A stretch of 63,323 nucleotides of DNA, counting the filler, from Kipferlia bialata (taxonomy: Eukaryota): assembly GCA_003568945.1 (NCBI GenBank). It is 5 parts of 5 records of this genome, joined end to end, with 100 filler letters (N's around TTAATTAATTAA, not from the genome) between each part and the next. Parts side by side here need not be neighbours in the genome. Positions count along the whole stretch, not along the records: positions 1 to 14,367 come from BDIP01000827.1; positions 14,468 to 28,831 come from BDIP01000828.1; positions 28,932 to 43,277 come from BDIP01000830.1; 2 more parts are not named here. The stretch is one strand, 5' to 3'. Made by a program: the position numbers and the translations under genes. A model generated the notes under the pieces. That model saw only the letters and a list, made by a program, of their open reading frames with translations. It was not told the origin of the DNA and made no database searches. Of the stretch, positions 1 through 63,323 are shown piece by piece. The first letter of the stretch is position 1. Every line of letters starts with the position of its first letter.

Positions 1-55
<55 letters not shown>
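1..55. repeat. (AG)n microsatellite, representative of the (AG/CT)n, (AT)n, (CA)n and poly-C/G tracts filling most introns
   Basis: Direct reading; similar tracts at 2812-2840, 10684-10890, 28932-29030, 57341-57378 and many others. Confidence 0.9.
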
Positions 56-69
56 TGAAGAGTATATAC

Positions 70-1186
70 CTGGCAGCCCCAGCACTCCGTTGGTGGCGAT
101 ATCCATCTTGATGAAGTAGCGCACGTTGTTGCCGGCCTGGCCTTCACCGTCATCATCGTAGTGTGCCTCGCATACAACATCTCTGGCATGAGAGAGAGGG
201 AGAGAGAGAGAGAGAGAGATGCCTCGCATACAACATCTCTGATATAAGACTCTTATGTATCACTCTTATGATAAGAGAGAGAGAGAGAGATGCCTCGCAT
301 ACAACATCTCTGGCATGAGAGAGAGGGAGAGAGAGGTATATATATATATCATTACCATGATTCCGACATGTATCATACCTGCCCGGTATCTCGTATGCAT
401 GCAGCTCCTCAGACATGGACCAGGGAATGTTGGAGGGGACCTCGACCTGGCATAAAGGGGTGTAGAGAGAGAGAGAGAGAGAGAGAGAGTATATATATTC
501 CCTACATTGTATAGGGAATGTTGGAGGGGTACCTCGACCTGGCATATAGGGGAGTAGAGAGACTCTCTCTGAGAGAGTACTGGAAGGACCAACCTGGATT
601 GGGAAGCGAAGGGTCGACCTAGCAGCCACTTCTGTCACTCTCTCCTCCCTCATGAGGTTGATGGTGAAGATGGGGGTACTGGAGGGGTGAGGCAGAGCCT
701 AAATAGGGGGAGAGAGAGAGAGAGATATGGGAGATATAAATAGCAACGACAGTGAGTATAGACGTCGAACGGGATCCAATTAGTAGTGTAGATATTGAAT
801 ACCTGTGCACTGCAAGATGGTGCTTTCTGTTGTGATTGTCGCTGTAGCACGTGTGCTCCTCCCCGCAGAGCGTTATCGTCACGCTGGGTATCAGAGGGTA
901 GAGAGAAAAGTCACCGAAAGTCGCGAGTGTGAGAGATATACTATTGAGACAGAGAAGGGGGATAATCCCGCCCTACCAGTTCAGAGTGATGTCCGTCTGA
1001 GGGGTGTAGGTCACCACGGCCTGGATGGTCTCTCCTGACAGTGAGGTGCGGACCAAAGAGTCAACAATTTTCTAATCTGGCACAATATGCATCCATATAT
1101 ACATATCGTGGCACACCTGGGAAGTAAAGAGGCACAGGCCTCCCCCACTCCACGCTCATCTCGCCATCTGTCGTGAATAATCCCAT
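70..1186 (-). CDS. Arrestin N-domain-containing protein, multi-exon, 3' end outside window
   Basis: Hand-spliced exons read MGLFTTDGEMSVEWGRPVPLYFPG|ETIQAVVTYTPQTDITLNW..MTITLCGEEHTCY..STLRFPIQ|VEVPSNIPWSM..|..NNVRYFIKMDI. This resembles the arrestin-N pattern Y-x-PGE-x-V-x-G-x-V, L-x-G-x-E-x-T, F-P-F-x-x-x-LP-x-x-LP-x-S and I-x-Y-x-I-K. GT-AG introns. Confidence 0.7.
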
Positions 1187-1710
1187 CTCAACGTGTAATA
1201 GAGACTTGCATATGTGATGCTCATTGACGCGAGTAAACGGACCGTTTGAGACGTCGAATTAGTCCATTGGTCTATAAATAGACATATAAAATTAGACATA
1301 CTACTGGTATATTTATAGCAGTGAAGCATTAAAAGGAGTCCCAGTGGTTCCTTTTAGCCAAGAATCACCCAACTACTAGGTCTTGACAATGATCACGGTC
1401 ATCTTTCGAGTTTGGTACTGCAAAATTGACACTGTTAAATGAAAGCCTCAAGTGCTTTGAGTGTGTGAGACGCCACTGTGATCGATACGATATGGCACAT
1501 GTAGATAGTCCCTCTATTGTGGGACCATTGAGCATCGTCTTCAGTACAACACCACACAGTTCTCCATATGAGTACAGGGTAAATGTATTGGATTGGGATA
1601 TCAAGCAAAAATACTGTTGGCTGAACGTGAAAGAACATACATCCACAAAAATCTTCGTGGAATATTCCTCACTCTCTCCTTTTCAACTTCAGACTGATAC
1701 CCACCAGACA

Positions 1711-2806
1711 ATGGTGAGTGCATAATAATGAGTGTATGGGGTTGGGATGTATGTTCTTGCCATAGTGATTGTCCTCACATATATCGATACGGCATGTAAC
1801 AATCATGTGAAGTGTGTGATTCTAAGAATAGAAACGTGCAGGGAACTGTACACCGCTTCTTTACTCACTGTAGTCACCTCCATATTTCGGTCTCTCCCAC
1901 TCTCTCTCCCCTTATCTCCTCCTTCCATTCCCTAGCTCTCTTCTGATTCAGCAGGGAATACCGATTCTAGCCATCCGCCTATATGTCTCTCGACGCATAA
2001 TCCCCCCTTCATCTCTCTGCCCCCCCCCCCCTCTCTCTGCCTCTCTCTCTCTCTGTGGCATCCCCCTACATCTCTTTGTATAGGTCTTCTTTCCCTCAGG
2101 GAACTGCTGCCTCCTACTACTCACTCTCTCTCCCTACATTATTGTGTATGTGAGATAGTATGTATTTCTCTCATGCTAGGGAACCGCTGCCTCGTATGTC
2201 GCCCCTTCCAAGCCCAGGTCATTCCTCACAGCCATCAACTGCATGGACGGGAGGTATGCACTGTGTACATTATATAGTATACTAACTGTAATGATGATTG
2301 TTTCTATGTATGTCCCCAACTGCATGGATGGGAGGTATTTTCATACGTATACTATATACTATTAAGTAATATCCTTGTATGTCACACGCTTCTCTACCCA
2401 CTTTCCCTCTGCTCCCCCCCCCAACCTCTCCCTCTAGTATCAAGGCACAGGTCGTACTGTGGTCTATCTCTCCCTATTCTCTCTCTTACCCTCTCATCCT
2501 CTACTACCAGGACCCAGATCCAACTAATCAGATGGATCGTACACTTCTTTGTTTTCACTCCCTCTCTCTCTTTCTCTCACTCTATCTCTCACTCTATCTC
2601 TCTATGCTCCTCTAATACCAGGGCCCAGATCCCACTGATCAGGTGGATGATGGAGAAGTTTGAGGTATGAATATATGATATTATATCACTAATGCTGACC
2701 TCTCTCTCCCTCTCCCTCTATATGTGTGTATATTTACCATTCCAATATATACTATTCCTTATGTCTAACAATAGGGTGACTACGTAGACTCCATCACCGA
2801 GGCTGA

Positions 2807-2842
<36 letters not shown>

Positions 2843-4355
2843 GTGTCGTATATATATATATCTATATGTATTATACTCTAACATATCTAATTATAGGGTG
2901 ACTATGTGGACTCCATCACTGATGATGACCTCTCTATCTTCCTCTATCCCCCTCTCTCTCTATATATATAATGACATATATATGTGTGGGTGTACTATGT
3001 ATATATATCTAACGCCAGGGTGACTATGTAGACTCCATCACTGAGGCAGGGCCTGTCAGGTTCTTCGCCATGGGAGACAGTGCACCCCAGAAGCACAGGT
3101 GGATATAATATATTCCATGCATAACAGATACTGTCTCTCGATAGTGCATGTGTGTATATATGTTATATCCACTCACCCCAGAGACATATATGCCAACATG
3201 ATGGAGAGGATCGACATCAGTGTGCACAAGCACGGGAGCAGGTAGAGGATACATATAGTATAGTATATATATACTATAATATGTACTATATATGTATATA
3301 TATATAGGATAGACATCAGTGTGTACAAGCATGGGAGCAGGTGGGTATTTATATGTATATATTTATTATATATATACTATACTATGTAATATATGTATAT
3401 CTATGTATGGGATCGACATCAGTGTGCACAAGCACGGAAGCAGGTATAGTATCCATATAGGTCTACATTCACAGTTTATCGTCTCTGAGAAAGCACGTTC
3501 TCTCTCTCCACACTCTTAATAGTTCTTAACCCCAGGGTCATCATCATTGCTGCCCATCCATCCTGTGCTGGCAATGTGTGCTGTGACAAGGATCAGGTAT
3601 ATACTATATATATATACTATATTATATAGATACTATATATATATAGTTTATATAGAGTATATATAGTATGCAATGTGTGCTGTGACAAGGATCAGGTATG
3701 TATATTGCTATATGAACTCTCTATATACGTACGTACATATAGTATGTCCCATTAATTACATTCTATGTGTACTGTGACAAGGACCAGGTATGAGATATAT
3801 ATGTGTTGATTAATGCGTGTGATTGTTACTATATAGTTCCATGTATTATTTGCAAGTATGTATATGTGTGTTGTGACAATGACCAGGTATCGTGTGTTCA
3901 CGTCTATCCATATATACATATAGCATCTGATAGCTCTCTAGTAGTATATTTCGAGACTACCACCATATATATATGAATTTTGAAGTTGTATATACAATTG
4001 AATTAGTTGTAACCCCCAGAAGACCCAGCTGCACCAGGCCGTGAGGACTCTCAAGGGTCTGTACCCATCCTGCAGGGTGGAAGGTACTCTCTCTCTCTCT
4101 CTCTCTCTAACTCTAACTCTAACTCTATGGATATTCGTATACCTAGACACATACTTAGACTTCTCGTCTTCTCTCTCTCCCCCTCTACACCCTTAATGCC
4201 AGGTGTATGGGTGTCTCTCTAACTCTACACCCTCCATTCATTTATACATTGGTCGCTCTCTCTGTCCCTCTACACCCTTAATCCAAGGTGTGTGGGTGTG
4301 GCCTGACAGTGGCAAGGACTGGGAGGACGTGGAGGTGGTGGTCATAGCGGAGTAA
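1711..4355 (+). CDS. Putative carbonic anhydrase, prokaryotic beta-CA-like family (Pro_CA_2-like), about 8 exons
   Basis: Spliced product M|GTAASYVAPSKPRSFLTAINCMDGR|AQIPLIRWMMEKFE|GDYVDSITEAGPVRFF..|..ERIDISVHKHGSR|VIIIAAHPSCAGNVCCDKDQ|KTQLHQAVRTLKGLYPSCRVEG|VWVWPDSGKDWEDVEVVVIAE*. Contains the C-x-D-x-R and H-x-x-C zinc ligand motifs of beta-type carbonic anhydrases. The ATG-only first exon at 1711 is inferred. Confidence 0.8.
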
Positions 4356-5013
4356 GATGCACTCTATCATGGCGTCCCTATCTGCCTCTATATTGAAGAG
4401 ACTCTCTACTTGAGAGAGAGAGAGAGATGGAGGTGGCAAGGACTGGGAGGACGTTGAGGTTGTAGTCATCGCAGAGTGAGGGGGAGATAGAGAGAGAGAG
4501 AGAGAGATTAAGGTCGTAGTCATAGCAGAGTAGGCAGACAGATGCTTGATGGTGTATTAATAGACAAGACAATTACCTGAGGAAGTGTGGTTTTAGTATG
4601 GACTCCATAGTATGGAGTACGAATCATACTATGGAGTGTGTGTTGTATGAGATGATTAATGAATTTATGAGAGTTCTCTCTGAGAACTATCAGGCATTGT
4701 GGATACTCTACCATTGATATACGATAGGGCTGATGATCCCAAGTATTCAGCCAAGACCCAGAGTCATGTAATAATTATCATTGCTAACCGGCCTATTGCT
4801 TCCACCAATACTGATGGTGTTGATGATAGTGATTTTCAGCCATTGGGACTTCATCAGCATTGCTGACAGCAACACTACAGTATAGTACATACTCTATTTA
4901 CAACAAGAGTGATATCCTCAGACGGCGGCCACCTCTCACAATCTCCAGTGGAGATTCTCCACTGACACTCTCTCATTCACTGTCTTATAGTCACAGTATA
5001 TATACTAGACCTA

Positions 5014-5818
5014 ATGGATCCAGCAACACTGCGTGAGAGGGCTGTCCACGCCCTCCGCTACTCCTTCCTAGGGGATTCTCTCTCCATGCCTGTGCACTGG
5101 TACTACAGCGTGGCAGACATATACAAGGCATTTGAGGTGGGTTAGTTACCTTCAAAAGCACACATTCACCTAACCCCTTAGAGTATAGAACACCATAGTC
5201 ACCTCTTATGATACAGGGTGGTGTCACCAAGCTGGAGTCCGCCCCCACCCTCCACCCCTCCTCCATCATGTCCCTACACTCCACTGCACATGGGGGGAGA
5301 GAGGGGACAGAGGGAGGTAATAGTGATACTAGGCCTACTAATACTAATACTATTGCTGATGAATACCCCTCCTCCATCATGTCTCCAGAGCACATGGGGG
5401 AAGGCAGGGTCTCTTTGGGAGGTACTACAATATATGTATTGGTAATTACCATAACTATTTTACTAATATATACTGCACATTGGGGCAGAGAGGGTACATC
5501 TGGAGGTAATGACACTAGGCCTAATAATACAGATACTATTGCTGATGAATACCCCGAGGTATACATTTTTCCTATACACCGTAGAATAGTGACACACTAG
5601 TACGTATTGTATGTGATCATAATATTCATAGGGATGGACGCTGCACCTGGGGGTAGGCAGGGTACTTTTGGAGGTATTAGTACCAGTTAGTGGGATACAT
5701 TTATAACTATATGTAGTACTGATTACAGGCACCACGGAGATAGTGGGTGACGTGATACTCAAGGGCAAGAGGCAGTACTGGGGTGTGGCCAACATGCACT
5801 ACCACCAGGGGATGAAGG

Positions 5819-5850
<32 letters not shown>

Positions 5851-7674
5851 TTGATATTGTATACAGAGCTGAATACCCTTTGAATTCAGTGTGATTGAAT
5901 CACTGATTCTAGTGCAGACAGTCGTCATATATACCCAACATGCACTACCACCAGGGGATGAAGGTGGGGGTTGTGTGTGATACAGTGCTACATTAACCAG
6001 TGATCAATAATGATTAATCCGTTATTAATAATCACTGTAGATTATGTGTAATTATACTGACATGCACTACCACCTGGGGATGAAGGTGTATATATTCATT
6101 GTATACAGAGCTGAATTCCCTTTGAAATCCGTGTGATGATATTGCAGACAGTAGACAATCTTCCCAACCTGCACTACCATCAGTGAATGTGCAGGGCTTA
6201 TGAATATTCTTATACATTAATCACTGTACTACAGTCTGTAGATTCTGTGAGATTAGACTGACACATAGGCAGGAGAGAACACCCTCAACCTACAGTGTGC
6301 CAGACTGGTACTCAGGGAGGTGGCACAGGTATCATTGTCAACCAGTCATATTCATTGAGTACTAACTTATCAATATTTACTATTTAGTGATTCAGTTTTC
6401 ATACACTGCCTTAGGTATCTGATACTTTACCTAACACCAGGGCCCCTACAACGCCGACACCTTCCTCTCAGACACATATATGTATATTCACTAGCACTTA
6501 TTATTTACTATTCAACCTATGCAAGGTACTACATTCTCCCTACCACCAGGGCCCCTACAACCCAGACACCTTCCTCGCTGACTACGTCGCCTACATGACT
6601 GCTGACCCCCCTGCATACCATGACACATATGCAGAGTCGTTCCACAGAGGGTTCTTCGACAACATGCAGGGCGGAAAGTACGTTATATTGCGAAGAATAC
6701 TACCCTATACAGTGTAGATGTGCTCTCCACAAGTATTTCTTGTAATTACAGTCTAACTTGTAATATACAAGTTCACTTGCCGATATATCCAGCAAGAACC
6801 TTAGTAGCAGTTACAGTACCGGTGATTCTTACTCTAGGGATCTGCACGAGTGCGGGGCAGCCACGCATGACACAGCATCCATTGGGGGTGAGTAGTGTAT
6901 ATTGTGTAGCACATACAGTATCATAGCATTGAATCACTCTTGACAAGAATCTTGTACATTCACTGATGACACTGTGAAGAGGTGTTGTATGTGTATAATG
7001 AACCTCGTCTCACACTCAGGTCTTGCCACCATAGCACCCCTGGCCCTACCCTCCCTTCTCAGAGGCATGTCTGTAGTAGATGTCCAGAGAGTCTGCCGCA
7101 CACACCTGCACCTTACACACCCATCTGATACTCTTTACAGTGTGTGTGACGACTATGTGAGTCTGATCTCTGAGCTGCTACACATAGAGGAGGGTATAGA
7201 CCCTAGTACAATTGTAGAGGCATACCTCCTCAGCGCATCTCCCACTGCCACACCAGCAGAGTGGATGAAGAGTGCCAAGGACACTGAAGTAGTCGGTGGT
7301 GTCTACAGCCCTGCCTGCTACATATCGGACTCGTGGCCATCCACACTCTACCTGGCATACAAGTACCTACACTCCACTGGTCCAGACTCTGTGAAGCAGG
7401 GTCTCCTTGCCAACGCCAATGTAGGTAAGTGAAAGACGATATTAGTCGCCAAGACGTCAGTCTCTCAGCTGGTAATGGTATTGTACACTCTTACTGAATA
7501 ATTGTAAGACTACTGTATATACATACTAACCCAGGTGGTGACAACTGCCACAGGGGTGCAGTCCTGGGTGTGATACTGGGCCTATGCACTGTGGACACTG
7601 AGGCTGACACTCTCTACTCTGGCCTTGTAGAGCATGACGCCATTGAGAAGGAGATACAGACAGCCATAGAATAA
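5014..7674 (+). CDS. ADP-ribosylglycohydrolase (ARH/DraG/crystallin J1 family)
   Basis: Exons encode FLGDSLSMPVHWYY, HYHQGMK|AGENTLN, HDTYAESFHRGFF, SPACYISDSWPSTLYLAYKY and LLANANVG|GDNCHRGAVLG, matching the GDAL..P and N-x-GGD-x-x-x-RG motifs of this family. Stop TAA at 7672-7674. Confidence 0.88.
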
Positions 7675-8012
7675 GGCCTGTAGAGAGTCTCTACTAGAGA
7701 CACTCTATTATAGAGAACAACTGAGTTGTCCTACGTGTTATACACTGACATAGTATCCAAGCGATTGAGTGGGAGACACGTGCAGCCATAGAATACGAGT
7801 GAATGAGTTACTGTCTACAGAGATTCGGTACACGAGTCCCCAAATTGACATAGCAAGCCAATGATGCGTATCGGTTGTGTCTCCATACATATCCACAACA
7901 AGCAAAAGAATCTCTATCGCAGAAAGAACGAAAACTCCGTCTCTCTACTACTCCCTCTTGACCCACCAAATACTATACCCATGACAGTATATCATACTAT
8001 CTATTCTCTGCT

Positions 8013-8871
8013 CTACTGCTCCCTCTTGGCAGCTGGGGCCCTGTCTCCACCTCTGTCTCCTCTGTTGCCAAAGGAGCGCTTGCCTAGAGGTTAATACTAA
8101 ATACCTCTCGCATTCAAAAGTAAACAGGAGCGCTTACTGCAGCTAGAGGCTACAGAAGATATAAATATATATATTGTGTTGGTACCTCTGAAGCCTCCAC
8201 GTCCGCCTCTGCCACCACGGAAGCCACCACGGCCCCTGCCGCCTCTGAAGCCACCTCTGCCTGGGGTTACAGGGAGAGTGACAAGAAGACTCACACACAT
8301 AATAGAAGAAGACACTTATGCCTGGTGATACAGAGAGAATGAACAGCACTAACTCAATAAACACACTTCTAATTGAAACCCAAATAATGAACTGTAAAAC
8401 GTATAGATGCATACCTCTGCGGCCACCCCTGCCGCCTCTCGTGCAAGGTTATGTATATATGTATAATTCTATGTATATGTATATATGAATAATACTACTA
8501 TACATATATAGTGCATACCTCCACGGCCACCCCTGCCGCCTCTCCCTCCCCTTCTTCCTCCACGGCCACGACCACCACGGCCTCCCCTGGGGTGAGTAGG
8601 CTCTACACACGAAAACTGTATATCTACAAAATGATACCCGCTGAATGTAACACAAAACACATGGCTAGATCAATACACTATAACACTATAACAATAATGC
8701 ATTACTATTATAATACCTGAATCCCCCGCTCTGTCTGTGTCCAGACCATGATTCATAGATACACATAATTAGACCAGCAAATAATCATATATTACTGTAT
8801 CTATCACGTTATTATTACTATATTGTACCTGAATCCGCCGCTCTGCCTGTGTCCAGACCATGACACATACT

Positions 8872-8902
<31 letters not shown>

Positions 8903-10520
8903 AACTTTAGAATGTATTGCTATATATATATAGTACCTGAATCCCCCGCTCTGTCTGTGTCCAGACATGCCTCTCTATCTCTCATATTCACACGAAAGAT
9001 ACCTCATAGACAGTATATAGTACAGGTTAACATAGAAATACCTGAATCCCCGCTCTGCATTCTAGTATAAGTAACTACTATTAACTACTACTATACCTGA
9101 ATCCGCCGCTTTGTATACACGTATAGGACTAATATTATATGTAGTACCTAAATCCGCCGCTCTGTCTGTGTCCAGACATGCCTCTCTGTATATCTCTAAT
9201 TCATACAAAAATACTTCACATATAGAAGTATATAGTACAAATTAACAGAGAAATAACTGAATCCCCGCTCTGCATTCTAGTATGAAAAACTATTATGAGT
9301 TACTATTTCAATACCTGAATCCCCGCTTTGAATACACGTATAGGACAAATATCAATATAGTACCTGAATCCCCCGCTCTGCATTCTAGTATAAGTTTCAA
9401 TACCTAAATCCAGCATAAAATTACTATATAGTACCTGAATCCCCCGCTCTGCCTGTGCCCAGACATGCCTCTGTCTCTGTCACCCTCTGTCCTGGGGGCA
9501 ACATAGGACATCATCTGAGGGGTGAGGTTATACATGTATGTAGAATGAGAGAGCGACAGTATAATGGAAGAATTATGAAAGGGCGACATATGACATCATC
9601 TGGGGGGTGAGGGAATATATTCAAATGCTTATATACTATAAGTATGTAATAGTTACAAAGGTTTATAGGACATCATCTGAGGGGTGAGGGATATATATAT
9701 GTATATACATTATTAATACACTAAGAATAGAGTTATGGTTGTAATTGTTACACAGGCCCATAGGACATCATCTGGGGTGAGGGTACTCATATATTCAGCT
9801 AGAGAGAGAGAAACACAGTATATAATGGAAACACACACTGCAAGAATTATGAAAGGGTAAAATAGGACATCCTCTGAGGGGGGTGAGGGTACATACACAT
9901 ATATACTCGGTATATATCAACAGTCACAAAGGTCCGTAGAACATCTACGGTGAGGTTACATCAGTCAATGTATGTAGAAAATCGATGTTCTTATTGATAT
10001 ATAGTCACTATATATACCTGGTTCTCTGGGCATATGTCTGCATCAGATGGCAGCACCAATATCACATACGTATATACATGTATATATATGTGTATTAATA
10101 CATATGTATATATATGTGTGTGTAGACCTGGTTCTCTGGGCATATCTCTGCATCCTCGGGTAGCACGACAAGGCCAGCCTTCCCAGAGGGGACAGAGGGG
10201 GGGTACTCAGTGCCCACAAACCTAGGGGTTAAGAACCGTAAATATATATATATATAAATAGACATATATATATATAGAGAGAGAGAGAAAGGACAGAGGG
10301 GGGGTACTCAGTGCCCACAAACCTAGAGGGTTAGGACTACAGTAACAGGTTTGCATATACCGAGATATTACCTGTTTGCCTCGAAGTTGTATCCGATGAG
10401 GTCGTCTCTACCAATATTATTACATATACTTATAATTATTACAATGGATATATATATGAGTATATATAATTTTGTACCTGTTTGCCTCGAAGTTGTATCC
10501 GATGAGGTCGTCTCTACCAA

Positions 10521-10551
<31 letters not shown>

Positions 10552-10682
10552 TATTACAATGAATATATCTATAATACATATATAATGTACCTGTTTGCCT
10601 CGAAGTTGTACCCGATGAGGTCGTCTCTCTCGATGGCCCTGCCAATGAGGGACCGGAGCACAACGGTGGCATAGCTAGTTGT

Positions 10683-10733
<51 letters not shown>

Positions 10734-10852
10734 TGAGTGAGTGAGAGAGACTCTTCCAATGAGGGACCTGAGCACAACGGTGGCATAGCTGGAGATTAGA
10801 GAGAGAGAGAGAGAGANNNNNNNNNNNNNNNNNNNNNNNNNNNNNNNNNNNN

Positions 10853-10893
<41 letters not shown>

Positions 10894-12430
10894 GTGAGTG
10901 AGAGAGATTCTTCCAATCAGGGACCTGAGCACAACGGTGGCATAGCTGCAGGTCAGTGCATATAGATTTGTAGTATATGGAGACATATATCAGGGACCGG
11001 GGAGCACATGTGGTTGGAGTACCCTTTATCGAAATATGCCAACATAAGTGTATCTATATACAACCACAGTACCTGCTGGATCCGAGTGTGAATCTGACGT
11101 GGAGAGAGACAAAGTGGCCATCCCTTGGGGGGACAACGACCTGGGTGAGGTATGGTAACATATGTAGTGAATAGTTAATGAGCGTCAAGCACTTGTGTAG
11201 ACCACAACTGATAATTGTGCACATGTACAGTACAGAAATAGTATCGTGCAGTTATTTAAATGATAAAGTGGATACCTTCACGGGCTCCTCAACCTTCTCC
11301 TCTGGCTTGGCCTCAGCCTAGATAGTGAGAACATGGGTGTATACATATGATATGACATAATGAAAATACATACGATATGATATAAGAAAGAAACTCTGAA
11401 CATGTACAATCTTTGGATAAGTGATATGTTTACACTCTTCACAAAGGACAAATTGCTAAATGAAGAGACCATAGTGGCTATACCTCAACCTTCTCCTCTG
11501 GCTTGGCCTCAGCCTCAGCCTGGGGTTAACAAGTGGAATTAATCGATGCATTTGTAATACACAATACCTTCATCTCTACGTCTCCCTCGGCCACCACGGC
11601 CTCAGTCTTGGGCTCAGCCTTGGGTAAGAACAGATACATACCAACCATTACGGATACGGGTGTACGTCAATATCTCTATTTCACTACCAGAGAGGGTACG
11701 GCAATTACACAAATGCTAAAGAATACGATATGAATACTTGATAGTGTCCAGATAGTAAAGAAAAATGTATATACCTCGGCCTCTGCCTCTGCCACTGGCT
11801 CAGCTGCCTTCTTCTCAGGCTTGGTCTCCTCAGTGACAGGCTGGTATGAATATATACATCTATATATATATAATATGAATAGGGGTGTGGAGGCAGAAAT
11901 GAACGACTAGCGGTATTACATGGTGAATAATGAGATATACAAGAGAGATTGTACCTCGGCCTTAGGCTCCTCAGCCTTCTCCTCTACATGCTTCTCAACA
12001 GGCTTCTCCTCCTCCTTCTTCTCCTCTACCTTGGGCTCAGGCACAGGCTGCATGTGAGTATACATACATATACATATGTATCTATCATTAGTAACGAGTA
12101 TTGCAATGGTATATCACAATATATGTATATATTGAGGGAGAGAGAGAGAGTATATGTACCTCAGGGAGTGGCATTGCCACGCACACCTCCTCAGGGAGAG
12201 AGAGAGACAGTGCCTGGTTGGCACGGACAAAGGCCTCCTCGGGGAGAGAGAACATGGTCCTGGGAATAAGGGTGTAGGGGGAGAGCACCAGTGTAAAGTA
12301 CCTTATCCCTTTCCTACAAATCTATTATTGACTATTATAATTACTAAACATATATATGAATATGTGCAGTATATATTTGTGTATACCTCTTGACCTTGTG
12401 TACTACCATGGCCATGTAATGGATTAATGC

Positions 12431-12471
<41 letters not shown>

Positions 12472-13049
12472 TCTAATACAAATTGTACATATATACCTCT
12501 TGTCTTTGTGCACCACCATGGCCACATCGATGTCAGACACGGAACGGATGACCTAAGGGTTAGTGTATACGCATACACAGCACATATTAACGGAGAATAG
12601 TTTCATACATTTACAGTACCCTAGGCCGAATGCTTCTTATTAAAGAGAAAGGAATTACATAGGTCTATACACATATAAACCTGTCTGTATCTTCCAGTGA
12701 CGCACATGTCCTTGGGTGCCCTAGATAGAGGACTATGCACACCTATGCACTCTATATATACATGTATATATATACATATATATAATGTATATATACCTGT
12801 CTGTATCTGCCTGTGACACACATGTCCTTGGGTGCCCTAGGAAGATGACTACTATATATACATACACACCCTACATATACGTATATACAGTGTATACTTA
12901 CACACCCTACATATACGTATATACAGTGTACACATATGTACTTGTATGTATATGCATATATACCTGTCTGTATCTCCCAGTCACACACATGTCCTTGGGT
13001 GCCCTGGGCAAAAGACTTTCTATATCTATATGCTCTATATGTCTATGGA

Positions 13050-13086
<37 letters not shown>

Positions 13087-14285
13087 TATACCTGTCTGTA
13101 TCTCCCAGTCACACACATGTCCTTGGGTGCCCTAGGTAGAGGACTACTATATATACTTACACACCCTATATATACATATATACAATATATACATATAATT
13201 ACCTGTCTGTATCTCCCAGTGACGCACATGTCCTTGGGTGCCCTGGGCAGAGAGTCAAACCCATGCTCAAAGCCATCGGCCTTGAGCAGCTCGTTGATGT
13301 ACTCGCCTAGGGGGTTAGAGGAAGACATAAATATATCAGGCTATATGTATACTTGTAGATATCCATGTACCTATCTCTCCCTTGGGCAGCAGGACTATCC
13401 TACAATAATAACCATTTACAAATATTTACATCTACGATACTATTTGTATACATATATATACATGTTCCTATCTCTCCCTTGGGCAGCAGGACATCCCTAT
13501 ATAGAAATATTCATACATTCCATACACGCACATACACGAATAGTAATAATATCAGGGATACATATGTGTACCTATCTCTCCCTTGGGCAGCAGGACATCG
13601 TGTCCGACAAGGGGCAGTACCAGCTGGGACATGTCTGAGTGTAAGAGTAATGTATGTATATACATATATAAGACACTAAAGATGTATATATGTACACTTG
13701 TATACACATAAGAATGATTTAGTACAATCCGGGACATGTCTGGGGTTAGACACCAAATGTAAAGTGAATATATAGTATATATACTATATATAGTATATAT
13801 AGTATATATAGTATATATACTATTCATGTCAATGTATAGGCAGTGACACCCTGAAGTATGTTGATAGAGATGCATATACCTGACTCATCGAAGGGTGTCG
13901 GCTCAGGAACCTCCTCCTCCTTCTCCTCCTCCTTACTCTCTCCCTCTCCCTCCTTCTTCTCTCCCTCTCCCTCCTTCTTCTCTCCCTCTCCCTCCTTGCT
14001 CTCTCCCTCTGTCTCCTTGCTCTCTCCCTCTACCTCCTGCTTCTCCTCAGAGGGTGTGGGGACATGCACAGGCTGAAAAGTGAGGACATACATGTATATA
14101 AATAGACAATTGTACAAATGAAATACTCTAAATAACAATCTATCCATATATACAGTGGGGGTGGGCACAGACACAGGCTGAAAAGTGAGCATATATATGT
14201 GTATAGAGAGAAATGAATATGAAAATAGAATACTCTAAATGACAGTCTCTCCATATATACAGAGGGTGGGGACATGCACAGGCTG
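8013..14285 (-). CDS. PUS7: tRNA pseudouridine synthase PUS7/TruD, C-terminal part, with E/K-rich inserts and RGG tail; 5' end beyond contig
   Basis: Exons QLVLPLVGHDVLLPKGEI|GEYINELLKADG..DMCVTGRYRQ and VRFTLGSSS|YATVVLRSL match the TruD C-terminal motifs (VVLPLPG, GxYR, F-x-L-x-x-S-x-YATxxLRE). Then GGFRGGRGRGGFRGG repeats and last exon GKRSFGNRGDRGGDRAPAAKREQ*. Confidence 0.82.
8713..9890 (-). repeat. Array of partial exon-end copies around one PUS7 tail exon
   Basis: About 11 copies of (plus strand) tacctgaatcc(c/g)ccgct at 8713-9450 and about 5 copies of taggacatcatctg at 9504-9880. Confidence 0.9.
12679..13250 (-). repeat. Five copies of exon end (LP)RAPKDMCVTGRYRQ + GT donor
   Basis: acctgtctgtatct..catgtccttgggtgccct at about 12679, 12795, 12962, 13090 and 13201. 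Confidence 0.95.
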
Positions 14286-14367
14286 AAGTAAGAAAACTGA
14301 GATGTATCATCTCTGTATATATATAGTGGGGGGGGGGGGGGGGGGGGGGGTGGGGCTATAAAAAAAA

Positions 14368-14467
14368 NNNNNNNNNNNNNNNNNNNNNNNNNNNNNNNNN
14401 NNNNNNNNNNNTTAATTAATTAANNNNNNNNNNNNNNNNNNNNNNNNNNNNNNNNNNNNNNNNNNNN
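14368..14467. other. Artificial contig linker (44 N + TTAATTAATTAA + 44 N)
   Basis: Six-frame stop spacer between N runs; identical 100-bp structure recurs three more times. Confidence 0.97.
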
Positions 14468-14520
<53 letters not shown>

Positions 14521-14544
14521 AGGCAGAGAGAGAGACAACCGTAC

Positions 14545-15233
14545 CATGGCTGGAACTGTGAGGCACCACTGCACCGCATCCATACCCACAGAGGTGCCGT
14601 ACTTGGTGGTGATGACTCGCATCACGTCCATGTACATGAAGCGGAGGTAGTCAGCCACCACATCCACCACCCCCAGGCCCAGGCGTTCAAAGGGAGTAGG
14701 GGGCTGCACCTTGATGATCTCCCTACATCTCAATGCATCAGTGTCCATAGGGGTAAGGGCACTATTGGTGAGGGCCCCGTCCAGAAGCAGCTTGAACCTA
14801 GTCAACAGGATGCCATCGGCAGCCTTCCTCCCCCTCATCCGAGCCTCCTCCTTCAACGCAGAGTGCCCCCACGAGGTTGCCCTCCACTCCCCCCCCCTCC
14901 TGCCTGCGATAGTACAGAGCAGTGCGGGTCTTGCAGTAGGATGTCAGCTGGTCTGCCCAGTCATAGAAGGCCTCTACCTTGCTGGTATCCCCTATGTGCC
15001 CCAGGGCGTACCCGGAGTAGGCAGTGCCTGGCCGTCAGGATCATGTTTGACCATGTGAGGGTTATATTCCCACAGAACACTAGAAAGAGAGGAGTGACGG
15101 AATTGTCAGATTGTACTCAGACTATCTGAGTCGGACACATCAGATATACGTGTAATAATTGAAGCATACCGAAATCAAGCCCAACATACACACGCGGGCC
15201 ACTCGAAGAGCTCTCTGAGGGAATCCCCGGCAT
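14545..15233 (-). CDS. HSPA12-like atypical Hsp70, N-terminal part (truncated at contig end)
   Basis: MPGIPSESSSSGPRVYVGLDFG|TAYSGYALG..YCKTRTALYY..SWG..RFKLLL..VVADYLRFM..QWCLTVPAM. The DFGT-x-YSG phosphate-1 loop, KT-x-T-x-L-x-Y, FKL-x-L and W-x-LTVPA are typical of the HSPA12-like clade. Confidence 0.85.
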
Positions 15234-15377
15234 CACTGGTAGTGCTGTCTCTATAGCCTAGAGGGGAGTGTAGTGAAGTCCTTGATGATCACGTAAACTG
15301 TTGACAAGAGGCCGGTATCATTGTATTAGGGCCAGCTGATGATCGGGTAACCTTTCTCTAACACTGTCCCACTTGGG

Positions 15378-18300
15378 ATGCCAGAGCCAACACAGGCTGT
15401 GTCAGCCACGACAAAGGGTGTGCACCTGTGTATCGGGCTGGACATCGGGACCCATTGCAGTGCGGTGGCAGTGAGCCTGTCAACCGAAGGCCGAGTAGAG
15501 GTGAGACACAGACTACAATACTCCCACCCCCACCCCCCGCCACCCTACCTAGATATGTTTTCTCGTGTTTCTATGACTGCCACTTACCGACAGGTGTATG
15601 ACAGCTGGTCAGGCCAGCCCAGCCCCTATGGGAAGGTCCCATCCCACATGACATACAGCTGTAGAGAGGGGGTGTACTACCCTGTCAAGTGGGGACACAC
15701 CTCTTCCCAGGCTACCAGCGATGAGAGCAGTGTACATGTGTCCATGTTCAAGCTACTGCTCGACCCTACGGCTGACCCTGCCCCCCCTCCCCCTGTCCCA
15801 GGTCTGTCCGCAGGGGATATACTGGCTGACTGGCTTAGATACCTCAAGGAGGTGGTGCACAAGAAGGTCACGCGGCAGTGGCAGGGACTGTACACGCTGG
15901 ACACAGCCACATGGTGGGTGTAATCACGTATATCACTCTTTTCATAACGTATACTTCAATGCGTAGTGCCCCTACACGCATACTAAAATGTCAATTACTC
16001 TTGTTCCGTAATTACTCCAGGGAGATTGCTGTTCCCTCCCGGTGGTCCCCCTCGTCCAACCACACTGTACGACAGGCAGCATGCATGGCTGGGTTGGTAC
16101 CACGTCCCTCTGACTTACGGCTGTCTCTGCTTCTGGAGACTGAGGCCGCAGCCCTAGCCCGTGGTGCCCTGCTCGTTGGGCAGAGTCTGTTGGTAGTGGA
16201 TGCTGGAGGGGAGGGCGTAGAGGCGACCCGCATGAGAGTGGTTGAGGGATATGCAGAGGGGGTAACCACCCTATCCACTGACGCTACACACCGCGTGGTT
16301 GTCCCAGCCAAGGATACTGTGGACTCTGTGTTCCTGAGGCACATCACGACACACCTCGGGGCTGGAGCTGAGGAGGCTATGGCAGCTAAGCCTAGGAGTG
16401 TCCGGGGAATCATGGCGCAGTGGCACATAGAGAAGAAGGGACTATCGCTCGACGCTCTGGAGGACGGACTCGTCATAGAGGTATTGTACCCCAATCATAT
16501 ACGTGGGCTGCCTAAACGTACACATCAGTATTTCTCGTTAATACAATTCATGAGTTGGCATGTTTGTGTGCGTAAAGATCGGCTCTCTGATGTCAGATTC
16601 CAAGTAAGATCCTCTCGAAGCTCAGTGAAGAGATGCAAGACCAGCTTGACGAGGACGATGGCATCCTCCTCTCCCTCTCAGACGTGCTCTCCATATACAA
16701 GCCTCACCTGGCTGCGGTCCAATCTGCCATAGAGGAAGTGATGGCACCAGGTCTCAATGTGGACAGGACCGTGCTCGTTGGAGGCTTCTTCAGATCCCAG
16801 TTCATTATGGACCGTGCTATCTCTGGCTACGACGGGAGGACTGGAGCTGTAGCGCACTTCTTAGGTACTCTAGCGCATCATGTTGGTATGTGCACTGAAT
16901 GACGTCTGTTCCTCTTTCCAACACCATGGTTGTGTGCCCACCCAATCACTTACTTCCAGACCCGGCCTTAGCCGTAGTGCTGGGTACATACCTTCATGCC
17001 AAAGACCCCTCTATCCTTGTGTCTACAGCTGAGTCACACCCCGAGACCACCCCTCCGAATATGCTCCGGAGACAGCTCCTGAGGGCACAGTCTGCACATA
17101 GGGTTGTTAACAGGCAGCTGCACAAGGAGAGAGTGTCAATAATCACGCTTCTGGACGAAAGGCAACGTGCTGAGCGTAACCTAAAGAACAGACTGAGAGA
17201 CCTTGAGGGACAGCTTCAGATGGCAAGAGAGGCTCGTACTGTTGTTGATAGGGAGCTTCGTAAGGAACAACTCCTGGTTGCCACACTTCAGAACGAGAGA
17301 CAGCATGCTGAGAGTGGCCTAAAGAACAGAGTAACAGACCTTGAGGGACGGCTCCAAAAGGCCAGAGAAGCCAGTACAGCTGCTAATAGGCAGCTACAGA
17401 AGGAGAAACGCTTGGTGGCCACACTTAGACAAGGGAGACAACGTGGTGATAGTGACCACGAGACAAGGGTGGGTAACCTTCAGAGACAGCTGCAGAAGGC
17501 AGAAGCTGATAGTGCTTCCTCAGAAGCGAGTCTTCATACTGCCATTAGTGCCCTGGAGAAGAGACATAAGGACAGCAAGAAGCCCCAGCCCACACCCGCC
17601 CTATTGCCACTTGGTATCAGTGGTGGATATCAAGAGAAGGTATCAACAGTATACCTGGCCAGTACTTGCTAATGAAACTACTCACATACTCTATCCCACT
17701 GGTACGATGCAGCTTCTGTTGACGCTTTCTCATGTCAGAGAGCAGCTGCAACGGGGCCTCTCACACCAATGTCAGTTACCATCGCCTTCCGTTACGGTCT
17801 ATGCAGCAAGGTGTCCAGCAGTATTAAGGGAAGCAAGGTGGGTTTCAGGCATGGTATAGACAGTGTCAATATGACTTAGAAACACACACCAATTGACCTC
17901 TATCTCGTTGACTATTAATCTTGGTACATTGGTACCACCAGGGTATGAGGGCAATCACACGTGGCTCCGATCTATGGACCAAGCTTGTCAGACAGTGGGC
18001 AGATGTGACTTCATCACCCGGGGTCCTGTCTAGGAAGTCCGACCTCGCTAAGGGGTTAGAGGTGCAGGTGTATGCCGTGTTAGAGGACTACCTTTCCCTC
18101 AAGGACGACAGTGCACAGATACCACTCATGCCCCCTGAGTGCGAGTCCCTCCTCAATGTAGCACGGTGCATCCCGACCTCCCCCTCCCACATGGAACAGA
18201 GACAGGCAGTCATGGGTATGCTGACTTCCCCCAAGTCTTCCGTCCCCATACGTTCTGGTGTACTCGACAGGGATGCTGCCTACACTACCCGGCTGGAAGC

Positions 18301-20398
18301 AGTGCTCTCGCCATACATGGAAGACCACGCTGATGTTGCTGGAAAGATCCTGGCTTCAGCAAGGTACAGTATTAGAATGGTAGCTATACTATTGTCTCTT
18401 TTGGTTTGTGCGTGACGGATACAATTCATCGTGTACCTTGTTTCTCATGTGTAGACTCTGCCTGTACCAAGTGTATGTGATTGGGTACTCTGTGTACCAC
18501 CCAACCCCGAAGGAAGTCAAGTCTGACCTAGAGAGGTAAGTGATCATTGGTGTACGCCTAGATCTGCACAACACCTCGTTCACCAAGTGGATATGCCCAG
18601 CTATACCAGTGCCTAAGTAACGGGTGGATAGAGGACGGTGCCGAAGAGGTGGCAGCAACAGGGCCGTCCAACGTGACAAGCTACGAGTTCATAACAGTAC
18701 GGCCCGGTATGTGTCAGAGAGTGAGACTTTAGAGTCTGGGGTCAGTACCACTTCTGAACAGGACTTATTGTATATGTGATCATATCAACACCAGGTTTAC
18801 GCAATGGTGAGACTATTGTGCTTGGACCCGAGGTCGTTATGAGGAGGACCGTTAGAGAGAGACGCAAGCGAGTAAAAGTGAGGCTCAGCCTCATAGAACA
18901 GCGCCTTGAGACCCTAGAGAGCGGATTGGATGGAAGAGAGATAGTAAAGAGAGAGGAGGGGGTTAGCAGCGTCACCAGAGAGAGTATTGTAGAAGACAGC
19001 ACTAAGATGCCCTCTACCACCATGAGGCTTGAGTCCCCAGTATGTCAGGCCATCAGGGATCCCATGGCAGAGATAAGTTTCAGCCTGCGCCCGATCAACA
19101 GACTGACCCCTAAGTCACTGGACGAGAGCTGCAGTCGTATTGTTACCCTTTTCGCACGCATGGTTGACCCCTCTCAAGGAAGCTCTGTGCCCCTTACCGA
19201 GAGCCAGCTCATGGTGAAGCAGTTAGCCGAGGCCATATATGAAAAAGCATGTCGCAAGAGTGCGTCCTCCCACCTATATGGACTGCTGCTCAGAAAACTC
19301 AAGGACAGAAGAGATTTTCTAGCCGTCTTCCCTGACGAGTACACCAGCAGCGACGGCGGCTTTCCCCCATTCTTCCATGGCTTCCAACACGAGCTGACAG
19401 CCACGAAGACCAGATTAGAGAGGGCGCTGGGCAAGGCAATGGCCGAGTCAACATCCAACCGGCGCATCTGTAACCCCGAACGTCAGCAAGCGGTATGTGT
19501 TGTTTGGAAGGATTAGTCAGCCGGTATACGGTGACACGATGTGTGTGTATGTCTTTGTCTGTATCACTTCACATCTGACTTGAGTCAGTGGTGTTGACAC
19601 AACCATCTGACTCTTCAGGTAACAGAGTATATTTGGCGCCTGAAAGCTTTGCTTGAGCCTGGGGAGGGAACCAGTGCCAACCCCCTTATTCTTCATGAGA
19701 TATCCTTTATCCGGCTCAAGCAGCACATTGTCAACTACACCAAGAGAGAGTTCAAGAACATGGCCCTTATGGATACTATTCTCCTTTCTGACGACTCTGT
19801 CTCAGAGGCAGAGAACCAACACCGCCGTCTCCGCTCCAGGCAGCACTTTTTCGGTAACATCAGATTCATCGGAACCCTCTTCAACCACAACTTCCTGGCC
19901 TGTCGGGTTGTGACAAGTACCTGCCTCTGCACCCTGGCTCTACAACCAGTGCTTACACATGCAGTGCACCGCTATATCAATCACGATATCCTGTCCAGTG
20001 GATCCATGGCCGCCCTGAGGGCCCAGGCCCAGAAGGGCAAGGTGCAGGTCCCCCCCTTCCACACCGTCCACCACATCCAGCAGTTCGCAGACACCTTCGG
20101 AGAGGAGATCTACAAGGTGGACGAGGCTTTCGACTACCAGTTCAACTACGACTCAATCGAGGGTGCCACAATACTTCTGGAGTCCGTTGGGTTTAAGCTC
20201 TGCCAGGCCAAGTATCGTAACATGCAGCTGTTCCCAGGTCACTCCACCTTTACCGTGGAGAACCTACTCACCCTCGTGATTGATGCCTTCCGGGGCATCG
20301 TTAGTGACGAGAAGCACCCCTACTACATCAGATCTCTGCTTGAAGAGACTCTCAGGAAGCATGAGAAGGGATACGTCGACCCCTCCAAGTGCATGTGA
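15378..20398 (+). CDS. Large multidomain protein: divergent HSPA12-like ATPase + coiled coil + C-terminal MIF4G-like domain
   Basis: IGLDIGT, FKLLL, ADWLRYL, IAVPSRW, ETEAAA, VVDAGG and VLVGGF motifs, heptad-rich 17040-17580, then INRLTP..AIYEKA..LYG..FFGNIRFIGTLF..SIEGATILLESVGFKL (MIF4G). The junctions I checked, from 17613 to 19619, are phase-compatible. Confidence 0.72.
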
Positions 20399-20765
20399 GC
20401 GTCCCAAAGGTGGGCGCTGTGGTTCTCGGCTGTCCAACAAGAATGGTACCCTTTACGGCTACACACGATTCTCTCAGCGACTACTGAGAGCTATGTGTGG
20501 GAACAATAGATCTTCGGTAGGGTGGCAATTTGTGAGATGAAGAGAGTCTACTACTGAGTGGATATCGGAGAGTCCGAAAATGATTCGGAGCCGTTTAGTC
20601 TCTAAGGCACTGAGGCTAGCAGATCTACCGTCGTCTTCTTTTGTGCCAACCTACAGGAGGCACCGAGACCCAAGGCCAAACACACACCTGCCAGTAGGGT
20701 AATCATCAACCAAGGGTAGCCAGTAGTAAGCTGAGAGAGAGTCTGTCTAGTCTGTATAGTCAGGT

Positions 20766-21097
20766 ATGCTGAGCTCCTTCAGCTACAAGGACGAGATGGA
20801 GAAAGACAGGGGGGGTACCCCTAGGGGGAGCATGAGGCCAGCGCCCCCTTCCAGAGACCACACTCCTAGGGGATCTGCCTACCCCTCCCAGGCACCGTCC
20901 AGAGCTGGTAGTCCTGGCCCCCAGAGACCCCCTCCCCCTGCCTTCATACCCCCCAGGCCCCTGTACCAGAGCTCCCTACCTCTCTCTCAGCAGCAGATGG
21001 GGTGGCTGGTGTCCCAACTCCCATGCCCCATAGAGGGTATGGCGCAGCACGGGACTGATATTGCGAACAGAGGGGCAGATATGGTGGTCGAGCGGAG
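20766..21097 (+). CDS. Proline-rich hypothetical first exon, runs into an assembly gap
   Basis: ORF MLSSFSYKDEMEKDRGGTPRG..ADMVVERR with coding-like composition, followed by a GT donor-like site, pyrimidine tract and N gap 21203-21310. Confidence 0.45.
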
Positions 21098-21369
21098 GTG
21101 TGGGCTCTTGTCTATGTGTACTCCCCTTTCCCCCTCCCTCCCCTCCCCCCATCACTCTCACACTTCATACATACTACCAACTCTCTCTCTTCTCCCCCCC
21201 CCNNNNNNNNNNNNNNNNNNNNNNNNNNNNNNNNNNNNNNNNNNNNNNNNNNNNNNNNNNNNNNNNNNNNNNNNNNNNNNNNNNNNNNNNNNNNNNNNNN
21301 NNNNNNNNNNAATTTTTTTTTTTCCGTTTTTTTCCCCCCCCCCCCCCCCCCTCCCCCCCTCACCGCAGT

Positions 21370-24300
21370 GACCCTTCCACCGTCAAGGGCAGTCTTGTGG
21401 TCAGGGGCAACCAGATGCTTGTGGAGCTGGCCAAGACCCTCAACGTGGGGTACAAGGCAGTGGGTGAGCTGGTCGTGGCATCCAGCCCAGAGGAGCTGGT
21501 CGACCTGAGGAAGATCTACGAGCAGGGTGGGTTTTGGAGTAATTGGAAGTGATTGTCCTCTCTCTCAGTGTTTTCCCTACTATATATATATACGCTTATG
21601 CATTAGGCCTTGCTAAGGGCATCTGCCACCCACTCTCTGTTCTGAGTATACACAATTGTGTGTTCTGTGCTTAACCACCAGGACTCGCCAAGGGCATTGA
21701 GCTGGAGTGGTGGGACGCTGAGAGGATGTACGCTGAGGAGCCACACCTGGCCCCTGGTCTAGTAGGGGCCATCAATGCACCCACAGCCGGTGTCATCAAC
21801 CCCTACGAGGTATGGACTCTCTCTTCACCCTTCCCTCTCTCTCTCAATCTCTCTTTCACACCCACCCACACACTCTCTCTCTCTTCCTTCTCTCTGTCAG
21901 TGTCTCATCCCCAGCTTGTGTACAAGAGTGCCGCCTGTGCCGTCCTCAACGGATGCCACCTGGCCACAGCAACAAAGTGCGGCACATTATGTATATATAC
22001 TTTGATACTATTTCACTACTGTCCATCGTCTACTGAAGTGCTGGTCTGTCTCTCACCCCAGGTTCCTGTCTGCCTCTCTGGTGCCTGGCTCTGATGGCCA
22101 GAGACTGGTCCACACCGACAAGGGCGACTACTGGTGCAGGTACCCATGTCACTACACACTCAGTGACATGCCATACTGTCTATACATACCCTCACCCCAG
22201 ATACCTTGTCAACAGTGCTGGTCTCTATGCCGATGATGTTGCCAGGGGCACAGAGGGAGTGGAGGGTGCCGAGGGATGGGAGATCAGGCCAAGGAAGGGA
22301 GAGGAGTACGTGCTCGACAGGAGCGTGGCCACACGCTGTCCATCCAGGTTCGTTTATCACACACACACCATCTCTCCCTCACTCTCACCGTCACTCTCTC
22401 TCTCTCTCCTTCTTACCCTCCAGGATCATCTTCCCCATGCCTGATCCCGTGACCAAGACCAAGGGCACCCTGCTCATCCCCACAGTGGATGGGACATGGC
22501 TCGCTGGACCCACAGCTGACATGGTGCGTGTATGTGTATATATAGATATTGTGTGTATGTATTTGTCCCCATCACCAGTGCTGACACCTAGGTGACCGAC
22601 AAGACCGACACGGCCACCTCCAACGAGGGCCTGAAGAAGGTGTTTGGTCTCGTCCGTAACCTCTGTGACAAGGTCGGCCCCTGGGACATCATCTCCTCCT
22701 TCGCCGGTCTGAGACCCGCTGCATACAGACTGGACGACAAGCCCGGCACCAACGACTTCATCATCGAGAGGCACGGCACTGCTGTGCTGGCCGCTGGCAT
22801 CCAGTCCCCAGGCCTCACTGCCTGTCCTGCCATTGCTGAGAGGGTCATTGCCCTGCTGACCGAGGGTGGCCTGGACACAGCCACCCCCAAGGCAGGGTTC
22901 CAGCCTGCCCTGCACGGAGGGGCAGAGGGAGGCATCTCCAGGCTCAGCGACCTGACTGAGGAGCAGCAGAGGAGCAGGTGTGGATGCAGTAGCTGATGTA
23001 GTGTCTATCTCTTTGTATGTCTAACTCCCAGGGCTGCCGCTGACCCCCGCTACACCAAGGTGGTGTGTCAGTGTGAGGGAGTGACAGAGGGCGACATCCA
23101 CAGGGCCATTGACCTGGGCGCCAAGTCTCTGGACGGAGTCAAGTTCCTCACAAGGGCTAGGTATGTATTTTTATTGGTCACTCTCTCTCTCTCTCTCTCC
23201 AAGTCTCCCTCTCTCTCACCCTAGGATGGGACCCTGCCAGGGAGGCTTCTGCACAGAGGGTATCATGGGGATCCTGGCTGAGAGGCTCAACATCGGCCTC
23301 GACAAGGTGGGATCACCACTCCATAGTGCTTACATATTATATGTGTATGTATACATGTATGTATGTATCTGACCCCAGGTGTCCAAGATGGGAGCTGACT
23401 CTGTCCTCTCTGTGGGTGAGATTGGCACACACATCGAGGCCCCAGTGCCAGTGGAGGTGGGCACATGTAGTGTATACATTACACACACACTCATCCATAT
23501 ATACACCATGCATCCCCCTGACCCCTTAGGCCAAGATTGCCGCCACTGAGCTCGAGGGCCAGGCCGACGCCCAGTCAACCCTGGACTCTCTCTTCGACAC
23601 ACCCATAGACACAGTGGTTGTGGGCGGGGGTGCAGCCGGTCTCAGTGCCGCCGTGGCTCTTAAGAAGCAGGGGGTGGAGAGGGTTGTCGTGCTCGACAGG
23701 AACACTGCCGGTGGCGGTGTCCTGCTACAGTGCATCCATGCCGGGTTTGGTCTCAGGAGGTACAAGGAGGAGCTGACAGGGCCCGAGTATGCAGAGCGCC
23801 TCAGTGCCGAGTGCCGCGAGTCTGGGAGTGAGGTCTACTACGAGGCCTTCATCCTGGACATTGCACACGAGGAGGGCGTGGAGACCCCCTTCTCCCTGTC
23901 CTGTGTGTTTGGGGGCAAGGGCATAGCCACCCTCAAGTGCAGGAGTGTCGTCTACACCGCAGGGTGCAGGGAGAGGACCAGGCACACTATCAGGATCCCA
24001 GGTGGAGTCTCTACTGTTACTACCAACCCTTTGGTATATGGATTATATCCCCCTCACCCCCAGGTACCCGCCCCAGTGGTGTGTACACTGCCGGCCTGGC
24101 CCAGAAGCTCATCAACTCAGGTGGCCAGCTGGTGGGCAGGAAGGTTGTCATCCTAGGCAGTGGGGACATTGGCCTGATCATGGCTAGACGGAGTGCTCTG
24201 GAGGGGGCTGAGGTGGTGGGTGTGTACGAGCTGCTGGGCAGGTGCAGCGGCCTCGAGAGGAACAAGGTGCAGTGCCTGGATGACTTCAACATCCCCCTGA

Positions 24301-25642
24301 CTGTGTCCAGCACCGTCACCCACATCTACGGACACCCCCACATCACTGCCGTGGACATATCCCCTGTGGACCCAGAGACACTGAGGCCTGACCTGACCAA
24401 GGCCAAGAGGGTGGAGTGTGATGCCCTGATGCTCAGTGTGGGACTCACCCCTGAGACATCCCTCCTCAACACAATGCAGGTGCCACATATAGTAATATAG
24501 TATTCTATCTATACCGTGGAGACACACTCATCTTCTCTCCCACTCTGTCTCTCTCCCTCCCCCTCACCCCCCAGGTCACCATGCACCCCAGGACCCGTGG
24601 CCCCTGTGTTGACTCCCAGCTCATGTCCCTAGATGTCGAGGGCCTCTTTGTGGCTGGCAACGCCCTCCAGATCCACGACCTGGCAGATGCCGCAGCTGAG
24701 GAGGCAGAGAGGGCCGGCAAGAGCTGCGCCTCCTACCTCAAGGCCAAGGTGGCTGGGACTGTGCCCGCCAGAGAGGGTATGCTCTCGGTCGAGACGGGAG
24801 AGGGCGTCATCTACGCGGTCCCCAACCGCGTAATCCCCTCTGCCCTCGCTAGGGTGTCCTTCAGGGTCAGGAAGCCCATGTCCAACTGTCTGCTGACAGT
24901 GTCTGCACACACCCCCGAGGGAGAGGGAGAGAGTGAGCCTGTGGTGGTTGGCCAGAGGACCGTCCCCCATGCCGTGCCTGGTGAGATGGAGACTGTCATT
25001 CTGGCACCCAAGAAGATGGCCGGCCTCTCCCCCTCTGCCGTCCTCAAGGTGTCTGCCGTTGAGCAGCCAGACGCCACCCCAGCCGAGCCCCTCCCTGAGG
25101 GACACACTAGGGTGGTGCGTACATGCGTCAGGTGCCCTAGGGGGTGCAGGGTGACTGTGGTGTCCAGTGGTCCAGACATCGAGGACATTGTATCTATCAG
25201 GGGCAACTCCTGTCCCAAGGGCAGGGCCTTTGTCATCCAGGAGCACGTACTGCCCCTCAGGTGCGTGTATAGTGTCTATATAGAATATATATTGCTCATA
25301 GTACACTACCCCTTACCCTTATCCCCAGGGTGTTCAGCAGTGCAGTGCCTGTCGTGGGTGGGACTGAGACTAGGTGTCCTGTTAAGCTCAGTAAGGGCAT
25401 CCCCACCTCATCATTCCAGGCTGTTATCGACAGGTAGGCCCTGTATACCATATGAGTTGATGAATATGATCCTACATATAGTTCTATGACGTCTCTTTAT
25501 GTGGTCGAGTATGGCTCACCCCAGCATCCACGCCGTCCCCCCCCTGACTGCCCCTGTGTCAGTGGGAGATGTCATAGTCACAGACGTGGCAGGGTGCGAG
25601 GGAGTGGATGTCCTCGCCACTAGGAACATCCCTGTTCAGTGA
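21370..25642 (+). CDS. Anaerobic glycerol-3-phosphate dehydrogenase fusion: FAD oxidoreductase (GlpA-like) + BFD-like [2Fe-2S] + pyridine nucleotide-disulfide oxidoreductase + DUF1667-like Cys domain; N-terminus in gap
   Basis: [117 protein letters not shown]-like, [31 protein letters not shown]; stop TGA at 25640-25642. Confidence 0.92.
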
Positions 25643-25999
25643 GTGTGATACCGATAGGCACCTATCTGGTAGTGAGGGCAAGATCCCGTGTCAATAGAAT
25701 GTATAGATACTCATGTTCGGAGCAGTTTTCTTAGATTTCCGAGATGAAGGGTCATTATGGAGGTGTTATTAACAGGCACTGTTGTGAAGAGATACTACAA
25801 CACGATCATTCTTCTGCAAATGCGGCACTTGAAATCTTAACGTTTGTAGAAACACCATAAACCCCTTGTGCTATACGGTGAGCGGTCTGGTTCGTCGATG
25901 CGCGATCTCCCCTCTCTACAACTATACTGTTGAGGCCCTCCTGTACATTGCGCGTAGACCCCTATCTCGACAGCTGAAGTGGAGCTGTACTCACGCACA

Positions 26000-28285
26000 A
26001 TGGCCACCCCGGCAGTGGCCCCACCAGGGGAGGAGACCCCACCCGACAACCCCACCCCTACTGTGCCTATATCTGAGGGAGAGGAGGAGGAGGATGCATC
26101 CGAGCCCCCCCTGCCCATCGAGCAGTGCCCATCCACATTCCCCATGAAGGAGACGTCCCTGCTGACCATGCCCAAGAGGTAGGGTGCCGGGTATACAGAT
26201 ACCACTACACGGTCGGGTATAGCATAGTCAATGGCCCCCCACACGTTCCCTGCTGGCTCCCCCTCCTGCTTCCCCCTCAATGCCTCCTACTAACCCCCAG
26301 GGTGTATGTCCCCTCCTCTAGGAACTGTCTCTGGTGCCAGAAGTTCTGTCTGGGTGTCATGTTCTTTGAGTGCAGTGTCCTCTTCGCCCTGGTCCTTGTC
26401 CTGGGTCTGTTTGTGTTCATCACAATCGATCTGGCAAGGGCAGTGCCAAGGTTAGTGTGTATGAGTCCAGACTGTTGAGTCTGGGGACTATTGTATTGAG
26501 CTATATTTATCCATGCCTATCTGACCCCCTCACACTCCCCCTCCCCTGACCCACTAGGGATGTCCCCATCCAGGTTGCCTCTATGGGGGATGAGCTATTT
26601 GCCCTTGGCGACCAGACAGACGGGGTGCGTCACTCTTCCTCCCTTTCTCTCTCTCACTCTCTCTTATAACCCACTCTCTCTCTCTTCCCTTCTGCCCATC
26701 ATTCTCTCACCCTCCAGCTCTTCTGGTTCCTCCAGCTCAGTGACCTCCATCTGAACGCTGGTGGGTGTCCCTTTGGATACTCTATTTATGTCCTCTAAGA
26801 GGACCTCTTTCTTAGATGAATAGAGACCTATTAGGTCTCTCAGAGTGAATATACTCTCTCTCTCTCTCTCCCCCCTCCCCCTCCCTCCCCACCTTACCTT
26901 TCAGAGCGCAACCCCTTAGCCACCATGAACTTTGAGTATCTGGTGGACAACGTCATACCAATCCTGTCCCCCCACTTCAATGTGGTCACAGGTACCTCTC
27001 TCTCTCCCCCTATCTATCTCCCTCTCTTCCCCCCCCCCCTCTTTCTGTTTTCTCTTCCATCCCCCCCCCACCCCAGGTGACATATCCGACTCCCGGCCTG
27101 AGACCCTCACCGGAGTGGCCTTTGGGTTTGTGCCTCTGGAGGAGGACTGGGTCCTGTACGAGGACATCCTAGAAGAGAACCTCCTCCTGGACCCATATTA
27201 CTGGGTGGACGTGAGGGGGAACCATGGTACGATGGGGTGATGTAGTAGTATATAGTGTAATGGTCTGGCTTGAGTGTATATCTTTCTCTTCCTTTTCTTT
27301 CTTTCTCTCTCTCTCACTCAATCCAGACACATACTCTGTGGACAGCTTCGAGTCTGAGTTCAACTACTACTGCAGTTACTCGGCCTTTGCCAGACTCCCC
27401 TTCATGTGCAACCACACCAGCATAGCAGACAAGTGAGTTCTGTGAATCACTAATATTCCTTCTCTGTGTGTATTGGGTCTCACTGTCAGTTACTCCCCCT
27501 CCCTCTCCCTCCCCTCCCACTAACCCCCAGGCCTGACCACTCCCACATGAACTCTGCCGTCTCCCTTGGTATGGGAGACACTGGGGTGGCCCTGCACGCT
27601 GCATTTGACTACCCTGAGGACGCAGAGATAGATATCCCTTGGGCAACCAGGCTGATATCAGCCGTCACAGTGCCCCTTACGGTGAGTAGTACACATACAC
27701 CTAACTATATATAGTGTCGCTCTCTCTCTACGCCCTCATCCCAGGATTCAGAGATTGAGCAGCGCCTGATTGTGGTTGAGTACGACTCCCCCATATCAGT
27801 CACATACCCAGACCCAGTCACCTCCACCCCCACCACCACATCTCTGTCAATGCCCACCAGCCTACTCGGTATAGACCTGAGTGGGTCGCTGTGGTCGCCC
27901 TTCTCATACTTTGCCATTTCAGACGCCGGTATCATCGACAACATAGGCCGCATCCTGCCAAATGTGAGTATGTATAGTATGTAAAGTACTAATGTGAGTA
28001 TGTATAGCATGTGTGCATCTCTCAGTGGTCAGACATCCTCTATTATATATTGTCTACATACATATATCCCCCCCTGACCTCCAGGTGAGAGTGGACATGG
28101 AGACCCCCTGCGCTGATCTTGCTGTCCTCATTGACGACCCCTCGCTCAGTGACGCATGCCCCTCCCCCCTGCTGATGTCCTTCTCCCACTTCACCATATC
28201 CTTCATGAGCAACCCAGACACACTCCTCAAGCCTCTTCTGGCATCTGGCGTCACCACCCACCTCGGTACGGCCATTCATATAATT

Positions 28286-28317
<32 letters not shown>

Positions 28318-28830
28318 CCTCTCTCCCTCTCTCTCTCACCTCTAAGGTGGTCACATGCACACCCCCATGGCCACTGGCAGTAGGCTGGACACCACAGTCG
28401 ATGAGTACAAGGCCCCGTATCTATACGACAGGTGAGGGGTGGCTTCATGGAATAGTGACCTATCTATACACACACTCTCCCTCTCTTCAAACCCTACGCT
28501 TTCCTCATATCTCTCTCACTCTCTTTCTGCCATCTAACGCTAGGCTGGCCCCTGACCTCAAGCGTCACGGCTCCATTGTTCTAAGTGCAGTGGATAGAGG
28601 GTTGCTGTCCACAGTGGAACTGACCCTGGAGAACAATATGGCAGCCTCCAACAACAGGTGGGTATCTATCTTATATACGGTTGCAGTATCAAATGTCGAT
28701 GTATTCTGACCCCAGTTGGGATGAGGACTATGAGAGCACCCAGATATCCTTCCAGTGGCCCGTGGTGCTGTGCACATCTCCCAAGCACGCCTCCTACCTG
28801 CACGACCTGGAGCCCAACCACCTAGTCACC
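26000..28830 (+). CDS. TMEM62-like calcineurin-family metallophosphoesterase with N-terminal TM helix; 3' truncated
   Basis: Hydrophobic VLFALVLVLGLFVFITI, then WFLQLSDLHL, VVT|GDISD, WVDVRGNH|D, SHFT, GHMH, AVDRGLLS and QWPVVLCTSPK, in TMEM62-like motif order. Confidence 0.8.
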
Positions 28831-28831
28831 T

Positions 28832-28931
28832 NNNNNNNNNNNNNNNNNNNNNNNNNNNNNNNNNNNNNNNNNNNNTTAATTAATTAANNNNNNNNNNNNN
28901 NNNNNNNNNNNNNNNNNNNNNNNNNNNNNNN
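28832..28931. other. Artificial contig linker
   Basis: N44-TTAATTAATTAA-N44. Confidence 0.97.
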
Positions 28932-29061
28932 TATATCTATATCTATATCTATATCTATATCTATATCTATATCTATATCTATATCTTTATCTATATATAT
29001 CACAATCTATATATCTATATCTATATCTACACTGATATATATGTCTATACCTATATATTTA

Positions 29062-29094
<33 letters not shown>

Positions 29095-29106
29095 GTCTAT
29101 ACTTAC

Positions 29107-32100
29107 CTATGTGGTCCCCGTGTCTGCCCTCGACGGTGTCGGCCTCAAACTGTAGGTTGTCGGCATACTCAACCTGGGAGTGAGTATATACATACATATA
29201 CAAACGTGCCAAAGAGTAAGTCATTAGCATACTCTCAAGGTATCTGTCATGAATAAGCATATATATATATAATATTATACATGTAGAATATAGATAGAAT
29301 AGCTGACATCACACACCAGCTCCTCCTTGGCCGTAAGGCATCTGTCACGGTATGGAATATATAATATTGACAGAATATGGAATATACAACACACCAGCTC
29401 CTCCTTGGCCTTCTCCGACATCTCAGGGTGCTCCTTGTCAAGGATCTGACGCAGCCCGGTGTCCTGTTGTGAGTATACAAGTATATACATATACGGAATT
29501 ATGTATATATACGTAAATCTATATATATATATACGTATACACGTAACAACACACAGTAACCACACGCTGGAATCACACTCACACTGAATCTGATACTGAC
29601 GCAGCTCGGTGTCCAGATATATGAGTATACAAGTAGAAATACGTAACCAACACCCTATGCTATCCAGTACATAAATCACTATATAGAAAGTGCTGCTGAG
29701 AGTGTAGACAATCGTGCCATTATTGACAGATAACAATACTCATGAAGAAACATGTGTGTCCGCGTAAGCTTGTACAGAAACCATATTCAAGGCACAGCAT
29801 TCTATACTATAAAAATACTTATAGCAGGCTCCTACTGACGAATAACATTGCATGTCACTTACCCTTGAGAAGTTGTGGGGGTCCCTAACAAGCCTGGGAT
29901 TAGAGAAGAAAGAGTGAGGCGGTGGAGTGAATATCATTACATACTGAATGTGTTTTGGACATGGAAATCGAAACAGTATATCACTGAGTATCATTGAATA
30001 CATCAACTTACACAATGATAGAGTGAACCATATATATTTAGAATATATATAAATATATTTACTCCCACACCGTACCTCTTTATGCAGTCCTCCTTGTAAG
30101 CCATGGGGTTGTTCTCATCAGCTGCATAGATGGCCATGAGCTCAGCCCTGTTGGTAAGATATATATGTATGTGCACATATACGTATATATGAATATGTAG
30201 AGAGAGACTGCTAGATGTAGATGACCTACACCATGAGCTCAGCCATAGTAGTAGGAGAGGAAGAGAGAGAGAGATCGAGAGGGAGAATGATCAAATAGAC
30301 CATAGGCTTACCACTATCCAAAAGATTCACATAATACACATATGTCAATGGAGTATATAAGTATACATATATTACTGTTGTATATACACCTTGACTTGTG
30401 GTCCTCAATGTCATCGGCAGCAGTATATACAATAATGCATATATGTGTATATATACTAATACATATACCCTACATACCTTGACTTGTGGTCCTCCATGTC
30501 ATCAACTGGCACCACACGGACTAGGCCATCACCGTCTGATATGAGACTGTTGTAGAGGTGTACATACATTTGTATTCACTATCAGTGATTAAGTGTAGTA
30601 GTAAACACAAAACCGGTATCATATACTAATCACTAATACGTACCATTACGGCCACAGAAGTCCTCCTGGTTGCAGTTGAACGCCTGGATCAACCCTGGGT
30701 GAGATACACGGAGGGAGATTACAGAAAGGTAAGGTAATGTGTACATATATATGGAGTACATTGCAGAGTATGTCAATATATGTCAATGAGTAGATATAAT
30801 GTATGAATCTTATCCCGGCCAGTTTGGTAAGTTTGAAACAGGAGCTTATGCATACCCTCATCTCCTAGACGCAGCATGTCGGTGACCTCCTCTGGCATCT
30901 GCGAGATAAGAGAGAGATGGGGAAGAGAAGGAGAGAGAGAGAGTCAGATGAAGAGATACTTGATGTGGGGTACCTGTGCGAGGTTGAGCTGCCAGAACAG
31001 AGACATGAGGCTGGGGGTGAGAGAGGTACATCAGAGAAACATACACACACACATATTTATACTGATATCTCCACTTGATGTGTATATATACGAATTCTAA
31101 TGCCATACACATACCCTCCGCAATTCTCGCATCTGGGTAACTCCTCATCTGTGCCCACATAGCCATAGCCACCCCTCTGAGGTGAGTCTGTCACACAATA
31201 TGTATAGCATACATTGTATATATGGATTAATGTTTATATCAATCCTTGGACAGATAGCCATACCCACCCCTCTGAGGTGAGAGGGAGATAAGTAGAGAGA
31301 GAGAAGGAGAAAAAGAGAGAGAGAGAGACCTCGTCAGTACCCACATAGCCATACCCACCCCTCTGGTGTGAGAGAGAGGAAGAGGCGGGGAGGGGGGAGA
31401 AGGGGAGAGGAAGGGAGAAGGGGAGAGGGAGAGAGACACCCGCACATCAATCCGACTCCCTAATGACTATTCAGAATCCTGCATAACCAAAAATGTCACG
31501 TTACACTATCATGTGTATACACATACATACATGTATATGCATACATACCTTGGAGTCAAGCAGTGATCCGATCACGGGCTCAGTTGTGGCCCCCTCCCCG
31601 CCCTCCTCTCCCTCTCCCTCACTGTCCTCCATGCCCATGCCCATCCCTGCCATGCCCTGTACCTGGGCAGTGTCCTGGCCCTAGGGTCAGTACCAGTATA
31701 TGTATATTAGTATTAAATGATTCCTCGAACATATAATACTAGTGTAATAGTATAGTATATGATGCAGATGCCCTGTCCCTGGGCATTGTCCTGGCCCTGG
31801 TGTCAGTATCAGTATCAACTATATATAATAGATGATACCTCGTATATAGAGTAATAGTGTATTAGTCTATGATGTAGACACCCTGTCCCTGGGCAGTGTC
31901 CTGTCCCTAGTGTCAGTATCAGTATCAATAATACATATGTGGTGGTTCCATGCTTACGATGCATCAGAATCAGTGTCAGTTATCATAATCATATGATACG
32001 TTGCATATGATGCAGTATGTAGTATCAATATCAGTCTTATACATACATTCTTGTATATCAGTATCAGTATCATATTGTACCTCGTATATGATGTAGTATG

Positions 32101-33847
32101 CAGTGCGGTAGTGCCCGTCCAGGCACCTGTGCAGCAGGGCACCCATGTTCTCCTTCACTGACATTAAGGGTGTAGAGGGAGAGAGAGAGAGAGAGGGAGT
32201 TGTTATGCATTATATGTCCCTGACGTGTGGGTCCTAGGGCACTCTATATTTACACAAATACTGCACTTTCATCAATGCATACATAGGTAGGTATGTGTCC
32301 AGTACCTGATATGGTGTCCTTGTCCACACACTTCAATGATTATGCCCGGTAGAGAGAGAGAGAGAGAGAGAGAGGTACCTGGTATGATGTCCTTGACGGG
32401 AGGGTCCTCGGGGATGACAACCTCAGCCTCTGCCTCAACCTCCTCAACCTCCTCCTCACTCTCCTCCCCCTCACTCTGTCTCTTGATGGCTGGGGGGGCG
32501 GGGGATCCCTTGGCTGCGTGGAACCTGCAGTACCCAGCAGCATTCAGCTAGAGGTGAGTGGGTCACTGCATATACATATTATATACATTAAGAAGAGTAT
32601 TGCTTACATATGCATGTATTATATGATATTGACCAGTCAGTACCCAGCAGCATTCAGCTGGGGTGGGTATTAACATGAATGGATACTATTTAAAAGTCAC
32701 ACCATGCATGTGCATAGATAGGGAGATAAACTTGAGGATTTAGATTGTATTTATGTGTATGTAGACTGCATATACCTTTGTCTGTGTGCATGGGTCTCCA
32801 TTCTTCTTGATTCCCCTACACACAGTCACTTCCTGAAGGTAAGAAGATACGTATTCAAATGTGTTTCATCTTTGTAGGAAGGAAGGACACCAACAATATT
32901 TCCTCCTCACCGTGAGGGGAGGGATAAGGGGGCTCAAAGAACACTTCCATGGCCATATACACGTAATTATACATATGCCAAGTCATATACAAACATACAT
33001 CCTCCTCTTCCTCCATAACTGGCAGCATCCCCTATAATACCACTCATATGCCATATACGTATGTATACAACCATTCCTCCTCCTCCTCCTCCATCACTGG
33101 TATCATCTCCTCCATATGTATCATATGTTCACTAATATACTAATCAATAGAAGTATATATATAAGTGTATATGTATCATTATACCTCCTCCTCCTCCACC
33201 ATCACTGGCAGCATCTCCTCCAGCATCTCTGGACAGGGGGGTGGGCACTTGCCACCTGGGGTTCCGGTATGCACAGGGGCAGCCTGGGGTCAGTATCAGT
33301 ACCAATAAATATGAAATATATATACAAATATTGATGAATATATCTATAATGGGCATATATAAATACATATGTCTAAAGAAATACAGGGAATACATATATT
33401 GTAGTATATATATACACTTCCCCTGCCTTGGGTCCCCTGGGTGCCTTGCCTGGAGGTGCACAGCGGATGGCCTGAGGGTCAGAGAAGAATACATGTGTGT
33501 ATGAGTATATATACAATAGAAATACATATTGAAACAATATAGAGACTGATACTGATACTAGGTGTGCACATAGGATGGCCTGAGGAACAGAGGAGGCTAA
33601 GGAAGAAAACATGGGGGTATATTTACGGTAGACTCTCTTCGTATTTGCCAATACCTTGTCCCCAGCCAGCTCGTAGTATCTCTCCCAGGCCTCCTCCTCA
33701 CAGGATATGGTACATGGTGTGTATATATACAATACAACATATACATATATACATATATATCCATTTACCTTCTCCCCTGCTAACTCGCAGTATCTCTCCC
33801 TGGCCTCCTCCTCACATGATATTATATATATAGAATATGGTATATAT

Positions 33848-33881
<34 letters not shown>

Positions 33882-34238
33882 CCATTTACCTTGTCTCCTG
33901 CTAACTCGCAGTATCTCTCCCTGGCCTCCTCCTCACATGACAGGACATTATGAACTATATATATATATATATATATATATAGATAGATATACATATATAT
34001 ATATAGATACCTTGTCCCCTGCCAGCTCCCAGTATCTCTCCCTGGCCTCCTCCTCACAGGACAGGACATGGGTGGCCTCCATACCATCGGCCTTCTTCCA
34101 GCTAGAGGTTAGAGGGTGATAGAATATCACTGACAGTGATATCATACACATTAATGTATACATATAGAGATAGGGGGGGGGGAGAGAAGACATGGGTCTT
34201 CTTCCAGCTGATATCAATTATATATACATATAGGTAGA

Positions 34239-34278
<40 letters not shown>

Positions 34279-34378
34279 ATGAGTGGCCTCCATGCCATCG
34301 GCCTTCTTCCAGCTAGAGGTTAGTGTGATGTATACGTATATGAAAGAATAACAATATATGTATACATATATATATGAA

Positions 34379-34415
<37 letters not shown>

Positions 34416-35267
34416 GAGAGAGAGTGAGTAAATGTGTGGCCTCCATACCATCGGCCTTCTTCCAGCTGGTATAAGAGGAGCTGGGTATATATAGATATAT
34501 ATAGGTATATATAGATATATATATAATATGGAAAGAGAGAGAGAGATAATGACGATCTTCACGATATGGTATTTCTTCCAGATAGAGGTGGGAGAAGAGT
34601 GATATTAATAAATATACAAGGAGAGAGAAAGAGGGGAGAGGGGGGGTAAGCAACTATTCAGGAGGAATACATATACTCTGTGTGCCGTTACATATGTATA
34701 TGTATTACCTCTGTGTCCCGTTCTTGTCTGCCTTGTTGATAGAGTAATACATATGTTAATATATATATTGCAATTCTGTATATTTATAGAGAGAGAGAGT
34801 ATTAATTAATACATATATGCCTCTGTGTCCCATTCTTGTCTGCCTTGTTGATGTATGTCCTGCCATCATTGCCACGCATCACAGTGCCTGTCAGGTTAGT
34901 GCCACATCATATACACTGTATATACTATATTCCTCATCTAGGATATGACTCTCATCATTGCCACGTATCACAGTGCCTGTCAAGTTAAGAATCACCTCAT
35001 ACACACTGTATATAGTATATATACACACTTGGATATGCCTCCCATATTGCTAAGAGTGAACTATTTTGTGTCTACTTGGATAAGGTTAGTCTTGTAATGC
35101 ATTGCGGGCAGTAGCAGAAGGATATGAGACAGAGCACTGCACACAGACAGTATTGTCACAGAGTGATCGGTTCCAAATCGAAGAAGAACCTCAGACTGAT
35201 ATATCTATCCCTTACCTAGCTCTGCAGCCTTTCCAGAGAGGGGGACACTGGGTCTCTTCTGAAACAT
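29107..35267 (-). CDS. Hypothetical multi-exon protein with N-terminal RPS..GNDG..NG..WKK motif and a CCCH-type (DUF5763-like) zinc finger; 3' truncated
   Basis: Exons [70 protein letters not shown] .. [29 protein letters not shown] .. acidic stretches; about 17 short exons with YTRAC-CCC-AG acceptors. Confidence 0.65.
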
Positions 35268-35581
35268 TAGAGAGAGGGAGGAGAGAGAAGGAGAGACAAT
35301 GGAAGAGGAGTGACTGAAGGTGTCACCAATTACTCTCTGGTACGTCATTGCTGTTATTTCACTAGCAATACCACCGATATGCTACCTGGTACTTCTTGGG
35401 GATATCACCCAGGTTGACGTGAATGACCTCTGGCATTTGTGGTGGTGTGGATAGCTATGTGGGTGAACAGTGGGTAATTTGGCTGTCTCAAACGATGTCG
35501 CAAAAGGGTTCAAGTGTTTTTGTTTAGCTTGGCTCAAATTGAAGCATTTGGAGGCAGATCTCTCTCGAGGGTAACAACACA

Positions 35582-35977
35582 ATGGGTGTCTCTCCCCCTG
35601 TTACCGACAGTGCCACAGTGGAGGTGCAGGCCAAGAGGGCGACTCGGAAGGAGACGTTGGTGGGTACGTAAGGGTGATGTGCATTAGAAGATGCAGGAAG
35701 CACTGGTCAATATTCGTCCTCCTCTTCATCTGGTATCCTTACAGTACTTCTCTCACCTTCCAGCCATAGCCTATGCTGCCCTCTACGGTATCTTCTGCCT
35801 GAGGGTGAGTCGCTGATGTGTCAGGGAGACGCGAATCTGCATATTGAAACGGCATATGCAATACGCCCATTGCCTATATCTGACCCCCAGGGCTGTAACT
35901 ACATTCCCGCTCTTGGGCGTGTGAGGGCATACTTCACAGACATCCCAGCCGGTACGGATAGATCTCCTGTGTATCAC

Positions 35978-36015
<38 letters not shown>

Positions 36016-37539
36016 TTCAACTTACTCTCTCTCTATCACTGTGTCCCCATTCTCTTACTGTCAGGTCAAGGTCAATGTGAGCAGGCTCAGTGGTGACATC
36101 AAGAGGGTGTACTCAGCTGTGGTTCAGGTACCATACCATGGCAGTATATGTATACTACTCTCTGGTGCTATCTATAGGTCAGCCTCCTCTGACACCACTA
36201 GGCCGGACATGACGGCATCACTGTCAAGGAGATCAGGACAGCCACGTCCCTGTCCCAGGTCATTGTGTCCAAGGCACTCAAGGGTACGGCCTCTCCCTCT
36301 CTCTTCTTCTCTTTCTACTCCACCTGGTCTTCCACATTGTCTTCCGCATCATGTCTTTCTCTCACTCACCCTCTCTCCCTCTCTCTCCCTCCCCCCCACC
36401 CTCAGGCCTTGAGTCCTTCCAGATGGTGTCCCAGGTCAGATCAGTGACACAGGGGAGCAAGAAGGTGTGTAGTGTTATGAATGTCTCCTTTCTCCACCTC
36501 ACCAGTTCTGTATCTCTCTCTCTGACTCTAGGTGTATATCCTGATGGGCCTCCGCCCGTCCGCTGAGATCACTGGAGGTCCCTGGTACCAGGTATGTATG
36601 ACAGTGTGTGTATGTGTATGTATGTTATGGCTCAGTCCCCACTCTGCTGTGCTTCTGTCTACACATTCATACATTGCATCAGTACGCAGTGTCTGACTCT
36701 AGGGCTCCACATTCGATGAGGACCTTGTGGAGAGGCTGGTCACAAAGGCCCAGGTGAGACGACCTTTTAGTGTTGGTGCACTACTGTGGAGAGTCCTCTC
36801 CGATTCCTATATGCTTTGACTGCTGTTATTATCGCAGCAATTCGGTTGCATAGTGTTTTCATATTTCGAATACTGGTTGCTCACACTGCCAGCTGCATAT
36901 TTCCAGTGAGTTGTATTATTCGCTGCACAGTGTTCTAGTAGTATAGTATAGTAGCATGGCCACAGCCTCTCTGACTGTCAGATGTGCATTGCCAAGACCA
37001 AGATGAACGGTGCGTCTGTGGCCAAGGTCACCAGTCAGCTGCAGGCCAGTGGTGAGACCACAAAGGCCCTGAAGCCTGAGGACGTGGCTAGGTGAGACAG
37101 ACCTATGGGGTCCCTGCTCTATTGTCAGCTCTCTCTAGTCTCACACTAGGCTACTGGATGCTATGGTGGCAGAGGGTCTGTTGGAGAGGATCCAGACACG
37201 TGGCCAGGTGGGTGTTACTCTCTCTCTTCCGCCTCTTCTCTCTCTCTCTATCCTCCCCTGACCCCTAGAACCTGTATGTGTGTGTGTCAGCTATGGTGGG
37301 TGATGACGAGGTGCACTCGGTGTTGCCAGAGCTCTGCTACTCTGTGTGTGTACCCTGCATGCGGTGCCCAGTCAGGAACAGGTAGCATGCTCTGCACTTA
37401 TGCTCTTACACTCTCAACTACATATGAATATATTCTCTTCATTGCTCATCCCAGGTGCAGGAGTGGCAACGTGCTCTGCCCAGAGAAGTGCCAGTATATG
37501 AAGGCCTGGATGGATGGGGATGTGTCAATGACACAGTAA
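35582..37539 (+). CDS. RPC6: RNA polymerase III subunit RPC6 (C34/C39)
   Basis: DIKRVYSAVVQ|AGHDGITVKEIR..VSKALK|GLE..VRSV..KK|VYILMGLRPSAEITGGPWY..FDEDLV and C-terminal PCMRCPVRNRCRSGNVLCPEKCQYMKAWM; 5' exons and start uncertain. Confidence 0.88.
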
Positions 37540-37815
37540 ATTCCAAGTCAGTGAATCATCATTCCGTTACTGAGCACTCAGTGAGTAGATCTTATCTGAC
37601 ACTTGTACACCTAGTCACCTACTAGTACAAAACTGCATCAATCAACCAATTCTTTACCGCACACACACACAAGATTGGGTTCTTCATTTTTATTGTTCCT
37701 ACAGAGCAGATGTCCGGCTGACAAACGATCCGCCAACACCCACAAAAAATCATAAGGAAAGGGGTGCTTTGTCTGGGCTGTTAGACCCAGCCATCGCTAG
37801 GGGGCTGCAACCAGA

Positions 37816-37865
37816 TTAGTCGAGCTCCTCAACGGTGGGGCCGGCGCCGGCAGTGGGAGCGGGGT

Positions 37866-37897
<32 letters not shown>

Positions 37898-40133
37898 GAC
37901 ATATCGGGCATTCCACCGGGCATGCCGCCCTCCTGTCCCTGCTGGGAGGCAGCGTAGGCCTTAGCGAGCATGGGCTGGATGGTGGCCTCGATCTCCTTCT
38001 GCTTGGCCTCGTACTCCTCCTTGGTGCACTCCTGGTTGTTGTCGAGCCACTCGATGGCGGCCTCGATGGTAGCGAGAGCGGTCTTCTTCTCCTCCTCGTC
38101 AAGGCCCTTGGCCTCGTCCTGGAAGTGGTTCCTCATGGAGTACACGAAGGACTCAAGGCCGTTCTTGGCGTTGACCTTGGCGCGGAGCTCCTCGTCCTGG
38201 TCCTTGAACTTCTCAGCGTCGGCAACCATCCTGTCGATATCGTCCTGGGAGAGCCTGTTACGGTTCTGGTCGATCTTGATGGTGTTGGAGTTGCCAGTGC
38301 CGCCGGTGTCCTTGGCGGTGACGGTGAGGGTGCCGTTGGCGTCAATGTCGAAGGTAACCTCGATCTTGGGGACTCCACGGGGGGCGGGGGGGATGCCAGT
38401 GAGCTCGAAGGTTCCAAGGAGGTTGTTGTGCTTGGTCTGGGCACGCTCTCCCTCGAAGACCTTGATCTGCACAGAGGTCTGCCTGTCGGCGAAGGTGGAG
38501 AACATCTCGGTCTTCTTGGTGGGCACGGTGGTGTTACGGGCAACAAGGACGGTCATCTGCTCGCCAGCGGTCTCAACTCCAAGGGAGAGAGGGGTGACAT
38601 CGAGGAGGAGGATGTCCTGGACCTTCTCAGAGGTGGATCCAGTGAGCACGGCAGCCTGGATAGCGGCACCGTAGGCAACAGCCTCATCGGGGTTGATGGT
38701 CTTGCATGGCTCCTTGCCGTTGAAGAAGTCCTTGATGAGCTGCTGGATCTTGGGGATACGGGTGGATCCTCCAACAAGCACAATCTCGTTGACCTCGGAC
38801 TTGCCCATCTTGGCGTCACGGAGAACGCGCTCGACGGGGTCGATGCAGGAACGGAAGAGGTCCATGCAACGCTCCTCGAACCTGGCCCTGGTGAGGGTGG
38901 TGAAGAAGTCGATGCCCTCGAAGAGGGACTCGATCTCGACGGAGGTCTGGGTGGTGTTGGAAAGAGTACGCTTGGCCCTCTCGCAAGCAGTCCTGAGACG
39001 CCTCATGGCACGCTTGGAGCCAGTGATGTCCTTGCGGTACTTGCGCTTGAACTCGGCGACAAAGTAGTCAACCATGCGGGAGTCAAAGTCCTCACCTCCA
39101 AGGTGAGTGTCTCCGGCGGTGGCGCGTACCTCAAAGATACCGTCATCGATGGCAAGGAGGGACACATCGAATGTGCCGCCACCGAGGTCGAAGATGAGCA
39201 CGTTCATCTCACCAGCCTCACGCTTGTCAAGGCCGTAGGCGATGGCAGCGGCGGTGGGCTCGTTGATGATACGGAGCACCTCGAGGCCGGCGATCTGGCC
39301 AGCGTCCTTGGTGGACTGCCTCTGGGCGTCGGAGAAGTAGGCGGGCACAGTGATGACGGCCTTCTTGATGTCTCCACCAAGGTAGTCGGAGGCGAGCTCC
39401 TTCATCTTGATGAGCACCATGGAGGAGATCTCCTCAGGGGTGAAGGTACGCTTCTCTCCCATGTGGGTGACCTGGGGTTAAGGAAGGAATTATAGGGAGT
39501 GTAGAATGACACCACCGGTAAGAGTGAATAGAATCAACTAACCTGGATCCTGGGCTTGTTGCCGTCGGCACAGATGATGTCGAAGGGCCAGTGCTTCATA
39601 TCGTCCTGGACCTCGGTGTCAGTGAACCTACGTCCGATAAGACGCTTGGCATCGAACACAGTGTTCTCGGGGTTCATGGCAGACTGGGGTGAGATGAAGA
39701 CAGAAGCAACACTGTATCAGGCCCAGTATAGACACACCAGAACACAATCACTAACCTGCCTCTTGGCGGCATCACCGATGAGACGCTCGGTCTCGGTGAA
39801 AGCAACGTAGGAGGGGGTGGTGTAGTTACCCTGGGAGTTTGCGATGATCTCCACACGGTCGTTCTGGGGTTAGATACGAATCCACACAACTCGGCATAAC
39901 CATACACACACAATGCACAAAACAAGTAACAATCAAGTTCCTAACAAGATTCATAACCGTTAGAGTGCTATGAACAGAGAGGAGAGGGACCAACGCCCAC
40001 CACAACACAAAGAAAAGACAGAAATGTAATATACAACACAGAAACTCCCAATAGCTCACAATAAAGGCGAACTAACCTGGAAAACTCCAACACAGGAGTA
40101 TGTGGTTCCAAGATCGATTCCAACAGCTGACAT
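37816..40133 (-). CDS. HSP70: Cytosolic heat shock protein 70 (4 exons)
   Basis: [35 protein letters not shown]..; [42 protein letters not shown] and terminal GPTVEELD. Confidence 0.98.
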
Positions 40134-40598
40134 TTCTACTGTTTCGACGAGAGAAGGTGGTGCACTCGACCTTGCATTCCTCCGCTCAATCATAGTCGGA
40201 GAATCAGCTTGATTCATCGGAATTTCATCGGAGAATCAACTGAATTTCTCATTGGTTGAGAATCAAACTTGATCTCAATTGATTTGTTTCGTGGTGGAAA
40301 GAGTGATGTTCTTGGCTGTGTGCGGGTCTGTCCACCAGGTACTATGTCCAATCAGAGACTTGGAAAGCCAATAGGCCCAATGTGGTATGAATTCCAAGCT
40401 AGACTTGCAGTAATGGTCTCTGAAGCGTAATTGATCATGTGATTGATCTAGAGGGGTGTTGTTCGTGTAGAATTCCAATTCCTGTGAAGAATCTATTATA
40501 TCGGAAACGGTGCAAAACGAGACCGAGAGGGTGCCTGGGAGCAGGCCAACCTCTCTATCTCTCTAGGAAGGACCATATGGAAACACTATCATGCCACA

Positions 40599-41121
40599 CT
40601 ACCCCTCAGACTCTCCATCTGTGAGTATCATCACTCCGCCGAAGTCATCTGAAGACTCCTCAATGGTGGGGTCGCCGTAGGGCTGACTGAACCCTGGCCT
40701 TACAGGCTGTGGCCTTCGTTGGTAGGGGGACAGGACTGACCGGGGCAGCTGTCCGCCTCCCTCTGTCTCATCATCAGTGGGAGGGCTAGGAGGCAGGGGT
40801 GGGGGACTGACACTGGAGGGGGAGTCCCCTCCCTCCTCCCCCTCCGCCTCACAGTGTGCAGGGGGACTAGGCTCTGCTAGGGTGTGTTGGGCTGAAGGGG
40901 TGGCTGCCTCTTCCTGGGCACCACCATCTGAATCCACAATGGGGGAGTCTCTATCAAGCACATCTGTCTGTGTCTCAGACTCTTCCTCCCCCCCTGCCCC
41001 CTCCCCCTCTGATATCTCTTGGCTCATATTCACTGCCACCATCCCACTCAGTTTGGCCCTGATATGGGGGGGCCAGTGTCTGGCAATGACGTGCATCGCT
41101 GGGGTAAGAGAATAGACAGAC

Positions 41122-41156
<35 letters not shown>

Positions 41157-43116
41157 CCTGCCATATCCAGCCTGGCCATCGACCTCAGCACCAGCTCCTG
41201 ATAGGTGGAGAACTCATCCCCAGTGCCACTGTCCCTCTCCCTCTCTCTCTTGCTACGGGGGCTCTCTGGCACGCTCTCACTACCCTTGTCCCTCTGTCTC
41301 TCTCTCTCCCTCTCCTTGGTGTCAGAGGTTGGTGTGTGGCGCCTCCCCCCCTGCCTGTCCCTGGCCCTCTCAGACAGAATGGACCTGGCCACATGCCGCA
41401 ACAGGTCACTCCTAGGGGGTGAATGTGGGGGGGGGGGAGAGAGACTAGCAAGATGATAACACTCCTGGTGGAGAGTAGAGGTGCGCAGTACCTCTGTAGC
41501 TCTGCCGGGTCCACTGCCAAACTGTTATACCTCAGCACATACGACCTGGGGTCAGACAGAGTAATAGAGCTATTATAGTGATTAACATACCACCACCCAC
41601 CTGTGCATATCAATCATGTCCTGCTTCTTAACCCCCTTCAGCTCCTGGGTGGTGAAGGCAAGGGAGAGCAGACGCTGCCTGGTGTGAGGGCAATAGGAAT
41701 GGAGAGAGGGAGTGTATGAATCATACACTGTATGACTGGATAGACACGGAGGGAGAGATTCGGGTGTGAAGGCAATCGTATTGATGTGCTCCCAGTTATC
41801 AGCGGAAATCAGAGATGGAGAAGTAGAGCACAAGCCACATGCACCCCCCACCTCATGTCCTTGAGGGATATGCCCTTGTAGAGCAGAGACCCCATGTGGC
41901 CAGGGTGGGATACGGGGGGGTGGTCGGGGGAGGGGGAGGTCTGAACGGCACCACCTGGGGTCAGGTCATACACATTAGAATACACTCCATCGCGGTATTG
42001 AGTATCTAGTACAACAGGATGTGCATCTGACCCATACCCTTGAGCAGGTCAAATGCCGCTGTGGCAACTCCAGTCCCAGCGGATCTGCCTGGGGTAAGGA
42101 ATAGACACACTCTATGCAAAAGGCGAATTCTATAGGAAATCAGCAAGAGTATAGTAGTCTGGTATCAACGGTTCCAACATACCTGCGAAGGGGTTTAGGT
42201 ACAGAGAGTGTCCGGCATGGTGCACCGAGTCCTTGTCTCTCTGTCTCTCCCGCTTCCTCTCCCTCTCTCCCTTTGGACTGTTAGAGGCACTCCCTGGAAA
42301 CTCAATTGGGGACCCCACCCCCCCTCCCCCCTGCGTCCTGGCCCCCTTCCTCTGGATGTCCCCCCCTGCACCTACCTCCAGACAAGAGGGGGACGAGTCA
42401 GGGGAGTGGGCAGTGGTGGAAGACACACCCTGTCTCTGCTGCTGCTGTTGTTGCTGCTTGGTACACAGCCTTACATGCCGCCGGTACCTATCTGCCTGCA
42501 CTGCATTGTTGCACAGAGTGCAGAACACAACACCCTGGGGTGAGGAGAGAATACTAGGGTGGGATATGGAGGACATGGTGTCACCACACAACATACAGTA
42601 CTACCCACCCACCTTCCCACCGAATGGCTTACTGCCCTCCGCCTTGGTTCTGGACCGTTCCCTCCCTCTCTTCTGCACCCTCTCTGGCTGCCTCTCTCTC
42701 TTGGCAGCCGGTGCCTCCAGAGCAGTCACTGGCCTCCGCTTACCCACTGTATCTGCTGCTGACCCCGACACTGTTGGACTCTCTCCCTCCCTACCGTCAC
42801 TGCGTACTGGACTGGCATTGATGGGGGAGGACTCGTCAGCTCTCTCCCTCTCCCTCTCCTCCTGCGTCAGATCGATCATCTCAACGTCCCCCTGTCTCTC
42901 TGGTGCCTTGCGGGAGAGAAGCACACACACCTGGGAATGAGTGTCAACAAAGGATATATATATATATTATGCGATTTCACTCACCTGTATGCCCACATCC
43001 TTTCCCTTACACCTCCCAGCCTCTCTCTCATCCTCAACCTCCTTTTGTCGCCGCCTGCCCTCCTTCACAGTACGGCGGAACCCAGACACCATATCAGCTG
43101 GGATCAGATTCTTGGT
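40599..43116 (-). CDS. RAD18-like protein (UBZ zinc finger + SAP domain); RING-bearing 5' end beyond contig
   Basis: VVFCTLCNNAVQADRYRRHVRLC (UBZ4-like C-x2-C..H-x3-C) followed by LLYKGISLKDMR|QRLLSLAFTTQELKGVKKQDMIDMHR|SYVLRYN, resembling the RAD18 SAP region; long low-complexity linkers. Confidence 0.65.
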
Positions 43117-43277
43117 CTAGAGAGTGTAAGGAGTGTCAACCATATATTTATACATATTGCCATATCAGAGTGGAGGAAGCGGTATCATGGAAGCACAAGG
43201 AAATATAGAATATATATGGTGTATGAGGAAGGGATGGTGGGGGGGGGGGGGGGGGGGTGGGGGGGCCCCCTCTTCCC

Positions 43278-43377
43278 NNNNNNNNNNNNNNNNNNNNNNN
43301 NNNNNNNNNNNNNNNNNNNNNTTAATTAATTAANNNNNNNNNNNNNNNNNNNNNNNNNNNNNNNNNNNNNNNNNNNN
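43278..43377. other. Artificial contig linker
   Basis: N44-TTAATTAATTAA-N44. Confidence 0.97.
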
Positions 43378-43941
43378 GAAGATTAGCACGTCCCTCGGAA
43401 AGAGTCGGATGTAATCTTCGGTTGTCACCCTTGTTTTCATTGAGTTTCCAGAGTGCCATGACGACTGTTTATTGAAGTGGAGGAGTGATTAAGGGGTCGT
43501 ATGGAAGAATGGGTAAATAATGTAAATGTGCCGATTCCTGTCCATGTACCATCGAACCCACTTCATCAGTATTAATACTGATAATGGCAGAGAAAGTCCT
43601 CCTGTCTTGTATTATTATACAAGTATTATACAAGTACTATTATAGGCCTAGTGTAACGACTCTCTACTAAATTTTCAAGCCTTGCCCCTTATTTGTAGTA
43701 TAGAAGTGACTATTCCTTAATAGTGACGTACGCCCAAAACATAGATTTCTTCTATAGTGGCGTATAGATGGGGCGTTGCGTGTAGGCCCCAAGGGCTGGC
43801 CAAATTGTTTCATATCTAGTGGCTGACACTGATCAGCAAGGGTCCAGCTCCAGTTTTTGTGTAGTTTTGGCAAATGCCAAATCGAACCGAGCTCTGTGGT
43901 GGTCGGAAATAAAGTTCATCGATAATCGCCTTCTCTTCAGG

Positions 43942-45572
43942 ATGCTAATGCGAATAGTGCCACTACTGGCCCTGTTATTGGCATTCCTGAGCCTTGTGGA
44001 ACAGGTACATACAGGTTGGCATGTACTGCAGGGGTAAATGCCTTGTTAACCGTGAGCGTATCTAGAGGGTGGTTCAGATTTGGTTCAGATTTGGTTCTGA
44101 TTTACACTGTTCCTTGTATCTCTCCCCGCCTGAGTGGCGGGAACTCATAGGGCTGTGCTGGGGTACATGCATATGAGAATATATATGAATAGGTCTCTCT
44201 CTATCACAGGTGTATAGTGTTATTTACCTCGGTGGCGTTTGACCTGTTAAAATGATGGCGTTTAATTATCGATCTTATGTATGTAACATTGGTACAGGCA
44301 CCACCTGTCTATCATCGTCTCTACCATATAACCCAGATGAAAGGTGTCACAGCCTGGCACAGCCCCCCCCCCCCCTTCCCCCATCTATCTCTCTGTTTGG
44401 GAAGTATCTTTCTCTCCCACATTGACATGTGGCTCCCTCTCCAAGTCTCCCCCTCTATGCATGTACCATGTATGTATACACATCGGAGTCTCCCTCACCC
44501 TCAGGCCGTCTGTGCCGTTGATCCAGCCAACATACTGGATGTCAAGGGGTTCACACAGCCCGGTACAGGTGAGTAGTACAACACTGGGTCTATTGTTCCT
44601 TGTGTTTACAATACGGTTCTTCAGTCGGCAGCCCCCCCCCCCCCCCCCGTGCTTGTCTCTATATCTGCTCTCCTTACTCTCTTCTCTCTGCACCGTGTCC
44701 ATATATATATATCCTTCTCTGTCCCTAACATCAGCTGCTGAGTCAGGCTTTGGTCAGGCCATGGACGTAGAGGGAAGGTATGACTGGATGTATAAACATT
44801 GGCGATATGGAGAGTGCTGTGTTCCACCAATCACGCCCTCTTGACCTATATATTACTGGATGGACATGGGTTTCTCCATATACTCCCACTCTCTCTCTCT
44901 ACCTCTCTCTCACCCTCTCAACCCAGTTGGATGGCCCTTGGATCAGTCCTGCCCGGAGATGAGAAGGTGAGCCATTCATACATACTGCGAGTGGGAGGGA
45001 GAGCCGGCCGGCCCCCCAATCCCCGACCTACCCCGGTCTCTCTCTCTCTCTCTCTCCCCTCCCCGCCCCTCTCTCTCTTTCTGTGTGTGTTGCTACCCCT
45101 TAAATACCCATACCCATACCCTCATGCCAGGTTGTCATGTATAAGGAGAATGCCTCCGGTGGATGGGACCTCCACTCCACTCTCACCCGCCCTGACTCTG
45201 TATGTGTGAGCAGGTACTCCCCCCCCTCTCTCTCTCGCACTTGCGTTTATGCTGGACTCTTTCTCCCTCTTATTCTCCCCCCCCCCTCTACTACCAGTGA
45301 CGCTGCTGCATGTGCTTCTGTTGATGTGGGATTCGGAACAGACGTGGCAATCAGCGGTAAGTTCTCTCTCTGTATCTCTCCCTTACATCACCTCTAAGTG
45401 GTGTTTTCTTTCCTTTGCTCTCCTTTAGCAGTACCACCCTCCTGTAATAGCTGCATATTTCCCCCTCCCACTCTCTCTCTCCCTACACCCTCTAACCCCA
45501 GGTGACAGGATGGCAATCGGTGCCACAGAGGCATGGTCAATCCACCAGAGCAAGAGTACGAATGTGTATATA

Positions 45573-45615
<43 letters not shown>

Positions 45616-48258
45616 AATGGAGTTGGGGCATCCCGTGGCCGTGTGGCATCATCTCTACGAACTCTTTACTGATGCTATAGTGAGTGAGTGGAGATGTATA
45701 CTCTCTTATTGTCTCTCTGTCTGTCTAGTCACCCCCTGTGGCGTATCATACTCTCTCTCTCTTCTCCCTTAGTAGATCGGCAAGTGTTTCTTGCTCCGTC
45801 TCTCTGTCTCTCTCTCGTGACCCTTACATCAGGTATGGGCTCCGTTCTCATTTATGAGTACAGTGCTGACGCATGGACTTTCCAGTATGAGGTATGTGAG
45901 GGAGAGGGACGAAAAGCGAGGAAGGGAGCGAACACTTATGATATTCGTCCACTAATACACGTGTAGAGGGAGAGGTTGTGACGGTGTGCAGATTCCTTGT
46001 TCAACGGTGTGTGCTGGTATGGGCACTGGAGCTTGACATTCCGTGGGGTCGATATCCAAGCATGCAATTATTCCCTTCGCCCCCGCTCTCTCTCTCTCTC
46101 TCTCTCTCTCGTTCTCTCTCTCCCTTATGGCAGCTAAAGTCGCCCAATTGTGAGGATATTTCCCTTTGTGCGGGAGGAGTCACACCATTCGGGGGATTCG
46201 GATCCCGTGTGGCACTATCTCCAGGTATATATGCATGTATATGCGTGTGTGTCCCTACTCCCGTCCCCAACCCTCTATTCCCTCTCTCTCTACCCCCCAG
46301 GCATTGCCGCCACGTGCATCTACAATGACAACGACTCCACTCTTGACGGTCTCTGGTACGTTTTGTGTTTCACCGTTGGACATACGTCGCGTATGATCAC
46401 AGAATAATATACACATGTATGTGTTCAATACTTATATGGAGAGATTTCTATGGTACCTATGCAGCAGCTTGTTATGGATTTGATCTATAGGGTAGCTCTT
46501 AGTCTGTCTCTCTCTCCCTGCTCTGCCCCTGACCAATAGGTTTTCCTACTACACCGAAGGTAGCGGGTATGGCCCCTTCCACCTGTGGTTAAATGACGGT
46601 AGTGTACGTCCTCTTCTACCCCTCTATGTGGCGTCCGCTCTCGCGAATCATCAATATCAGTATATCTGCGAATCATCCTGTGTCGCGTACAGTTCTCGGC
46701 CAAATCACTCACACTATCTACTGGCGTGATTCTTCTATTCGTGGAGAGTATCTTACTCGGATAGAGAATATGAGTTTTATGGTTGTTATAGTATAGTTTT
46801 CTGTCTTCTGTTGAACTGCACTCTGTACTCTAACTGTACTCTCTCCCCTTTGACTGTAGTCCCCCTCCCCCTCCTCTACTTCTAACCAGTCAGAACGTCA
46901 ATGCCTTTGCCATTGAGAACAACTGGTTTGTACTCATGATGCACTCCGGAGCAGGGACCTACATAAGCGACATGACTGATTCTGAGTGAGTTACATCTGT
47001 GTGTATACAGATACTTAGGATTCTCTCACTTAGTGACTGAGTGACTCACCATCACACTCTCTCTCTCTCTCAGTGTCTGGCAATCACTTTGGCATATCGT
47101 ATATTGATGTCGATGTCTCCCCTCGTGAAAAGATGTATATATCTCCATATATACAGTCTCTCTCACCCACAGGACAGTCAGTACGTATCTCTCCTTCTGT
47201 GTCTCTCTATGTGTCTCTCTCACTCTCACACCTACAGGTACATTGCTGATAATCCCAGCAGCATGGTTCCTGCCCTCCAGCAACTTAATGGGGAAGTTGC
47301 GTATGACTGTGCATTCGATTGGACAAGGTATATACATGCCACATATACACATACATAGACACACATGTATATAGACACTATGGGTATGTTAGATATTCGA
47401 CTGGACCAGGTATTAGACATACTGAATATTGCTAGTGCTCTTTCGATAGAAATATCTAGAGTCCTGGTATGCTGTGACTCTTGATATGTGTATGTCTTTG
47501 TGGAATAGCAAATCGGTTTCTGTTAGCCATGTATTGAGTGTATTGCTATCGTCATAGTGGCGTCTTGGATATACTTATACATGGTATACAGTAGTTGCAT
47601 GTATACTTGTGTGTCTATTGATACACAAGTGTTGGGAAAGGCCACGGTCGGTATCTATCATATACATATATATATCAGATTACAATGGTCCTATGTCCCA
47701 ATGGTCTTGGGTAATGTATATTCTGTACTGTTGATATTATCAAATATTCTATAGTGTTGTGGATATATATTCAGTTCTCTTTCGTTGCCATAAATCGTTC
47801 TTACTCTCTCTCTATCACACCTAACTTCCAGTGGGGACAGTGGCATTGTGGCCTTCGGAGTGACATCGACACTCGTAGACTCAGGTATCGCTCTATATCC
47901 CCTCCTCTCTACACATTTCGGCAATTACAGAGTCTGTTGGGTTTCCCTATTCCCCCCCCCTCTACACCATTGTTACTGATGAAACCAGCTTTGGACGTTG
48001 GTAGTGTGACTGTGTATGCCCTAGACAGCAGCACTATGCAATGGGAAGAGGTACCTCTCGCTCTCTCACTTAGTCTCTGTGTGTGTACTTCTGTCTCTGT
48101 AGTGGAACCTGAAATGTCTACGTACTACCCTCTCATCTCCATAACACCACTCTCATCATAACCCCCCCCTCTCTCTCTCTCATCCCTCAGGAGGCCAATC
48201 TCATTGACCCTGCTTCGGTAGAGAACGATGGTCTCGGAACACGTGTGGTACGGTCTCC

Positions 48259-48296
<38 letters not shown>

Positions 48297-51200
48297 GTCT
48301 CTCTGTCTCAGTTTCTCATGCCCGCAGGCCGCAGGCTATGGAGTTGTAGCCGCTACGAACAAGATGTCAGGCGCCACATATGCAGCGGGTATGTATCCAC
48401 TCTCTCTCTACACAATTTGTACTAAGTACACAATTAGTGTAAAAGAGACTAGTTTTACGAGTATCTTTGTGGGAGTGAGACGCTGAAACTCCGTACCCTA
48501 TATAGTGTTGCAGACTCTCCCCATACCCACACACTATCTGGACCAGAGACTCTTAGACATATTGTCCCTATGTATATATACAAATATATACCATATTATA
48601 TATATAGATAGATATATAGATACCCTAGTCACACACTCCATCTGACCCCAGTGTGGACCAGAGACTCAGGTGTCGCGTCAGACCCCTGGGGCACCACGAT
48701 CAGACAGGCCATCCCAGCGTGCGTCTCTCTCTCTCTCTCCTATCTGTTGCCTACTATTACCCGTCTCTTGCGTGAGTGAATTTGGAGTAGTCTCTCACTG
48801 AGTTCTCATAACAACCTCTTTGCTTTCCTCTCTCTCTGTCTGTCTCTCACCCAGGTACGCTGAGGCCACAGGGTTCGCCTCCGGTCTCTTTATCAACAGT
48901 GCGACATCCCTCATGGTCGGCAGGTGCCTCCCTTTTCTCTCTATATTTACTCTATGCAATATTCGTTTTATATATATTGGTATATACCATAATTGTATAT
49001 ATATAGGTATCTATTACTGTTACTACCCATGTCATTCTCTGCGTGGAATCACGATTGCACTCGCTACAGCATGACATGCCACTATCCCTGCCTCTATCTG
49101 TCTCCTTCTCTCTCTCCATGGGCTATGTGTTCACACTCACCCTAGTGAGGATGCTCCTCTTGTCACGGCTGGAGTGGCCGTTCCCTCTACGGCCAACGTT
49201 GGAGGTAGTCTCCTACTCTCTCTCCCGCCCCCTTCCTGTCACCTCACCCCTAGGTGTGTACCGGTACTCCCTGCTCCCCCCAGTCTCCATTGAGGCCGTC
49301 CTCCCCACCCTCACCCTCGACTCCACATGCGGCACACAGACACTGGTGTTCACTCTCGAGGAGGTACACCTCTCTCTCTCTCTCTCTGTTTCTCTCTCTG
49401 TATCTCGATATTGATCCAGTGACTCAATGCAACCTCAGGCTTTGCTTTGAAGAGGCCTGCTCTGATAGATTCTCAATTGTCTACTCTCCCTCTCCATCTC
49501 TCTCTCTCTCTTCCTCACTGCAGGACGATGCAACGATCACAGTGGACCACACCTCAGACATCACCCTCGGATGGGGCACAGTCGACAACACTCTGGTATG
49601 TCTCGCCTTCTCTCCCTCTCTCTCCCTCTACTAGGATGGTATGGTAGCATCTGAACAATTATGTAGTCGTGAACATTCCTTTCTCTCTCTCTGCGCCCTC
49701 TCATTCCCAGATACCCACCTGGAATAGCGGTGACAACACCTACACAGTTGACATCACTGCCCCTTCCACCGCAGGAGACAGCACATTCACAGTGTGGTAC
49801 GGCTAGTGGAGTATGTCTCTCTCTCTCTCTCTCCCACACAGAGGGTGGTATGCCCTGTATGTATCCGTCTCCCTACTTCTCTCTGCCTCTGCCTGTCCAA
49901 CACTCAGGCTTGAGAATGACATCGTGGGTACCGCAGTGGCCACCCTGGCTCAGGTACTACGTCTATATATATATATGTATATGTTTATATATGTATATTA
50001 ACATATTAGACTCTGTGCCTGCGCCTCCTCTGCCCCCCTCACCCCCAGCAGCTGAACACAGCCAAGACCATCGCCACATGGGTGCTGCCCACTCACAGTA
50101 CACTAGGTACTCCCCCCTCTCTCTCACTCTTTCGCTCTCCCAACAGTATGATCTCTAATCTTGAATCTCTTCACTCTTAATCCTCTGCCCTCTCTATTAT
50201 GTCACTGACCCCAGGGGATCCCGATGGAATTGACCTCAGTGGGGACTTTGTCTTCACATGCCTCCCAAAGGTATTAGAGTAATACTCTTTGTCCCACTTA
50301 CTCCATTCCCATCTCTCTCCCTGTGTGTGTTACACTGTAGTGTTACAGCTGATAGCTATGCCCCTCTCTTGCTGTGGATGTGTGACTATACTACTCCATA
50401 CCGACTAGTATTGTCCACTCAGACTCACCATAGGATGACTGTAACAACAACATTCCAGGGACCGTACTCGACTTCAGCCAGTGCGACGCCGACAACAGCT
50501 GCCTGCCAGCGTGAGTCCTCATCGCTCTCTCTCTCCATGTATTGACACCCATATGTCTTGACGTTCTAGATCCGTCTCTGTCTCACCCCTCAGCGATTAA
50601 CTCATGCAGTGGTAGATCACCCGCCTCTCTCTCTCCATGTATATCTCTCTCTTCAATATATATAGTGTATACATCTCTCTAATGTCAGCGACGCACTCAC
50701 AGAGGAGTACGGATGGAGTGTCGAACTCTACCTTGTGAATGAGGTATCTCTCTCTCTCTCTCTGTATTTGTATATAGTATAGTGAGAACGTCCGACAGGA
50801 ATGGGATGAACGTACTGATTTGTCTTTTCCCAGTCTCTCAGCTACTGGCCTGCCATCTTTCCCTCCCTAGCGTCCCCTCTATAACTCATATGCTTCTCAT
50901 AGTCGCTATCCTCTCTTTCACCCCAGGGCGTGTACACCTACACCCTCTCCGAGGGCGGGACCGACATCCACTCCGACACCATTGACATAGCCCCTGTGTT
51001 TGTGACAGTGGGGTCTGACGCTGTCGGTGTCTCCTCCACCCACTCCACCCTCACAGGCCTCCCCACCGGCACTGAGGAGGCCTACACTGTGGTGCTGACC
51101 CTCAAGGACGTAGCTGGTGTCACCATCACCTCTGACATATCCCCCGTCCTCGAGTGGGACGGAGTGGCCAGGACACTCACCTGGGACGGGACCTCCCACA

Positions 51201-52337
51201 CATACTCCCTGTCCGGCACAGAGGGCGTGGCTACCGTGTCGCTGGACGTCACTGTAAGCGTGGGTGCCGTGGAGGTATTGTCTGAGAGCGTGTCCACCTC
51301 CGAGGTCATCACCTGCACCGACCTCACCCTCCCCATCACAGGCACGTGTCAGTCAGGGACAGGCACATTCTCTCTCCTCAAGAACGGGGCTGCATACACG
51401 ACAGACAGGTGGGGACATCCCTCTCTCTCTCTCTCTGTCTCTCTCTACCCTCTCCTCACCCCCCAGGTCCTCTCTCCTCGGTATGTATACTTGTATGTAT
51501 GTGTATGTGTATATGCGTATCCTTCTATACTCTTATTCCCAGGTCATCTCTCCTCACCGCCACCTGGGAGGACGCTACTGTCGTCCCCGTTGTCTACGCA
51601 GCTGGCACCTACACCTTGGCCATCTCTCTGTCTGCCCCCGGGGCCCACACCCTCACCCTGAAGCTAGACGGCACCCCCATTGCCACTCAGACTGTGACCC
51701 TGGTCTCTGTGATCAGGGACACCTACACATATGTGATCATGGACCCCAGCCGTGCAGTGGTGGATGAGGCCGTCACTCTCACTGTACACCCTATGGATCT
51801 GTGCAACGTGGCCATGACTGGACCCTTGACCCTTGACGTTGCTCTCTCTCTCAATGGTGTAGTGGCGGAGCAGGACACGGTGTCTGAGAGTGGCAGCTAT
51901 GCCATGACCACCTCCCTAGGGATGGAGGGGGTGTACACTGTCACAGTGCGGGAGGGGGTGCAGGAGGTATATCAGTATATATATGTATATGTATGTTCCC
52001 AATCTCTCTCTTACCCTTACCCGATAGGTCAAGACTGACTCTCTCGAGTGTGCTTCGGTCTATGGCTCACTGGACGGGGGCATGGGAAGGTATCCTCTCT
52101 CTGACACTGGATGTGAAGGTGCTCAGTCCACCAGTCTCTAGGTCTACATCTCTCCTCCCTCACCCCAGGGTCGGTGTATCCACCGTCCACTCCACTCTGA
52201 CAGGCCTCCCGAACCAGGTAGGTACTCTCTCTCTCGCTCCATCTCTCCATTGATTCAAAAACACAAGAAGATATCAGTTACTTGGTGTAGAACTGCTATC
52301 GCGTACATCTCACTCTCCCTCTCCCTCTCTCTCTCTA

Positions 52338-52370
<33 letters not shown>

Positions 52371-53080
52371 CTCACCCCAGGTCAACACCGACTACACCGC
52401 CTCCCTAGTCCTTGAGGACATCACAGACACAGTCATCGACAGGGTATGCATCCACTTCTCTCTCTCTCTCTCTCTCTCCCTCTTACCCCTCTGTCTCTGA
52501 TACCTAGGACCTCTCTGTGGACGACGTCGTGTCTGTCTCATATGCCGGGGTGGCAGGGACAGTGGCCTGGGACAGTACCACCAACAGCTACACGGTGACC
52601 GGTAACTCGGGTGGGTCTTGTGATACTGTACTTGTCTTCTTCCCACTTCCCTTCCCCTTGTATTGGCAAGTTGACATGGCTGTGTCAGTATGCCAGCCTC
52701 CCTCTCCCACCTATCTCCTCTTGTGAGTATGTATTGCTGCACACACCCTTACCTCTAGGCACCTCCTCTGGCACTCTCTCCATGGTAGCCTCTGTCAACG
52801 GTATCACTGTTGTCACAGAGACTACTTCCATCAGGAGGAGCAGACGCGCAGTGTACATTGCAGCAGGTATCAAGTACCTCCCACTGTCTCTCAGAGCCAC
52901 TCTCTCTGACTACCTCTACTGGATGAATGGGAGGAACAGCTTCTCTGTGTCTCTAATGTCTCTCCCCCTCTGACCCTAGCTGCTGTAGGTGCTACTGCGG
53001 TGGGAGCAGTGAGTACTGTGTCTGTGGTCAAGGCGAAGGCGAAGACCAAGAACAAGTCCAAGATCGACTTGGAAGAGGGT

Positions 53081-53114
<34 letters not shown>

Positions 53115-53185
53115 ACCCCTAATATATAGGCGTCCTGCTCGATCAGGGACCCATCATGTCTGTTCCTGCCTCTGGCCTTGAGTAG
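43942..53185 (+). CDS. Large type I membrane/surface protein: signal peptide, FG-GAP-like beta-propeller repeats, Thr/Val-rich Ig-like repeats, C-terminal TM and short basic tail
   Basis: MLMRIVPLLALLLAFLSLV signal; repeats GFGQAMDVEG, GFGTDVAISG|DRMAIGA, GFGSRVALS, GLGTRV, GFASGLFI..LMVG; paired VGVSSTHSTLTGLP / VGVSTVHSTLTGLP repeats; AVYIAA|AAVGATAVGAVSTVSVV then KAKAKTKNKSK; more than 30 small exons. Confidence 0.75.
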
Positions 53186-53816
53186 AGAAGAGAGTGAAAG
53201 TGAACGTGAAATTGGAAGAAGATGCAATGAATGGGAGTAAGACGCATGTGTGTGCACTCGCGTCTCGCTCTTTGTGTATTATTTATATGTTAACCTTCAA
53301 CAATAGAGTATTGTGTGCATTCTCCCTCTTCGCAGAGATTTGTTGCCATTTTTTTGTATTCTCTGTCGACCTGCTTCATGCCTACTAACAGTAGGCTACT
53401 ATGATAGTACTATCCCACTTCAAGTATGATACGTGGTGCAAACATGGGTAGGAGGGATCAGAAGAGAGACTGTGTAGATTTAACGAACGACCTCCCAAAT
53501 ACCGTAGGCATTATACCTATCCCCATTGTGAGAGTCAGTACACCATACAGCAACAGGGCATGCCTCCTCTGCCTTGGCCTATGGACTGTAGACCCCTTAC
53601 CCCCATGGCAGCAGCAGGTCTTTAATAGGGACTCCTTATGCTACTCACTTCTTACTATTCTACTGCTCCGCAACCCAGCGTCCTCTAGGTCAATGTCTGT
53701 CTATTCATAAATTCTTCAGCGCTATATCATAATGACCCTACAGTTCGTCAATCCATGACGCCATAGGTCCGGTGTCGAGTCAGGATCGTGTTCATATCCT
53801 GTCTCTGCCTGTCTAT

Positions 53817-54480
53817 CTATGTCAGTGCCTCCCAGTCCAGCTCTGCCTGTCTGACTGACCTGGCCACATCATCAAGGGTCACGCCTGAGGGTGGGAGAAA
53901 CATGCATTGTGGATTGAGCGAACCCATTACACAGTCAATAGTATAGTGTGACAGGAGCATATGCAGAGGAAGAACCATTCTCCCATGTGAGTATTGTGAC
54001 ACACAACAGTGTTGTGTGTAACACGGCACCTTCTCTGTTTCCGGGTGTCACTGCTGCATCCAGCTGAGGAGTGGTGGTGACTCCGTCCTAGGCCATGAGA
54101 CACATGCGGAAGAGGAGAGAGGGAGACAAGACTACATGTATGACAGACAAATAGTGGGAGACCATGGTTGATATAACGTTTGGTATAATACCACACTATA
54201 TCCCTTGTACCTGCTCTGTCACCCTCATGCACTCCTCCACCTCTGTCCTGGCAGTGTACATGGACAGACAGTGCAGCCTGGGTGAGTCAGGGGATAGTGA
54301 GGTTAGAAGGGTGAACATGTGATGGAGACTCTATTATTAAGAGTGCTCAATACAATAATTTGTGACTCAGATATCATACATGAGAAGAAGTGTAGACCCT
54401 ATACTGTTGAGGAGGTGTAGACTCGACACAGCAGTGACACGTACTTCTCCTCAAGTAGAGGACGCAGTCTCTGTAGCTTG
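53817..54480 (-). CDS. Hypothetical multi-exon protein (partial model)
   Basis: Short coding-like blocks with acceptors (ctcacccag, cctag, ccctcag), ending GVTLDDVARSVRQAELDWEALT*; no recognisable domain. Confidence 0.35.
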
Positions 54481-55235
54481 AGAAGGGACACGCCATAGTA
54501 GACAAGCTGGATGTGAACACAGAATCAATGTACATATTACGGAGAGGGAGAATATGTCACCGTTAGCGAGAGAAGTTCTCTCAGAGAACCAGAGAATATG
54601 TTGAAGTCGCTAGTAGTGACTCACTGCTACTGCCCGAGCCCAACCTGTATTGTTCAGATGATACGAATGATTCACTCTATATACTCTGAACAAGACTGGT
54701 TACCAGTCACTACTACCACCCACCTCCTGTCTGTGGCGTGACAAGTCCAGCTCACCGATGTCAGGGCTGTCCACCAGACGCCTCAGGACGTTAATCTTCT
54801 GCTAGAGTGTGAGAATTGAGTACTATAATACTTTGCTCACTGTATGTATATATTTCAATATGTGACATATCACATGTACTGTAAATATATTCATGTTACC
54901 TGAAGGTTCGTATCCATCTCGTCCAGTGTCTGCAGCTCAGTGCTTAGAGCGTGGAATACCTTTGCATAAGCAGAGAGTGTTTCTATTGTAACACACAAGA
55001 GTGGGTGCTAGTCTCGGGGTAATTCGTTGAAAAAGAGGTGCAGTTACGTGGATGATACACGCTGAACCATGACACATACCCACAAACATACCTCAAAGGC
55101 AGTGTCATGTCTCTCGGGTACACAACACGATGGTGACCAGATACGCCTACGGAGCAGAGGCATATCTCACTTAGGTAGAGAGAGACTCTATAGTATAGAG
55201 GGTGACATGCAGTGAGCCATCGATGACAACCGTAT

Positions 55236-56671
55236 ATGGCCCTACACGACAAGCGGAAAATCCGACTTGTCACCGACTATTCCTCGGATACAGACTTGTC
55301 AACGGTTGGCCACTATGACATGCTCTCTTTCCAATCTGCCAATACACCATCCTGTAATGGGGGGTATCTTCACATGTGGAAGGCGCCGTTCGCGGGAGTT
55401 GACACCGGTATGTGGATTCGCAATACTTGCTTCGCTAAGGCTGGAATAGATTCATATGCATATGGGCCGTATGATATGGCTGTTTCCATTTCTCCTCTGA
55501 TACTGATACTCTGTCTTATACCATAGAGAGAGCTTGTAACGTCGCTGCACTCACAGCTTGAGACCATCGAGTGCCGGGAGAGGTGGACCCAGCAGGTTAG
55601 TAGTACCAGCCTCAACTCGGTATACTAAGCCCACTATTGTTTCCACTTCAATGCTAACACCCACACCAGAAGCGTCGTTCGAGTCTGGCCAATGCTGAGA
55701 GGTACTTCTGTTAGAGCCCAATATGATTCTGTTTGCACCATTGTCACCGATAACATATGCAAATGCTAATAACCTATAGAGCCAAAGTTTGATTGTCACA
55801 TCAACTCCCTTCTCCGCTGCAGCGGACTCTCTTCCTCTCAATCCTCATACCCCATAGGTACCTGATCGCTGGGGAGAGAGAGGAAGCTGAGGCGTGCGTC
55901 CACAGGGTATGTATACTATATAGACTATATACTTATATATACCATATATATATATTAGAGGCATCAATGTCTACACGGTTGACAGTACTTTGTCTGCACC
56001 AGTCTAGATGTAGAATTGACTCATTGTATCTTATCCACACTTCCTTACTAGCTGTACCGTTGTCTCACCATGCCAGGCCCGCCTAATGGATGAAGAACTC
56101 ACGCAGATGTCAGTGCTGCACACCCAGCTGATCAAGAGGTGTCGGGGTCTGTACACTACATACATGACAATTTGTGGGCTGTCTTTCCATACCAATGACA
56201 GTATGTGTCTATAGTATGTGTCTATACTATCATAGTATTACTATGTGTCCATCACCTCAGGATCCAGGAGATGTTGGTTGGCTTCCTGACCAGAGATGTT
56301 ACCAGTGCCCTAGAGAGAGCAGACCGGTACATGGGGGTGAGTGGGTCTCATACATAGCTTGTTGGTATCTGCCTCTCTCAAACTCCCCTCCCTCCCCTTC
56401 TGACCCACAGGTTGAGGCAGACTCCCCTTCAGTTGGACACTGCACCCTGGGAGAGGATGCTGAGGGGGGAGAGGAACATGACTCCGATGAGCAGCTGGTG
56501 GAGGAGAGAGAGAGGCAGGGGGAGAGAGAGAGGAAGGTGGAGAGAGAGGCAGAGGTGGAGAGGGCGCTGATGGTCCCAGTCGGTATGGGAGTGCCAGACC
56601 CGGCAGAGCCTGTATATGCTGTGAGGGTAGAGAACGGTGTCAGTGATGAGGACTTCCGTGACTTCATATAA
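55236..56671 (+). CDS. Hypothetical multi-exon protein with acidic C-terminus
   Basis: Exons ELVTSLHSQLETIECRERWTQQ|..YLIAGEREEAEACVHR|ARLMDEELTQMSVLHTQLIKR|IQEMLVGFLTRDV..|VEADSPS..DEDFRDFI*; start uncertain. Confidence 0.5.
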
Positions 56672-56926
56672 TACATATGGTGTATATGATATGATATGAT
56701 ATGATATGATGTGACAGATCGGTCAAGACAAAGGGAGAACAGTCCCTAGCAATAGATATCATACACATTTATACGTCAGACTGTAACTGACTCTCTCCAT
56801 TGTCTCTTCCTGTAAGACAACCCAACGGGCTTTAACCACCCCACACTCCTAGTCACAATACATGGTCATCTTCACACCACCAACCACACCACTCGGGAAT
56901 CTGACCTATGTCCACTGGGTATTAGC

Positions 56927-57336
56927 CTAGGGAGAGACCCCCAGCTCTGTCCCAAGGGCCTGGAGGACAGGCATGTACTTCAGCAGCTGGGGGTAGGGTG
57001 GGGAGGGGGAGGGAGGGGGAGAGAATGTGTTGAGGGTACAGTATATACATAGATACACCCACCAGGCCTGTGATCCTCTGGCTCCACTCGGGTGAGCACT
57101 CTGGGATGCCCTGCACAGACCTGACGTCAAGGGGGTATATATATGTACATATACTGTAGGGTAGGGGGGTGTATATGTATATATATGTGTGTGTGTATAT
57201 GTATGTACATACACATATATATTCATAAGCCCTGCACAGACCTGCATTCAAGGGGATACATAGATATACATATGTACATAGACCTGAAGGGTAGGGCAGT
57301 AATGGTACAGACGGTAATGACATATATATAGAAACA

Positions 57337-57379
<43 letters not shown>

Positions 57380-57590
57380 TGTCCCATACCTCATTGTGAC
57401 CAGGCCAGCCTTGAGTCCATCTGGGGGTGAGGGGGAGGAAGGAGGGGACCTACATATCGATACCAACACACTATAGTATACAACACAGCCCGTACCGTAT
57501 GCGACCTTCTTCTCGTCCTCCACCTGTGTCCCCTTGAGTGCCTTGTAGCACTCTATCAGGATGACAAACTCCTCGACGGTGGTCTTCATC
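56927..57590 (-). CDS. Hypothetical protein, C-terminal exons (5' beyond contig)
   Basis: MKTTVEEFVILIECYKALKGTQVEDEKKVAY|DGLKAGLVTMR|SVQGIPECSPEWSQRITGL|LLKYMPVLQALGTELGVSP* with canonical junctions. Confidence 0.5.
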
Positions 57591-57714
57591 TGGAGGTCAG
57601 GGGAGAGAGAGAGAGAGGGAGAGACAAGGGATACTGATACCACATCTGACATGCCAATACAGGTGTGTGTGTGGGGGGGGGGGGGGGGGGGAGAAGGGGG
57701 GGGGGATTGAACCG

Positions 57715-57814
57715 NNNNNNNNNNNNNNNNNNNNNNNNNNNNNNNNNNNNNNNNNNNNTTAATTAATTAANNNNNNNNNNNNNNNNNNNNNNNNNNNNNN
57801 NNNNNNNNNNNNNN
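57715..57814. other. Artificial contig linker
   Basis: N44-TTAATTAATTAA-N44. Confidence 0.97.
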
Positions 57815-57878
57815 ATATGTACACATACATATGGTAGGGATAGTAACAGTAGTACACATATACTATGTACATGGATAC

Positions 57879-58811
57879 CTTCTCTGCTGTGCCTTCCTGG
57901 CGTTCTCCTGGGCTGCCAGCCTCCTAGCGGCATCTGCCTTTCTCTGCCTCTCCTCCCTCTCCCTCTGCTGCCTGGCGTGTCTGTCCTTGGCGGCCCTGGG
58001 GTTAGAATAGGTATAATATATAATATTGGTGGTATATGTAACGGAGGCTTAGAGAGTAAGTGATACATATGGTGGTACATGATAGCGACTGCCACTTGGA
58101 TACCTGATCTTCTCTGCCTGTTGCCGGGCCATCTCACTCTTCTTCAGAGCAAGCTGCTCCTCCTGAGGATGAGGATAGACAGAGGTCAGGGTAATAGACA
58201 AGATATTAATGGAGGAGGCAAAGGAATGGGAAAGAACAAAGGTGAAGGTGTAGGGAGGACACATGATATCACATGGCAATCACTGGTGGCATCACAAGAA
58301 CTACACATAATTACGGAAGGGTATTACCTGCTCCAGCTTGGCCAGTCTGTTCTTGAGCAGACGCACATCCTCCTCTGAGGGTGAGACGGGGGAAAGGATT
58401 TGAATGCCATTGATAGAGAGACAGAGCACATGGGAGGGTATGTACAGAGTCATATACAGGTGCCATTACGGATCTATGCAGTGATAACTTGCACACACAA
58501 TGTCTGAGAGCCGGCAGGCAAGGTTGGGTACACATGAAACACAGGTGTCACAGACAGACAAGATTGGAACAGTACGTAGAAGAACCCAACCCGGCTAAAT
58601 AACCCACAACCAGGCTCATATGCCCTCTACCCCTACCTGCGTACTGCACTGTCCTCTTGGCCTCCAGCATCTGGCTGGGGCTGATGGGGGTCTTGCCTCC
58701 ACTGCGTCTGGGGGTGCTCACAACGGGGACAACGGAGCTGTTGCCTGGCACAGAGATTGTGGGGTGCCTCATCCGGGAGGAACCCTCTCCCATGCTGTCA
58801 GAGGCTGGCAT
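57879..58811 (-). CDS. Hypothetical coiled-coil protein, 3' truncated
   Basis: MPASDSMG..EAKRTVQYA|EEDVRLLKNRLAKLEQ|EEQLALKKSEMARQQAEKIR|AAKDRHARQQRERERQRK; charged heptads and canonical introns. Confidence 0.6.
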
Positions 58812-59132
58812 TGTCGCTCAAGGCCTTGTTCTTGGAGAGGACAGCCAGTCTCCGAGAACAATCCGGAAATCATCCGATACATCCGACTTGAGGGTGTAGA
58901 GGTTTTTGTGCTGTTTTCAAGTGGGTACAACTGTCATAATTGGCTGTGACTCACAGAGTGACGTGTACGGTACCTTGATCTAGATGTCTATTGGCTCGAG
59001 AGGATACACATACACACACAAAGACGAACACAATTCAATTCAAGGGAACACACTCTCACCAAAGAGCCCAATGTCTGACACCTAATGAGACTATACAGCC
59101 TCATTCATCAGTGTACCAGCTATTGTGCCTCT

Positions 59133-62100
59133 CTAGCCATACTGGTTCTTCCTCTTGGCAGGGAATGGAGAGTGCACGGCACCCCCCTTCCTCTTGAGTC
59201 TAGACTTGCTAGAGGCAGGGGTCTTCTTGCTGGACTTGCTGGACTTGGAGCCCTTGCCGCCCTTGGCGTGGATGGCAAGCTGGGGGTGAGGGTACGTGTA
59301 TATTCAGTAGAATAGAGTATAGCAATCTGCATTTACACTAGTACACACCTTGTTGTTACTGGCCACTGGTGGCTTAACCTCTACACCGAAGAAGGTGTTG
59401 ATCTCATTCCTGAACTCCCTATGGGTCAGAGTGGGTCACATGACTTCTAATACTTGTATATAGAAGTATATATACTATTATGTGAGAATACACATGCACA
59501 CTCACTTGATCTTGTTTGGACACCCCTTGAGCTTGTCCTTGAACTTGGAGAAGGACATGAACCTGGGGGTTAGGTATATGTATAGACACTTACATATATA
59601 TAGTACTCACTATAGATATATGGTCCTTTGTATATGAGAAGGAAAATATTGTGAGAGAAGGAGATATACACCCAACTTATAATAGCACAAACACTTGGAT
59701 ATGATCCTAATACATATACACAATATATACACAGTACAAATATGCCACTCACTTTGGCACCACCCACTTGGCATAGACGGACAGGACCAGCTTGGCCGTG
59801 GGGTCGTTGCCCACAGCATCACCCATACCGGCATCAAATGCTATGCTGGGGGTGGGGGAGATTGGGTGGTCATATAGGCGAAGAAGAGATCGAGACCCGA
59901 CAAACCAGAAGCGTCACAGGCGCTGTGGCAATAGTGGGTCATAATGAGACTGATACAGCTAGAGAGAGGGTGGCGTACCGATAGTGGAACCTGTTGGCCC
60001 TGGTTGGCTCCTCCAGCACAGTGCCTAGGGGGTAAGGGGTATGTATGTGGATATGGATAGAGGTGTATGCACACGTATATATATATGTATATATATTAAT
60101 ACTTCTAGGTTAGTAGCAATCCATCCCCCCCACCTGTGTAGAAGCACGTTGTCTCTGGCCAGAAGGCAAGGCACTTGGAGTTCTGGGGTGGGAAGGGAAT
60201 GATCGCCATTTACTCAGGAATATTATGACACTTTGGCCAGTATACACCTGTATTTCCTCACCTTTGGCACCCTGACCACCAGTCTGGCATCCACACACAC
60301 ATCCACACACAAATGACATACACTCATATATATATATGTATATATATATAGGTGACCAAATTCATCTACCCACCTTAGGTACCCTGACCACCAGTCTGTC
60401 ATCCACTGGGTCAAAGAGGGGGATCACGTCCCAGTATCTGGGGTCAGGGGGAGGGCTAGTGCAGCAACTACATATACAGTATAGAGTACGTGACACTACA
60501 TATATATATACCACCCCCGTACTTGACCACGCTGGGCAGGTGCTGCTGTGTCTCCAGGAAGTGTGTCTCCATGGATACGGAGGGGGCAGGGGGGAACACA
60601 GAGGAGTACTCAGCGTCGGTAAGCTTGGGTCTGCACCCTGGGGGTGGGGGACTGTATATATACAGTATACACACATATATGTATCCCATGACCCACTCAC
60701 CCACACTGCATGGCACAGGTCCCTTGAACTCAACCTCGGGGAGGGAGGCCTCCTGTACAGCCGCAGTCAGGTCGGCTGGGGGTGGGGGGTGGGGATGGGG
60801 GATATGTTTGTGGTGACAACTACCACCCATATAGATCATTAGCAGGGTCGGGTAGGTTATACTCTATATCCAATGTACCTGCACTCCTGACCCCCAGACA
60901 TGCAAATATCTATCTATCTATCTATCACATGTATATCTGTATATATCTCTGTACCTGCACTTCTGACCCCCTGGTATGCATCGACAGAGGCATCGGGGCC
61001 AAAGGCGTAGTTGGTGCCTGGGGTCAGACGGAATACTCGAGCAAATCAACTATCTATCGCAATAGCGAGATGAATAGAACTATATACCATCGTGGTGTGC
61101 GTAGTCGAGCTCCGCTATTGTCATTCTGTGGGCCAGTTCCAGTCTCTCACGCACAGACAGCTCCTTGGCATTCTCTGGAGGTCAGAGGGACAGTGACACT
61201 GTTACATATATAATCAATGCGGACGTAAATATGGTCTGTCTATTCTCTCAGTTGGCAGATGCAAGATAACATGACAATCTACGCATGTCGATATATGCAC
61301 TATACACCATACGCCACAGTACCTGTTGAGAACACGGGCCTGAGGTCTCTGAGCTGGTTGGCTGTGAGGGACACAGAGGGGATGAGGCGCTTGTCCCCTG
61401 GGGGGTAGAGAGAGAGAGAGAGAGAGGTGTATTACTAAAACTCCATTTCCATACATGCTTCCACCCCCACCTGAGAGCAGGGACTCTGCGTCCTGTGCGG
61501 TATACTCCTTCTTCTTCCCTCTCTTCTTGGCCTTCTTGTCACTCTCCCCCTCCCCCTCACTCTCACTGCCACTCTCACTGTCGGACGAGTTGTCATCGCA
61601 CGCATACAGGTGGCTGGGGGTGAGCCGTAAGGTTAGATGTGTTATACACACTTAGATACATACATCCCCCACCTGTCGTAGTCTGGGAACTCTGCATGGG
61701 ACAGCACCTCTATGTCCTCGGGGTCGGCACCTGGGAAGGTCACGTCCTGGGGGTGGGGGCAGAGGATATATGTATATACGTATATGCATATATATACTTC
61801 CATATGCATAATACACACACTGTGCATACCTTGACCACGCAGAGTGTGAACTGGGTCTGGTCGGGCTCTGTCCCATACATCAGAGTCACAATGTCATCAT
61901 CCCCACTGCGCTTGGGGCGGGGCTGGGGGTTAGGAAGAGATACACATACTCATACATACATACTACAGCTATGCACACCGCATACATCTACTCCTGTCGA
62001 CCCACCTTCTTCTGGGCGTTCAGTTTGCGGCATGCAATCTTGAACTCGGGGGGGACACACTCTGACGTGAGGCAGATGTGTACATCACTAGGGGATACTG

Positions 62101-63056
62101 ATATATCCCACTATATACTGAATACAGTATATATATCCACACCCCACCTGCTGTGTACTGTGCCGTGTGGTTGTTGACGAGGTTGGCTACTACCAGATGC
62201 CCAGGCCTCAGGGACAGGGGGTCGAAGGACCTGGGGGTCAGGGCATGTCATCATCTACTACATATGTATCTATACAAAAATACACACCACTCTCTGTCTT
62301 TCCATACCTCGCTGCCCACTCCTCGAGGTATGTCACTCTGTCTGGCAGGACCACATCTGGGGGCAGGGTGCATCCATTGTAGTCGACAAAGGTGTACTTC
62401 TCAACCTGGGGGGTCAGTTGCAAATAGCATACTTATACACATGAATACAATGCAAAGAAACATATAGCAAGGTGTACTTCCCAACTTAGGGGGGAAGCAT
62501 CAAATGGTACATAGTGGCGCAGGTGAACCACTCCATACCTCGTCTATCTCTGCCTTGACTGAGTCGGACATGTGTCTGACATGCCTGGGGGTGAGGGGGG
62601 TTGTATGGACATAATACTGGTACTAGGACAGCATTATACCCTACACCCAGTGTATATACCCACCTCATGAGGTCTGGGGACTGTGTGAACTGTTGGAGGG
62701 TGTGGACACTCTGGGCTAGGAGGTCCTGGGGGTGGGTGGGGGGGCGGTTGGTGGCTATATATATATATATATATACCCAAGGACAGTCGGGTGTCCTATA
62801 GAATATGGTATGTTAGTCATATATGAGTAGCTAGTAAATATACATATACCATTCAGCATGTACTGCGACACCCCATCCACAGCCACCCAAGAGACAAATA
62901 TATCCTTTTGTTCTAACTGATGAACAAGGTACAAATACATCCCTACCTGGTAGCATGTGAGCATGAACTGGGACACCCCCTCCAGGGGCTGCCTCCCCCC
63001 GTCCTCCGTCTCCTCTGTCTCAGACCGACGGAGGAGGTCCATGAACCAACCCACAC
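59133..63056 (-). CDS. SGF29-like Tudor-domain protein, 5' end beyond window
   Basis: YWDVIPLFDP..|NSKCLAFWPETTCFYT|GTVLEEPTRANRFHY..IAFD resembles the second SGF29 Tudor (VIPLP..VLALYP-x-TTCFY-x-A..Y..F-E-D); K-rich NLS-like C-terminus ending PAKRKNQYG*. Confidence 0.62.
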
Positions 63057-63141
63057 TGGGGGTTAGACGTATACACATACATGAATACGGGTATATGAAT
63101 GGAGAGAAAGAGAGACAATACATTTACTCACCCAATATAGT

Positions 63142-63172
<31 letters not shown>

Positions 63173-63323
63173 CGGGAAGTGTGTGAGAGAGATAGTGAGA
63201 GCAATGGAATCCTTCATCCAGTGAACACTACGCCCAGAGAGAGACTGGGAACAAAGAGACAGTGAAGAGATGCAATCAATAGGGTGAGGGGGGGGGGGGG
63301 GGGGGGGTGGGTATGCCCATCCC

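Follow-up and report, generated by a model that had tools for sequence, protein, structure and literature searches.

Partial copies of exon ends in Kipferlia bialata introns appear to have diverged while coding and may descend from exon ends once in use in other alleles

Introns in parts of the Kipferlia bialata genome hold short, partial copies of the ends of their own neighbouring exons, which raises the question of how such copies arise and why they differ from the live exons as they do. We analyzed a window of 63,323 nucleotides (filler included) consisting of five joined scaffolds of K. bialata DNA, and focused on five genes:

70..1186, minus strand: gene of six exons with an open frame, which we take to be arrestin-like (label from the first-pass annotation)
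1711..4355, plus strand: putative carbonic anhydrase gene (weak Pro_CA_2 match, E 0.11); the gene model has live exons at 1711-1713, 2180-2253, 2622-2664 and 3019-3098 (first four) and at 3182-3241, 3536-3596, 4020-4083 and 4288-4355 (last four)
5014..7674, plus strand: ADP-ribosylglycohydrolase gene (PF03747), eight exons
8013..14072, minus strand: 3' part of a presumably PUS7/TruD-like gene (label from the same annotation), modelled as 17 exons with an open frame
29107..35436, minus strand: gene with DUF5763 and DUF1963, 19 exons

Open frames were retained in all five gene models, two of which matched public K. bialata proteins: P0001 (364 aa) is identical to the ADP-ribosylglycohydrolase model, and P0047 equals the DUF1963 model except for three amino acids at one donor. 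A candidate GC donor lies at 34820, within the span of the DUF1963 gene. Carbonic anhydrase exons 2-6 were spliced together in an RNA contig with no differences. A Pfam search of single short exons gave no support for the arrestin and PUS7 labels.

An anchored scan compared the 57 exons of these genes with their neighbouring introns, using codon-shuffled exons as the control. It returned 30 copies of exon starts lying upstream and 41 copies of exon ends lying downstream, with no copy on the wrong side and none inverted, against a chance expectation of 0.2 copies. One PUS7 repeat row, the same DNA as another match, was removed, leaving 70 copies for analysis. These measured 12-59 nt, all of them partial and none a whole exon, and splice signals were retained as AG in 27/29 start copies and GT in 34/37 internal end copies. 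The copies are real and far above chance. The first-pass annotation had described exons flanked by partial copies of themselves, with AG-bearing starts upstream and ends carrying GT or a stop downstream, and this description held, for a small majority of exons (31/57). Inverted fragment insertion is ruled out, with no anchored inverted match and two at threshold in a separate scan. The copies were distributed as follows:

220-238 and 291-309, minus strand: arrestin-like exon 6 start copies (anchored scan)
504-538, minus strand: arrestin-like exon 5 start copy, gapped (scan)
2100-2116 and 2317-2334, plus strand: carbonic anhydrase exon 2 start copy and end copy, respectively (anchored scan, as for the next five lines)
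2511-2537, plus strand: carbonic anhydrase exon 3 start copy
2775-2803 and 2897-2922, plus strand: carbonic anhydrase exon 4 start copies
3306-3340 and 3410-3443, plus strand: carbonic anhydrase exon 5 end copies
3670-3695, 3765-3787 and 3864-3886, plus strand: carbonic anhydrase exon 6 end copies
4433..4533, plus strand: carbonic anhydrase last-exon end copies, two in number
5472-5505, plus strand: ADP-ribosylglycohydrolase exon 2 end copy, with additional diverged copies close to 5390 and 5641
5935-5963, 6060-6085 and 6164-6192, plus strand: ADP-ribosylglycohydrolase exon 3 end copies
6441-6473, plus strand: ADP-ribosylglycohydrolase exon 5 start copy
7761-7796, plus strand: ADP-ribosylglycohydrolase last-exon end copy
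8717..9381, minus strand: array of PUS7 exon 14 end copies, six catalogued, with further short or gapped ones
9581..9873, minus strand: array of PUS7 exon 14 start copies, four catalogued
10018..10945, minus strand: region of PUS7 exons 12-13, each flanked by copies upstream and downstream
10910-10945 and 10753-10788, minus strand: PUS7 exon 12 start copies
10478-10515 and 10372-10409, minus strand: PUS7 exon 12 end copies
10291-10322 and 10018-10044, minus strand: PUS7 exon 13 start copy and end copy, respectively
12387..14282, minus strand: copies of PUS7 exons 1-4
13092-13141, 12964-13010, 12797-12845 and 12681-12730, minus strand: PUS7 exon 3 end copies, mosaic by four-gamete incompatible sites
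34011-34101, minus strand: live DUF1963 exon 4, within a copy region at 33655..34465
34432-34465, 34279-34312 and 34191-34207, minus strand: DUF1963 exon 4 start copies
33890-33948, 33769-33819 and 33655-33705, minus strand: DUF1963 exon 4 end copies
29317..34976, minus strand: the other 16 copies in the DUF1963 gene, of exons 3, 5, 6, 8, 9, 10, 11, 15, 16 and 18
21607..21622, plus strand: lone start copy with silent changes, belonging to an FAD oxidoreductase gene of a different scaffold (relaxed threshold only)
near 57241, 60904 and 62485 (57229..62485), minus strand: three sparse copies outside the main finding

The repeat unit had a median of 106 nt (IQR 93-116) and consisted of 12-59 nt of exon end, the splice signal and ~76 nt of intron. 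Across 53 introns, length followed 132 nt plus 111 nt per copy (r 0.93). The trait had been called genome-wide; with a relaxed threshold, each of the five scaffolds did yield copies, but they were dense in two regions, and other genes in the window gave three copies in 107 predicted exons at the same threshold as the scan. The trait is thus patchy.

Tandem copies of this kind could be an assembly artefact, in which a mixed or diploid culture had its haplotypes strung together. The K. bialata genome is a short-read draft from a culture given as monoxenic and diploid by k-mers in the available text of PMC5874029, which favours this reading, as do the microsatellites within the arrays and the N gap in one of them (10817-10852). 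Read-derived contigs were examined for 1700-3248 only, and uncovered parts of that stretch carry no evidence. In a separate assembly of a DNA run, which may itself be the source of the present assembly, 2061-2802 (742 nt, the extent of this check on the arrays), holding four copies and two live exons, lay on one contig with no differences, at a depth of 366 versus 405 for a neighbouring contig. Moreover, the copies are partial, polar and stacked up to six or more deep, and only 1/70 has 31 identical bases in common with its exon. We regard an artefact as improbable to the point of being nearly negligible.

We then compared the copies with their live exons. The 70 copies carried 95 silent and 68 replacing differences (pS 0.223 versus pN 0.043; pN/pS 0.19, and 0.15-0.29 across six scoring settings), a silent share of 0.58, where neutral copies should give 0.26, or 0.39 when silent drift of the live exon is included. 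The excess persisted when CpG sites were removed (71/127 silent), for transversions alone (38/81), for unique changes alone (72/136) and under trinucleotide conditioning, and 400 simulations run through the same detector reached a maximum share of 0.53. CpG decay and detector bias are therefore ruled out as its cause. Changes unable to lie on the live lineage were also mostly silent (20 silent to 11 replacing, p 7e-6 versus 0.26); the strictest ghost-private subset stood at 11:16 (p 0.07). Thus, the proposal that the copies diverged while still coding stands. The accompanying description of the differences as nearly all synonymous fits carbonic anhydrase (24 silent to 5 replacing) and PUS7 (42:16), but not ADP-ribosylglycohydrolase (7:19), the DUF1963 gene (22:28) or arrestin (0:0). 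Among the last carbonic anhydrase exon and its two end copies, all of TAA, TGA and TAG are present, alongside silent codon changes. By BLOSUM score, replacements did not exceed random changes in conservativeness (p 0.35), replaced residues lay at less conserved columns only marginally (p 0.035; Fisher p 0.20), and no gradient of divergence away from the splice site was found.

Could the copies be junction duplicates of the ordinary kind, evolving neutrally, with a silent excess that reflects silent drift of the live exon, decay of GC-rich third positions and shared ancestry among copies? The silent differences are lopsided, with live G/C against copy A/T at 61:16 (unique changes, 43:15), a direction that agrees with decay to A/T. 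Neutrality is also approached by ADP-ribosylglycohydrolase (pN/pS 0.62, within a range of 0.5-1.0 as the neutral model expects) and in part by the DUF1963 gene (0.32), and the strict subset is not significant. The neutral account is nonetheless rejected overall by base, CpG and trinucleotide conditioning, by the simulation and by the changes off the live lineage. Furthermore, the coding part of the copies was 92% identical, while the adjoining spacers had a median identity of 0.59, equal to the 0.59 background of unrelated spacers (8/64 above its 95th percentile), so that spacer homology was visible only in bulk. At pN 0.04 the spacers should be ~90% identical, and 0/64 reach that; a plain neutral duplicate cannot produce this combination. 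We consider the neutral account highly improbable.

Alternatively, the copies may be under present selection, being sometimes translated (in minor isoforms or another life stage) or often recombining into the live slot, so that A/T accumulates at silent sites and replacing changes are purged. Such selection would account for the lopsided silent changes and the saturated spacers, and copy splice sites score nearly as high as live ones (acceptor 6.9 versus 8.6 bits, donor 3.3 versus 3.7). What it lacks is a route to translation. AG was not in excess before end copies (17/41 versus a background of 0.44), nor GT after start copies (10/29 versus 0.40), which rules out use as mini-exons; 0/70 copies are whole exons, and three contain premature stops. 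One RNA contig, itself spliced and from a run that we presume to be RNA (no run is recorded as such), showed four junctions, used the live sites and skipped all six covered copies, although contigs cannot reveal minor isoforms. The exon-proximal (inner) site is the one used, and the two public proteins also fit the live exons. Present selection is, in our estimation, distinctly improbable.

The arrangement of the copies bears on how they were made. The first-pass annotation had proposed that, when a break falls within an exon, repair inserts a whole exon from a diverged allele or paralogue, splitting the old exon into two intronic halves with more decayed outer shells. As a general rule this split appears not to hold: 22/31 copied exons were one-sided, with start and end sides unassociated (Fisher p 0.26). 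Halves rebuilt the exon within 5 nt in 1/9 two-sided exons (0.95 expected by chance), with gaps of -2 to 132 nt. Among 18 families, outer copies exceeded inner ones in divergence in only 10, matched them in 4 and fell below them in 4, and no rank correlation was significant. Two features did survive: start and end copies were equal in number in 7/9 two-sided exons (p 0.02), and DUF1963 exon 4, alone among them, was rebuilt exactly from its halves.

In a widened form of this proposal, a break in an exon would be repaired from a diverged allele, with synthesis overshooting ~75 nt into the intron and the end joined without homology, so that start, end or both are left as intronic remnants by independent events. 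This predicts both polarity and silent bias and agrees with the equal counts and the exact fit, with the absence of halves overlapping by more than 5 nt among the nine two-sided exons, and with a median gap between halves of 16 nt versus 24 nt expected (p 0.10). In mouse meiosis, according to the available part of 10.1101/2020.06.23.168138, offset breaks between homologues can be joined, with tandem duplication, which also favours it. However, besides the unlinked, one-sided copies, independent breaks should not reuse breakpoints, yet within families these recurred (mean difference 7.4 nt, where uniform breaks give 16.2; p 1e-4 by permutation). Copies also remained at or below 59 nt even in exons of 130-190 nt, and two protein searches found no paralogue donors. 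We judge this form unlikely; its two-sided, homology-guided version is the same as out-of-register exchange between alleles.

On balance, we lean towards reading the copies as ~106-nt junction-spanning tandem repeats whose coding part came, through out-of-register recombination, from exon ends in use in other alleles. Because differences from the live exon are mostly at silent positions, the copies are likely to have once served other alleles as working exon ends and to have been displaced by misaligned recombination. First, a rare duplication across a splice junction would be retained only in the observed polarity, since this leaves the reading frame intact and lets the exon-proximal site prevail. 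Second, this copy would become another landing site for a homologue's exon end, as allelic introns would be too diverged to pair. Wrong-register repair or crossover would then add a unit with the same breakpoint, and the same event would make the homologue's end live and leave the old one in the intron. Third, repetition would build arrays with a young, allele-like coding part and old or saturated intron spacers. Such exchange would feed itself, which would explain the patchiness. Four-gamete incompatible sites occurred in 1/7 multi-copy families.

As donors, alleles fit better than paralogues, since two protein searches each gave one Kipferlia protein; paralogue donors for these two genes are thereby weakly ruled out, as long proteins can crowd such searches. 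No donor allele appeared in one sample's contigs (1700-3248), where the DNA run held no alternative letters, though contigs drop variants, or among 80 metagenome loci, which included no second isolate and only bacterial relatives at ≤51% identity. The exchange would require a silent-site diversity between alleles of ~0.15-0.2. An even allele swap predicts 1:1 rather than the lopsided silent changes observed, and the model must therefore include some further bias. Homologous recombination usually involves longer tracts than 15-55 nt, which also counts against this model.

More tentatively, it is possible that the exchange acts as a self-feeding ratchet, in which each copy is a landing pad, the homologue's end goes live and the old one is demoted, so that hot genes would store, for each exon end, at least five alleles of the past, with introns gaining ~110 nt per event. 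One genome would thereby record population history. If this is right, ordered samples of past functional alleles would make diversity, sex and recombination readable in a protist with a single sequenced strain, and intron growth would have a countable route of ~111 nt per event. Splice-site choice is put to a natural test by the arrays as well: in this relative of Giardia, whose introns are short, copies score much like the inner sites and yet lose to them, which may point to cross-exon definition.

Finally, we compared these arrays with known systems. In mutually exclusive splicing of tandem exons, copies diverge under protein-level selection, and whole exons with both splice sites are needed; with 0/70 copies whole and no AG/GT excess at breakpoints, this is ruled out. 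The trait had been thought undescribed. For Kipferlia, no description was found in the main texts of the openly accessible literature searched: "duplicat" is absent from the main text of the K. bialata genome paper, and the available parts of PMC6679479 and 10.1101/051292 do not describe the trait. The same search found no precedent for such density, two-sidedness or allele signature. The geometry, however, is already known from single human loci, as the accessible text of PMC1557585 and PMC2630376 indicates. In human F7 IVS7 (37 bp), LMNB2 (100 bp), PDGF (81 bp), CBS IVS13 and 6-16 minisatellites, the first monomer spans an exon-intron boundary (PMC1557585). As in Kipferlia, where we found direct tandem junction-spanning units with a splice signal, and extra sites left unused in the RNA contig, the unit holds the exon end and donor, extra downstream donors are mostly silent, and the exon-proximal site is used. 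Those are single loci with reiterated splice sites described as identical, whereas Kipferlia has copies at 31/57 exons on both acceptor and donor sides, with a silent-biased exon part and spacers at background identity rather than likeness over the whole unit; the main text of PMC1557585 does not contain the word "synonymous". Human CBS 844ins68, a skipped 68-bp junction duplicate proposed as a conversion donor to the live allele, has an upstream exon start spliced out and the inner site used, equal to one Kipferlia upstream copy; unlike Kipferlia, it is a single polymorphic copy with a harmful missense change in the skipped part, without arrays or silent bias in the text available (PMC2630376). 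Tandem duplication of proto-splice sites likewise leaves exon-like sequence inside an intron, but it creates a new intron with the next exon's start before the previous exon's end (PMC2891723, available part), whereas Kipferlia enlarges old introns; the opposite order in 7/7 introns holding both kinds of copy rules out this route of intron gain. In another protist, Tetrahymena, LRR genes multiplied exon-plus-intron units with 90-bp exons by unequal crossing over; in the available text of PMC6564038, the exons so repeated are complete and coding and belong to a single class of genes, whereas the Kipferlia units are partial, skipped copies in unrelated single-copy genes.

The window consists of five scaffolds with N spacers between them. 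Coordinates were used to set exon models for each of the five genes that the first-pass annotation names: an arrestin-like gene, a putative carbonic anhydrase, an ADP-ribosylglycohydrolase, a PUS7/TruD-like gene and a gene encoding DUF5763 and DUF1963 (the DUF1963 gene). The arrestin and PUS7 labels are putative. All five models have open frames. The ADP-ribosylglycohydrolase model reads identically to P0001, the public Kipferlia bialata protein of that name, which the long exon 7022-7423 matches, and P0047, the public DUF1963 gene product, agrees with its model except for 3 amino acids at one donor. The K. bialata genome is a short-read draft for which 124,912 introns are reported and whose k-mer profile is diploid (PMC5874029); the available main text of that paper contains no word starting with "duplicat". 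Individual features of these genes were as follows.

1711-2200, putative carbonic anhydrase: an intron directly after the ATG start codon; the protein starts MGTAAS, which we take to resemble an N-myristoylation motif.
5014-7674, ADP-ribosylglycohydrolase gene: 45 further matches (45-55% identity over the alignment), the species-named ones all bacterial (e.g. Alteromonas, Marinobacter), although 7 introns interrupt the gene; it was likely acquired laterally and later gained introns.
11276-11519 (- strand), PUS7-like gene: two consecutive in-frame exons with 33 identical nt in common, a duplicate of nearly the whole exon that the model treats as coding; the region is of low complexity.
34820 and 33426 (- strand), DUF1963 gene: GC donors, the latter implied by P0047; the live donor of exon 3 is GC, but GT stands in the end copy of that exon, 112 nt away.

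The 57 exons were compared with their own flanking introns in an anchored scan without gaps, which gapped copies escape. It detected 30 partial copies of exon starts, all upstream, and 41 of exon ends, all downstream, with none on the wrong side and none inverted, against 0.2 expected by chance from codon-shuffled exons. This bears out the proposed polarity of start copies with AG upstream and end copies with GT downstream; AG was retained in 27 of 29 start copies and GT in 34 of 37 end copies. Removal of one row, a second match on the same DNA, left 70 copies (12-59 nt) on 31 exons, while some gapped copies outside this count appeared in other comparisons. Copies repeat at a median spacing of 106 nt (IQR 93-116), and across 53 introns length rises by 111 nt with each copy from a base of 132 nt (r = 0.93).

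Read contigs were compared over 1700-3248. One contig of a DNA run (X1) covers 2061-2802, including four copies and two live (working) exons, with 0 differences and a depth of 366 versus 405 for the neighbouring contig; X1 is possibly the source of the window, making this a second assembly rather than a second sample. An assembly artefact is highly improbable. A contig from a presumed RNA run (X2) joins carbonic anhydrase exons 2-3, 3-4 and 4-5 at GT-AG, continues into exon 6 and leaves out six copies, again with 0 differences. Because splice sites in copies score close to live ones yet are skipped, acceptors and donors alike are chosen by nearness to the exon, a choice that may reflect cross-exon definition. 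Acceptors throughout the window carry a branch-point-like motif at a short fixed distance before AG; such a motif near AG is described for Giardia and Trichomonas introns in the accessible text of PMC6679479.

Over 2,020 aligned nt, copies and live exons differ by 95 silent and 68 replacing changes (pS 0.223, pN 0.043). The silent share is 0.58, whereas a neutral copy predicts 0.26, or 0.39 with silent drift in the live exon. The excess persists after CpG removal (71/127 silent, p = 1e-4), and likewise with transversions alone (38/81), under trinucleotide conditioning, in six scoring settings and against 400 simulations passed through the detector; unique changes are silent in 72 of 136 cases (p = 3e-4). 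Where the outer copy matches the live exon, and the change is therefore not assignable to the live lineage, 20 changes are silent and 11 replacing (p = 7e-6). In carbonic anhydrase, the final exon and the two copies of it carry the stops TAA, TGA and TAG. The claim that differences are mainly silent holds for carbonic anhydrase (24:5) and PUS7 (42:16), on which the signal rests, but not for the DUF1963 gene (22:28) or ADP-ribosylglycohydrolase (7:19). The strictest ghost-private subset (changes private to the copies) gave 11:16 (p = 0.07), silent sites are biased towards live G/C versus copy A/T (61:16), and replacements in copies showed no conservative tendency. A present-day function of the copies is distinctly unlikely.

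Breakpoints recur inside a copy family (p = 1e-4), identity is 92% in the exon part of copies but at background level (0.59) in the spacer next to it, and mosaic structure is seen in one array. None of these patterns follows from a single neutral duplication. Plain neutrality is very unlikely. On the same three grounds, we lean towards junction duplication followed by out-of-register exchange with the homologue. The initial duplication, spanning a splice junction, would be survivable only in the polarity seen. Since introns cannot pair, the copy would then pair out of register with the live exon end of another allele, and each exchange would add one unit and turn the former live end into a copy. 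If the two ends of a broken exon were to land on start copies and end copies of the homologue, symmetric nesting would result. Exchange does not account for the G/C-live versus A/T-copy silent bias, for units so uniform in length or for the patchy distribution; no donor allele was found among 80 metagenome loci and no variant letters in the run contigs across 1700-3248. Independent overshoot repair is an unlikely though credible source of the copies. That exon ends are replaced as by a ratchet, with past ends archived in introns, is a tentative reading.

The first-pass annotation had proposed that an exon from a diverged allele or paralogue is inserted at a break, splitting the old exon into two intronic halves. 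The greater decay of outer copies that it noted is not significant: divergence was higher in the outer copies of 10 of 18 families, lower in 4 and the same in 4, with no significant rank correlation. Complementary halves fared unevenly. Copy numbers were equal on both sides in 7 of nine two-sided exons (p = 0.02), but gaps between halves ranged from -2 to 132 nt, a fit within 5 nt occurred once against 0.95 by chance, and 22 of the 31 copy-bearing exons were one-sided; start-side and end-side copies were unlinked (p = 0.26). Because two protein searches each returned a single Kipferlia protein, paralogue donors are weakly disfavoured. The symmetric nesting may be a special case of out-of-register exchange.

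Under the identical scan, 107 exons of other genes (our own predictor, score at least 10, predictions unverified) held 3 copies. Copying is real there but about forty times rarer. Intron GC is 0.37 in copy-rich genes versus 0.44, and likewise 0.37 in one copy-poor gene. Other features of the window are listed here.

17071-17500: a predicted coiled-coil exon with a coding tandem repeat whose 138-nt unit occurs about three times, the copies being 65-75% alike.
21369-25642: FAD oxidoreductase gene, long and multi-domain (DAO and Pyr_redox matches), with short introns and a single faint copy.
27961-28012: tandem duplicate purely of an intron start, 22 nt at the donor, period 30.
28932-29092: a 6-nt unit repeated about 27 times where a scaffold ends, adjoining a copy-rich gene.

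Closed journals and supplements aside, the literature yielded no report of the copy trait in Kipferlia or of an allele-like silent bias in junction arrays. As far as the available texts describe them, human minisatellites span a donor in F7, LMNB2, PDGF and CBS (PMC1557585), and CBS 844ins68 is an acceptor duplicate with proposed conversion (PMC2630376); their geometry is that of the Kipferlia copies, at single loci. The Kipferlia arrays work like such junction-spanning minisatellites, minus one feature, units alike along their whole length. Offset joining between homologues is known in mice (10.1101/2020.06.23.168138, accessible part). Judging from the accessible portions, intron gain by duplication (PMC2891723) runs in the opposite order, and the 90-bp exon arrays of Tetrahymena (PMC6564038) comprise whole coding exons, whereas the Kipferlia copies are partial. 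The copy trait is real and unusual, with a geometry already known at single loci; its striking aspects are the density, two-sidedness and coding-like divergence of the copies.

What the first reader, a model, noticed from the sequence alone, without database searches (positions are those of the whole stretch)
4310..4533. Carbonic anhydrase C-terminus repeated three times with all three stop codons
Live end: GGC AAG GAC TGG GAG GAC GTG GAG GTG GTG GTC ATA GCG GAG TAA. Copy at 4435-4479: GGC AAG GAC TGG GAG GAC GTT GAG GTT GTA GTC ATC GCA GAG TGA, six differences, all silent including the stop. Copy at 4513-4533: GTC GTA GTC ATA GCA GAG TAG. The copies end exactly at the stop, not at a splice site, so the phenomenon tracks coding-sequence boundaries. 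This is the cleanest evidence that ghosts were under protein-level selection.
Basis: seen in the sequence. Interest (0 to 1): 0.9.

Follow-up and report, generated by a model that had tools for sequence, protein, structure and literature searches.

The report
Old alleles fossilised beside live exons
In a free-living flagellate, a gene's last codons are repeated twice in the untranslated tail with only silent changes, one of dozens of such dead copies nearby that likely are ends of other alleles picked up by recombination, which would be a record of hidden sex inside a single genome.

Summary
Confirmed. The gene is KIPB_004035 of Kipferlia bialata, a putative carbonic anhydrase (PF20393). Its end (4311-4355, TAA) is repeated at 4435-4479 (TGA) and 4513-4533 (TAG); all 8 distinct differences are silent. 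One spliced RNA contig carries all three in order, so the first stop is live and the copies lie in the 3' UTR. The locus is one case of a wider habit: in 7 hand-built gene models, 33 of 76 introns hold 67 scored copies of the adjoining exon end. Their dN/dS against the live exon is 0.12 (0.075-0.19), and 0.076 between copies; tandem duplication with neutral decay gives about 0.35 in simulation. Most copies cannot be translated (10 of 64 in frame and open), and the few replacements look random, stops included. So most of the divergence arose while both versions were coding. Most likely the copies are ends of other alleles, about 20-25% apart at silent sites, moved into dead positions by exchange between homologous chromosomes; a clonal model did not reproduce the ratio. 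No second strain was found, so this step is inferred. The arrangement resembles human splice-junction minisatellites; the silent-site signature was not found in print.

The parts
1711..4355 (+). Putative carbonic anhydrase gene, 8 coding exons: 1711-1713, 2180-2253, 2622-2664, 3019-3098, 3182-3241, 3536-3596, 4020-4083, 4288-4355
   Evidence: Exon model translates to P0001 = KIPB_004035 exactly; PF20393 121 bits against cut-off 30
4288..4355 (+). Live last exon, AAG acceptor, TAA stop
   Evidence: RNA-type contig joins exon 4020-4083 to 4288 (loose end at 4285, record 11)
4433..4479 (+). Dead copy 1 of the last 15 codons, TGA stop, in the 3' UTR; 6 silent differences
   Evidence: carried colinearly in the RNA contig
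4511..4533 (+). Dead copy 2 of the last 7 codons, TAG stop, in the 3' UTR; 4 silent differences; two further codons upstream would be replacements
4412..4427 (+). GA tract just before copy 1
   Evidence: Sequence; shared junction context with copy 2
4490..4507 (+). GA tract just before copy 2
   Evidence: Sequence
4356..4578 (+). 3' UTR as far as the RNA-type contig reaches (contigs cannot show the true end)
   Evidence: record 11
4171..4214 (+). Acceptor-side copy in the last intron: intron end, CAG and 12 bases of the last exon; skipped in the RNA contig (below the scoring threshold, not among the 67)
2317..2334 (+). Donor-side copy of exon 2 end, 1 silent difference
2513..2537 (+). Acceptor-side copy of exon 3 start, 2 silent, 1 replacement (P30Q, invariant in homologues)
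2775..2922 (+). Two acceptor-side copies of exon 4 start (2775-2803, 2897-2922), 3 silent differences
3306..3443 (+). Two donor-side copies of exon 5 end (3306-3340, 3410-3443), 3 silent, 1 replacement
3670..3886 (+). Three donor-side copies of exon 6 end (3670-3695, 3765-3787, 3864-3886), 3 silent, 2 replacements
12681..13141 (-). Comparison array: four copies of the end of exon 13306-13203, 14 silent and 1 replacement, mosaic
7945..7960 (-). Second stop-anchored copy in the window, after the gene ending at 8013

Best explanation
The two repeats are dead copies of the gene's last codons in its 3' UTR, and they most likely are the ends of other, formerly working alleles that recombination between diverged homologous chromosomes left beside the live one. 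Shown: the copies sit in cis, the first stop is used, such copies flank many exons, and they differ from the live exon and from each other mostly at silent sites. Inferred steps: (1) a short duplication of about 110 bases across an exon boundary founds an array; it is tolerated because only the exon-side splice site, or the first stop, is used. (2) The population carries alleles about 20-25% apart at silent sites whose introns and UTRs have little likeness left, so exons are the only good pairing sites. (3) In rare cells with two haplotypes, an exon end pairs out of register with a copy; unequal crossover, conversion or one-sided invasion then writes one allele's live exon end into a dead position, or pushes the resident end outward. 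(4) Once dead a copy decays at random, but is replaced often enough that about 70% or more of its silent differences predate death. The copies would have no function of their own.
For: 4-fold sites differ at 63 of 268, 0-fold sites at 38 of 1264, and the N/S rate ratio is 0.14-0.17 in each base-change class, so mutation bias does not explain it. dN/dS 0.119, none of 5000 bootstraps at or above 0.5; copy versus copy 0.076 over 37 pairs. Simulated duplication plus decay through the same detector: mean 0.34-0.37, lowest 0.19 in 900 runs. Toy population model: clonal exchange stays at 0.54-0.61 at all five rates; exchange between lineages gives pS about 0.2 with dN/dS 0.19-0.04 at N*c of 4 or more. 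Replacements are no milder than random (BLOSUM -0.61 against -0.69, P 0.40; 4 of 41 are stops) and hit conserved columns, as expected after death; dead-phase decay accounts for about 13 of 90 silent differences. Silent distance shows no order along arrays (15 against 14) while replacements tend to rise outward (11 against 4, P 0.06); 3 of 7 informative site pairs show all four combinations. Six columns hold three synonymous or near-synonymous codons beyond the stop column (one search lists 8 three-state columns, 5 fully silent). Free ends are shared within arrays (56% of 39 pairs within 3 nt against 21%), and replacements lie nearer the free end (P 0.044). Context from papers: metamonads lack NHEJ and fornicates lost Rad51A and keep two Dmc1 (PMC8516963 section 8); Dmc1 tolerates mismatches (abstract openings); silent diversity of 0.20 and exon-located crossovers exist in Schizophyllum commune (abstracts).
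Against: No second allele was seen: the one sample shows no other letters at 4005-5250 and a metagenome scan gave only 41-51% identical homologues. Live copies are richer in G/C than their copies at silent differences (57 against 15; P 0.0006), so the copies are not exchangeable alleles; an added bias is needed (GC-biased conversion or sorting; live covered ends GC4 0.69, uncovered ends 0.59, copies 0.56). The required silent diversity is at the top of the known range. 16 of 67 copies are identical to the live exon and one shares 26 intron bases, so some are plain recent duplicates. The loosest frame-free test was not significant (0.378, P 0.13); it became so with a pair statistic (P 0.018) and a stricter scan (0.49 against 0.32, 0 of 2000 permutations). 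Six of seven gene models are by hand and were chosen because they show copies.
Confidence: 0.6

Rival explanations
1. The donors were not alleles of one hyperdiverse population but a sister lineage: an old hybrid or repeated introgression supplied diverged exon ends, later made homozygous.
For: Gives the same low dN/dS without needing extreme standing diversity; copies are patchy, 44 exon-like local repeats in contig 1 against 0 and 3 in two contigs of like size; a donor of lower GC would explain the 57:15 bias.
Against: Three codon states at several columns and five different versions in one array need more than two donors; per-copy silent divergence runs continuously from 0 to 0.56.
Confidence: 0.15
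2. The live exon end changes quickly at silent sites (toward G/C) and each copy is a snapshot left by successive duplications in one lineage.
For: Live ends are G/C-richer than copies and than uncovered exon ends.
Against: Would need silent change several times the neutral rate (inference). Only 9 of 63 polarised changes are live-only; no nested order (15 against 14); four-combination pairs. Intron flanks are not frozen (identity 0.67 and 0.61 against controls 0.61 and 0.57).
Confidence: 0.08
3. The copies are translated now, through alternative splice sites, recursive splicing or template jumping, and so are under present selection.
For: Low dN/dS; 54 of 64 intronic copies keep GT or AG.
Against: In frame 20 of 64, as by chance (P 0.79); in frame and open 10 of 64; four stop codons among copies; the stop copies have no acceptor with a branch motif in front (sequence) and the RNA contig reads straight through them with no joint listed. 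Contigs drop rare forms, so minor use is not excluded.
Confidence: 0.07
4. Clonal back-up: copies swap with the live end inside one chromosome lineage, and damaged copies are purged when they become live.
For: Shared junctions and mosaic arrays show exchange among units; fornicates rely on homologous repair.
Against: In the toy model clonal exchange never went below dN/dS 0.54, and fast exchange erased the silent divergence. The model is simple (whole-unit exchange, N 400).
Confidence: 0.05
5. Ordinary tandem duplication across exon boundaries followed by neutral decay, as in splice-junction minisatellites; the silent pattern is chance or reader's choice.
For: Geometry is exactly that of tandem duplication (39 of 40 downstream copies hold the exon's 3' end, 24 of 24 upstream copies its 5' start); units are about 109 nt and add about 126 nt each to intron length. 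It probably does found the arrays.
Against: Expected 42 silent of 111 distinct changes, observed 68; 0 of 200000 draws; simulations.
Confidence: 0.03
6. Assembly artefact: diverged haplotypes stitched in tandem at GA and TA repeats.
For: Short-read assembly; GA tracts lie before both copies; both runs are one sample; no raw reads were laid.
Against: A separately assembled DNA contig spans the live end and copy 1, the next overlaps it by 30 nt, depth is even, and one RNA contig spans all three.
Confidence: 0.02

Closest known systems
Splice-junction minisatellites: human F7 IVS7 37-bp VNTR, lamin B2 100-bp, PDGF 81-bp, CBS, 6-16 (PMC1557585, abstract and passages)
   Same: First unit spans an exon-intron boundary; splice sites are reiterated in the intron; only the authentic site is normally used.
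   Different: Here 33 of 76 modelled introns carry them, on both donor and acceptor sides and also at stop codons; 1-5 scored copies; the intron part is barely more alike than unrelated introns while the exon part is 97% identical at replacement sites and about 77% at 4-fold sites. The passages read describe no silent-site bias.
Recombination in the hypervariable fungus Schizophyllum commune (PMC4209137 and PMC4576712, abstracts)
   Same: Silent diversity up to 0.20; crossovers fall in exons because they are the stretches still alike. This is the population setting my explanation needs.
   Different: Those abstracts describe in-register crossovers, not dead copies. Diversity and sex are measured there and only inferred here.
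Intron gain by tandem or segmental genomic duplication (PMC3265369 abstract; listings)
   Same: Short tandem duplication that touches splice signals without harming the protein.
   Different: No new intron is shown; copies lie inside existing introns or the UTR and lengthen them.
Mutually exclusive duplicated exons (recalled)
   Same: Tandem exon-derived copies with low dN/dS.
   Different: These are exon halves with one splice site, mostly out of frame, some with stops; the terminal ones lie behind the used stop.
Homology-facilitated illegitimate recombination in transformable bacteria (recalled; search listing only)
   Same: One end joined by homology, the other not; can add a diverged allele's end beside the resident one.
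   Different: Independent events should give independent break points, but free ends are shared within arrays, which favours exchange among existing units.
PF20393 Pro_CA_2 putative carbonic anhydrases
   Same: 121 bits; 38-52% identity to 16 homologues; C22, D24, R26, H94, C97 invariant.
   Different: Split by 7 introns; the last four residues extend past most homologues; activity untested.

Membership tests
PF20393 putative carbonic anhydrase | Profile score above the curated cut-off | tested here: met
   121.1 bits against 30
PF20393 putative carbonic anhydrase | Beta-class CxDxR and HxxC zinc-site motifs (motif meaning recalled) | tested here: met
   C22, D24, R26, H94, C97 invariant in 17 of 17
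PF20393 putative carbonic anhydrase | Clear solved relative | tested here: inconclusive
   Best PDB hit 3las_A, E 0.035
PF20393 putative carbonic anhydrase | CO2 hydration activity | not testable with these tools
   No assay
Splice-junction minisatellite (F7 IVS7 class) | First unit spans an exon-intron boundary and repeats the splice site | tested here: met
   63 of 64 intronic copies anchored at the adjoining boundary, 54 of 64 keep GT or AG; the stop copies of this finding are anchored at a stop, not a splice site
Splice-junction minisatellite (F7 IVS7 class) | Whole units alike along their length | tested here: not met
   Flank identity 0.67 and 0.61 against controls 0.61 and 0.57; 15 of 16 exon-identical copies match for 9 bases or fewer into the intron
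Splice-junction minisatellite (F7 IVS7 class) | Only the authentic site is used | tested here: inconclusive
Splice-junction minisatellite (F7 IVS7 class) | Copy number varies between individuals | not testable with these tools
   One sample only
Mutually exclusive duplicated exons | Each copy is a whole exon with both splice sites | tested here: not met
   1 of 64 reaches near both ends of its exon
Mutually exclusive duplicated exons | Frame kept when the copy is used | tested here: not met
   10 of 64 in frame and open
Retro-copies from spliced RNA | Copy crosses an exon-exon junction | tested here: not met
   0 of 67
Intron gain by tandem duplication | Duplicated segment becomes a new intron | tested here: not met
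   All 67 copies lie in existing introns or UTRs of the models; no outgroup to date introns
Exchange between alleles of a hypervariable species | Silent diversity of 0.1-0.2 among living alleles | not testable with these tools
   No second strain in the runs or metagenomes
Exchange between alleles of a hypervariable species | Recombinant mosaics | tested here: inconclusive
   3 of 7 informative pairs show all four combinations; repeat mutation could do the same

The most novel reading that the evidence does not exclude
Kipferlia introns and UTRs are a genome-wide archive of displaced alleles: out-of-register recombination between haplotypes about a quarter apart at silent sites keeps parking exon ends beside the live exon, so population diversity and hidden sex in a metamonad can be read from one assembly.
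Probability: 0.45. Interest if true: 0.92.

Novelty: new variant of a known kind. Interest (0 to 1): 0.78.

Why it matters
Sex has not been seen directly in any metamonad (PMC8516963, passage). Dead sequence that carries the mark of protein selection is hard to explain without exchange between separate lineages, so these arrays would be a direct, countable trace of it. With 124,912 introns annotated (PMC5874029) the test can be run genome-wide on public data and could yield diversity and exchange-rate estimates from a single strain. It would also show a way introns grow (about 126 nt per copy) and how a reduced spliceosome picks the exon-side site among intact decoys. Practical point: such copies can mislead gene predictors and dN/dS-based exon finders.

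Tried and rejected
No whole genome is held, so nothing could be counted genome-wide. Reads were laid only on 4005-5250; the upstream copies have no read-level check, and only contigs, not raw reads, were available. No RNA holder was on record as such; X2 is RNA by guess, though its GT-AG joints fit. The table gives 0 other letters for the DNA piece that sits at copy 1's spacing where the RNA piece gives 5; I read this as a display matter and cannot confirm it. Bins 4425-4508 show no depth because repeats were skipped there. A metagenome scan for another Kipferlia strain gave 80 loci at 41-51% identity and one 83-base nucleotide hit. Homologue columns do not show that replacements are working variants. 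Origin from cDNA rejected. A present paralogue as donor is not indicated: one Kipferlia protein among 17 hits, one DNA contig on the last exon. First frame-free test negative because 1064 of 2737 columns were intron flank. Pfam found nothing for five short exons of three other genes, so their names are not established. Dropped rows: 3 of 70 segments (2 low-complexity, 1 counted twice). One terminal exon was mis-ended by a base and its UTR was checked apart, with no copy. The donor-anchored print of three copies was one base off and was not used. Paper searches without a matching description; the library lacks most subscription papers, and no supplements were read.

Full report
Observation. The live end is at 4311-4355, copy 1 at 4435-4479 and copy 2 at 4513-4533. 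Copy 1 differs at six bases, five third positions and TAA to TGA; copy 2 differs at four from each of the others; all are silent. Behind the stops the three share one G and nothing more. Both copies follow a GA tract. Copy 2 is not a chance match (1 of 2000 shuffles). Extending copy 2 by two codons adds V143I and E144K, which weakens this locus alone from P about 4e-4 to about 0.01-0.02.

The gene. A search with exon 2 returned KIPB_004035 of Kipferlia bialata. My eight-exon model translates to it exactly. It scores 121 bits on PF20393 and has 16 homologues at 38-52% identity with the cysteine, aspartate, arginine and histidine positions invariant. The window is five contigs joined by N spacers. 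The genome paper reports 124,912 introns; the words heterozyg-, duplicat-, ploid and meio- do not occur at word starts in its main text (passages and methods section).

In cis and not translated. Two runs of one sample hold the stretch. The RNA-type contig joins exon 4020-4083 to 4288 and continues colinearly to 4578 through both copies at the expected spacing. The DNA contigs cover 4177-4507 and 4478 onward at depth 410 and 420, with no other letters listed. So the first stop is live and the copies are in the UTR. The same contig skips a CAG decoy acceptor at 4202 for the AAG at 4287. These are contigs, so rare forms are invisible.

A wider habit. I built seven gene models by hand with open frames and GT-AG introns, one GC donor aside. 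They were chosen because they show local repeats; the other genes of the window were not modelled. A codon-blind scan of each exon against its neighbouring introns and UTR found 70 segments, against 0.8 per pass for foreign introns; 67 were kept. They lie in 33 of 76 introns and 2 of 5 UTRs. Downstream copies hold the exon's 3' end (39 of 40), upstream copies its 5' start (24 of 24); units are 92-121 nt in the middle half; none crosses an exon junction. Copies are patchy: 44, 3, 18, 0 and 4 exon-like local repeats in the five contigs, tracking TA-rich DNA (rho 0.73).

The selection signal. Of 136 differences 98 are at third positions and 90 are silent; dN/dS is 0.119 (bootstrap over 41 arrays 0.075-0.19). 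Counting each change once gives 68 of 111 silent, against 42 expected if the copy decays neutrally while the live exon changes only silently. Without the two stop copies it is 82 of 128. The verified gene alone gives 20 silent and 4 replacements. Copies compared with each other give 0.076. The detector does not make the bias: simulated duplication and decay gives 0.34-0.37, lowest 0.19. Nor does mutation bias: the ratio is 0.14-0.17 in each base-change class. A test without reading frames was at first not significant (P 0.13), because much of each segment was intron flank; with a pair statistic P was 0.018, and with a stricter scan 49% of mismatch pairs were a multiple of three apart against 32% expected, while AT-rich repeats showed no excess.

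Past, not present. If the copies' splice sites were used, 20 of 64 would be in frame, as by chance, and 10 would be open. The 41 amino-acid changes include four stops and are no milder than random; some hit invariant or well-kept columns, others variable ones. If every replacement arose after death, matching decay explains about 13 of the 90 silent differences, and the live exon about as many again (the second figure is inference). So some 70% of the silent divergence arose while both versions were coding.

Where were they coding? No present paralogue is indicated. In a toy population model, exchange between live and dead copy within a clonal lineage kept dN/dS at 0.54-0.61; exchange with, or displacement by, another lineage's allele gave pS near 0.2 and dN/dS from 0.19 down to 0.03 once N times the exchange rate reached 4, close to the observed 0.22 and 0.12. 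The arrays fit this: no silent order with distance (15 against 14), a weak outward rise in replacements (11 against 4, P 0.06), three of seven informative pairs in all four combinations, eight columns with three codon states of which five are fully silent, shared free ends, and replacements nearer the free end. Intron flanks are only slightly more alike than unrelated introns, though fast slippage in TA repeats could also cause that. Fornicates lack NHEJ and Rad51A and keep two Dmc1 genes (PMC8516963 section 8), and Dmc1 tolerates mismatches (abstract openings); this makes the route plausible but does not show it.

Against. No second allele has been seen. Live copies are G/C-richer than their copies at silent differences, 57 to 15 (P 0.0006), which pure allele swapping does not predict; copies resemble ordinary exon ends (GC4 0.56 against 0.59) and the live covered ends are raised (0.69), so a conversion or sorting bias must be added. 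The diversity needed matches the highest on record (0.20, abstract). Sixteen copies are identical to the live exon, so plain duplication also goes on. Samples are small: one window, 41 arrays.

Known kin. The layout matches human minisatellites whose first unit spans a splice junction (PMC1557585, abstract and passages; lead from earlier finding e1-7810567). It fails that class on whole-unit likeness and adds acceptor-side and stop-side copies. It is not mutually exclusive splicing, retro-copying or shown intron gain. Eight paper searches found no description of silent-diverged exon-end copies or of these repeats in Kipferlia; the library is incomplete and no supplements were read.

Verdict. 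I put about 0.9 on the divergence having arisen mostly under coding constraint, 0.75 on exchange between diverged lineages in some form, and 0.6 on alleles of one highly diverse population. New variant of a known structural kind, with an apparently undescribed cause; interest 0.78.

Noticed in passing
window 4170-4204: The intron 3' end (CT tract, then a TACACCC-TTAAT-like motif and CAG) matches many other contigs: summed depth about 360,000 against 420. A long shared acceptor motif or a repeat family.
   Followed up: no
window 4200-4287: The used acceptor of the last intron is AAG; an upstream CAG decoy with 12 exon bases is skipped in the RNA contig.
   Followed up: partly
window 34887-34709 (-): In my model the live exon ends in a GC donor while its copy downstream has GT; not checked on RNA.
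   Followed up: partly
window 7960-7945 (-): A second stop-anchored copy, with the last sense codon turned into a stop.
   Followed up: partly
window 9434-8587 (-): An 850-base intron made almost wholly of copies of one exon end; about ten visible, five scored.
   Followed up: partly
window 14468-28831 and 43378-57714: Two contigs with many introns but almost no copies (3 and 0 exon-like local repeats); the HSP70 gene at 37816-40135 (-) also shows none. What sets copy-rich regions apart is unexplained.
   Followed up: partly
window 5014-7432: ADP-ribosylglycohydrolase-family gene (PF03747) with homologues at 47-55% identity in metagenome contigs; next to the carbonic anhydrase gene. Both may be of prokaryotic origin; no tree was built.
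   Followed up: no
window 14072-8013 (-): Gene with a glutamate-rich middle and an RGG tail; resemblance to TruD/PUS7 is recalled, not confirmed by Pfam on single exons. Exons 11519-11484 and 11317-11276 are whole-exon duplicates that both keep frame.
   Followed up: no
window 34011-33655 (-): One codon reads Trp in the live exon and Cys, Cys, Tyr in three copies, possibly true allelic variation.
   Followed up: no
window 17105-17506: Coding repeat of period 138 bases inside a long exon.
   Followed up: no

Follow-up and report, generated by a model that had tools for sequence, protein, structure and literature searches.

Internal gene duplication and intron gain by tandem duplication are short intragenic duplications that copy splice signals and create new introns or exons; internal gene duplication was reportedly addressed by Gao and Lynch in 2009, in work that is cited in connection with the amphioxus mirages. 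The closest described systems are these mirages and a repeat of the human F7 gene. In amphioxus, mirages were described for Adh3, the globin genes BflGb6 and BflGb9, troponin C and PGBD5 (Ebner et al. 2010, PMC3087553; PMC3902484). Like the repeats described here, they are minisatellite-like tandem copies across an exon-intron boundary which lie in the adjacent intron (PMC3087553). In both systems either boundary can be copied, AG and GT are mostly retained and splicing is undisturbed, in Kipferlia as judged from PUS7 (PMC3087553, PMC3902484). Repeats of the mirage type are also marked by copy-number polymorphism between haplotypes or cells and by exchange or concerted evolution among units. 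Intron 7 of human F7 contains a 37-bp VNTR, the first unit of which spans the exon-intron boundary (Borensztajn et al. 2006, PMC1557585). Selection of the most upstream donor keeps the donor copies downstream of it silent (PMC1557585).

Skipped splice-junction repeats of the mirage type, called ghosts in the following, were observed with high confidence in Kipferlia bialata, a free-living fornicate related to Giardia. The repeat type as such is already known; what is new is its density in a new lineage and an excess of silent differences between ghosts and live exons. The amphioxus mirages were reported locus by locus in a chordate, with units of 10-160 bp (PMC3087553), whereas Kipferlia is a unicellular organism in which about half of the exons of repeat-rich genes carry ghosts, with a median unit of 106 nt. 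The F7 VNTR is a single locus and affects the donor side only; Kipferlia also shows arrays on the acceptor side, of which the last acceptor is used, and silent variants. In contrast to internal duplications that create introns or exons, the copies in Kipferlia lengthen existing introns and are skipped. The word "synonymous" is absent from the main text of the amphioxus study and no silent bias is described in that main text (PMC3087553). A literature search at the level of listings gave no report of such repeats in Kipferlia, nor of a silent bias in mirages.

The 84-nt PUS7 exon and its four ghosts

The window is the whole analyzed stretch of 63,323 nt, which consists of five K. bialata contigs joined by artificial N linkers, and the census given below is confined to it. 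The genome was assembled from short reads with SPAdes, and 124,912 introns were reported for it (PMC5874029); the word element "duplicat" does not occur in the genome paper (PMC5874029). The first contig (1-14367) carries a PUS7/TruD-like gene, the 5' part of which lies beyond the contig end at 14367 and which corresponds to the public K. bialata protein P0001 (KIPB_004037, PF01142). The Pfam family TruD (PF01142) matches the partial PUS7 protein with E=6e-06 and 25.8 bits, which is below the curated cut-off of 27 bits. The only PDB matches of the protein are yeast and human PUS7 (7mzv, E=4e-05; 5kkp, E=1e-04). In this comparison a SYAT stretch, which is not significant by itself, aligns to the C-terminal YAT motif of PUS7. 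Pfam searches with single exons revealed nothing at a useful level for the five PUS7 pieces. When residues 272-350 of P0001 were compared with a protein collection, P0001 itself was the only match among 71 candidates. The catalytic aspartate region of PUS7/TruD belongs to the N-terminal half of the protein.

Contigs of two runs from one sample, X1 (DNA) and X2 (RNA type), were placed on positions 8000-13700. The RNA type of X2 is presumed from contigs that skip introns; none of the listed runs is recorded as RNA. X1 is possibly the source of the window itself, so that its agreement tests the assembly and not the biology. The PUS7 exons from 11316 to 8518 and from 8259 to 8047 are supported by RNA-type contigs.

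Table 1. Positions of the PUS7 gene, its live exons and ghosts, further ghost arrays and sequence gaps in the window.
Feature	Position	Strand	Remarks
PUS7/TruD gene, 3' part, 17 exons	8013..14072	-	27 ghosts at 8 exons after one was dropped
Live 84-nt PUS7 exon, S|YATVVLRSLIGRAIERDDLIGYNFEAN|R	10591..10674	-	phase 2-2, open frame
Splice sites of the live exon	acceptor AG 10675-10676; donor GT 10589-10590	-	
Outer 5' ghost	10910..10947 (exon copy 10910-10945)	-	own acceptor (CTGAC..CAG) plus exon nt 1-36
Inner 5' ghost	10753..10790 (exon copy 10753-10788)	-	own AG plus exon nt 1-36
Inner 3' ghost	10476..10515 (exon copy 10478-10515)	-	exon nt 47-84 plus GT
Outer 3' ghost	10370..10409 (exon copy 10372-10409)	-	exon nt 47-84 plus GT
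Scaffold gap, 36 N	10817..10852		in a GA/TC microsatellite that separates the 5' ghosts; no listed contig bridges it
Four 3' ghosts of PUS7 exon 13203-13306	12681..13141	-	
3' ghost array of PUS7 exon 9435-9514	8717..9381	-	6 at threshold
Four 5' ghosts of PUS7 exon 9435-9514	9581..9873	-	inside X1 record 4
Region where P0001 appears mismodelled	9364-9385 and 8519-8586	-	
Equally polarised ghosts in models g1-g3, three neighbouring genes	220..6473		hand-built models
Equally polarised ghosts in model g5, a 19-exon gene of another contig	29317..34976	-	hand-built model
Ghosts of exon 34011-34101	33655-33948 and 34191-34465		strongest candidate for a split exon
N-linker joins between contigs	14368-14467, 28832-28931, 43278-43377, 57715-57814		sequences across joins are not true neighbours
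Further N gap, 108 N	21203-21310		

Sequence comparison recovered all five pieces of the original prediction, i.e., the exon, two 5' ghosts and two 3' ghosts, on the minus strand. The acceptor of the inner 5' ghost sits behind a TC tract resembling that of the live exon, and the intron downstream of the inner 3' ghost resembles that at the live donor. The upstream intron of the outer 5' ghost differs from that of the live exon. The predicted silent changes CGG>AGG and GGC>GGA occur in both 5' ghosts, CTC>CTG in the outer 5' ghost only and GGG>GGA in both 3' ghosts, all likewise silent. AGG>AGA, also predicted for the 5' ghosts, is present, but it is less certain because it lies at the edge of the alignment, at the transition from the copy to the TC tract. 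The ghosts are real, silent-only and once-functional versions of the exon, as had been claimed. The two halves had further been described as nearly complementary and lacking only AIE. Here the uncovered part comprises 10 nt (nt 37-46, AIE plus one base). However, the ATTGGT which precedes both 3' ghosts can alternatively be read as IGR with AIER missing, and with this reading the 5' and 3' halves overlap instead of abutting.

In record 10 of X2, six PUS7 exons follow one another in their order with 0 other letters, among them 10589-10671 between 11073-11138 and 10128-10219. Its 3 unplaced letters are equal in length to the first 3 nt of the live exon. The assembled transcript thus runs past each of the four ghosts. 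In all, the RNA-type contig passes over the ghosts of four PUS7 exons with 0 other letters, and only the full 84-nt exon is spliced; contigs lose rare splice forms, and this check covers PUS7 only.

On the DNA side, record 5 of X1 corresponds to 10919-11316 (398 nt, depth 430, 0 other letters). It joins most of the outer 5' ghost to the upstream exon in a contig of normal depth, and a scaffolding duplication of this copy, which the original prediction had named as its possible undoing, is thereby not borne out. The record ends exactly at a 30-mer which is present only at 10919 and 10762 and is common to both 5' ghosts, so that this break of the graph implies the inner 5' ghost in the reads. 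Placed contigs cover neither the inner 5' ghost nor the N gap. For the outer 3' ghost, the DNA bin 10292-10482 is covered, its contig pieces not being listed singly. Record 4 of X1 (9158-10219, 1062 nt, depth 430) is unbranched and spans two exons and several other ghosts. The contigs placed on 8000-13700 are long and unbranched, and no variant letters were reported for them. X2 gives no cover in the bins that contain the 5' ghosts or the outer 3' ghost, and X1 none in bin 10674-10864; these blank bins carry no evidence because repeats and filtered records were left out.

Ghosts in five repeat-rich genes

Self-comparison of the window revealed 83 local repeat pairs. Of these, 78 fall into two regions, 1-14.3 kb and 29.3-35.1 kb, while very few lie in the genes at 44-53 kb and 58-63 kb, which are rich in introns. 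For the census we used five hand-built gene models with 59 exons, which were chosen for having repeats and of which a part of PUS7 was checked by RNA. An anchored search identified 69 half-copies at 30 of the 59 exons. Thirty of them are copies of exon starts located upstream and 39 are copies of exon ends located downstream, while none shows the reversed arrangement. At the same threshold, 0 matches were obtained in 651,200 nt of exon against unrelated intron and 1 in 189,808 nt of non-adjacent introns. Looser scoring gave 31 starts and 41 ends versus 1 and 2 reversed copies and 4 matches in the null. The start copy of PUS7 exon 15 was dropped, being the same DNA as the end copy of the previous exon, which leaves 68 ghosts at 29 exons.

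The splice dinucleotide is retained in most ghosts (AG in 27/29, GT in 36/39), although the detector requires neither. The 10-90% range of the unit length is 78-147 nt (n=68). Introns with ghosts are threefold longer than those without (median 368.5 nt, n=30, versus 119 nt, n=24). The intron flanks of the ghosts show 57-61% identity at positions 3-6, compared with 40-43% in the null, and reach background by positions 21-40. The four 3' ghosts of PUS7 exon 13203-13306 show 14 differences from it, 13 of which are silent (12 by a strict single-change rule), and include three-state silent sites.

Several single observations were made in these genes. Model g3 (5014-7675, plus strand) is an ADP-ribosylglycohydrolase-like gene (PF03747, E=3e-05), and the neighbouring gene at 1711-4866 (plus strand) has a faint match to a putative carbonic anhydrase (PF20393, E=0.11). 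The donor of the modelled live exon 34821-34887 (minus strand) is GC, whereas the 3' ghost of this exon at 34709-34740, about 110 nt downstream, has GT. At 31735-31912 (minus strand), 5' ghosts alternate with short remnants of the end of the previous exon, a pattern expected from a duplication that spans a whole intron. In the E/K-rich insert of PUS7, whole-exon duplicates (AEAKPEEKVE; 11484-11519 and 11276-11317, minus strand) both seem to be used.

Silent excess and origin of the ghosts

Ghosts and live exons show 125 distinct differences over 1085 sites, and 69 of these are silent. A mutation model with 12 rates predicts a silent share of 25% if only the ghosts change and of 40% if the live exon drifts silently as well. 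The observed share deviates from both (p=9e-13 for neutral decay, p=5e-4 for in-place duplication); with the loosest alignment and kappa 4, the excess over a rate ratio of 2 weakens (p=0.059). Stratified by base change, the ratio of silent to replacement rates is 4.1 (95% 2.6-6.3, bootstrap over 29 exons), under the assumption that neutral intron DNA changes at least as fast as the silent sites of live exons. It amounts to 3.6 (2.0-6.3) for the nearest ghosts only, where 2.6% of the resamples are at or below 2, to 3.9 without CpG sites, to 3.7 outside PUS7 and to 5.9 in RNA-shown exons. Fourfold sites differ at 66/271 positions (0.24) and zerofold sites at 48/1283 (0.037). Between ghosts, 41 silent and 25 replacement differences were counted.

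In-place duplication was simulated with the same detector and gave ratios of 1.8-1.9 with a maximum of 2.9 in 450 runs, compared with 5.3 observed on that count. Conversion among copies raised the ratio to at most 2.19. A corrected silent divergence of about 0.2 is left unexplained, and a simulation to which a starting allelic divergence was added reproduces the data. Several candidate causes of the silent bias were rejected: CpG hypermutability and base composition do not account for the excess, nor does detector bias, as simulations run through the same detector stay below the observed value, and in-place conversion stays within the bound given above. The silent excess exceeds what simple in-place copying allows (at most about 2.2).

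Ordinary mirages formed in place, by slippage or unequal exchange between sister chromatids, would decay neutrally and owe their silent bias to drift of the live exon only. This explanation accounts for the polarity, the unit length with its median of 106 nt and the 14 of 68 ghosts without any difference from the live exon. In its favour, the interval of the ratio for the nearest ghosts reaches down to 2.0. Nevertheless, we regard it as rather unlikely, since the predicted ratio of at most about 2.2 is confronted with 4.1 (2.6-6.3). It also leaves unexplained that in 22 of 33 silent cases the nearer ghost differs while the farther one equals the exon, that all four three-state sites are silent, and that the intron flanks are far more diverged than zerofold sites. 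The order of ghosts need not equal their age. Paired ghosts share variants, and 3 of 7 informative site pairs, in 2 of the 7 larger arrays, are incompatible with a tree, which may indicate a mosaic.

The layout of the PUS7 exon had been taken to show that an older exon was split. This is not supported, as half-copies are common and 20 of the 29 ghost-bearing exons have one kind only. A split older exon is not required by the layout and may apply to a subset of exons. According to this explanation, a break in the older exon would have been patched by a complete new copy with both splice sites, the old halves would flank it, each later duplicated once, and few bases would be lost at the break. 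Several features of the PUS7 exon agree with this: only 10 nt are uncovered between the halves, both 5' copies have a common end and both 3' copies a common start, and the upstream intron of the outer ghost is unlike that of the live exon. In exon 34011-34101 (91 nt), the longest halves (34 and 59 nt) meet within 2 nt, and such rescues would be favoured by selection. However, 5' and 3' ghosts do not co-occur above chance (Fisher p=0.23; among 50 internal exons, 9 have both kinds, 8 and 11 have one kind and 22 have none). With an exon of 84 nt, a gap of at most 10 nt arises by chance at about 0.11. The 9 two-sided exons have a median gap of 16 nt versus 24 expected (p=0.10). A gap of at most 13 nt in 4 of these 9 exons is favourable (p=0.045), but it is one of six further complementarity tests, the other five of which gave p=0.17, 0.18, 0.31, 0.36 and 0.40. 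Thus one of seven statistics in all, based on n=9 exons, is below 0.05. In addition, the 3' copies may start with IGR and overlap the 5' copies, and two template switches would be needed instead of one. Therefore, the split is an unlikely origin of the ghosts.

Protein-level selection on ghosts that are or were translated, as remnants of whole-exon duplicates or as rare splice pieces, would explain the silent bias directly, and the whole-exon duplicates in PUS7 noted above suggest that such units are in use. Decaying whole duplicates, however, should leave either half on either side, which is contradicted by the polarity of 69 to 0. The GT of a 5' ghost joined to the TAG of a 3' ghost would be out of frame, and the RNA-type contig joins across all four ghosts, rare forms dropping out of contigs. 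Such an explanation is hard to sustain. An assembly artefact, i.e., alleles stacked or sequence duplicated at the scaffold gap, is hardly credible: the N gap does lie between the two 5' ghosts and the inner one has no placed contigs, but the copies differ in sequence and flanks, the contig of the outer copy has the depth of unique DNA (430 versus 320-430), and the 1062-nt unbranched contig carries several other ghosts without variant letters.

We consider it somewhat more probable than the contrary that the ghosts arose by exchange with an already diverged, functional homologue and can be regarded as fossil alleles, whereby we infer the mechanism and the donor. Recombinational repair or unequal exchange would join the chromosome out of register to a homologue carrying a diverged functional allele, and one breakpoint in the exon together with one in the flanking intron would give exactly the observed polarity. 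The half-copies would be tolerated because each has a single splice site and the spliceosome would take the closest acceptor-donor pair. A diverged homologue, with a silent divergence near 0.2, is assumed as donor because the ghosts have kept replacement sites and splice dinucleotides almost unchanged, in contrast to silent sites and intron flanks. Subsequent misalignment of a ghost with the exon or with another ghost may multiply and mix the copies; the inner 5' ghost, which combines silent variants of the outer ghost with a live-like TC-tract acceptor, is what such misalignment would give. The homologue could stem from outcrossing, as the haplotype of a mate, or from an old heterozygous state that has since been lost. 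No second allele was seen: the database has a single protein from a single contig, and the contigs placed on 8000-13700 show no variant letters. The donor is therefore unobserved. Further results against this origin are that ghosts farther from the exon are not more diverged (rho 0.11, p=0.47) and that the excess over 2 weakens for the nearest ghosts only and with the loosest alignment. Ten ghosts differ at replacement sites only and, together with the 14 identical ones, indicate that some copies arise or decay in place.

Metamonads lack NHEJ, and fornicates have lost Rad51A and keep two Dmc1 (PMC8516963). Sex was not observed, and Carpediemonas appears to be haploid (PMC8516963). Dmc1 was described to stabilise mismatched joints (PMC6719624).

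Gene prediction, splicing and possible genetic exchange

Ghosts can mislead gene prediction. The public PUS7 protein P0001 agrees with our hand model for 377 residues, and its residues 385-459 appear to take a ghost as exon, out of frame, by which the RGG tail is lost. The RNA-type contig joins 9434 directly to 8585, which leads to an RGG-rich tail with 14 RGG.

The spliceosome is reduced, with 87 of 174 proteins found (PMC6679479). The arrays represent many natural tests of how a reduced spliceosome chooses the first donor or the last acceptor among near-identical copies, and the GC-donor exon 34821-34887 with its GT ghost is a natural test of donor choice. Furthermore, ghosts show a route to intron lengthening.

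The ghosts in this free-living relative of Giardia differ from the live exons mainly at silent positions and are likely leftovers of diverged gene versions. If they are fossil alleles, one genome holds population-level data, and a silent divergence near 0.2 would, if true, point to very high diversity and to exchange between homologues in a free-living fornicate. More tentatively, the introns of Kipferlia could be an archive of past mates, in which half-exons would be replaced again and again during Dmc1-based repair between haplotypes of strong divergence. The displaced allele would then stay stacked in the intron, and one now-homozygous genome would record many ancestral alleles. Outcrossing would thus be documented in a metamonad lineage in which sex was never observed, and the ghosts may testify to genetic exchange in a group without observed sex.

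Follow-up and report, generated by a model that had tools for sequence, protein, structure and literature searches.

The analyzed window is a 63,323-nt stretch of the Kipferlia bialata genome, made up of five pieces, each no longer than about 14 kb, with N-linkers between them (14368–14467, 28832–28931, 43278–43377, and 57715–57814). On the minus strand of the first piece lies a gene modelled as a chain of 17 AG/GT-bounded exons with 448 codons and no internal stop, which sets the reading frame. It is a putative PUS7/TruD-like pseudouridine synthase, given the label in the first-pass annotation and a TruD-like C-terminal motif; the argument needs the reading frame only and not the name, and the N-terminal part of the gene lies outside this window piece. 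One exon of this gene is followed by four copies of its last 47–50 nt, separated by AT-rich spacers of approximately 60–120 nt (Table 1). In the following, the term ghost denotes such a short copy of an exon start or end in a neighboring intron. The five exon ends reported by the first-pass annotation, each with its GT donor, are present on the minus strand, and the internal AG of each ghost and the 40-nt length that it delimits are also as described. A possible sixth, much-decayed remnant of the unit lies at 12620–12630 (−), below the search threshold. Splicing from the ghost 2 donor would extend the exon by 111 nt (13202–13092, −), preserving the frame and encountering no stop, whereas the other ghost donors meet a stop.

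Table 1. Focal array and other exon-edge copies, with positions counted along the window
Feature	Position	Strand	Remarks
Real exon, copy 1	13203–13306	−	AG/GT-bounded; last 50 nt and donor form the repeated unit
Ghost copy 2 of focal exon end	13092–13141	−	Followed by GT; 4 differences, all silent
Ghost copy 3 of focal exon end	12964–13011	−	Followed by GT; DNA contig over 12959–13005 at 2202×, ~5 times single copy
Ghost copy 4 of focal exon end	12797–12845	−	Followed by GT; overlapping DNA contigs at 1323× and 2030×
Ghost copy 5 of focal exon end	12681–12730	−	Followed by GT; sole replacement, Pro to Ser; in DNA contig 12484–12747 at 350× without other letters
Next real exon after focal exon	12497–12552	−	Own exon-end ghost at 12414–12387
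Two ghosts of previous exon's end (real exon 13634–13572)	13371–13495	−	Found by copy search
Two ghosts of an exon start, AG + 36 nt (real exon 10674–10591)	10753–10945	−	Silent CGG/AGG, CTC/CTG, GGC/GGA; skipped by RNA contig
Intron of focal host gene	11141–11275	−	RNA contig joint skipping 135 nt, depth 257
Arrays of end and start ghosts around real exon 9514–9435	8717–9790	−	All four combinations at two silent sites
Two ghosts of last exon's end (real exon 4288–4355)	4433–4533	+	Stop reads TAA, TGA, TAG across three copies
Ghosts in introns of ADP-ribosylglycohydrolase gene (5014–7674)	5365–6473	+	Skipped by public protein model
Second ghost-rich gene, other window piece	29317–34972	−	19 exons modelled, 35436–29107

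Exon-edge copies across five genes

All copy and codon counts refer to five hand-modelled genes (55 exons) on two of the five window pieces, in which ungapped copies of each exon were sought in the flanking non-exon DNA; the remaining stretches were scanned for local repeats only. Copies were found for 31 of the 55 exons, in 38 families with 64 copies (40 downstream and 24 upstream), which include a few weak or doubly counted matches. The copies have a median length of 27 nt, and 50 of the 64 abut the exon–intron junction exactly, with 55 lying within 2 nt of it; no copy was found in the reversed-intron control. The splice dinucleotides were mostly kept (GT in 32 of 40 end copies and AG in 20 of 24 start copies), and the splice sites of the ghosts scored close to the real ones, with medians of 8.9 versus 8.6 for donors and 8.1 versus 8.8 for acceptors. 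On the intron side, the 30 nt adjoining 29 end copies were as similar as unrelated flanks (identity 0.638 vs 0.626), and those adjoining 20 start copies were slightly more similar than the control (0.615 vs 0.565); none reached 0.9 on either side, and some ghost–ghost pairs had spacers in common. The focal array is one clean example of a gene-wide phenomenon, whose extent the first-pass annotation had overlooked.

Ghosts were dense only in the first piece and at 28932–35500, where the introns are TA-rich. The ghost-rich stretches contain 61 and 78 TATA/ATAT per kb, compared with 10–38 elsewhere, where repeats are few; the local-repeat scan of 35500–63323 found four local repeats. The GC-rich piece at 14468–28831 has long exons and almost no ghosts, and contains a coiled-coil ORF with a 138-bp tandem unit (17144–17457), a weak MIF4G match (19598–20395), and an FAD-binding ORF (23530–24153). 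In the second ghost-rich gene, the modelled real exon at 34887–34821 (−) has a GC donor, and the ghost downstream of it, at 34740–34710, retains GT. The segment at 11618–11276 (−) consists of short acidic exons that are near-copies of each other and were modelled as coding; frame-keeping duplication of whole exons seems to be tolerated in this linker.

The ghosts are likely untranslated. The RNA contigs come from a run presumed to be RNA; no run was labelled as RNA among the matches listed. The loose end of one such contig reaches past two ghosts and matches the real copy of the exon start at 10674–10591. The exon chain of the ADP-ribosylglycohydrolase gene is identical to the public Kipferlia bialata protein P0001 at 364 of 364 residues, which means that the public model skips the ghosts of this gene. 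At the end of the last exon of another gene, the ghosts carry TGA and TAG where the real exon has TAA; all three copies also begin GT there, so this may be a donor. The RNA run has no cover over 12262–13740 and the DNA run none over 13006–13377, and these gaps are evidence neither way.

The ADP-ribosylglycohydrolase gene (5014–7674, +) has seven introns and is 54% identical over 360 residues to metagenome loci, and its other named homologs are bacterial. It was likely acquired by lateral transfer, later gaining introns and then ghosts. The seven-exon partial gene at 1950–4355 (+), second only to the focal gene in silent bias (17:4), presumably resembles a bacterial-type carbonic-anhydrase-like family, judging from a motif.

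Codon signature of the copies

Over the 50 aligned columns of the focal array, the distinct variants comprised eight silent changes and one replacement, where a silent share of 0.24–0.30 was expected (p = 8e-5 to 5e-4), and the silent bias exceeds chance; eight of the nine variants fell at third codon positions (p = 0.001). The first-pass annotation had stated that only silent differences occur among the five copies. This was borne out across the 14 codons that it named, which have identical sense in all five copies and vary as listed there (Cys TGC/TGT, Val GTC/GTG, Thr ACT/ACA, and Gly GGG/GGC/GGA, with Leu CTG/CTA/TTG/CTT and Pro CCC/CCT upstream), but not just upstream of them, where it had missed that copy 5 reads TCT (Ser) at a Pro codon.

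The same signature was observed gene-wide. Over 1105 columns, 65 distinct variants were silent and 41 were replacements (expected silent share 0.22–0.28; p = 1e-18 to 7e-13), whereas the frame-shifted controls gave silent-to-replacement counts of 12:94 and 17:89. Variable sites made up 41 of 157 fourfold sites and 34 of 724 zerofold sites, a gap that was present in every base class, and the zerofold/fourfold ratio per ghost–real pair was 0.127. Variants between ghosts alone were biased in the same direction (36 silent to 15 replacement), as were the 37 families other than the focal one when pooled (57:40), the 55 junction-touching copies (57:31), and the GC-neutral changes (14 of 157 fourfold vs 9 of 724 zerofold sites). 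The decay of CpG sites, which had already been doubted for the focal array, was rejected as the cause, given that the gap persists once CpG-prone contexts are set aside (variable sites 18 of 61 fourfold vs 16 of 374 zerofold). The gap held under six alignment settings and was narrowest at the most lenient (78/208 vs 137/896, a ratio of 0.41). It differed among genes, with silent-to-replacement counts of 21:6, 17:4, 10:14, 17:17, and 0:0; two genes were thus much weaker, one of them being the ADP-ribosylglycohydrolase gene (10:14, p = 0.055).

The silent differences were also directional: the real exon had G or C and the ghost A or T in 57 cases, against 13 in the opposite direction. Fourfold GC was 0.69 (109/157) at the exon edges covered by ghosts and 0.54 (200/373) at uncovered edges, and the ghosts were at the background level (0.56). 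The ghosts are unanimous in differing from the real exon at seven silent sites, at six of which they carry A where the real exon has G or C. In two arrays, all four combinations occurred at pairs of sites (four-gamete patterns), and 5 of 28 variable fourfold sites showed three states, which suggests patchwork exchange with several sources.

The replacements had a character of their own. They were non-conservative (mean BLOSUM −0.68 vs −0.53 for the null), which eliminates conservative tolerated substitution, and included three stops against 1.55 expected. They were also overdispersed: 38 of the 64 ghosts had none while carrying 49 silent differences, and four ghosts held 15 of the 44. In gapped alignments, 4 of the 64 copies had an indel, with two of these rows representing one region, and replacements were not clearly rarer beside the junction among the zerofold sites counted (13/359, 17/273, and 4/92). 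The replacements therefore look like a short decay of dead DNA superimposed on a long history as a working exon.

Origin of the ghosts

We favor, as having a slightly better than even chance of being correct, the reading that ghosts arise when recombinational repair uses a diverged allele as the template for an exon edge, and that such repair later refreshes them. Breaks would occur in the TA-rich introns and be mended by recombinational repair on the homologous chromosome, where one broken end would copy the intron together with 15–60 nt of the next exon and then be rejoined out of register, so that the overshoot into the next exon would leave an exon edge inside the intron. The survivors would be only those products in which the first donor or the last acceptor was still in place, and whole-exon duplicates would mostly be purged. 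Later exchange would refresh only the exon-derived part, as the sole part still homologous, and each ghost would have been sampled recently from a different working allele, its sequence having passed most of its history in functional exons.

In a toy model, the zerofold/fourfold ratio did not fall below 0.53 when copying stayed within one lineage and reached 0.129 for allele templates at 5×; the observed ratio was attained when the allele coalescence was approximately five times the ghost residence time. Such a coalescence would entail a silent-site diversity near 0.15–0.2 and exchange between diverged homologs, through sex or long-lived heterozygosity. Dmc1 favors homologs and tolerates mismatches. 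Fornicates are described as lacking NHEJ and Rad51A and as having two Dmc1 paralogs (PMC8516963), and K. bialata is suggested from k-mers to be diploid (PMC5874029).

The allele step itself is what we infer, because no second allele was seen here: three DNA contigs over 10960–12422, at 405–430×, were free of alternative letters and of excess depth on unique exons, and the metagenome matches kept (80 of 156) were all distant (40–51% identical), with no locus from the same species among them. The DNA-run contigs possibly derive from the same sample as the window and are not an independent source. We also count against allele copying the ratio at the lenient alignment, the weak bias of the ADP-ribosylglycohydrolase gene, and the lack of RNA cover over the focal array. 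Moreover, the GC/AT direction of the silent differences shows that real exons and ghosts are not exchangeable, contrary to pure allele sampling; given this asymmetry and the GC-rich covered edges, GC-biased conversion at the junctions, or selection on the real edge, would be needed in addition.

Another reading, which we consider unlikely, is that the ghosts are under continuing protein-level selection, serving in register as reserve exon edges, either in a minority of the mRNAs or as templates for repair, with silent sites that drift toward an intron-like AT content. The ghost donors and acceptors that score like real ones, the direction of the silent changes, and the chance-level intron sides beside intact coding positions are all consistent with this, as are the three ghost pairs, out of 36, whose flanks are most alike: they differ at 7 of 17 fourfold sites and at none of 85 zerofold sites. 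However, start- and stop-side ghosts have no canonical splicing route, some ghosts carry stops or indels, at one start family the copy taken by the RNA contig is the real one, and in another gene the ghosts are left out of the public model. By our own arithmetic, heritable flow-back strong enough to be selected would also homogenize the copies unless diversity were extreme. The fullest version of this idea, a working reserve in which an in-register switch from the exon body to a ghost edge and its splice site, in RNA or while breaks in the TA-rich introns are repaired, would be frequent enough for selection to keep the sense of the ghosts throughout entire genes as a homology-guided back-up layer over spliceosomal splicing, we regard as doubtful.

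The ghosts might alternatively be dead copies of the exon of the same chromosome, with the silent excess arising from fast silent change in the real exon, driven by GC-biased conversion or by selection to out-compete the ghost. The asymmetry in GC/AT direction fits accelerated change in the real exon as well as selection on the ghosts, and both the GC enrichment of the covered edges over ghosts at the background level and the predominance of A where the ghosts are unanimous point the same way. Nevertheless, the GC-neutral changes show the same excess, the differences between ghosts are themselves silent-biased, and the arrays contain reversals and four-gamete patterns. Divergence shows no increase as ghosts lie farther from the real exon (rho = 0.11, p = 0.47), and without acceleration the ratio in the toy model cannot drop below ~0.5. 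We therefore judge such dead copies an improbable source of the signature.

It is very unlikely that the focal ghosts are mutually exclusive 40-nt exons, joined to a donor that precedes the internal AG of the real exon by 18 nt, in frame and with a product six residues shorter. From their sequence, all four ghosts have an AG in register and good donors, and the frame would be kept; however, the required cryptic donor ranks 1 of 52 among real donors, and the ghost AGs, which are inherited from Pro-Arg codons, rank 2–16 of 53 among real acceptors, with a strict branch-like motif at none of the four versus 33 of 53 real acceptors. The same bias occurs in the 37 other families, where no such route is available. 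Ordinary cassette splicing, which the first-pass annotation had discounted, likewise gives no explanation, because a 40-nt cassette shifts the frame, the ghost acceptors are weak, and start and stop-codon copies share the bias.

An assembly artefact, in which alleles or strains were put in series by the assembler, is highly improbable, even though the array is not bridged from end to end by DNA contigs and one high-depth core contig joins 12860 to 12956 by a junction that is absent from the assembly, which leaves the number and order of the copies open to error. Read depth speaks against this artefact, which the first-pass annotation had named as the outcome that would refute its reading: serial alleles should each show a fraction of the single-copy depth, whereas the repeat-core contigs (1323×, 2030×, and 2202×) lie at 3–5 times that depth. 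The unique flanks of the array are a single sequence at ~410×, and one contig at 350× runs without differences through ghost 5, 17 nt of its upstream spacer, and the next real exon. The focal array is probably longer than assembled, as judged from the core depth, which, together with the unassembled unit, suggests recent expansion in this one sample.

Relation to known systems and significance

The structure itself is already known, as the amphioxus "mirage" and, on the donor side, as the human F7-type minisatellite, a precedent that the first-pass annotation, which proposed no mechanism, had not recognized. In the parts of PMC3087553 and PMC3902484 consulted, amphioxus mirages (Adh3, the globins BflGb6 and BflGb9, troponin C, and PGBD5) are tandem duplications across exon–intron boundaries, 5′ and 3′, with splice signals kept, normal mRNA, and unstable copy number; here, the mRNA evidence comes from neighboring loci and that on copy number from one sample, and the units are about 100–170 bp. 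According to these passages, mirages occur in a handful of genes of an animal, whereas here they affect 31 of 55 exons in five protist genes and extend to a stop-codon edge. The BflGb6 units as presented there are clearly conserved in their intron part, whereas the intron part is at chance level here, and the codon-position bias is not mentioned in the mirage passages of the two papers. In the BflGb6 alignment (PMC3087553, supplement 4), inspected by eye and not computed, the real exons of two alleles differ at five sites, all silent, three of the five second-allele states occur in the mirages of the first haplotype, and the mirage differences look mostly silent, which makes the pattern less unique and supports the allele reading.

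Human junction-spanning minisatellites (F7 intron 7, with 37 bp; CBS intron 13; 6-16; LMNB2; and PDGF) are similar in that the donor recurs downstream and splicing takes place at the most upstream copy, according to the portion of PMC1557585 consulted. They differ in that the cases listed there concern the donor side only, F7 includes just four exon bases, and no coding signature is described in that portion. The Rogers model of intron gain by tandem duplication of a proto-splice site (PMC3265369) shares with the ghosts an intragenic tandem duplication hidden by splicing; there, however, the duplicate creates a new intron, whereas here existing junctions were copied and no new intron was shown. 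Our literature search, over mostly open-access papers, found no report of such density, of a protist case, or of the codon signature; the original mirage paper (PMC117041) may discuss silent bias. Silent donor cassettes, such as pilS, vls, and the VSG pseudogenes, are unexpressed partial copies that exchange sequence with an expressed gene and store amino-acid diversity. The ghosts, as probably unexpressed partial copies, resemble them, but show silent diversity at the exon edges of ordinary genes.

The arrays constitute a natural test of splice-site choice, in that donors and acceptors of equal strength go unused on either side of an exon, which points to exon definition. A reduced spliceosome, with 87 of 174 proteins, is reported in PMC6679479. 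Exon-edge copies can also mislead gene prediction and dN/dS screens for "hidden exons". If copying from diverged alleles is the correct reading, the introns of one clonal genome record other alleles, and the coding appearance of mirages would have a general explanation. One assembly would then suffice to estimate population diversity and exchange between homologs, whether by cryptic sex or through long heterozygosity, in this free-living relative of Giardia.

Follow-up and report, generated by a model that had tools for sequence, protein, structure and literature searches.

The window, a 63,323-nt stretch of the Kipferlia bialata genome in which five contigs are joined by N spacers, contains at positions 28,932–43,277 the contig BDIP01000830.1, on whose minus strand a 19-exon gene model (35436..29107) translates exactly into protein P0001. 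P0001, labelled 'DUF1963, partial [Kipferlia bialata]' and carrying the Pfam domains DUF5763 and DUF1963, is the one protein matched at 100% by an exon of this gene, and its N-terminal stretch from KRPS to SWKK (34821–35258, minus strand), which we take to recall a short giant-virus protein motif, is followed by DUF5763. The focal exon (34101..34011) spans 91 nt between AG and GT, supplies 30 protein letters and has a Ser codon that is divided by the upstream intron. The introns around it and around its neighbours contain partial copies of exon ends, here called ghosts, with 5′ ghosts repeating the start of an exon and 3′ ghosts its end:

29107..35436, minus strand: host gene (G3a), 19 exons, partial at the contig end, with ghosts in 11 of 18 introns
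34953..34978, minus strand: 5′ ghost of the upstream exon 34821..34887, from the exon-versus-flank scan
34821..34887, minus strand: upstream live exon with a GC donor; contig joint 34101 to 34821, ends CT..GC
34707..34740, minus strand: 3′ ghost of the upstream exon, whose GT donor is passed over in favour of the live GC donor
34573..34589, minus strand: weak, decayed 5′ ghost of the focal exon, acceptor AG lost, under the scan threshold (blastn 16/17 nt, E 0.074)
34432..34467, minus strand: 5′ ghost, acceptor AG and exon nt 1–34 (34465–34432), one silent change (ACC>ACA), ending ACA CAT
34279..34323, minus strand: 5′ ghost, acceptor tract and exon nt 1–34 (34312–34279), two silent changes (GGT>GGC and ACC>ACT), ending ACT CAT; matching DNA unitig at depth 417
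34191..34209, minus strand: short 5′ ghost, exon nt 1–17 (34207–34191), two changes, score 12.6
34011..34101, minus strand: live exon 4 of the DUF5763/DUF1963 gene (P0001) in the 19-exon model, joined to 33471 and 34821 in a spliced contig (presumed RNA)
33888..33948, minus strand: nearest 3′ ghost, exon nt 33–91 (33948–33890) and GT, five changes of which four are silent
33767..33819, minus strand: second 3′ ghost, exon nt ~41–91 (33819–33769) and GT, with three or four variants in common with the nearest 3′ ghost
33653..33705, minus strand: third 3′ ghost, exon nt ~41–91 (33705–33655) and GT, with a variant set that differs from the other two
~33559–33581, minus strand: diverged 5′ ghost of the downstream exon 33427..33471, from the anchored scan
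33427..33471, minus strand: downstream live exon with a GC donor, from the spliced contig and the gene model

The live exon and the ghosts that the original prediction described here are present letter for letter, as are the codon changes it named (TCC/TCA, CTG/TTA, GGG/GGA and GGT/GGC) and the W/C/Y and D/E variants. Five long focal ghosts score 30–48, far beyond a chance level of 9 hits scoring at least 12 in 312 kb of controls that pair exons with unrelated introns. At the focal exon the 3′ ghosts begin at nt 33, 41 and 44 and the 5′ ghosts stop at nt 34, 34 and 17; the starts of the second and third 3′ ghosts at nt 41–44 come from strict trimming, and blastn extends the third to about nt 31.

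Spliced and genomic contigs both bear on the nature of these copies. A spliced contig of run X2, which we presume to be RNA, joins 34101 to 34821 over a 719-nt GC–AG intron that contains the 5′ ghost at 34432..34467, places 33471 directly against 34011 and thereby skips the focal ghosts, and agrees in its offsets with a ghost-free gene model down to 31549. DNA run X1, possibly the source of the assembly, provides gap-free unitigs at 29100–32166 (3.1 kb) and 32383–33732 (1.35 kb, depth 440, including the third focal 3′ ghost) that cross ghosts and live exons at a depth of about 440, twice the 218 of one half-depth unitig, and short ghost-specific unitigs of the same run have depths of 330–417. 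The full-depth unitigs together with the skipping by the contig thus place the focal ghosts as real, intronic and present on both homologues; since 33733–34014 and 34222–34556 are skipped as repeats in unitig placement, for some focal ghosts the order is that given by the assembly. The half-depth unitig itself (36026–36351, 218 versus ~440) is likely a heterozygous bubble in otherwise homozygous sequence. Two GC–AG introns in the focal gene (34707–34820 and 33282–33426, minus strand) are both backed by the spliced contig, in which the live GC donor at 34820 is used and the GT of a ghost 112 nt downstream is skipped. This preference for a GC over a GT ghost donor, with the skipping of upstream ghost acceptors, points to cross-exon definition by a reduced spliceosome. 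K. bialata has been assigned 87 of 174 spliceosomal proteins (PMC6679479), and the genome paper reports 124,912 GU–AG introns and a probably diploid genome, with the string 'duplicat' absent from its main text (PMC5874029).

Across the window, 15 gene models with 179 exons and 164 introns were built from a gene finder and open frames, and the models checked from outside are G3a and seven introns of G3b (both against run X2, presumed RNA) and, weakly, G1b through its Pro_CA_2 hits. Alignment of each exon to its own flanking DNA (score at least 12, 64 kb tested) gave 88 hits versus 9 in the 312 kb of controls, anchored at the exon 5′ end in 32 of 34 upstream hits and at the 3′ end in 44 of 54 downstream hits, with none in the wrong-way arrangement; removal of 7 of the 88 hits as low-complexity or outside introns left 81 ghosts on 37 exons. 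An independent anchored scan found 31 copies of 5′ ends upstream and 37 copies of 3′ ends downstream, with 0 and 0 on the wrong side, the strict polarity (68 right, 0 wrong) that one-ended tandem duplications produce. The duplicated unit consists of a 12–60-nt exon end, the splice site and ~75 nt of intron. Spacer lengths are narrow (75 ± 20 nt, near the size of a short intron), the repeat period has a median of 105 nt (51–189, n=72), and the 36 of 164 introns that bear ghosts have a median length of 329 nt versus 103 nt for the rest, a growth of ~106 nt per ghost. Where an intron carries both kinds, the 3′ ghosts precede the 5′ ghosts (6/6). Splice dinucleotides are largely retained, GT in 36 of 40 and AG in 28 of 32 ghosts. 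Intron flanks are similar over background in 19 of 72 cases and near-identical in 0 of 72, being diverged even next to ghosts with 0 differences in 25–32 nt. Tracts of (TA)4 or longer occur in 25 of 36 ghost introns versus 24 of 128 others. Among the window's ghosts, length tracks neither exon length (rho 0.20, P=0.18) nor spacer length (rho 0.01), and the nearest and farthest ghosts of an exon are equally diverged. Ghosts are concentrated in contig 1 and the focal gene, and seven genes (52 introns) are ghost-free; the contig at 28932–43277 shows a sharp boundary, with 11 of 18 introns bearing ghosts in the DUF1963 gene versus 0 of 19 in its three neighbours. We conclude that the ghosts very probably arose as independent, polarised, ~105-nt duplications of exon–intron junctions that are skipped in splicing.

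Ghosts in the other genes extend this pattern, and three gene models on contig 1 illustrate its range:

1711..4533, plus strand: G1b, weak match to putative carbonic anhydrase Pro_CA_2; ghosts in 5 of 7 introns, 18 of 22 changes silent
5014..7795, plus strand: G1c; ghosts in 3 of 8 introns, 9 of 26 changes silent, a divergence consistent with plain dead copies
8013..14290, minus strand: G1d, TruD-like (P0002); ghosts in 9 of 16 introns, 24 of 38 changes silent

The match of G1b comprises two collinear Pro_CA_2 hits (E 0.06 and 0.11), and its terminal exon has a live TAA stop and ghosts that end in TGA and TAG. One 5′ ghost of the final G1b exon carries the acceptor CAG, in place of the AAG of the modelled live exon (4201–4214 and 4286–4299, plus strand). 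Several 3′ ghosts lie behind the stop codon of terminal exons that lack a donor (4356–4533 and 7761–7795, plus strand; 7945–7960, minus strand), so the process works without a splice donor. In G1d, where a single exon end is present in as many as 8 copies, the public protein P0002 takes a 3′ ghost (9042–9061, minus strand) as an exon and reads a Glu/Ala/Val-rich tail; with this ghost omitted, an RGG-repeat tail stands in an open frame (8013–8586, minus strand), a comparison made by eye over the last 120 aa. Such misannotation holds whether or not the ghosts are plain dead copies: P0002 includes a ghost exon and reads the RGG tail in another frame. A 36-nt in-frame exon of the same gene (11484–11519, minus strand) resembles a 5′ ghost of the next exon (11276–11317) that acquired a GT at the junction; both are part of P0002, and from the sequence 11484–11519 is a possible candidate for the gain of an exon and an intron from a ghost. 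Elsewhere in the window, a long exon holds a coding tandem repeat unconnected with ghosts (17071–17506, plus strand; period 138 nt, ~69% identity), and a 36-exon gene resembling a membrane-anchored surface protein repeats a domain piece (51023–51063 and 52170–52210, plus strand).

The focal locus had been proposed to hold two halves of one split exon that rejoin almost exactly. The break between His and Val with its 2-nt AT overlap is indeed there, since the nearest 3′ ghost starts at nt 33 and 5′ ghosts run to nt 34, and the rejoining itself does not hold up when paired breakpoints are compared with random pairing. Ghosts flank 28 of the 37 exons on one side only, and for the nine two-sided exons the best gaps are 42, 16, 13, 35, 13, 11, −2 (the focal exon), 115 and 35 nt, which makes the focal exon the sole complementary one. 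A |gap| of at most 2 nt occurs in 1 of 9 exons against a null mean of 0.82 by length-resampling (P=0.60) or 1.84 under a uniform null, and the mean |gap| is 31.3 versus 29.9 under the null. Taken by itself the focal pair has P=0.039 by length-resampling and 0.36 under the uniform null, and it was chosen because it looked complementary. Co-occurrence of 5′ and 3′ ghosts on the same exon is not significant among the 37 exons (P=0.12). Within this window we therefore reject paired breakpoints, the very result that the original prediction had named as its refutation, and the apparent rejoining is best read as a chance meeting of the ends of two events, one 5′ and one 3′. A duplication with one breakpoint in an exon and the other in the adjacent intron would keep the whole exon and leave a spare half-copy on the intron side, with 5′ halves upstream and 3′ halves downstream, and the nested look would then need no special mechanism.

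We determined how ghosts differ from their live exons. The comparison of ghosts to divergent alleles made for the focal exon stands for the window as a whole, where 73 of 133 unique changes are silent versus 51.1 expected of a dead same-allele copy (P=9e-5), but finds no significant support at the focal exon (8/14, P=0.10) or in the focal gene (18/39, P=0.17). The 73 silent and 60 replacement unique changes between ghost and live copies correspond to a pN/pS of 0.23 (exon bootstrap 0.14–0.35), and the 45 silent and 24 replacement changes among ghosts to 0.14. A dead copy decays everywhere while the live exon gains only silent changes, so that dead copies of the same allele should yield a pN/pS of at least ~0.45 (about 0.45–0.5, with a 4-fold/0-fold ratio of at most 2, at the observed transition share of 0.465). 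With one ghost counted per exon side, pN/pS is 0.22, lower than in any of 300 dead-copy simulations (minimum 0.23, median 0.45); differences fall on 35 of 184 4-fold positions (19%) versus 33 of 830 0-fold positions (4%), a ratio of 4.8 (P(ratio≤2)=3e-4). The pN/pS is smallest in the least diverged ghosts (0.10, 0.17, 0.35). At least three states are found at 5 of 78 4-fold columns, including the focal Thr codon with ACC, ACA and ACT, versus 0 of 374 0-fold columns, and 2 of 6 informative site pairs fail the four-gamete test. Inside the units, divergence is low at 0-fold sites and at GT/AG, high at 4-fold sites and highest in the intron flank. Because divergence within the units tracks functional constraint, in at least some genes both copies would for a time have evolved as two working alleles; if 0-fold divergence measures later decay, they would have been ~11% apart at 4-fold sites at birth. 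The flank divergence could come from TA slippage alone.

The silent excess is carried by G1b (P=2e-5) and G1d (P=0.004), which lie on one contig, and G1c (P=0.68), G5a (P=0.40) and the focal gene G3a (P=0.17) each fit the dead-copy expectation; removal of either carrier leaves P=0.014 or 0.004, and removal of both leaves P=0.25. GC-biased change in live exons was rejected as an explanation, as 4-fold divergence is equal at GC (25/126) and AT (10/58) sites. Amino-acid changes in ghosts show no conservative bias, with 4 stops in 54 and a mean BLOSUM of −0.34 versus −0.47 under neutrality. In 8.5 kb of DNA run X1 no SNPs are listed, the one half-depth unitig alone hinting at heterozygosity. When metagenomes were scanned for a second strain or allele, P0001 produced 591 pattern hits, of which 0 were confirmed, and the HSP70 C-terminus produced 80 loci at 36–52% identity, none of them Kipferlia-like. 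Junction microhomology is 0–4 nt in 27 loose alignments, where spacers align poorly to the outer intron, and an apparent 5-nt case (5365–5369) may be a deleted ghost.

Together, these data favor a reading, to which we give a probability of roughly 55%, in which separate ~105-nt tandem duplications across splice junctions left the ghosts behind as unspliced remnants; at least in some genes, the likely template was a diverged, functional haplotype, copied when homologous repair was aborted. A broken end would pair with the homologue within an exon, where homology is best, and copy about 100 nt across the junction; re-annealing would then fail and the extended end would be joined, probably by polymerase theta. 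The spare half has no partner splice site and is skipped. Later unequal exchange would likely multiply and mix the units into arrays with common breakpoints and mosaic variants. The K. bialata gene list in Supplementary Data 2 of PMC8516963 contains Spo11, four Dmc1, five Rad52 and PolQ and no Ku70, and the same source gives NHEJ as absent from metamonads and Rad51A as absent from fornicates (PMC8516963). In C. elegans, aborted SDSA followed by TMEJ yields tandem duplications (PMC8654963). More tentatively, and with somewhat less than even confidence, we suggest that introns here grow when recombination between diverged homologues goes wrong in a way specific to it: only the short exons allow pairing, DNA synthesis runs on past the splice junction, and every failed repair deposits a ~105-nt relic of a different functional allele. 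If the allelic reading is true, the ghosts provide a measurable route of intron lengthening and a natural experiment in splice-site choice in which a live GC donor is preferred to a GT ghost donor, and a single homozygous genome would record both former alleles and recombination between haplotypes, in a supergroup in which sex has yet to be observed.

The simplest competing account is that ghosts are ordinary tandem duplications, dead on arrival, copied from the same chromosome or sister by slippage or alternative end-joining at TA-rich introns, with a silent excess that reflects drift of live exons and chance in two genes. We consider this unlikely, though it deserves serious weight: it predicts the same geometry and polarity, accommodates the association with (TA)n, the neutral-looking amino-acid changes and a strain that appears homozygous here, and suffices for the focal gene, G1c and G5a and for the window once G1b and G1d are set aside. 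Against it, the observed pN/pS of 0.23 and ratio of 4.8 depart from the expected ~0.45 and at most 2, identical ghosts should have near-identical flanks where none of 72 do, and three different stop codons and the multi-state 4-fold sites are left unaccounted for. A quite improbable variation lets ghost and live copies swap roles through unequal crossing-over and gene conversion within arrays, such that the resurrection of harmless ghosts alone lowers pN/pS without diverged alleles, or makes the ghosts remnants of a lost paralogue or homeologue. Sister ghosts with common breakpoints, the mosaic variants that fail the four-gamete test and the likeness of exon-derived parts next to unlike flanks all agree with such exchange, but conversion able to purge 0-fold changes should presumably also erase the 19% 4-fold divergence, at least three silent states exceed a two-parent origin, and a search for paralogues of a focal-gene exon turned up none (1 hit among 525 candidates, and no other sequence at 85% likeness).

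The remaining two accounts fare worse. Insertion of a whole exon copy with its flanks into a break in an old exon, leaving complementary halves of one old allele, would explain why the focal halves overlap by 2 nt (P=0.039 for the focal exon by itself) and the silent variants in both halves; given a single complementary exon among nine against 0.82 by chance, the predominance of one-sided exons, the lack of significant co-occurrence, and focal starts at 33, 41 and 44 facing ends at 34, 34 and 17, we regard it as very improbable. Barely credible is the suggestion that ghosts serve as alternative or mutually exclusive exons, or that the assembly chained two haplotypes. For 19 of 40 donors and 14 of 30 acceptors, the ghost splice site does equal or outscore the live site, and the stretches 33733–34014 and 34222–34556 are those that unitig placement passes over. 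A partner splice site at the far end of the ghost is nevertheless present in just 0 of 49 3′ ghosts (acceptor) and 1 of 32 5′ ghosts (donor), some ghosts lie behind stop codons, and inclusion in mRNA was tested in the spliced contig (presumed RNA), which omits the ghosts, contigs being prone to drop rare isoforms; chaining of haplotypes conflicts with single gap-free unitigs of 3.1 and 1.35 kb at ~440, double the half depth of 218. By unitigs, spliced contig and absent partner sites, we reject assembly artefact and alternative splicing as the source of ghosts.

Several known systems resemble the ghosts in part. Mutually exclusive duplicated exons and pseudo-exons are likewise intronic stretches that look like exons and carry a splice site, whereas a ghost has just a single splice site and is passed over in splicing. 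In a literature search, with most subscription journals outside its reach, we found no description of exon-end repeat arrays in Kipferlia or of allele-like divergence in such remnants. The rejoining claim does not stand, and the allele-like signal is what offers a lead. Internal duplication across exon–intron boundaries is known (the Rogers model, Gao & Lynch 2009 and Hellsten 2011, as cited in PMC4974935), and intron gain by tandem genomic duplication likewise duplicates an exon–intron segment within a gene and leaves the protein unchanged (PMC4974935). There the duplicate makes or multiplies an intron (PMC4974935), whereas in K. bialata existing introns lengthen by ~105 nt per event, repeatedly, in 36 of 164 cases, and the ghosts show a coding-type divergence. 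A new intron spliced between duplicates is not seen in those parts of the focal gene that the spliced contig covers, where it agrees with the ghost-free model, and G1d holds one candidate (11484–11519). Duplicated exons on the Drosophila Y also leave spare, mostly unexpressed copies beside a working gene, for which MMEJ has been proposed, but they are subsets of whole exons on a chromosome with no homologue (PMC8794474), in contrast to the 12–60-nt exon ends, strict polarity and narrow period of K. bialata. In C. elegans helq-1 and brc-1 mutants, aborted SDSA and polymerase theta produce a head-to-tail copy when an extended end fails to anneal and is end-joined, a likeness to the ghosts; that case is a repair-mutant phenotype whose template is usually the identical sister (PMC8654963), whereas in K. 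bialata the duplications arise in the wild type, are tied to splice junctions and were apparently copied from a diverged template.
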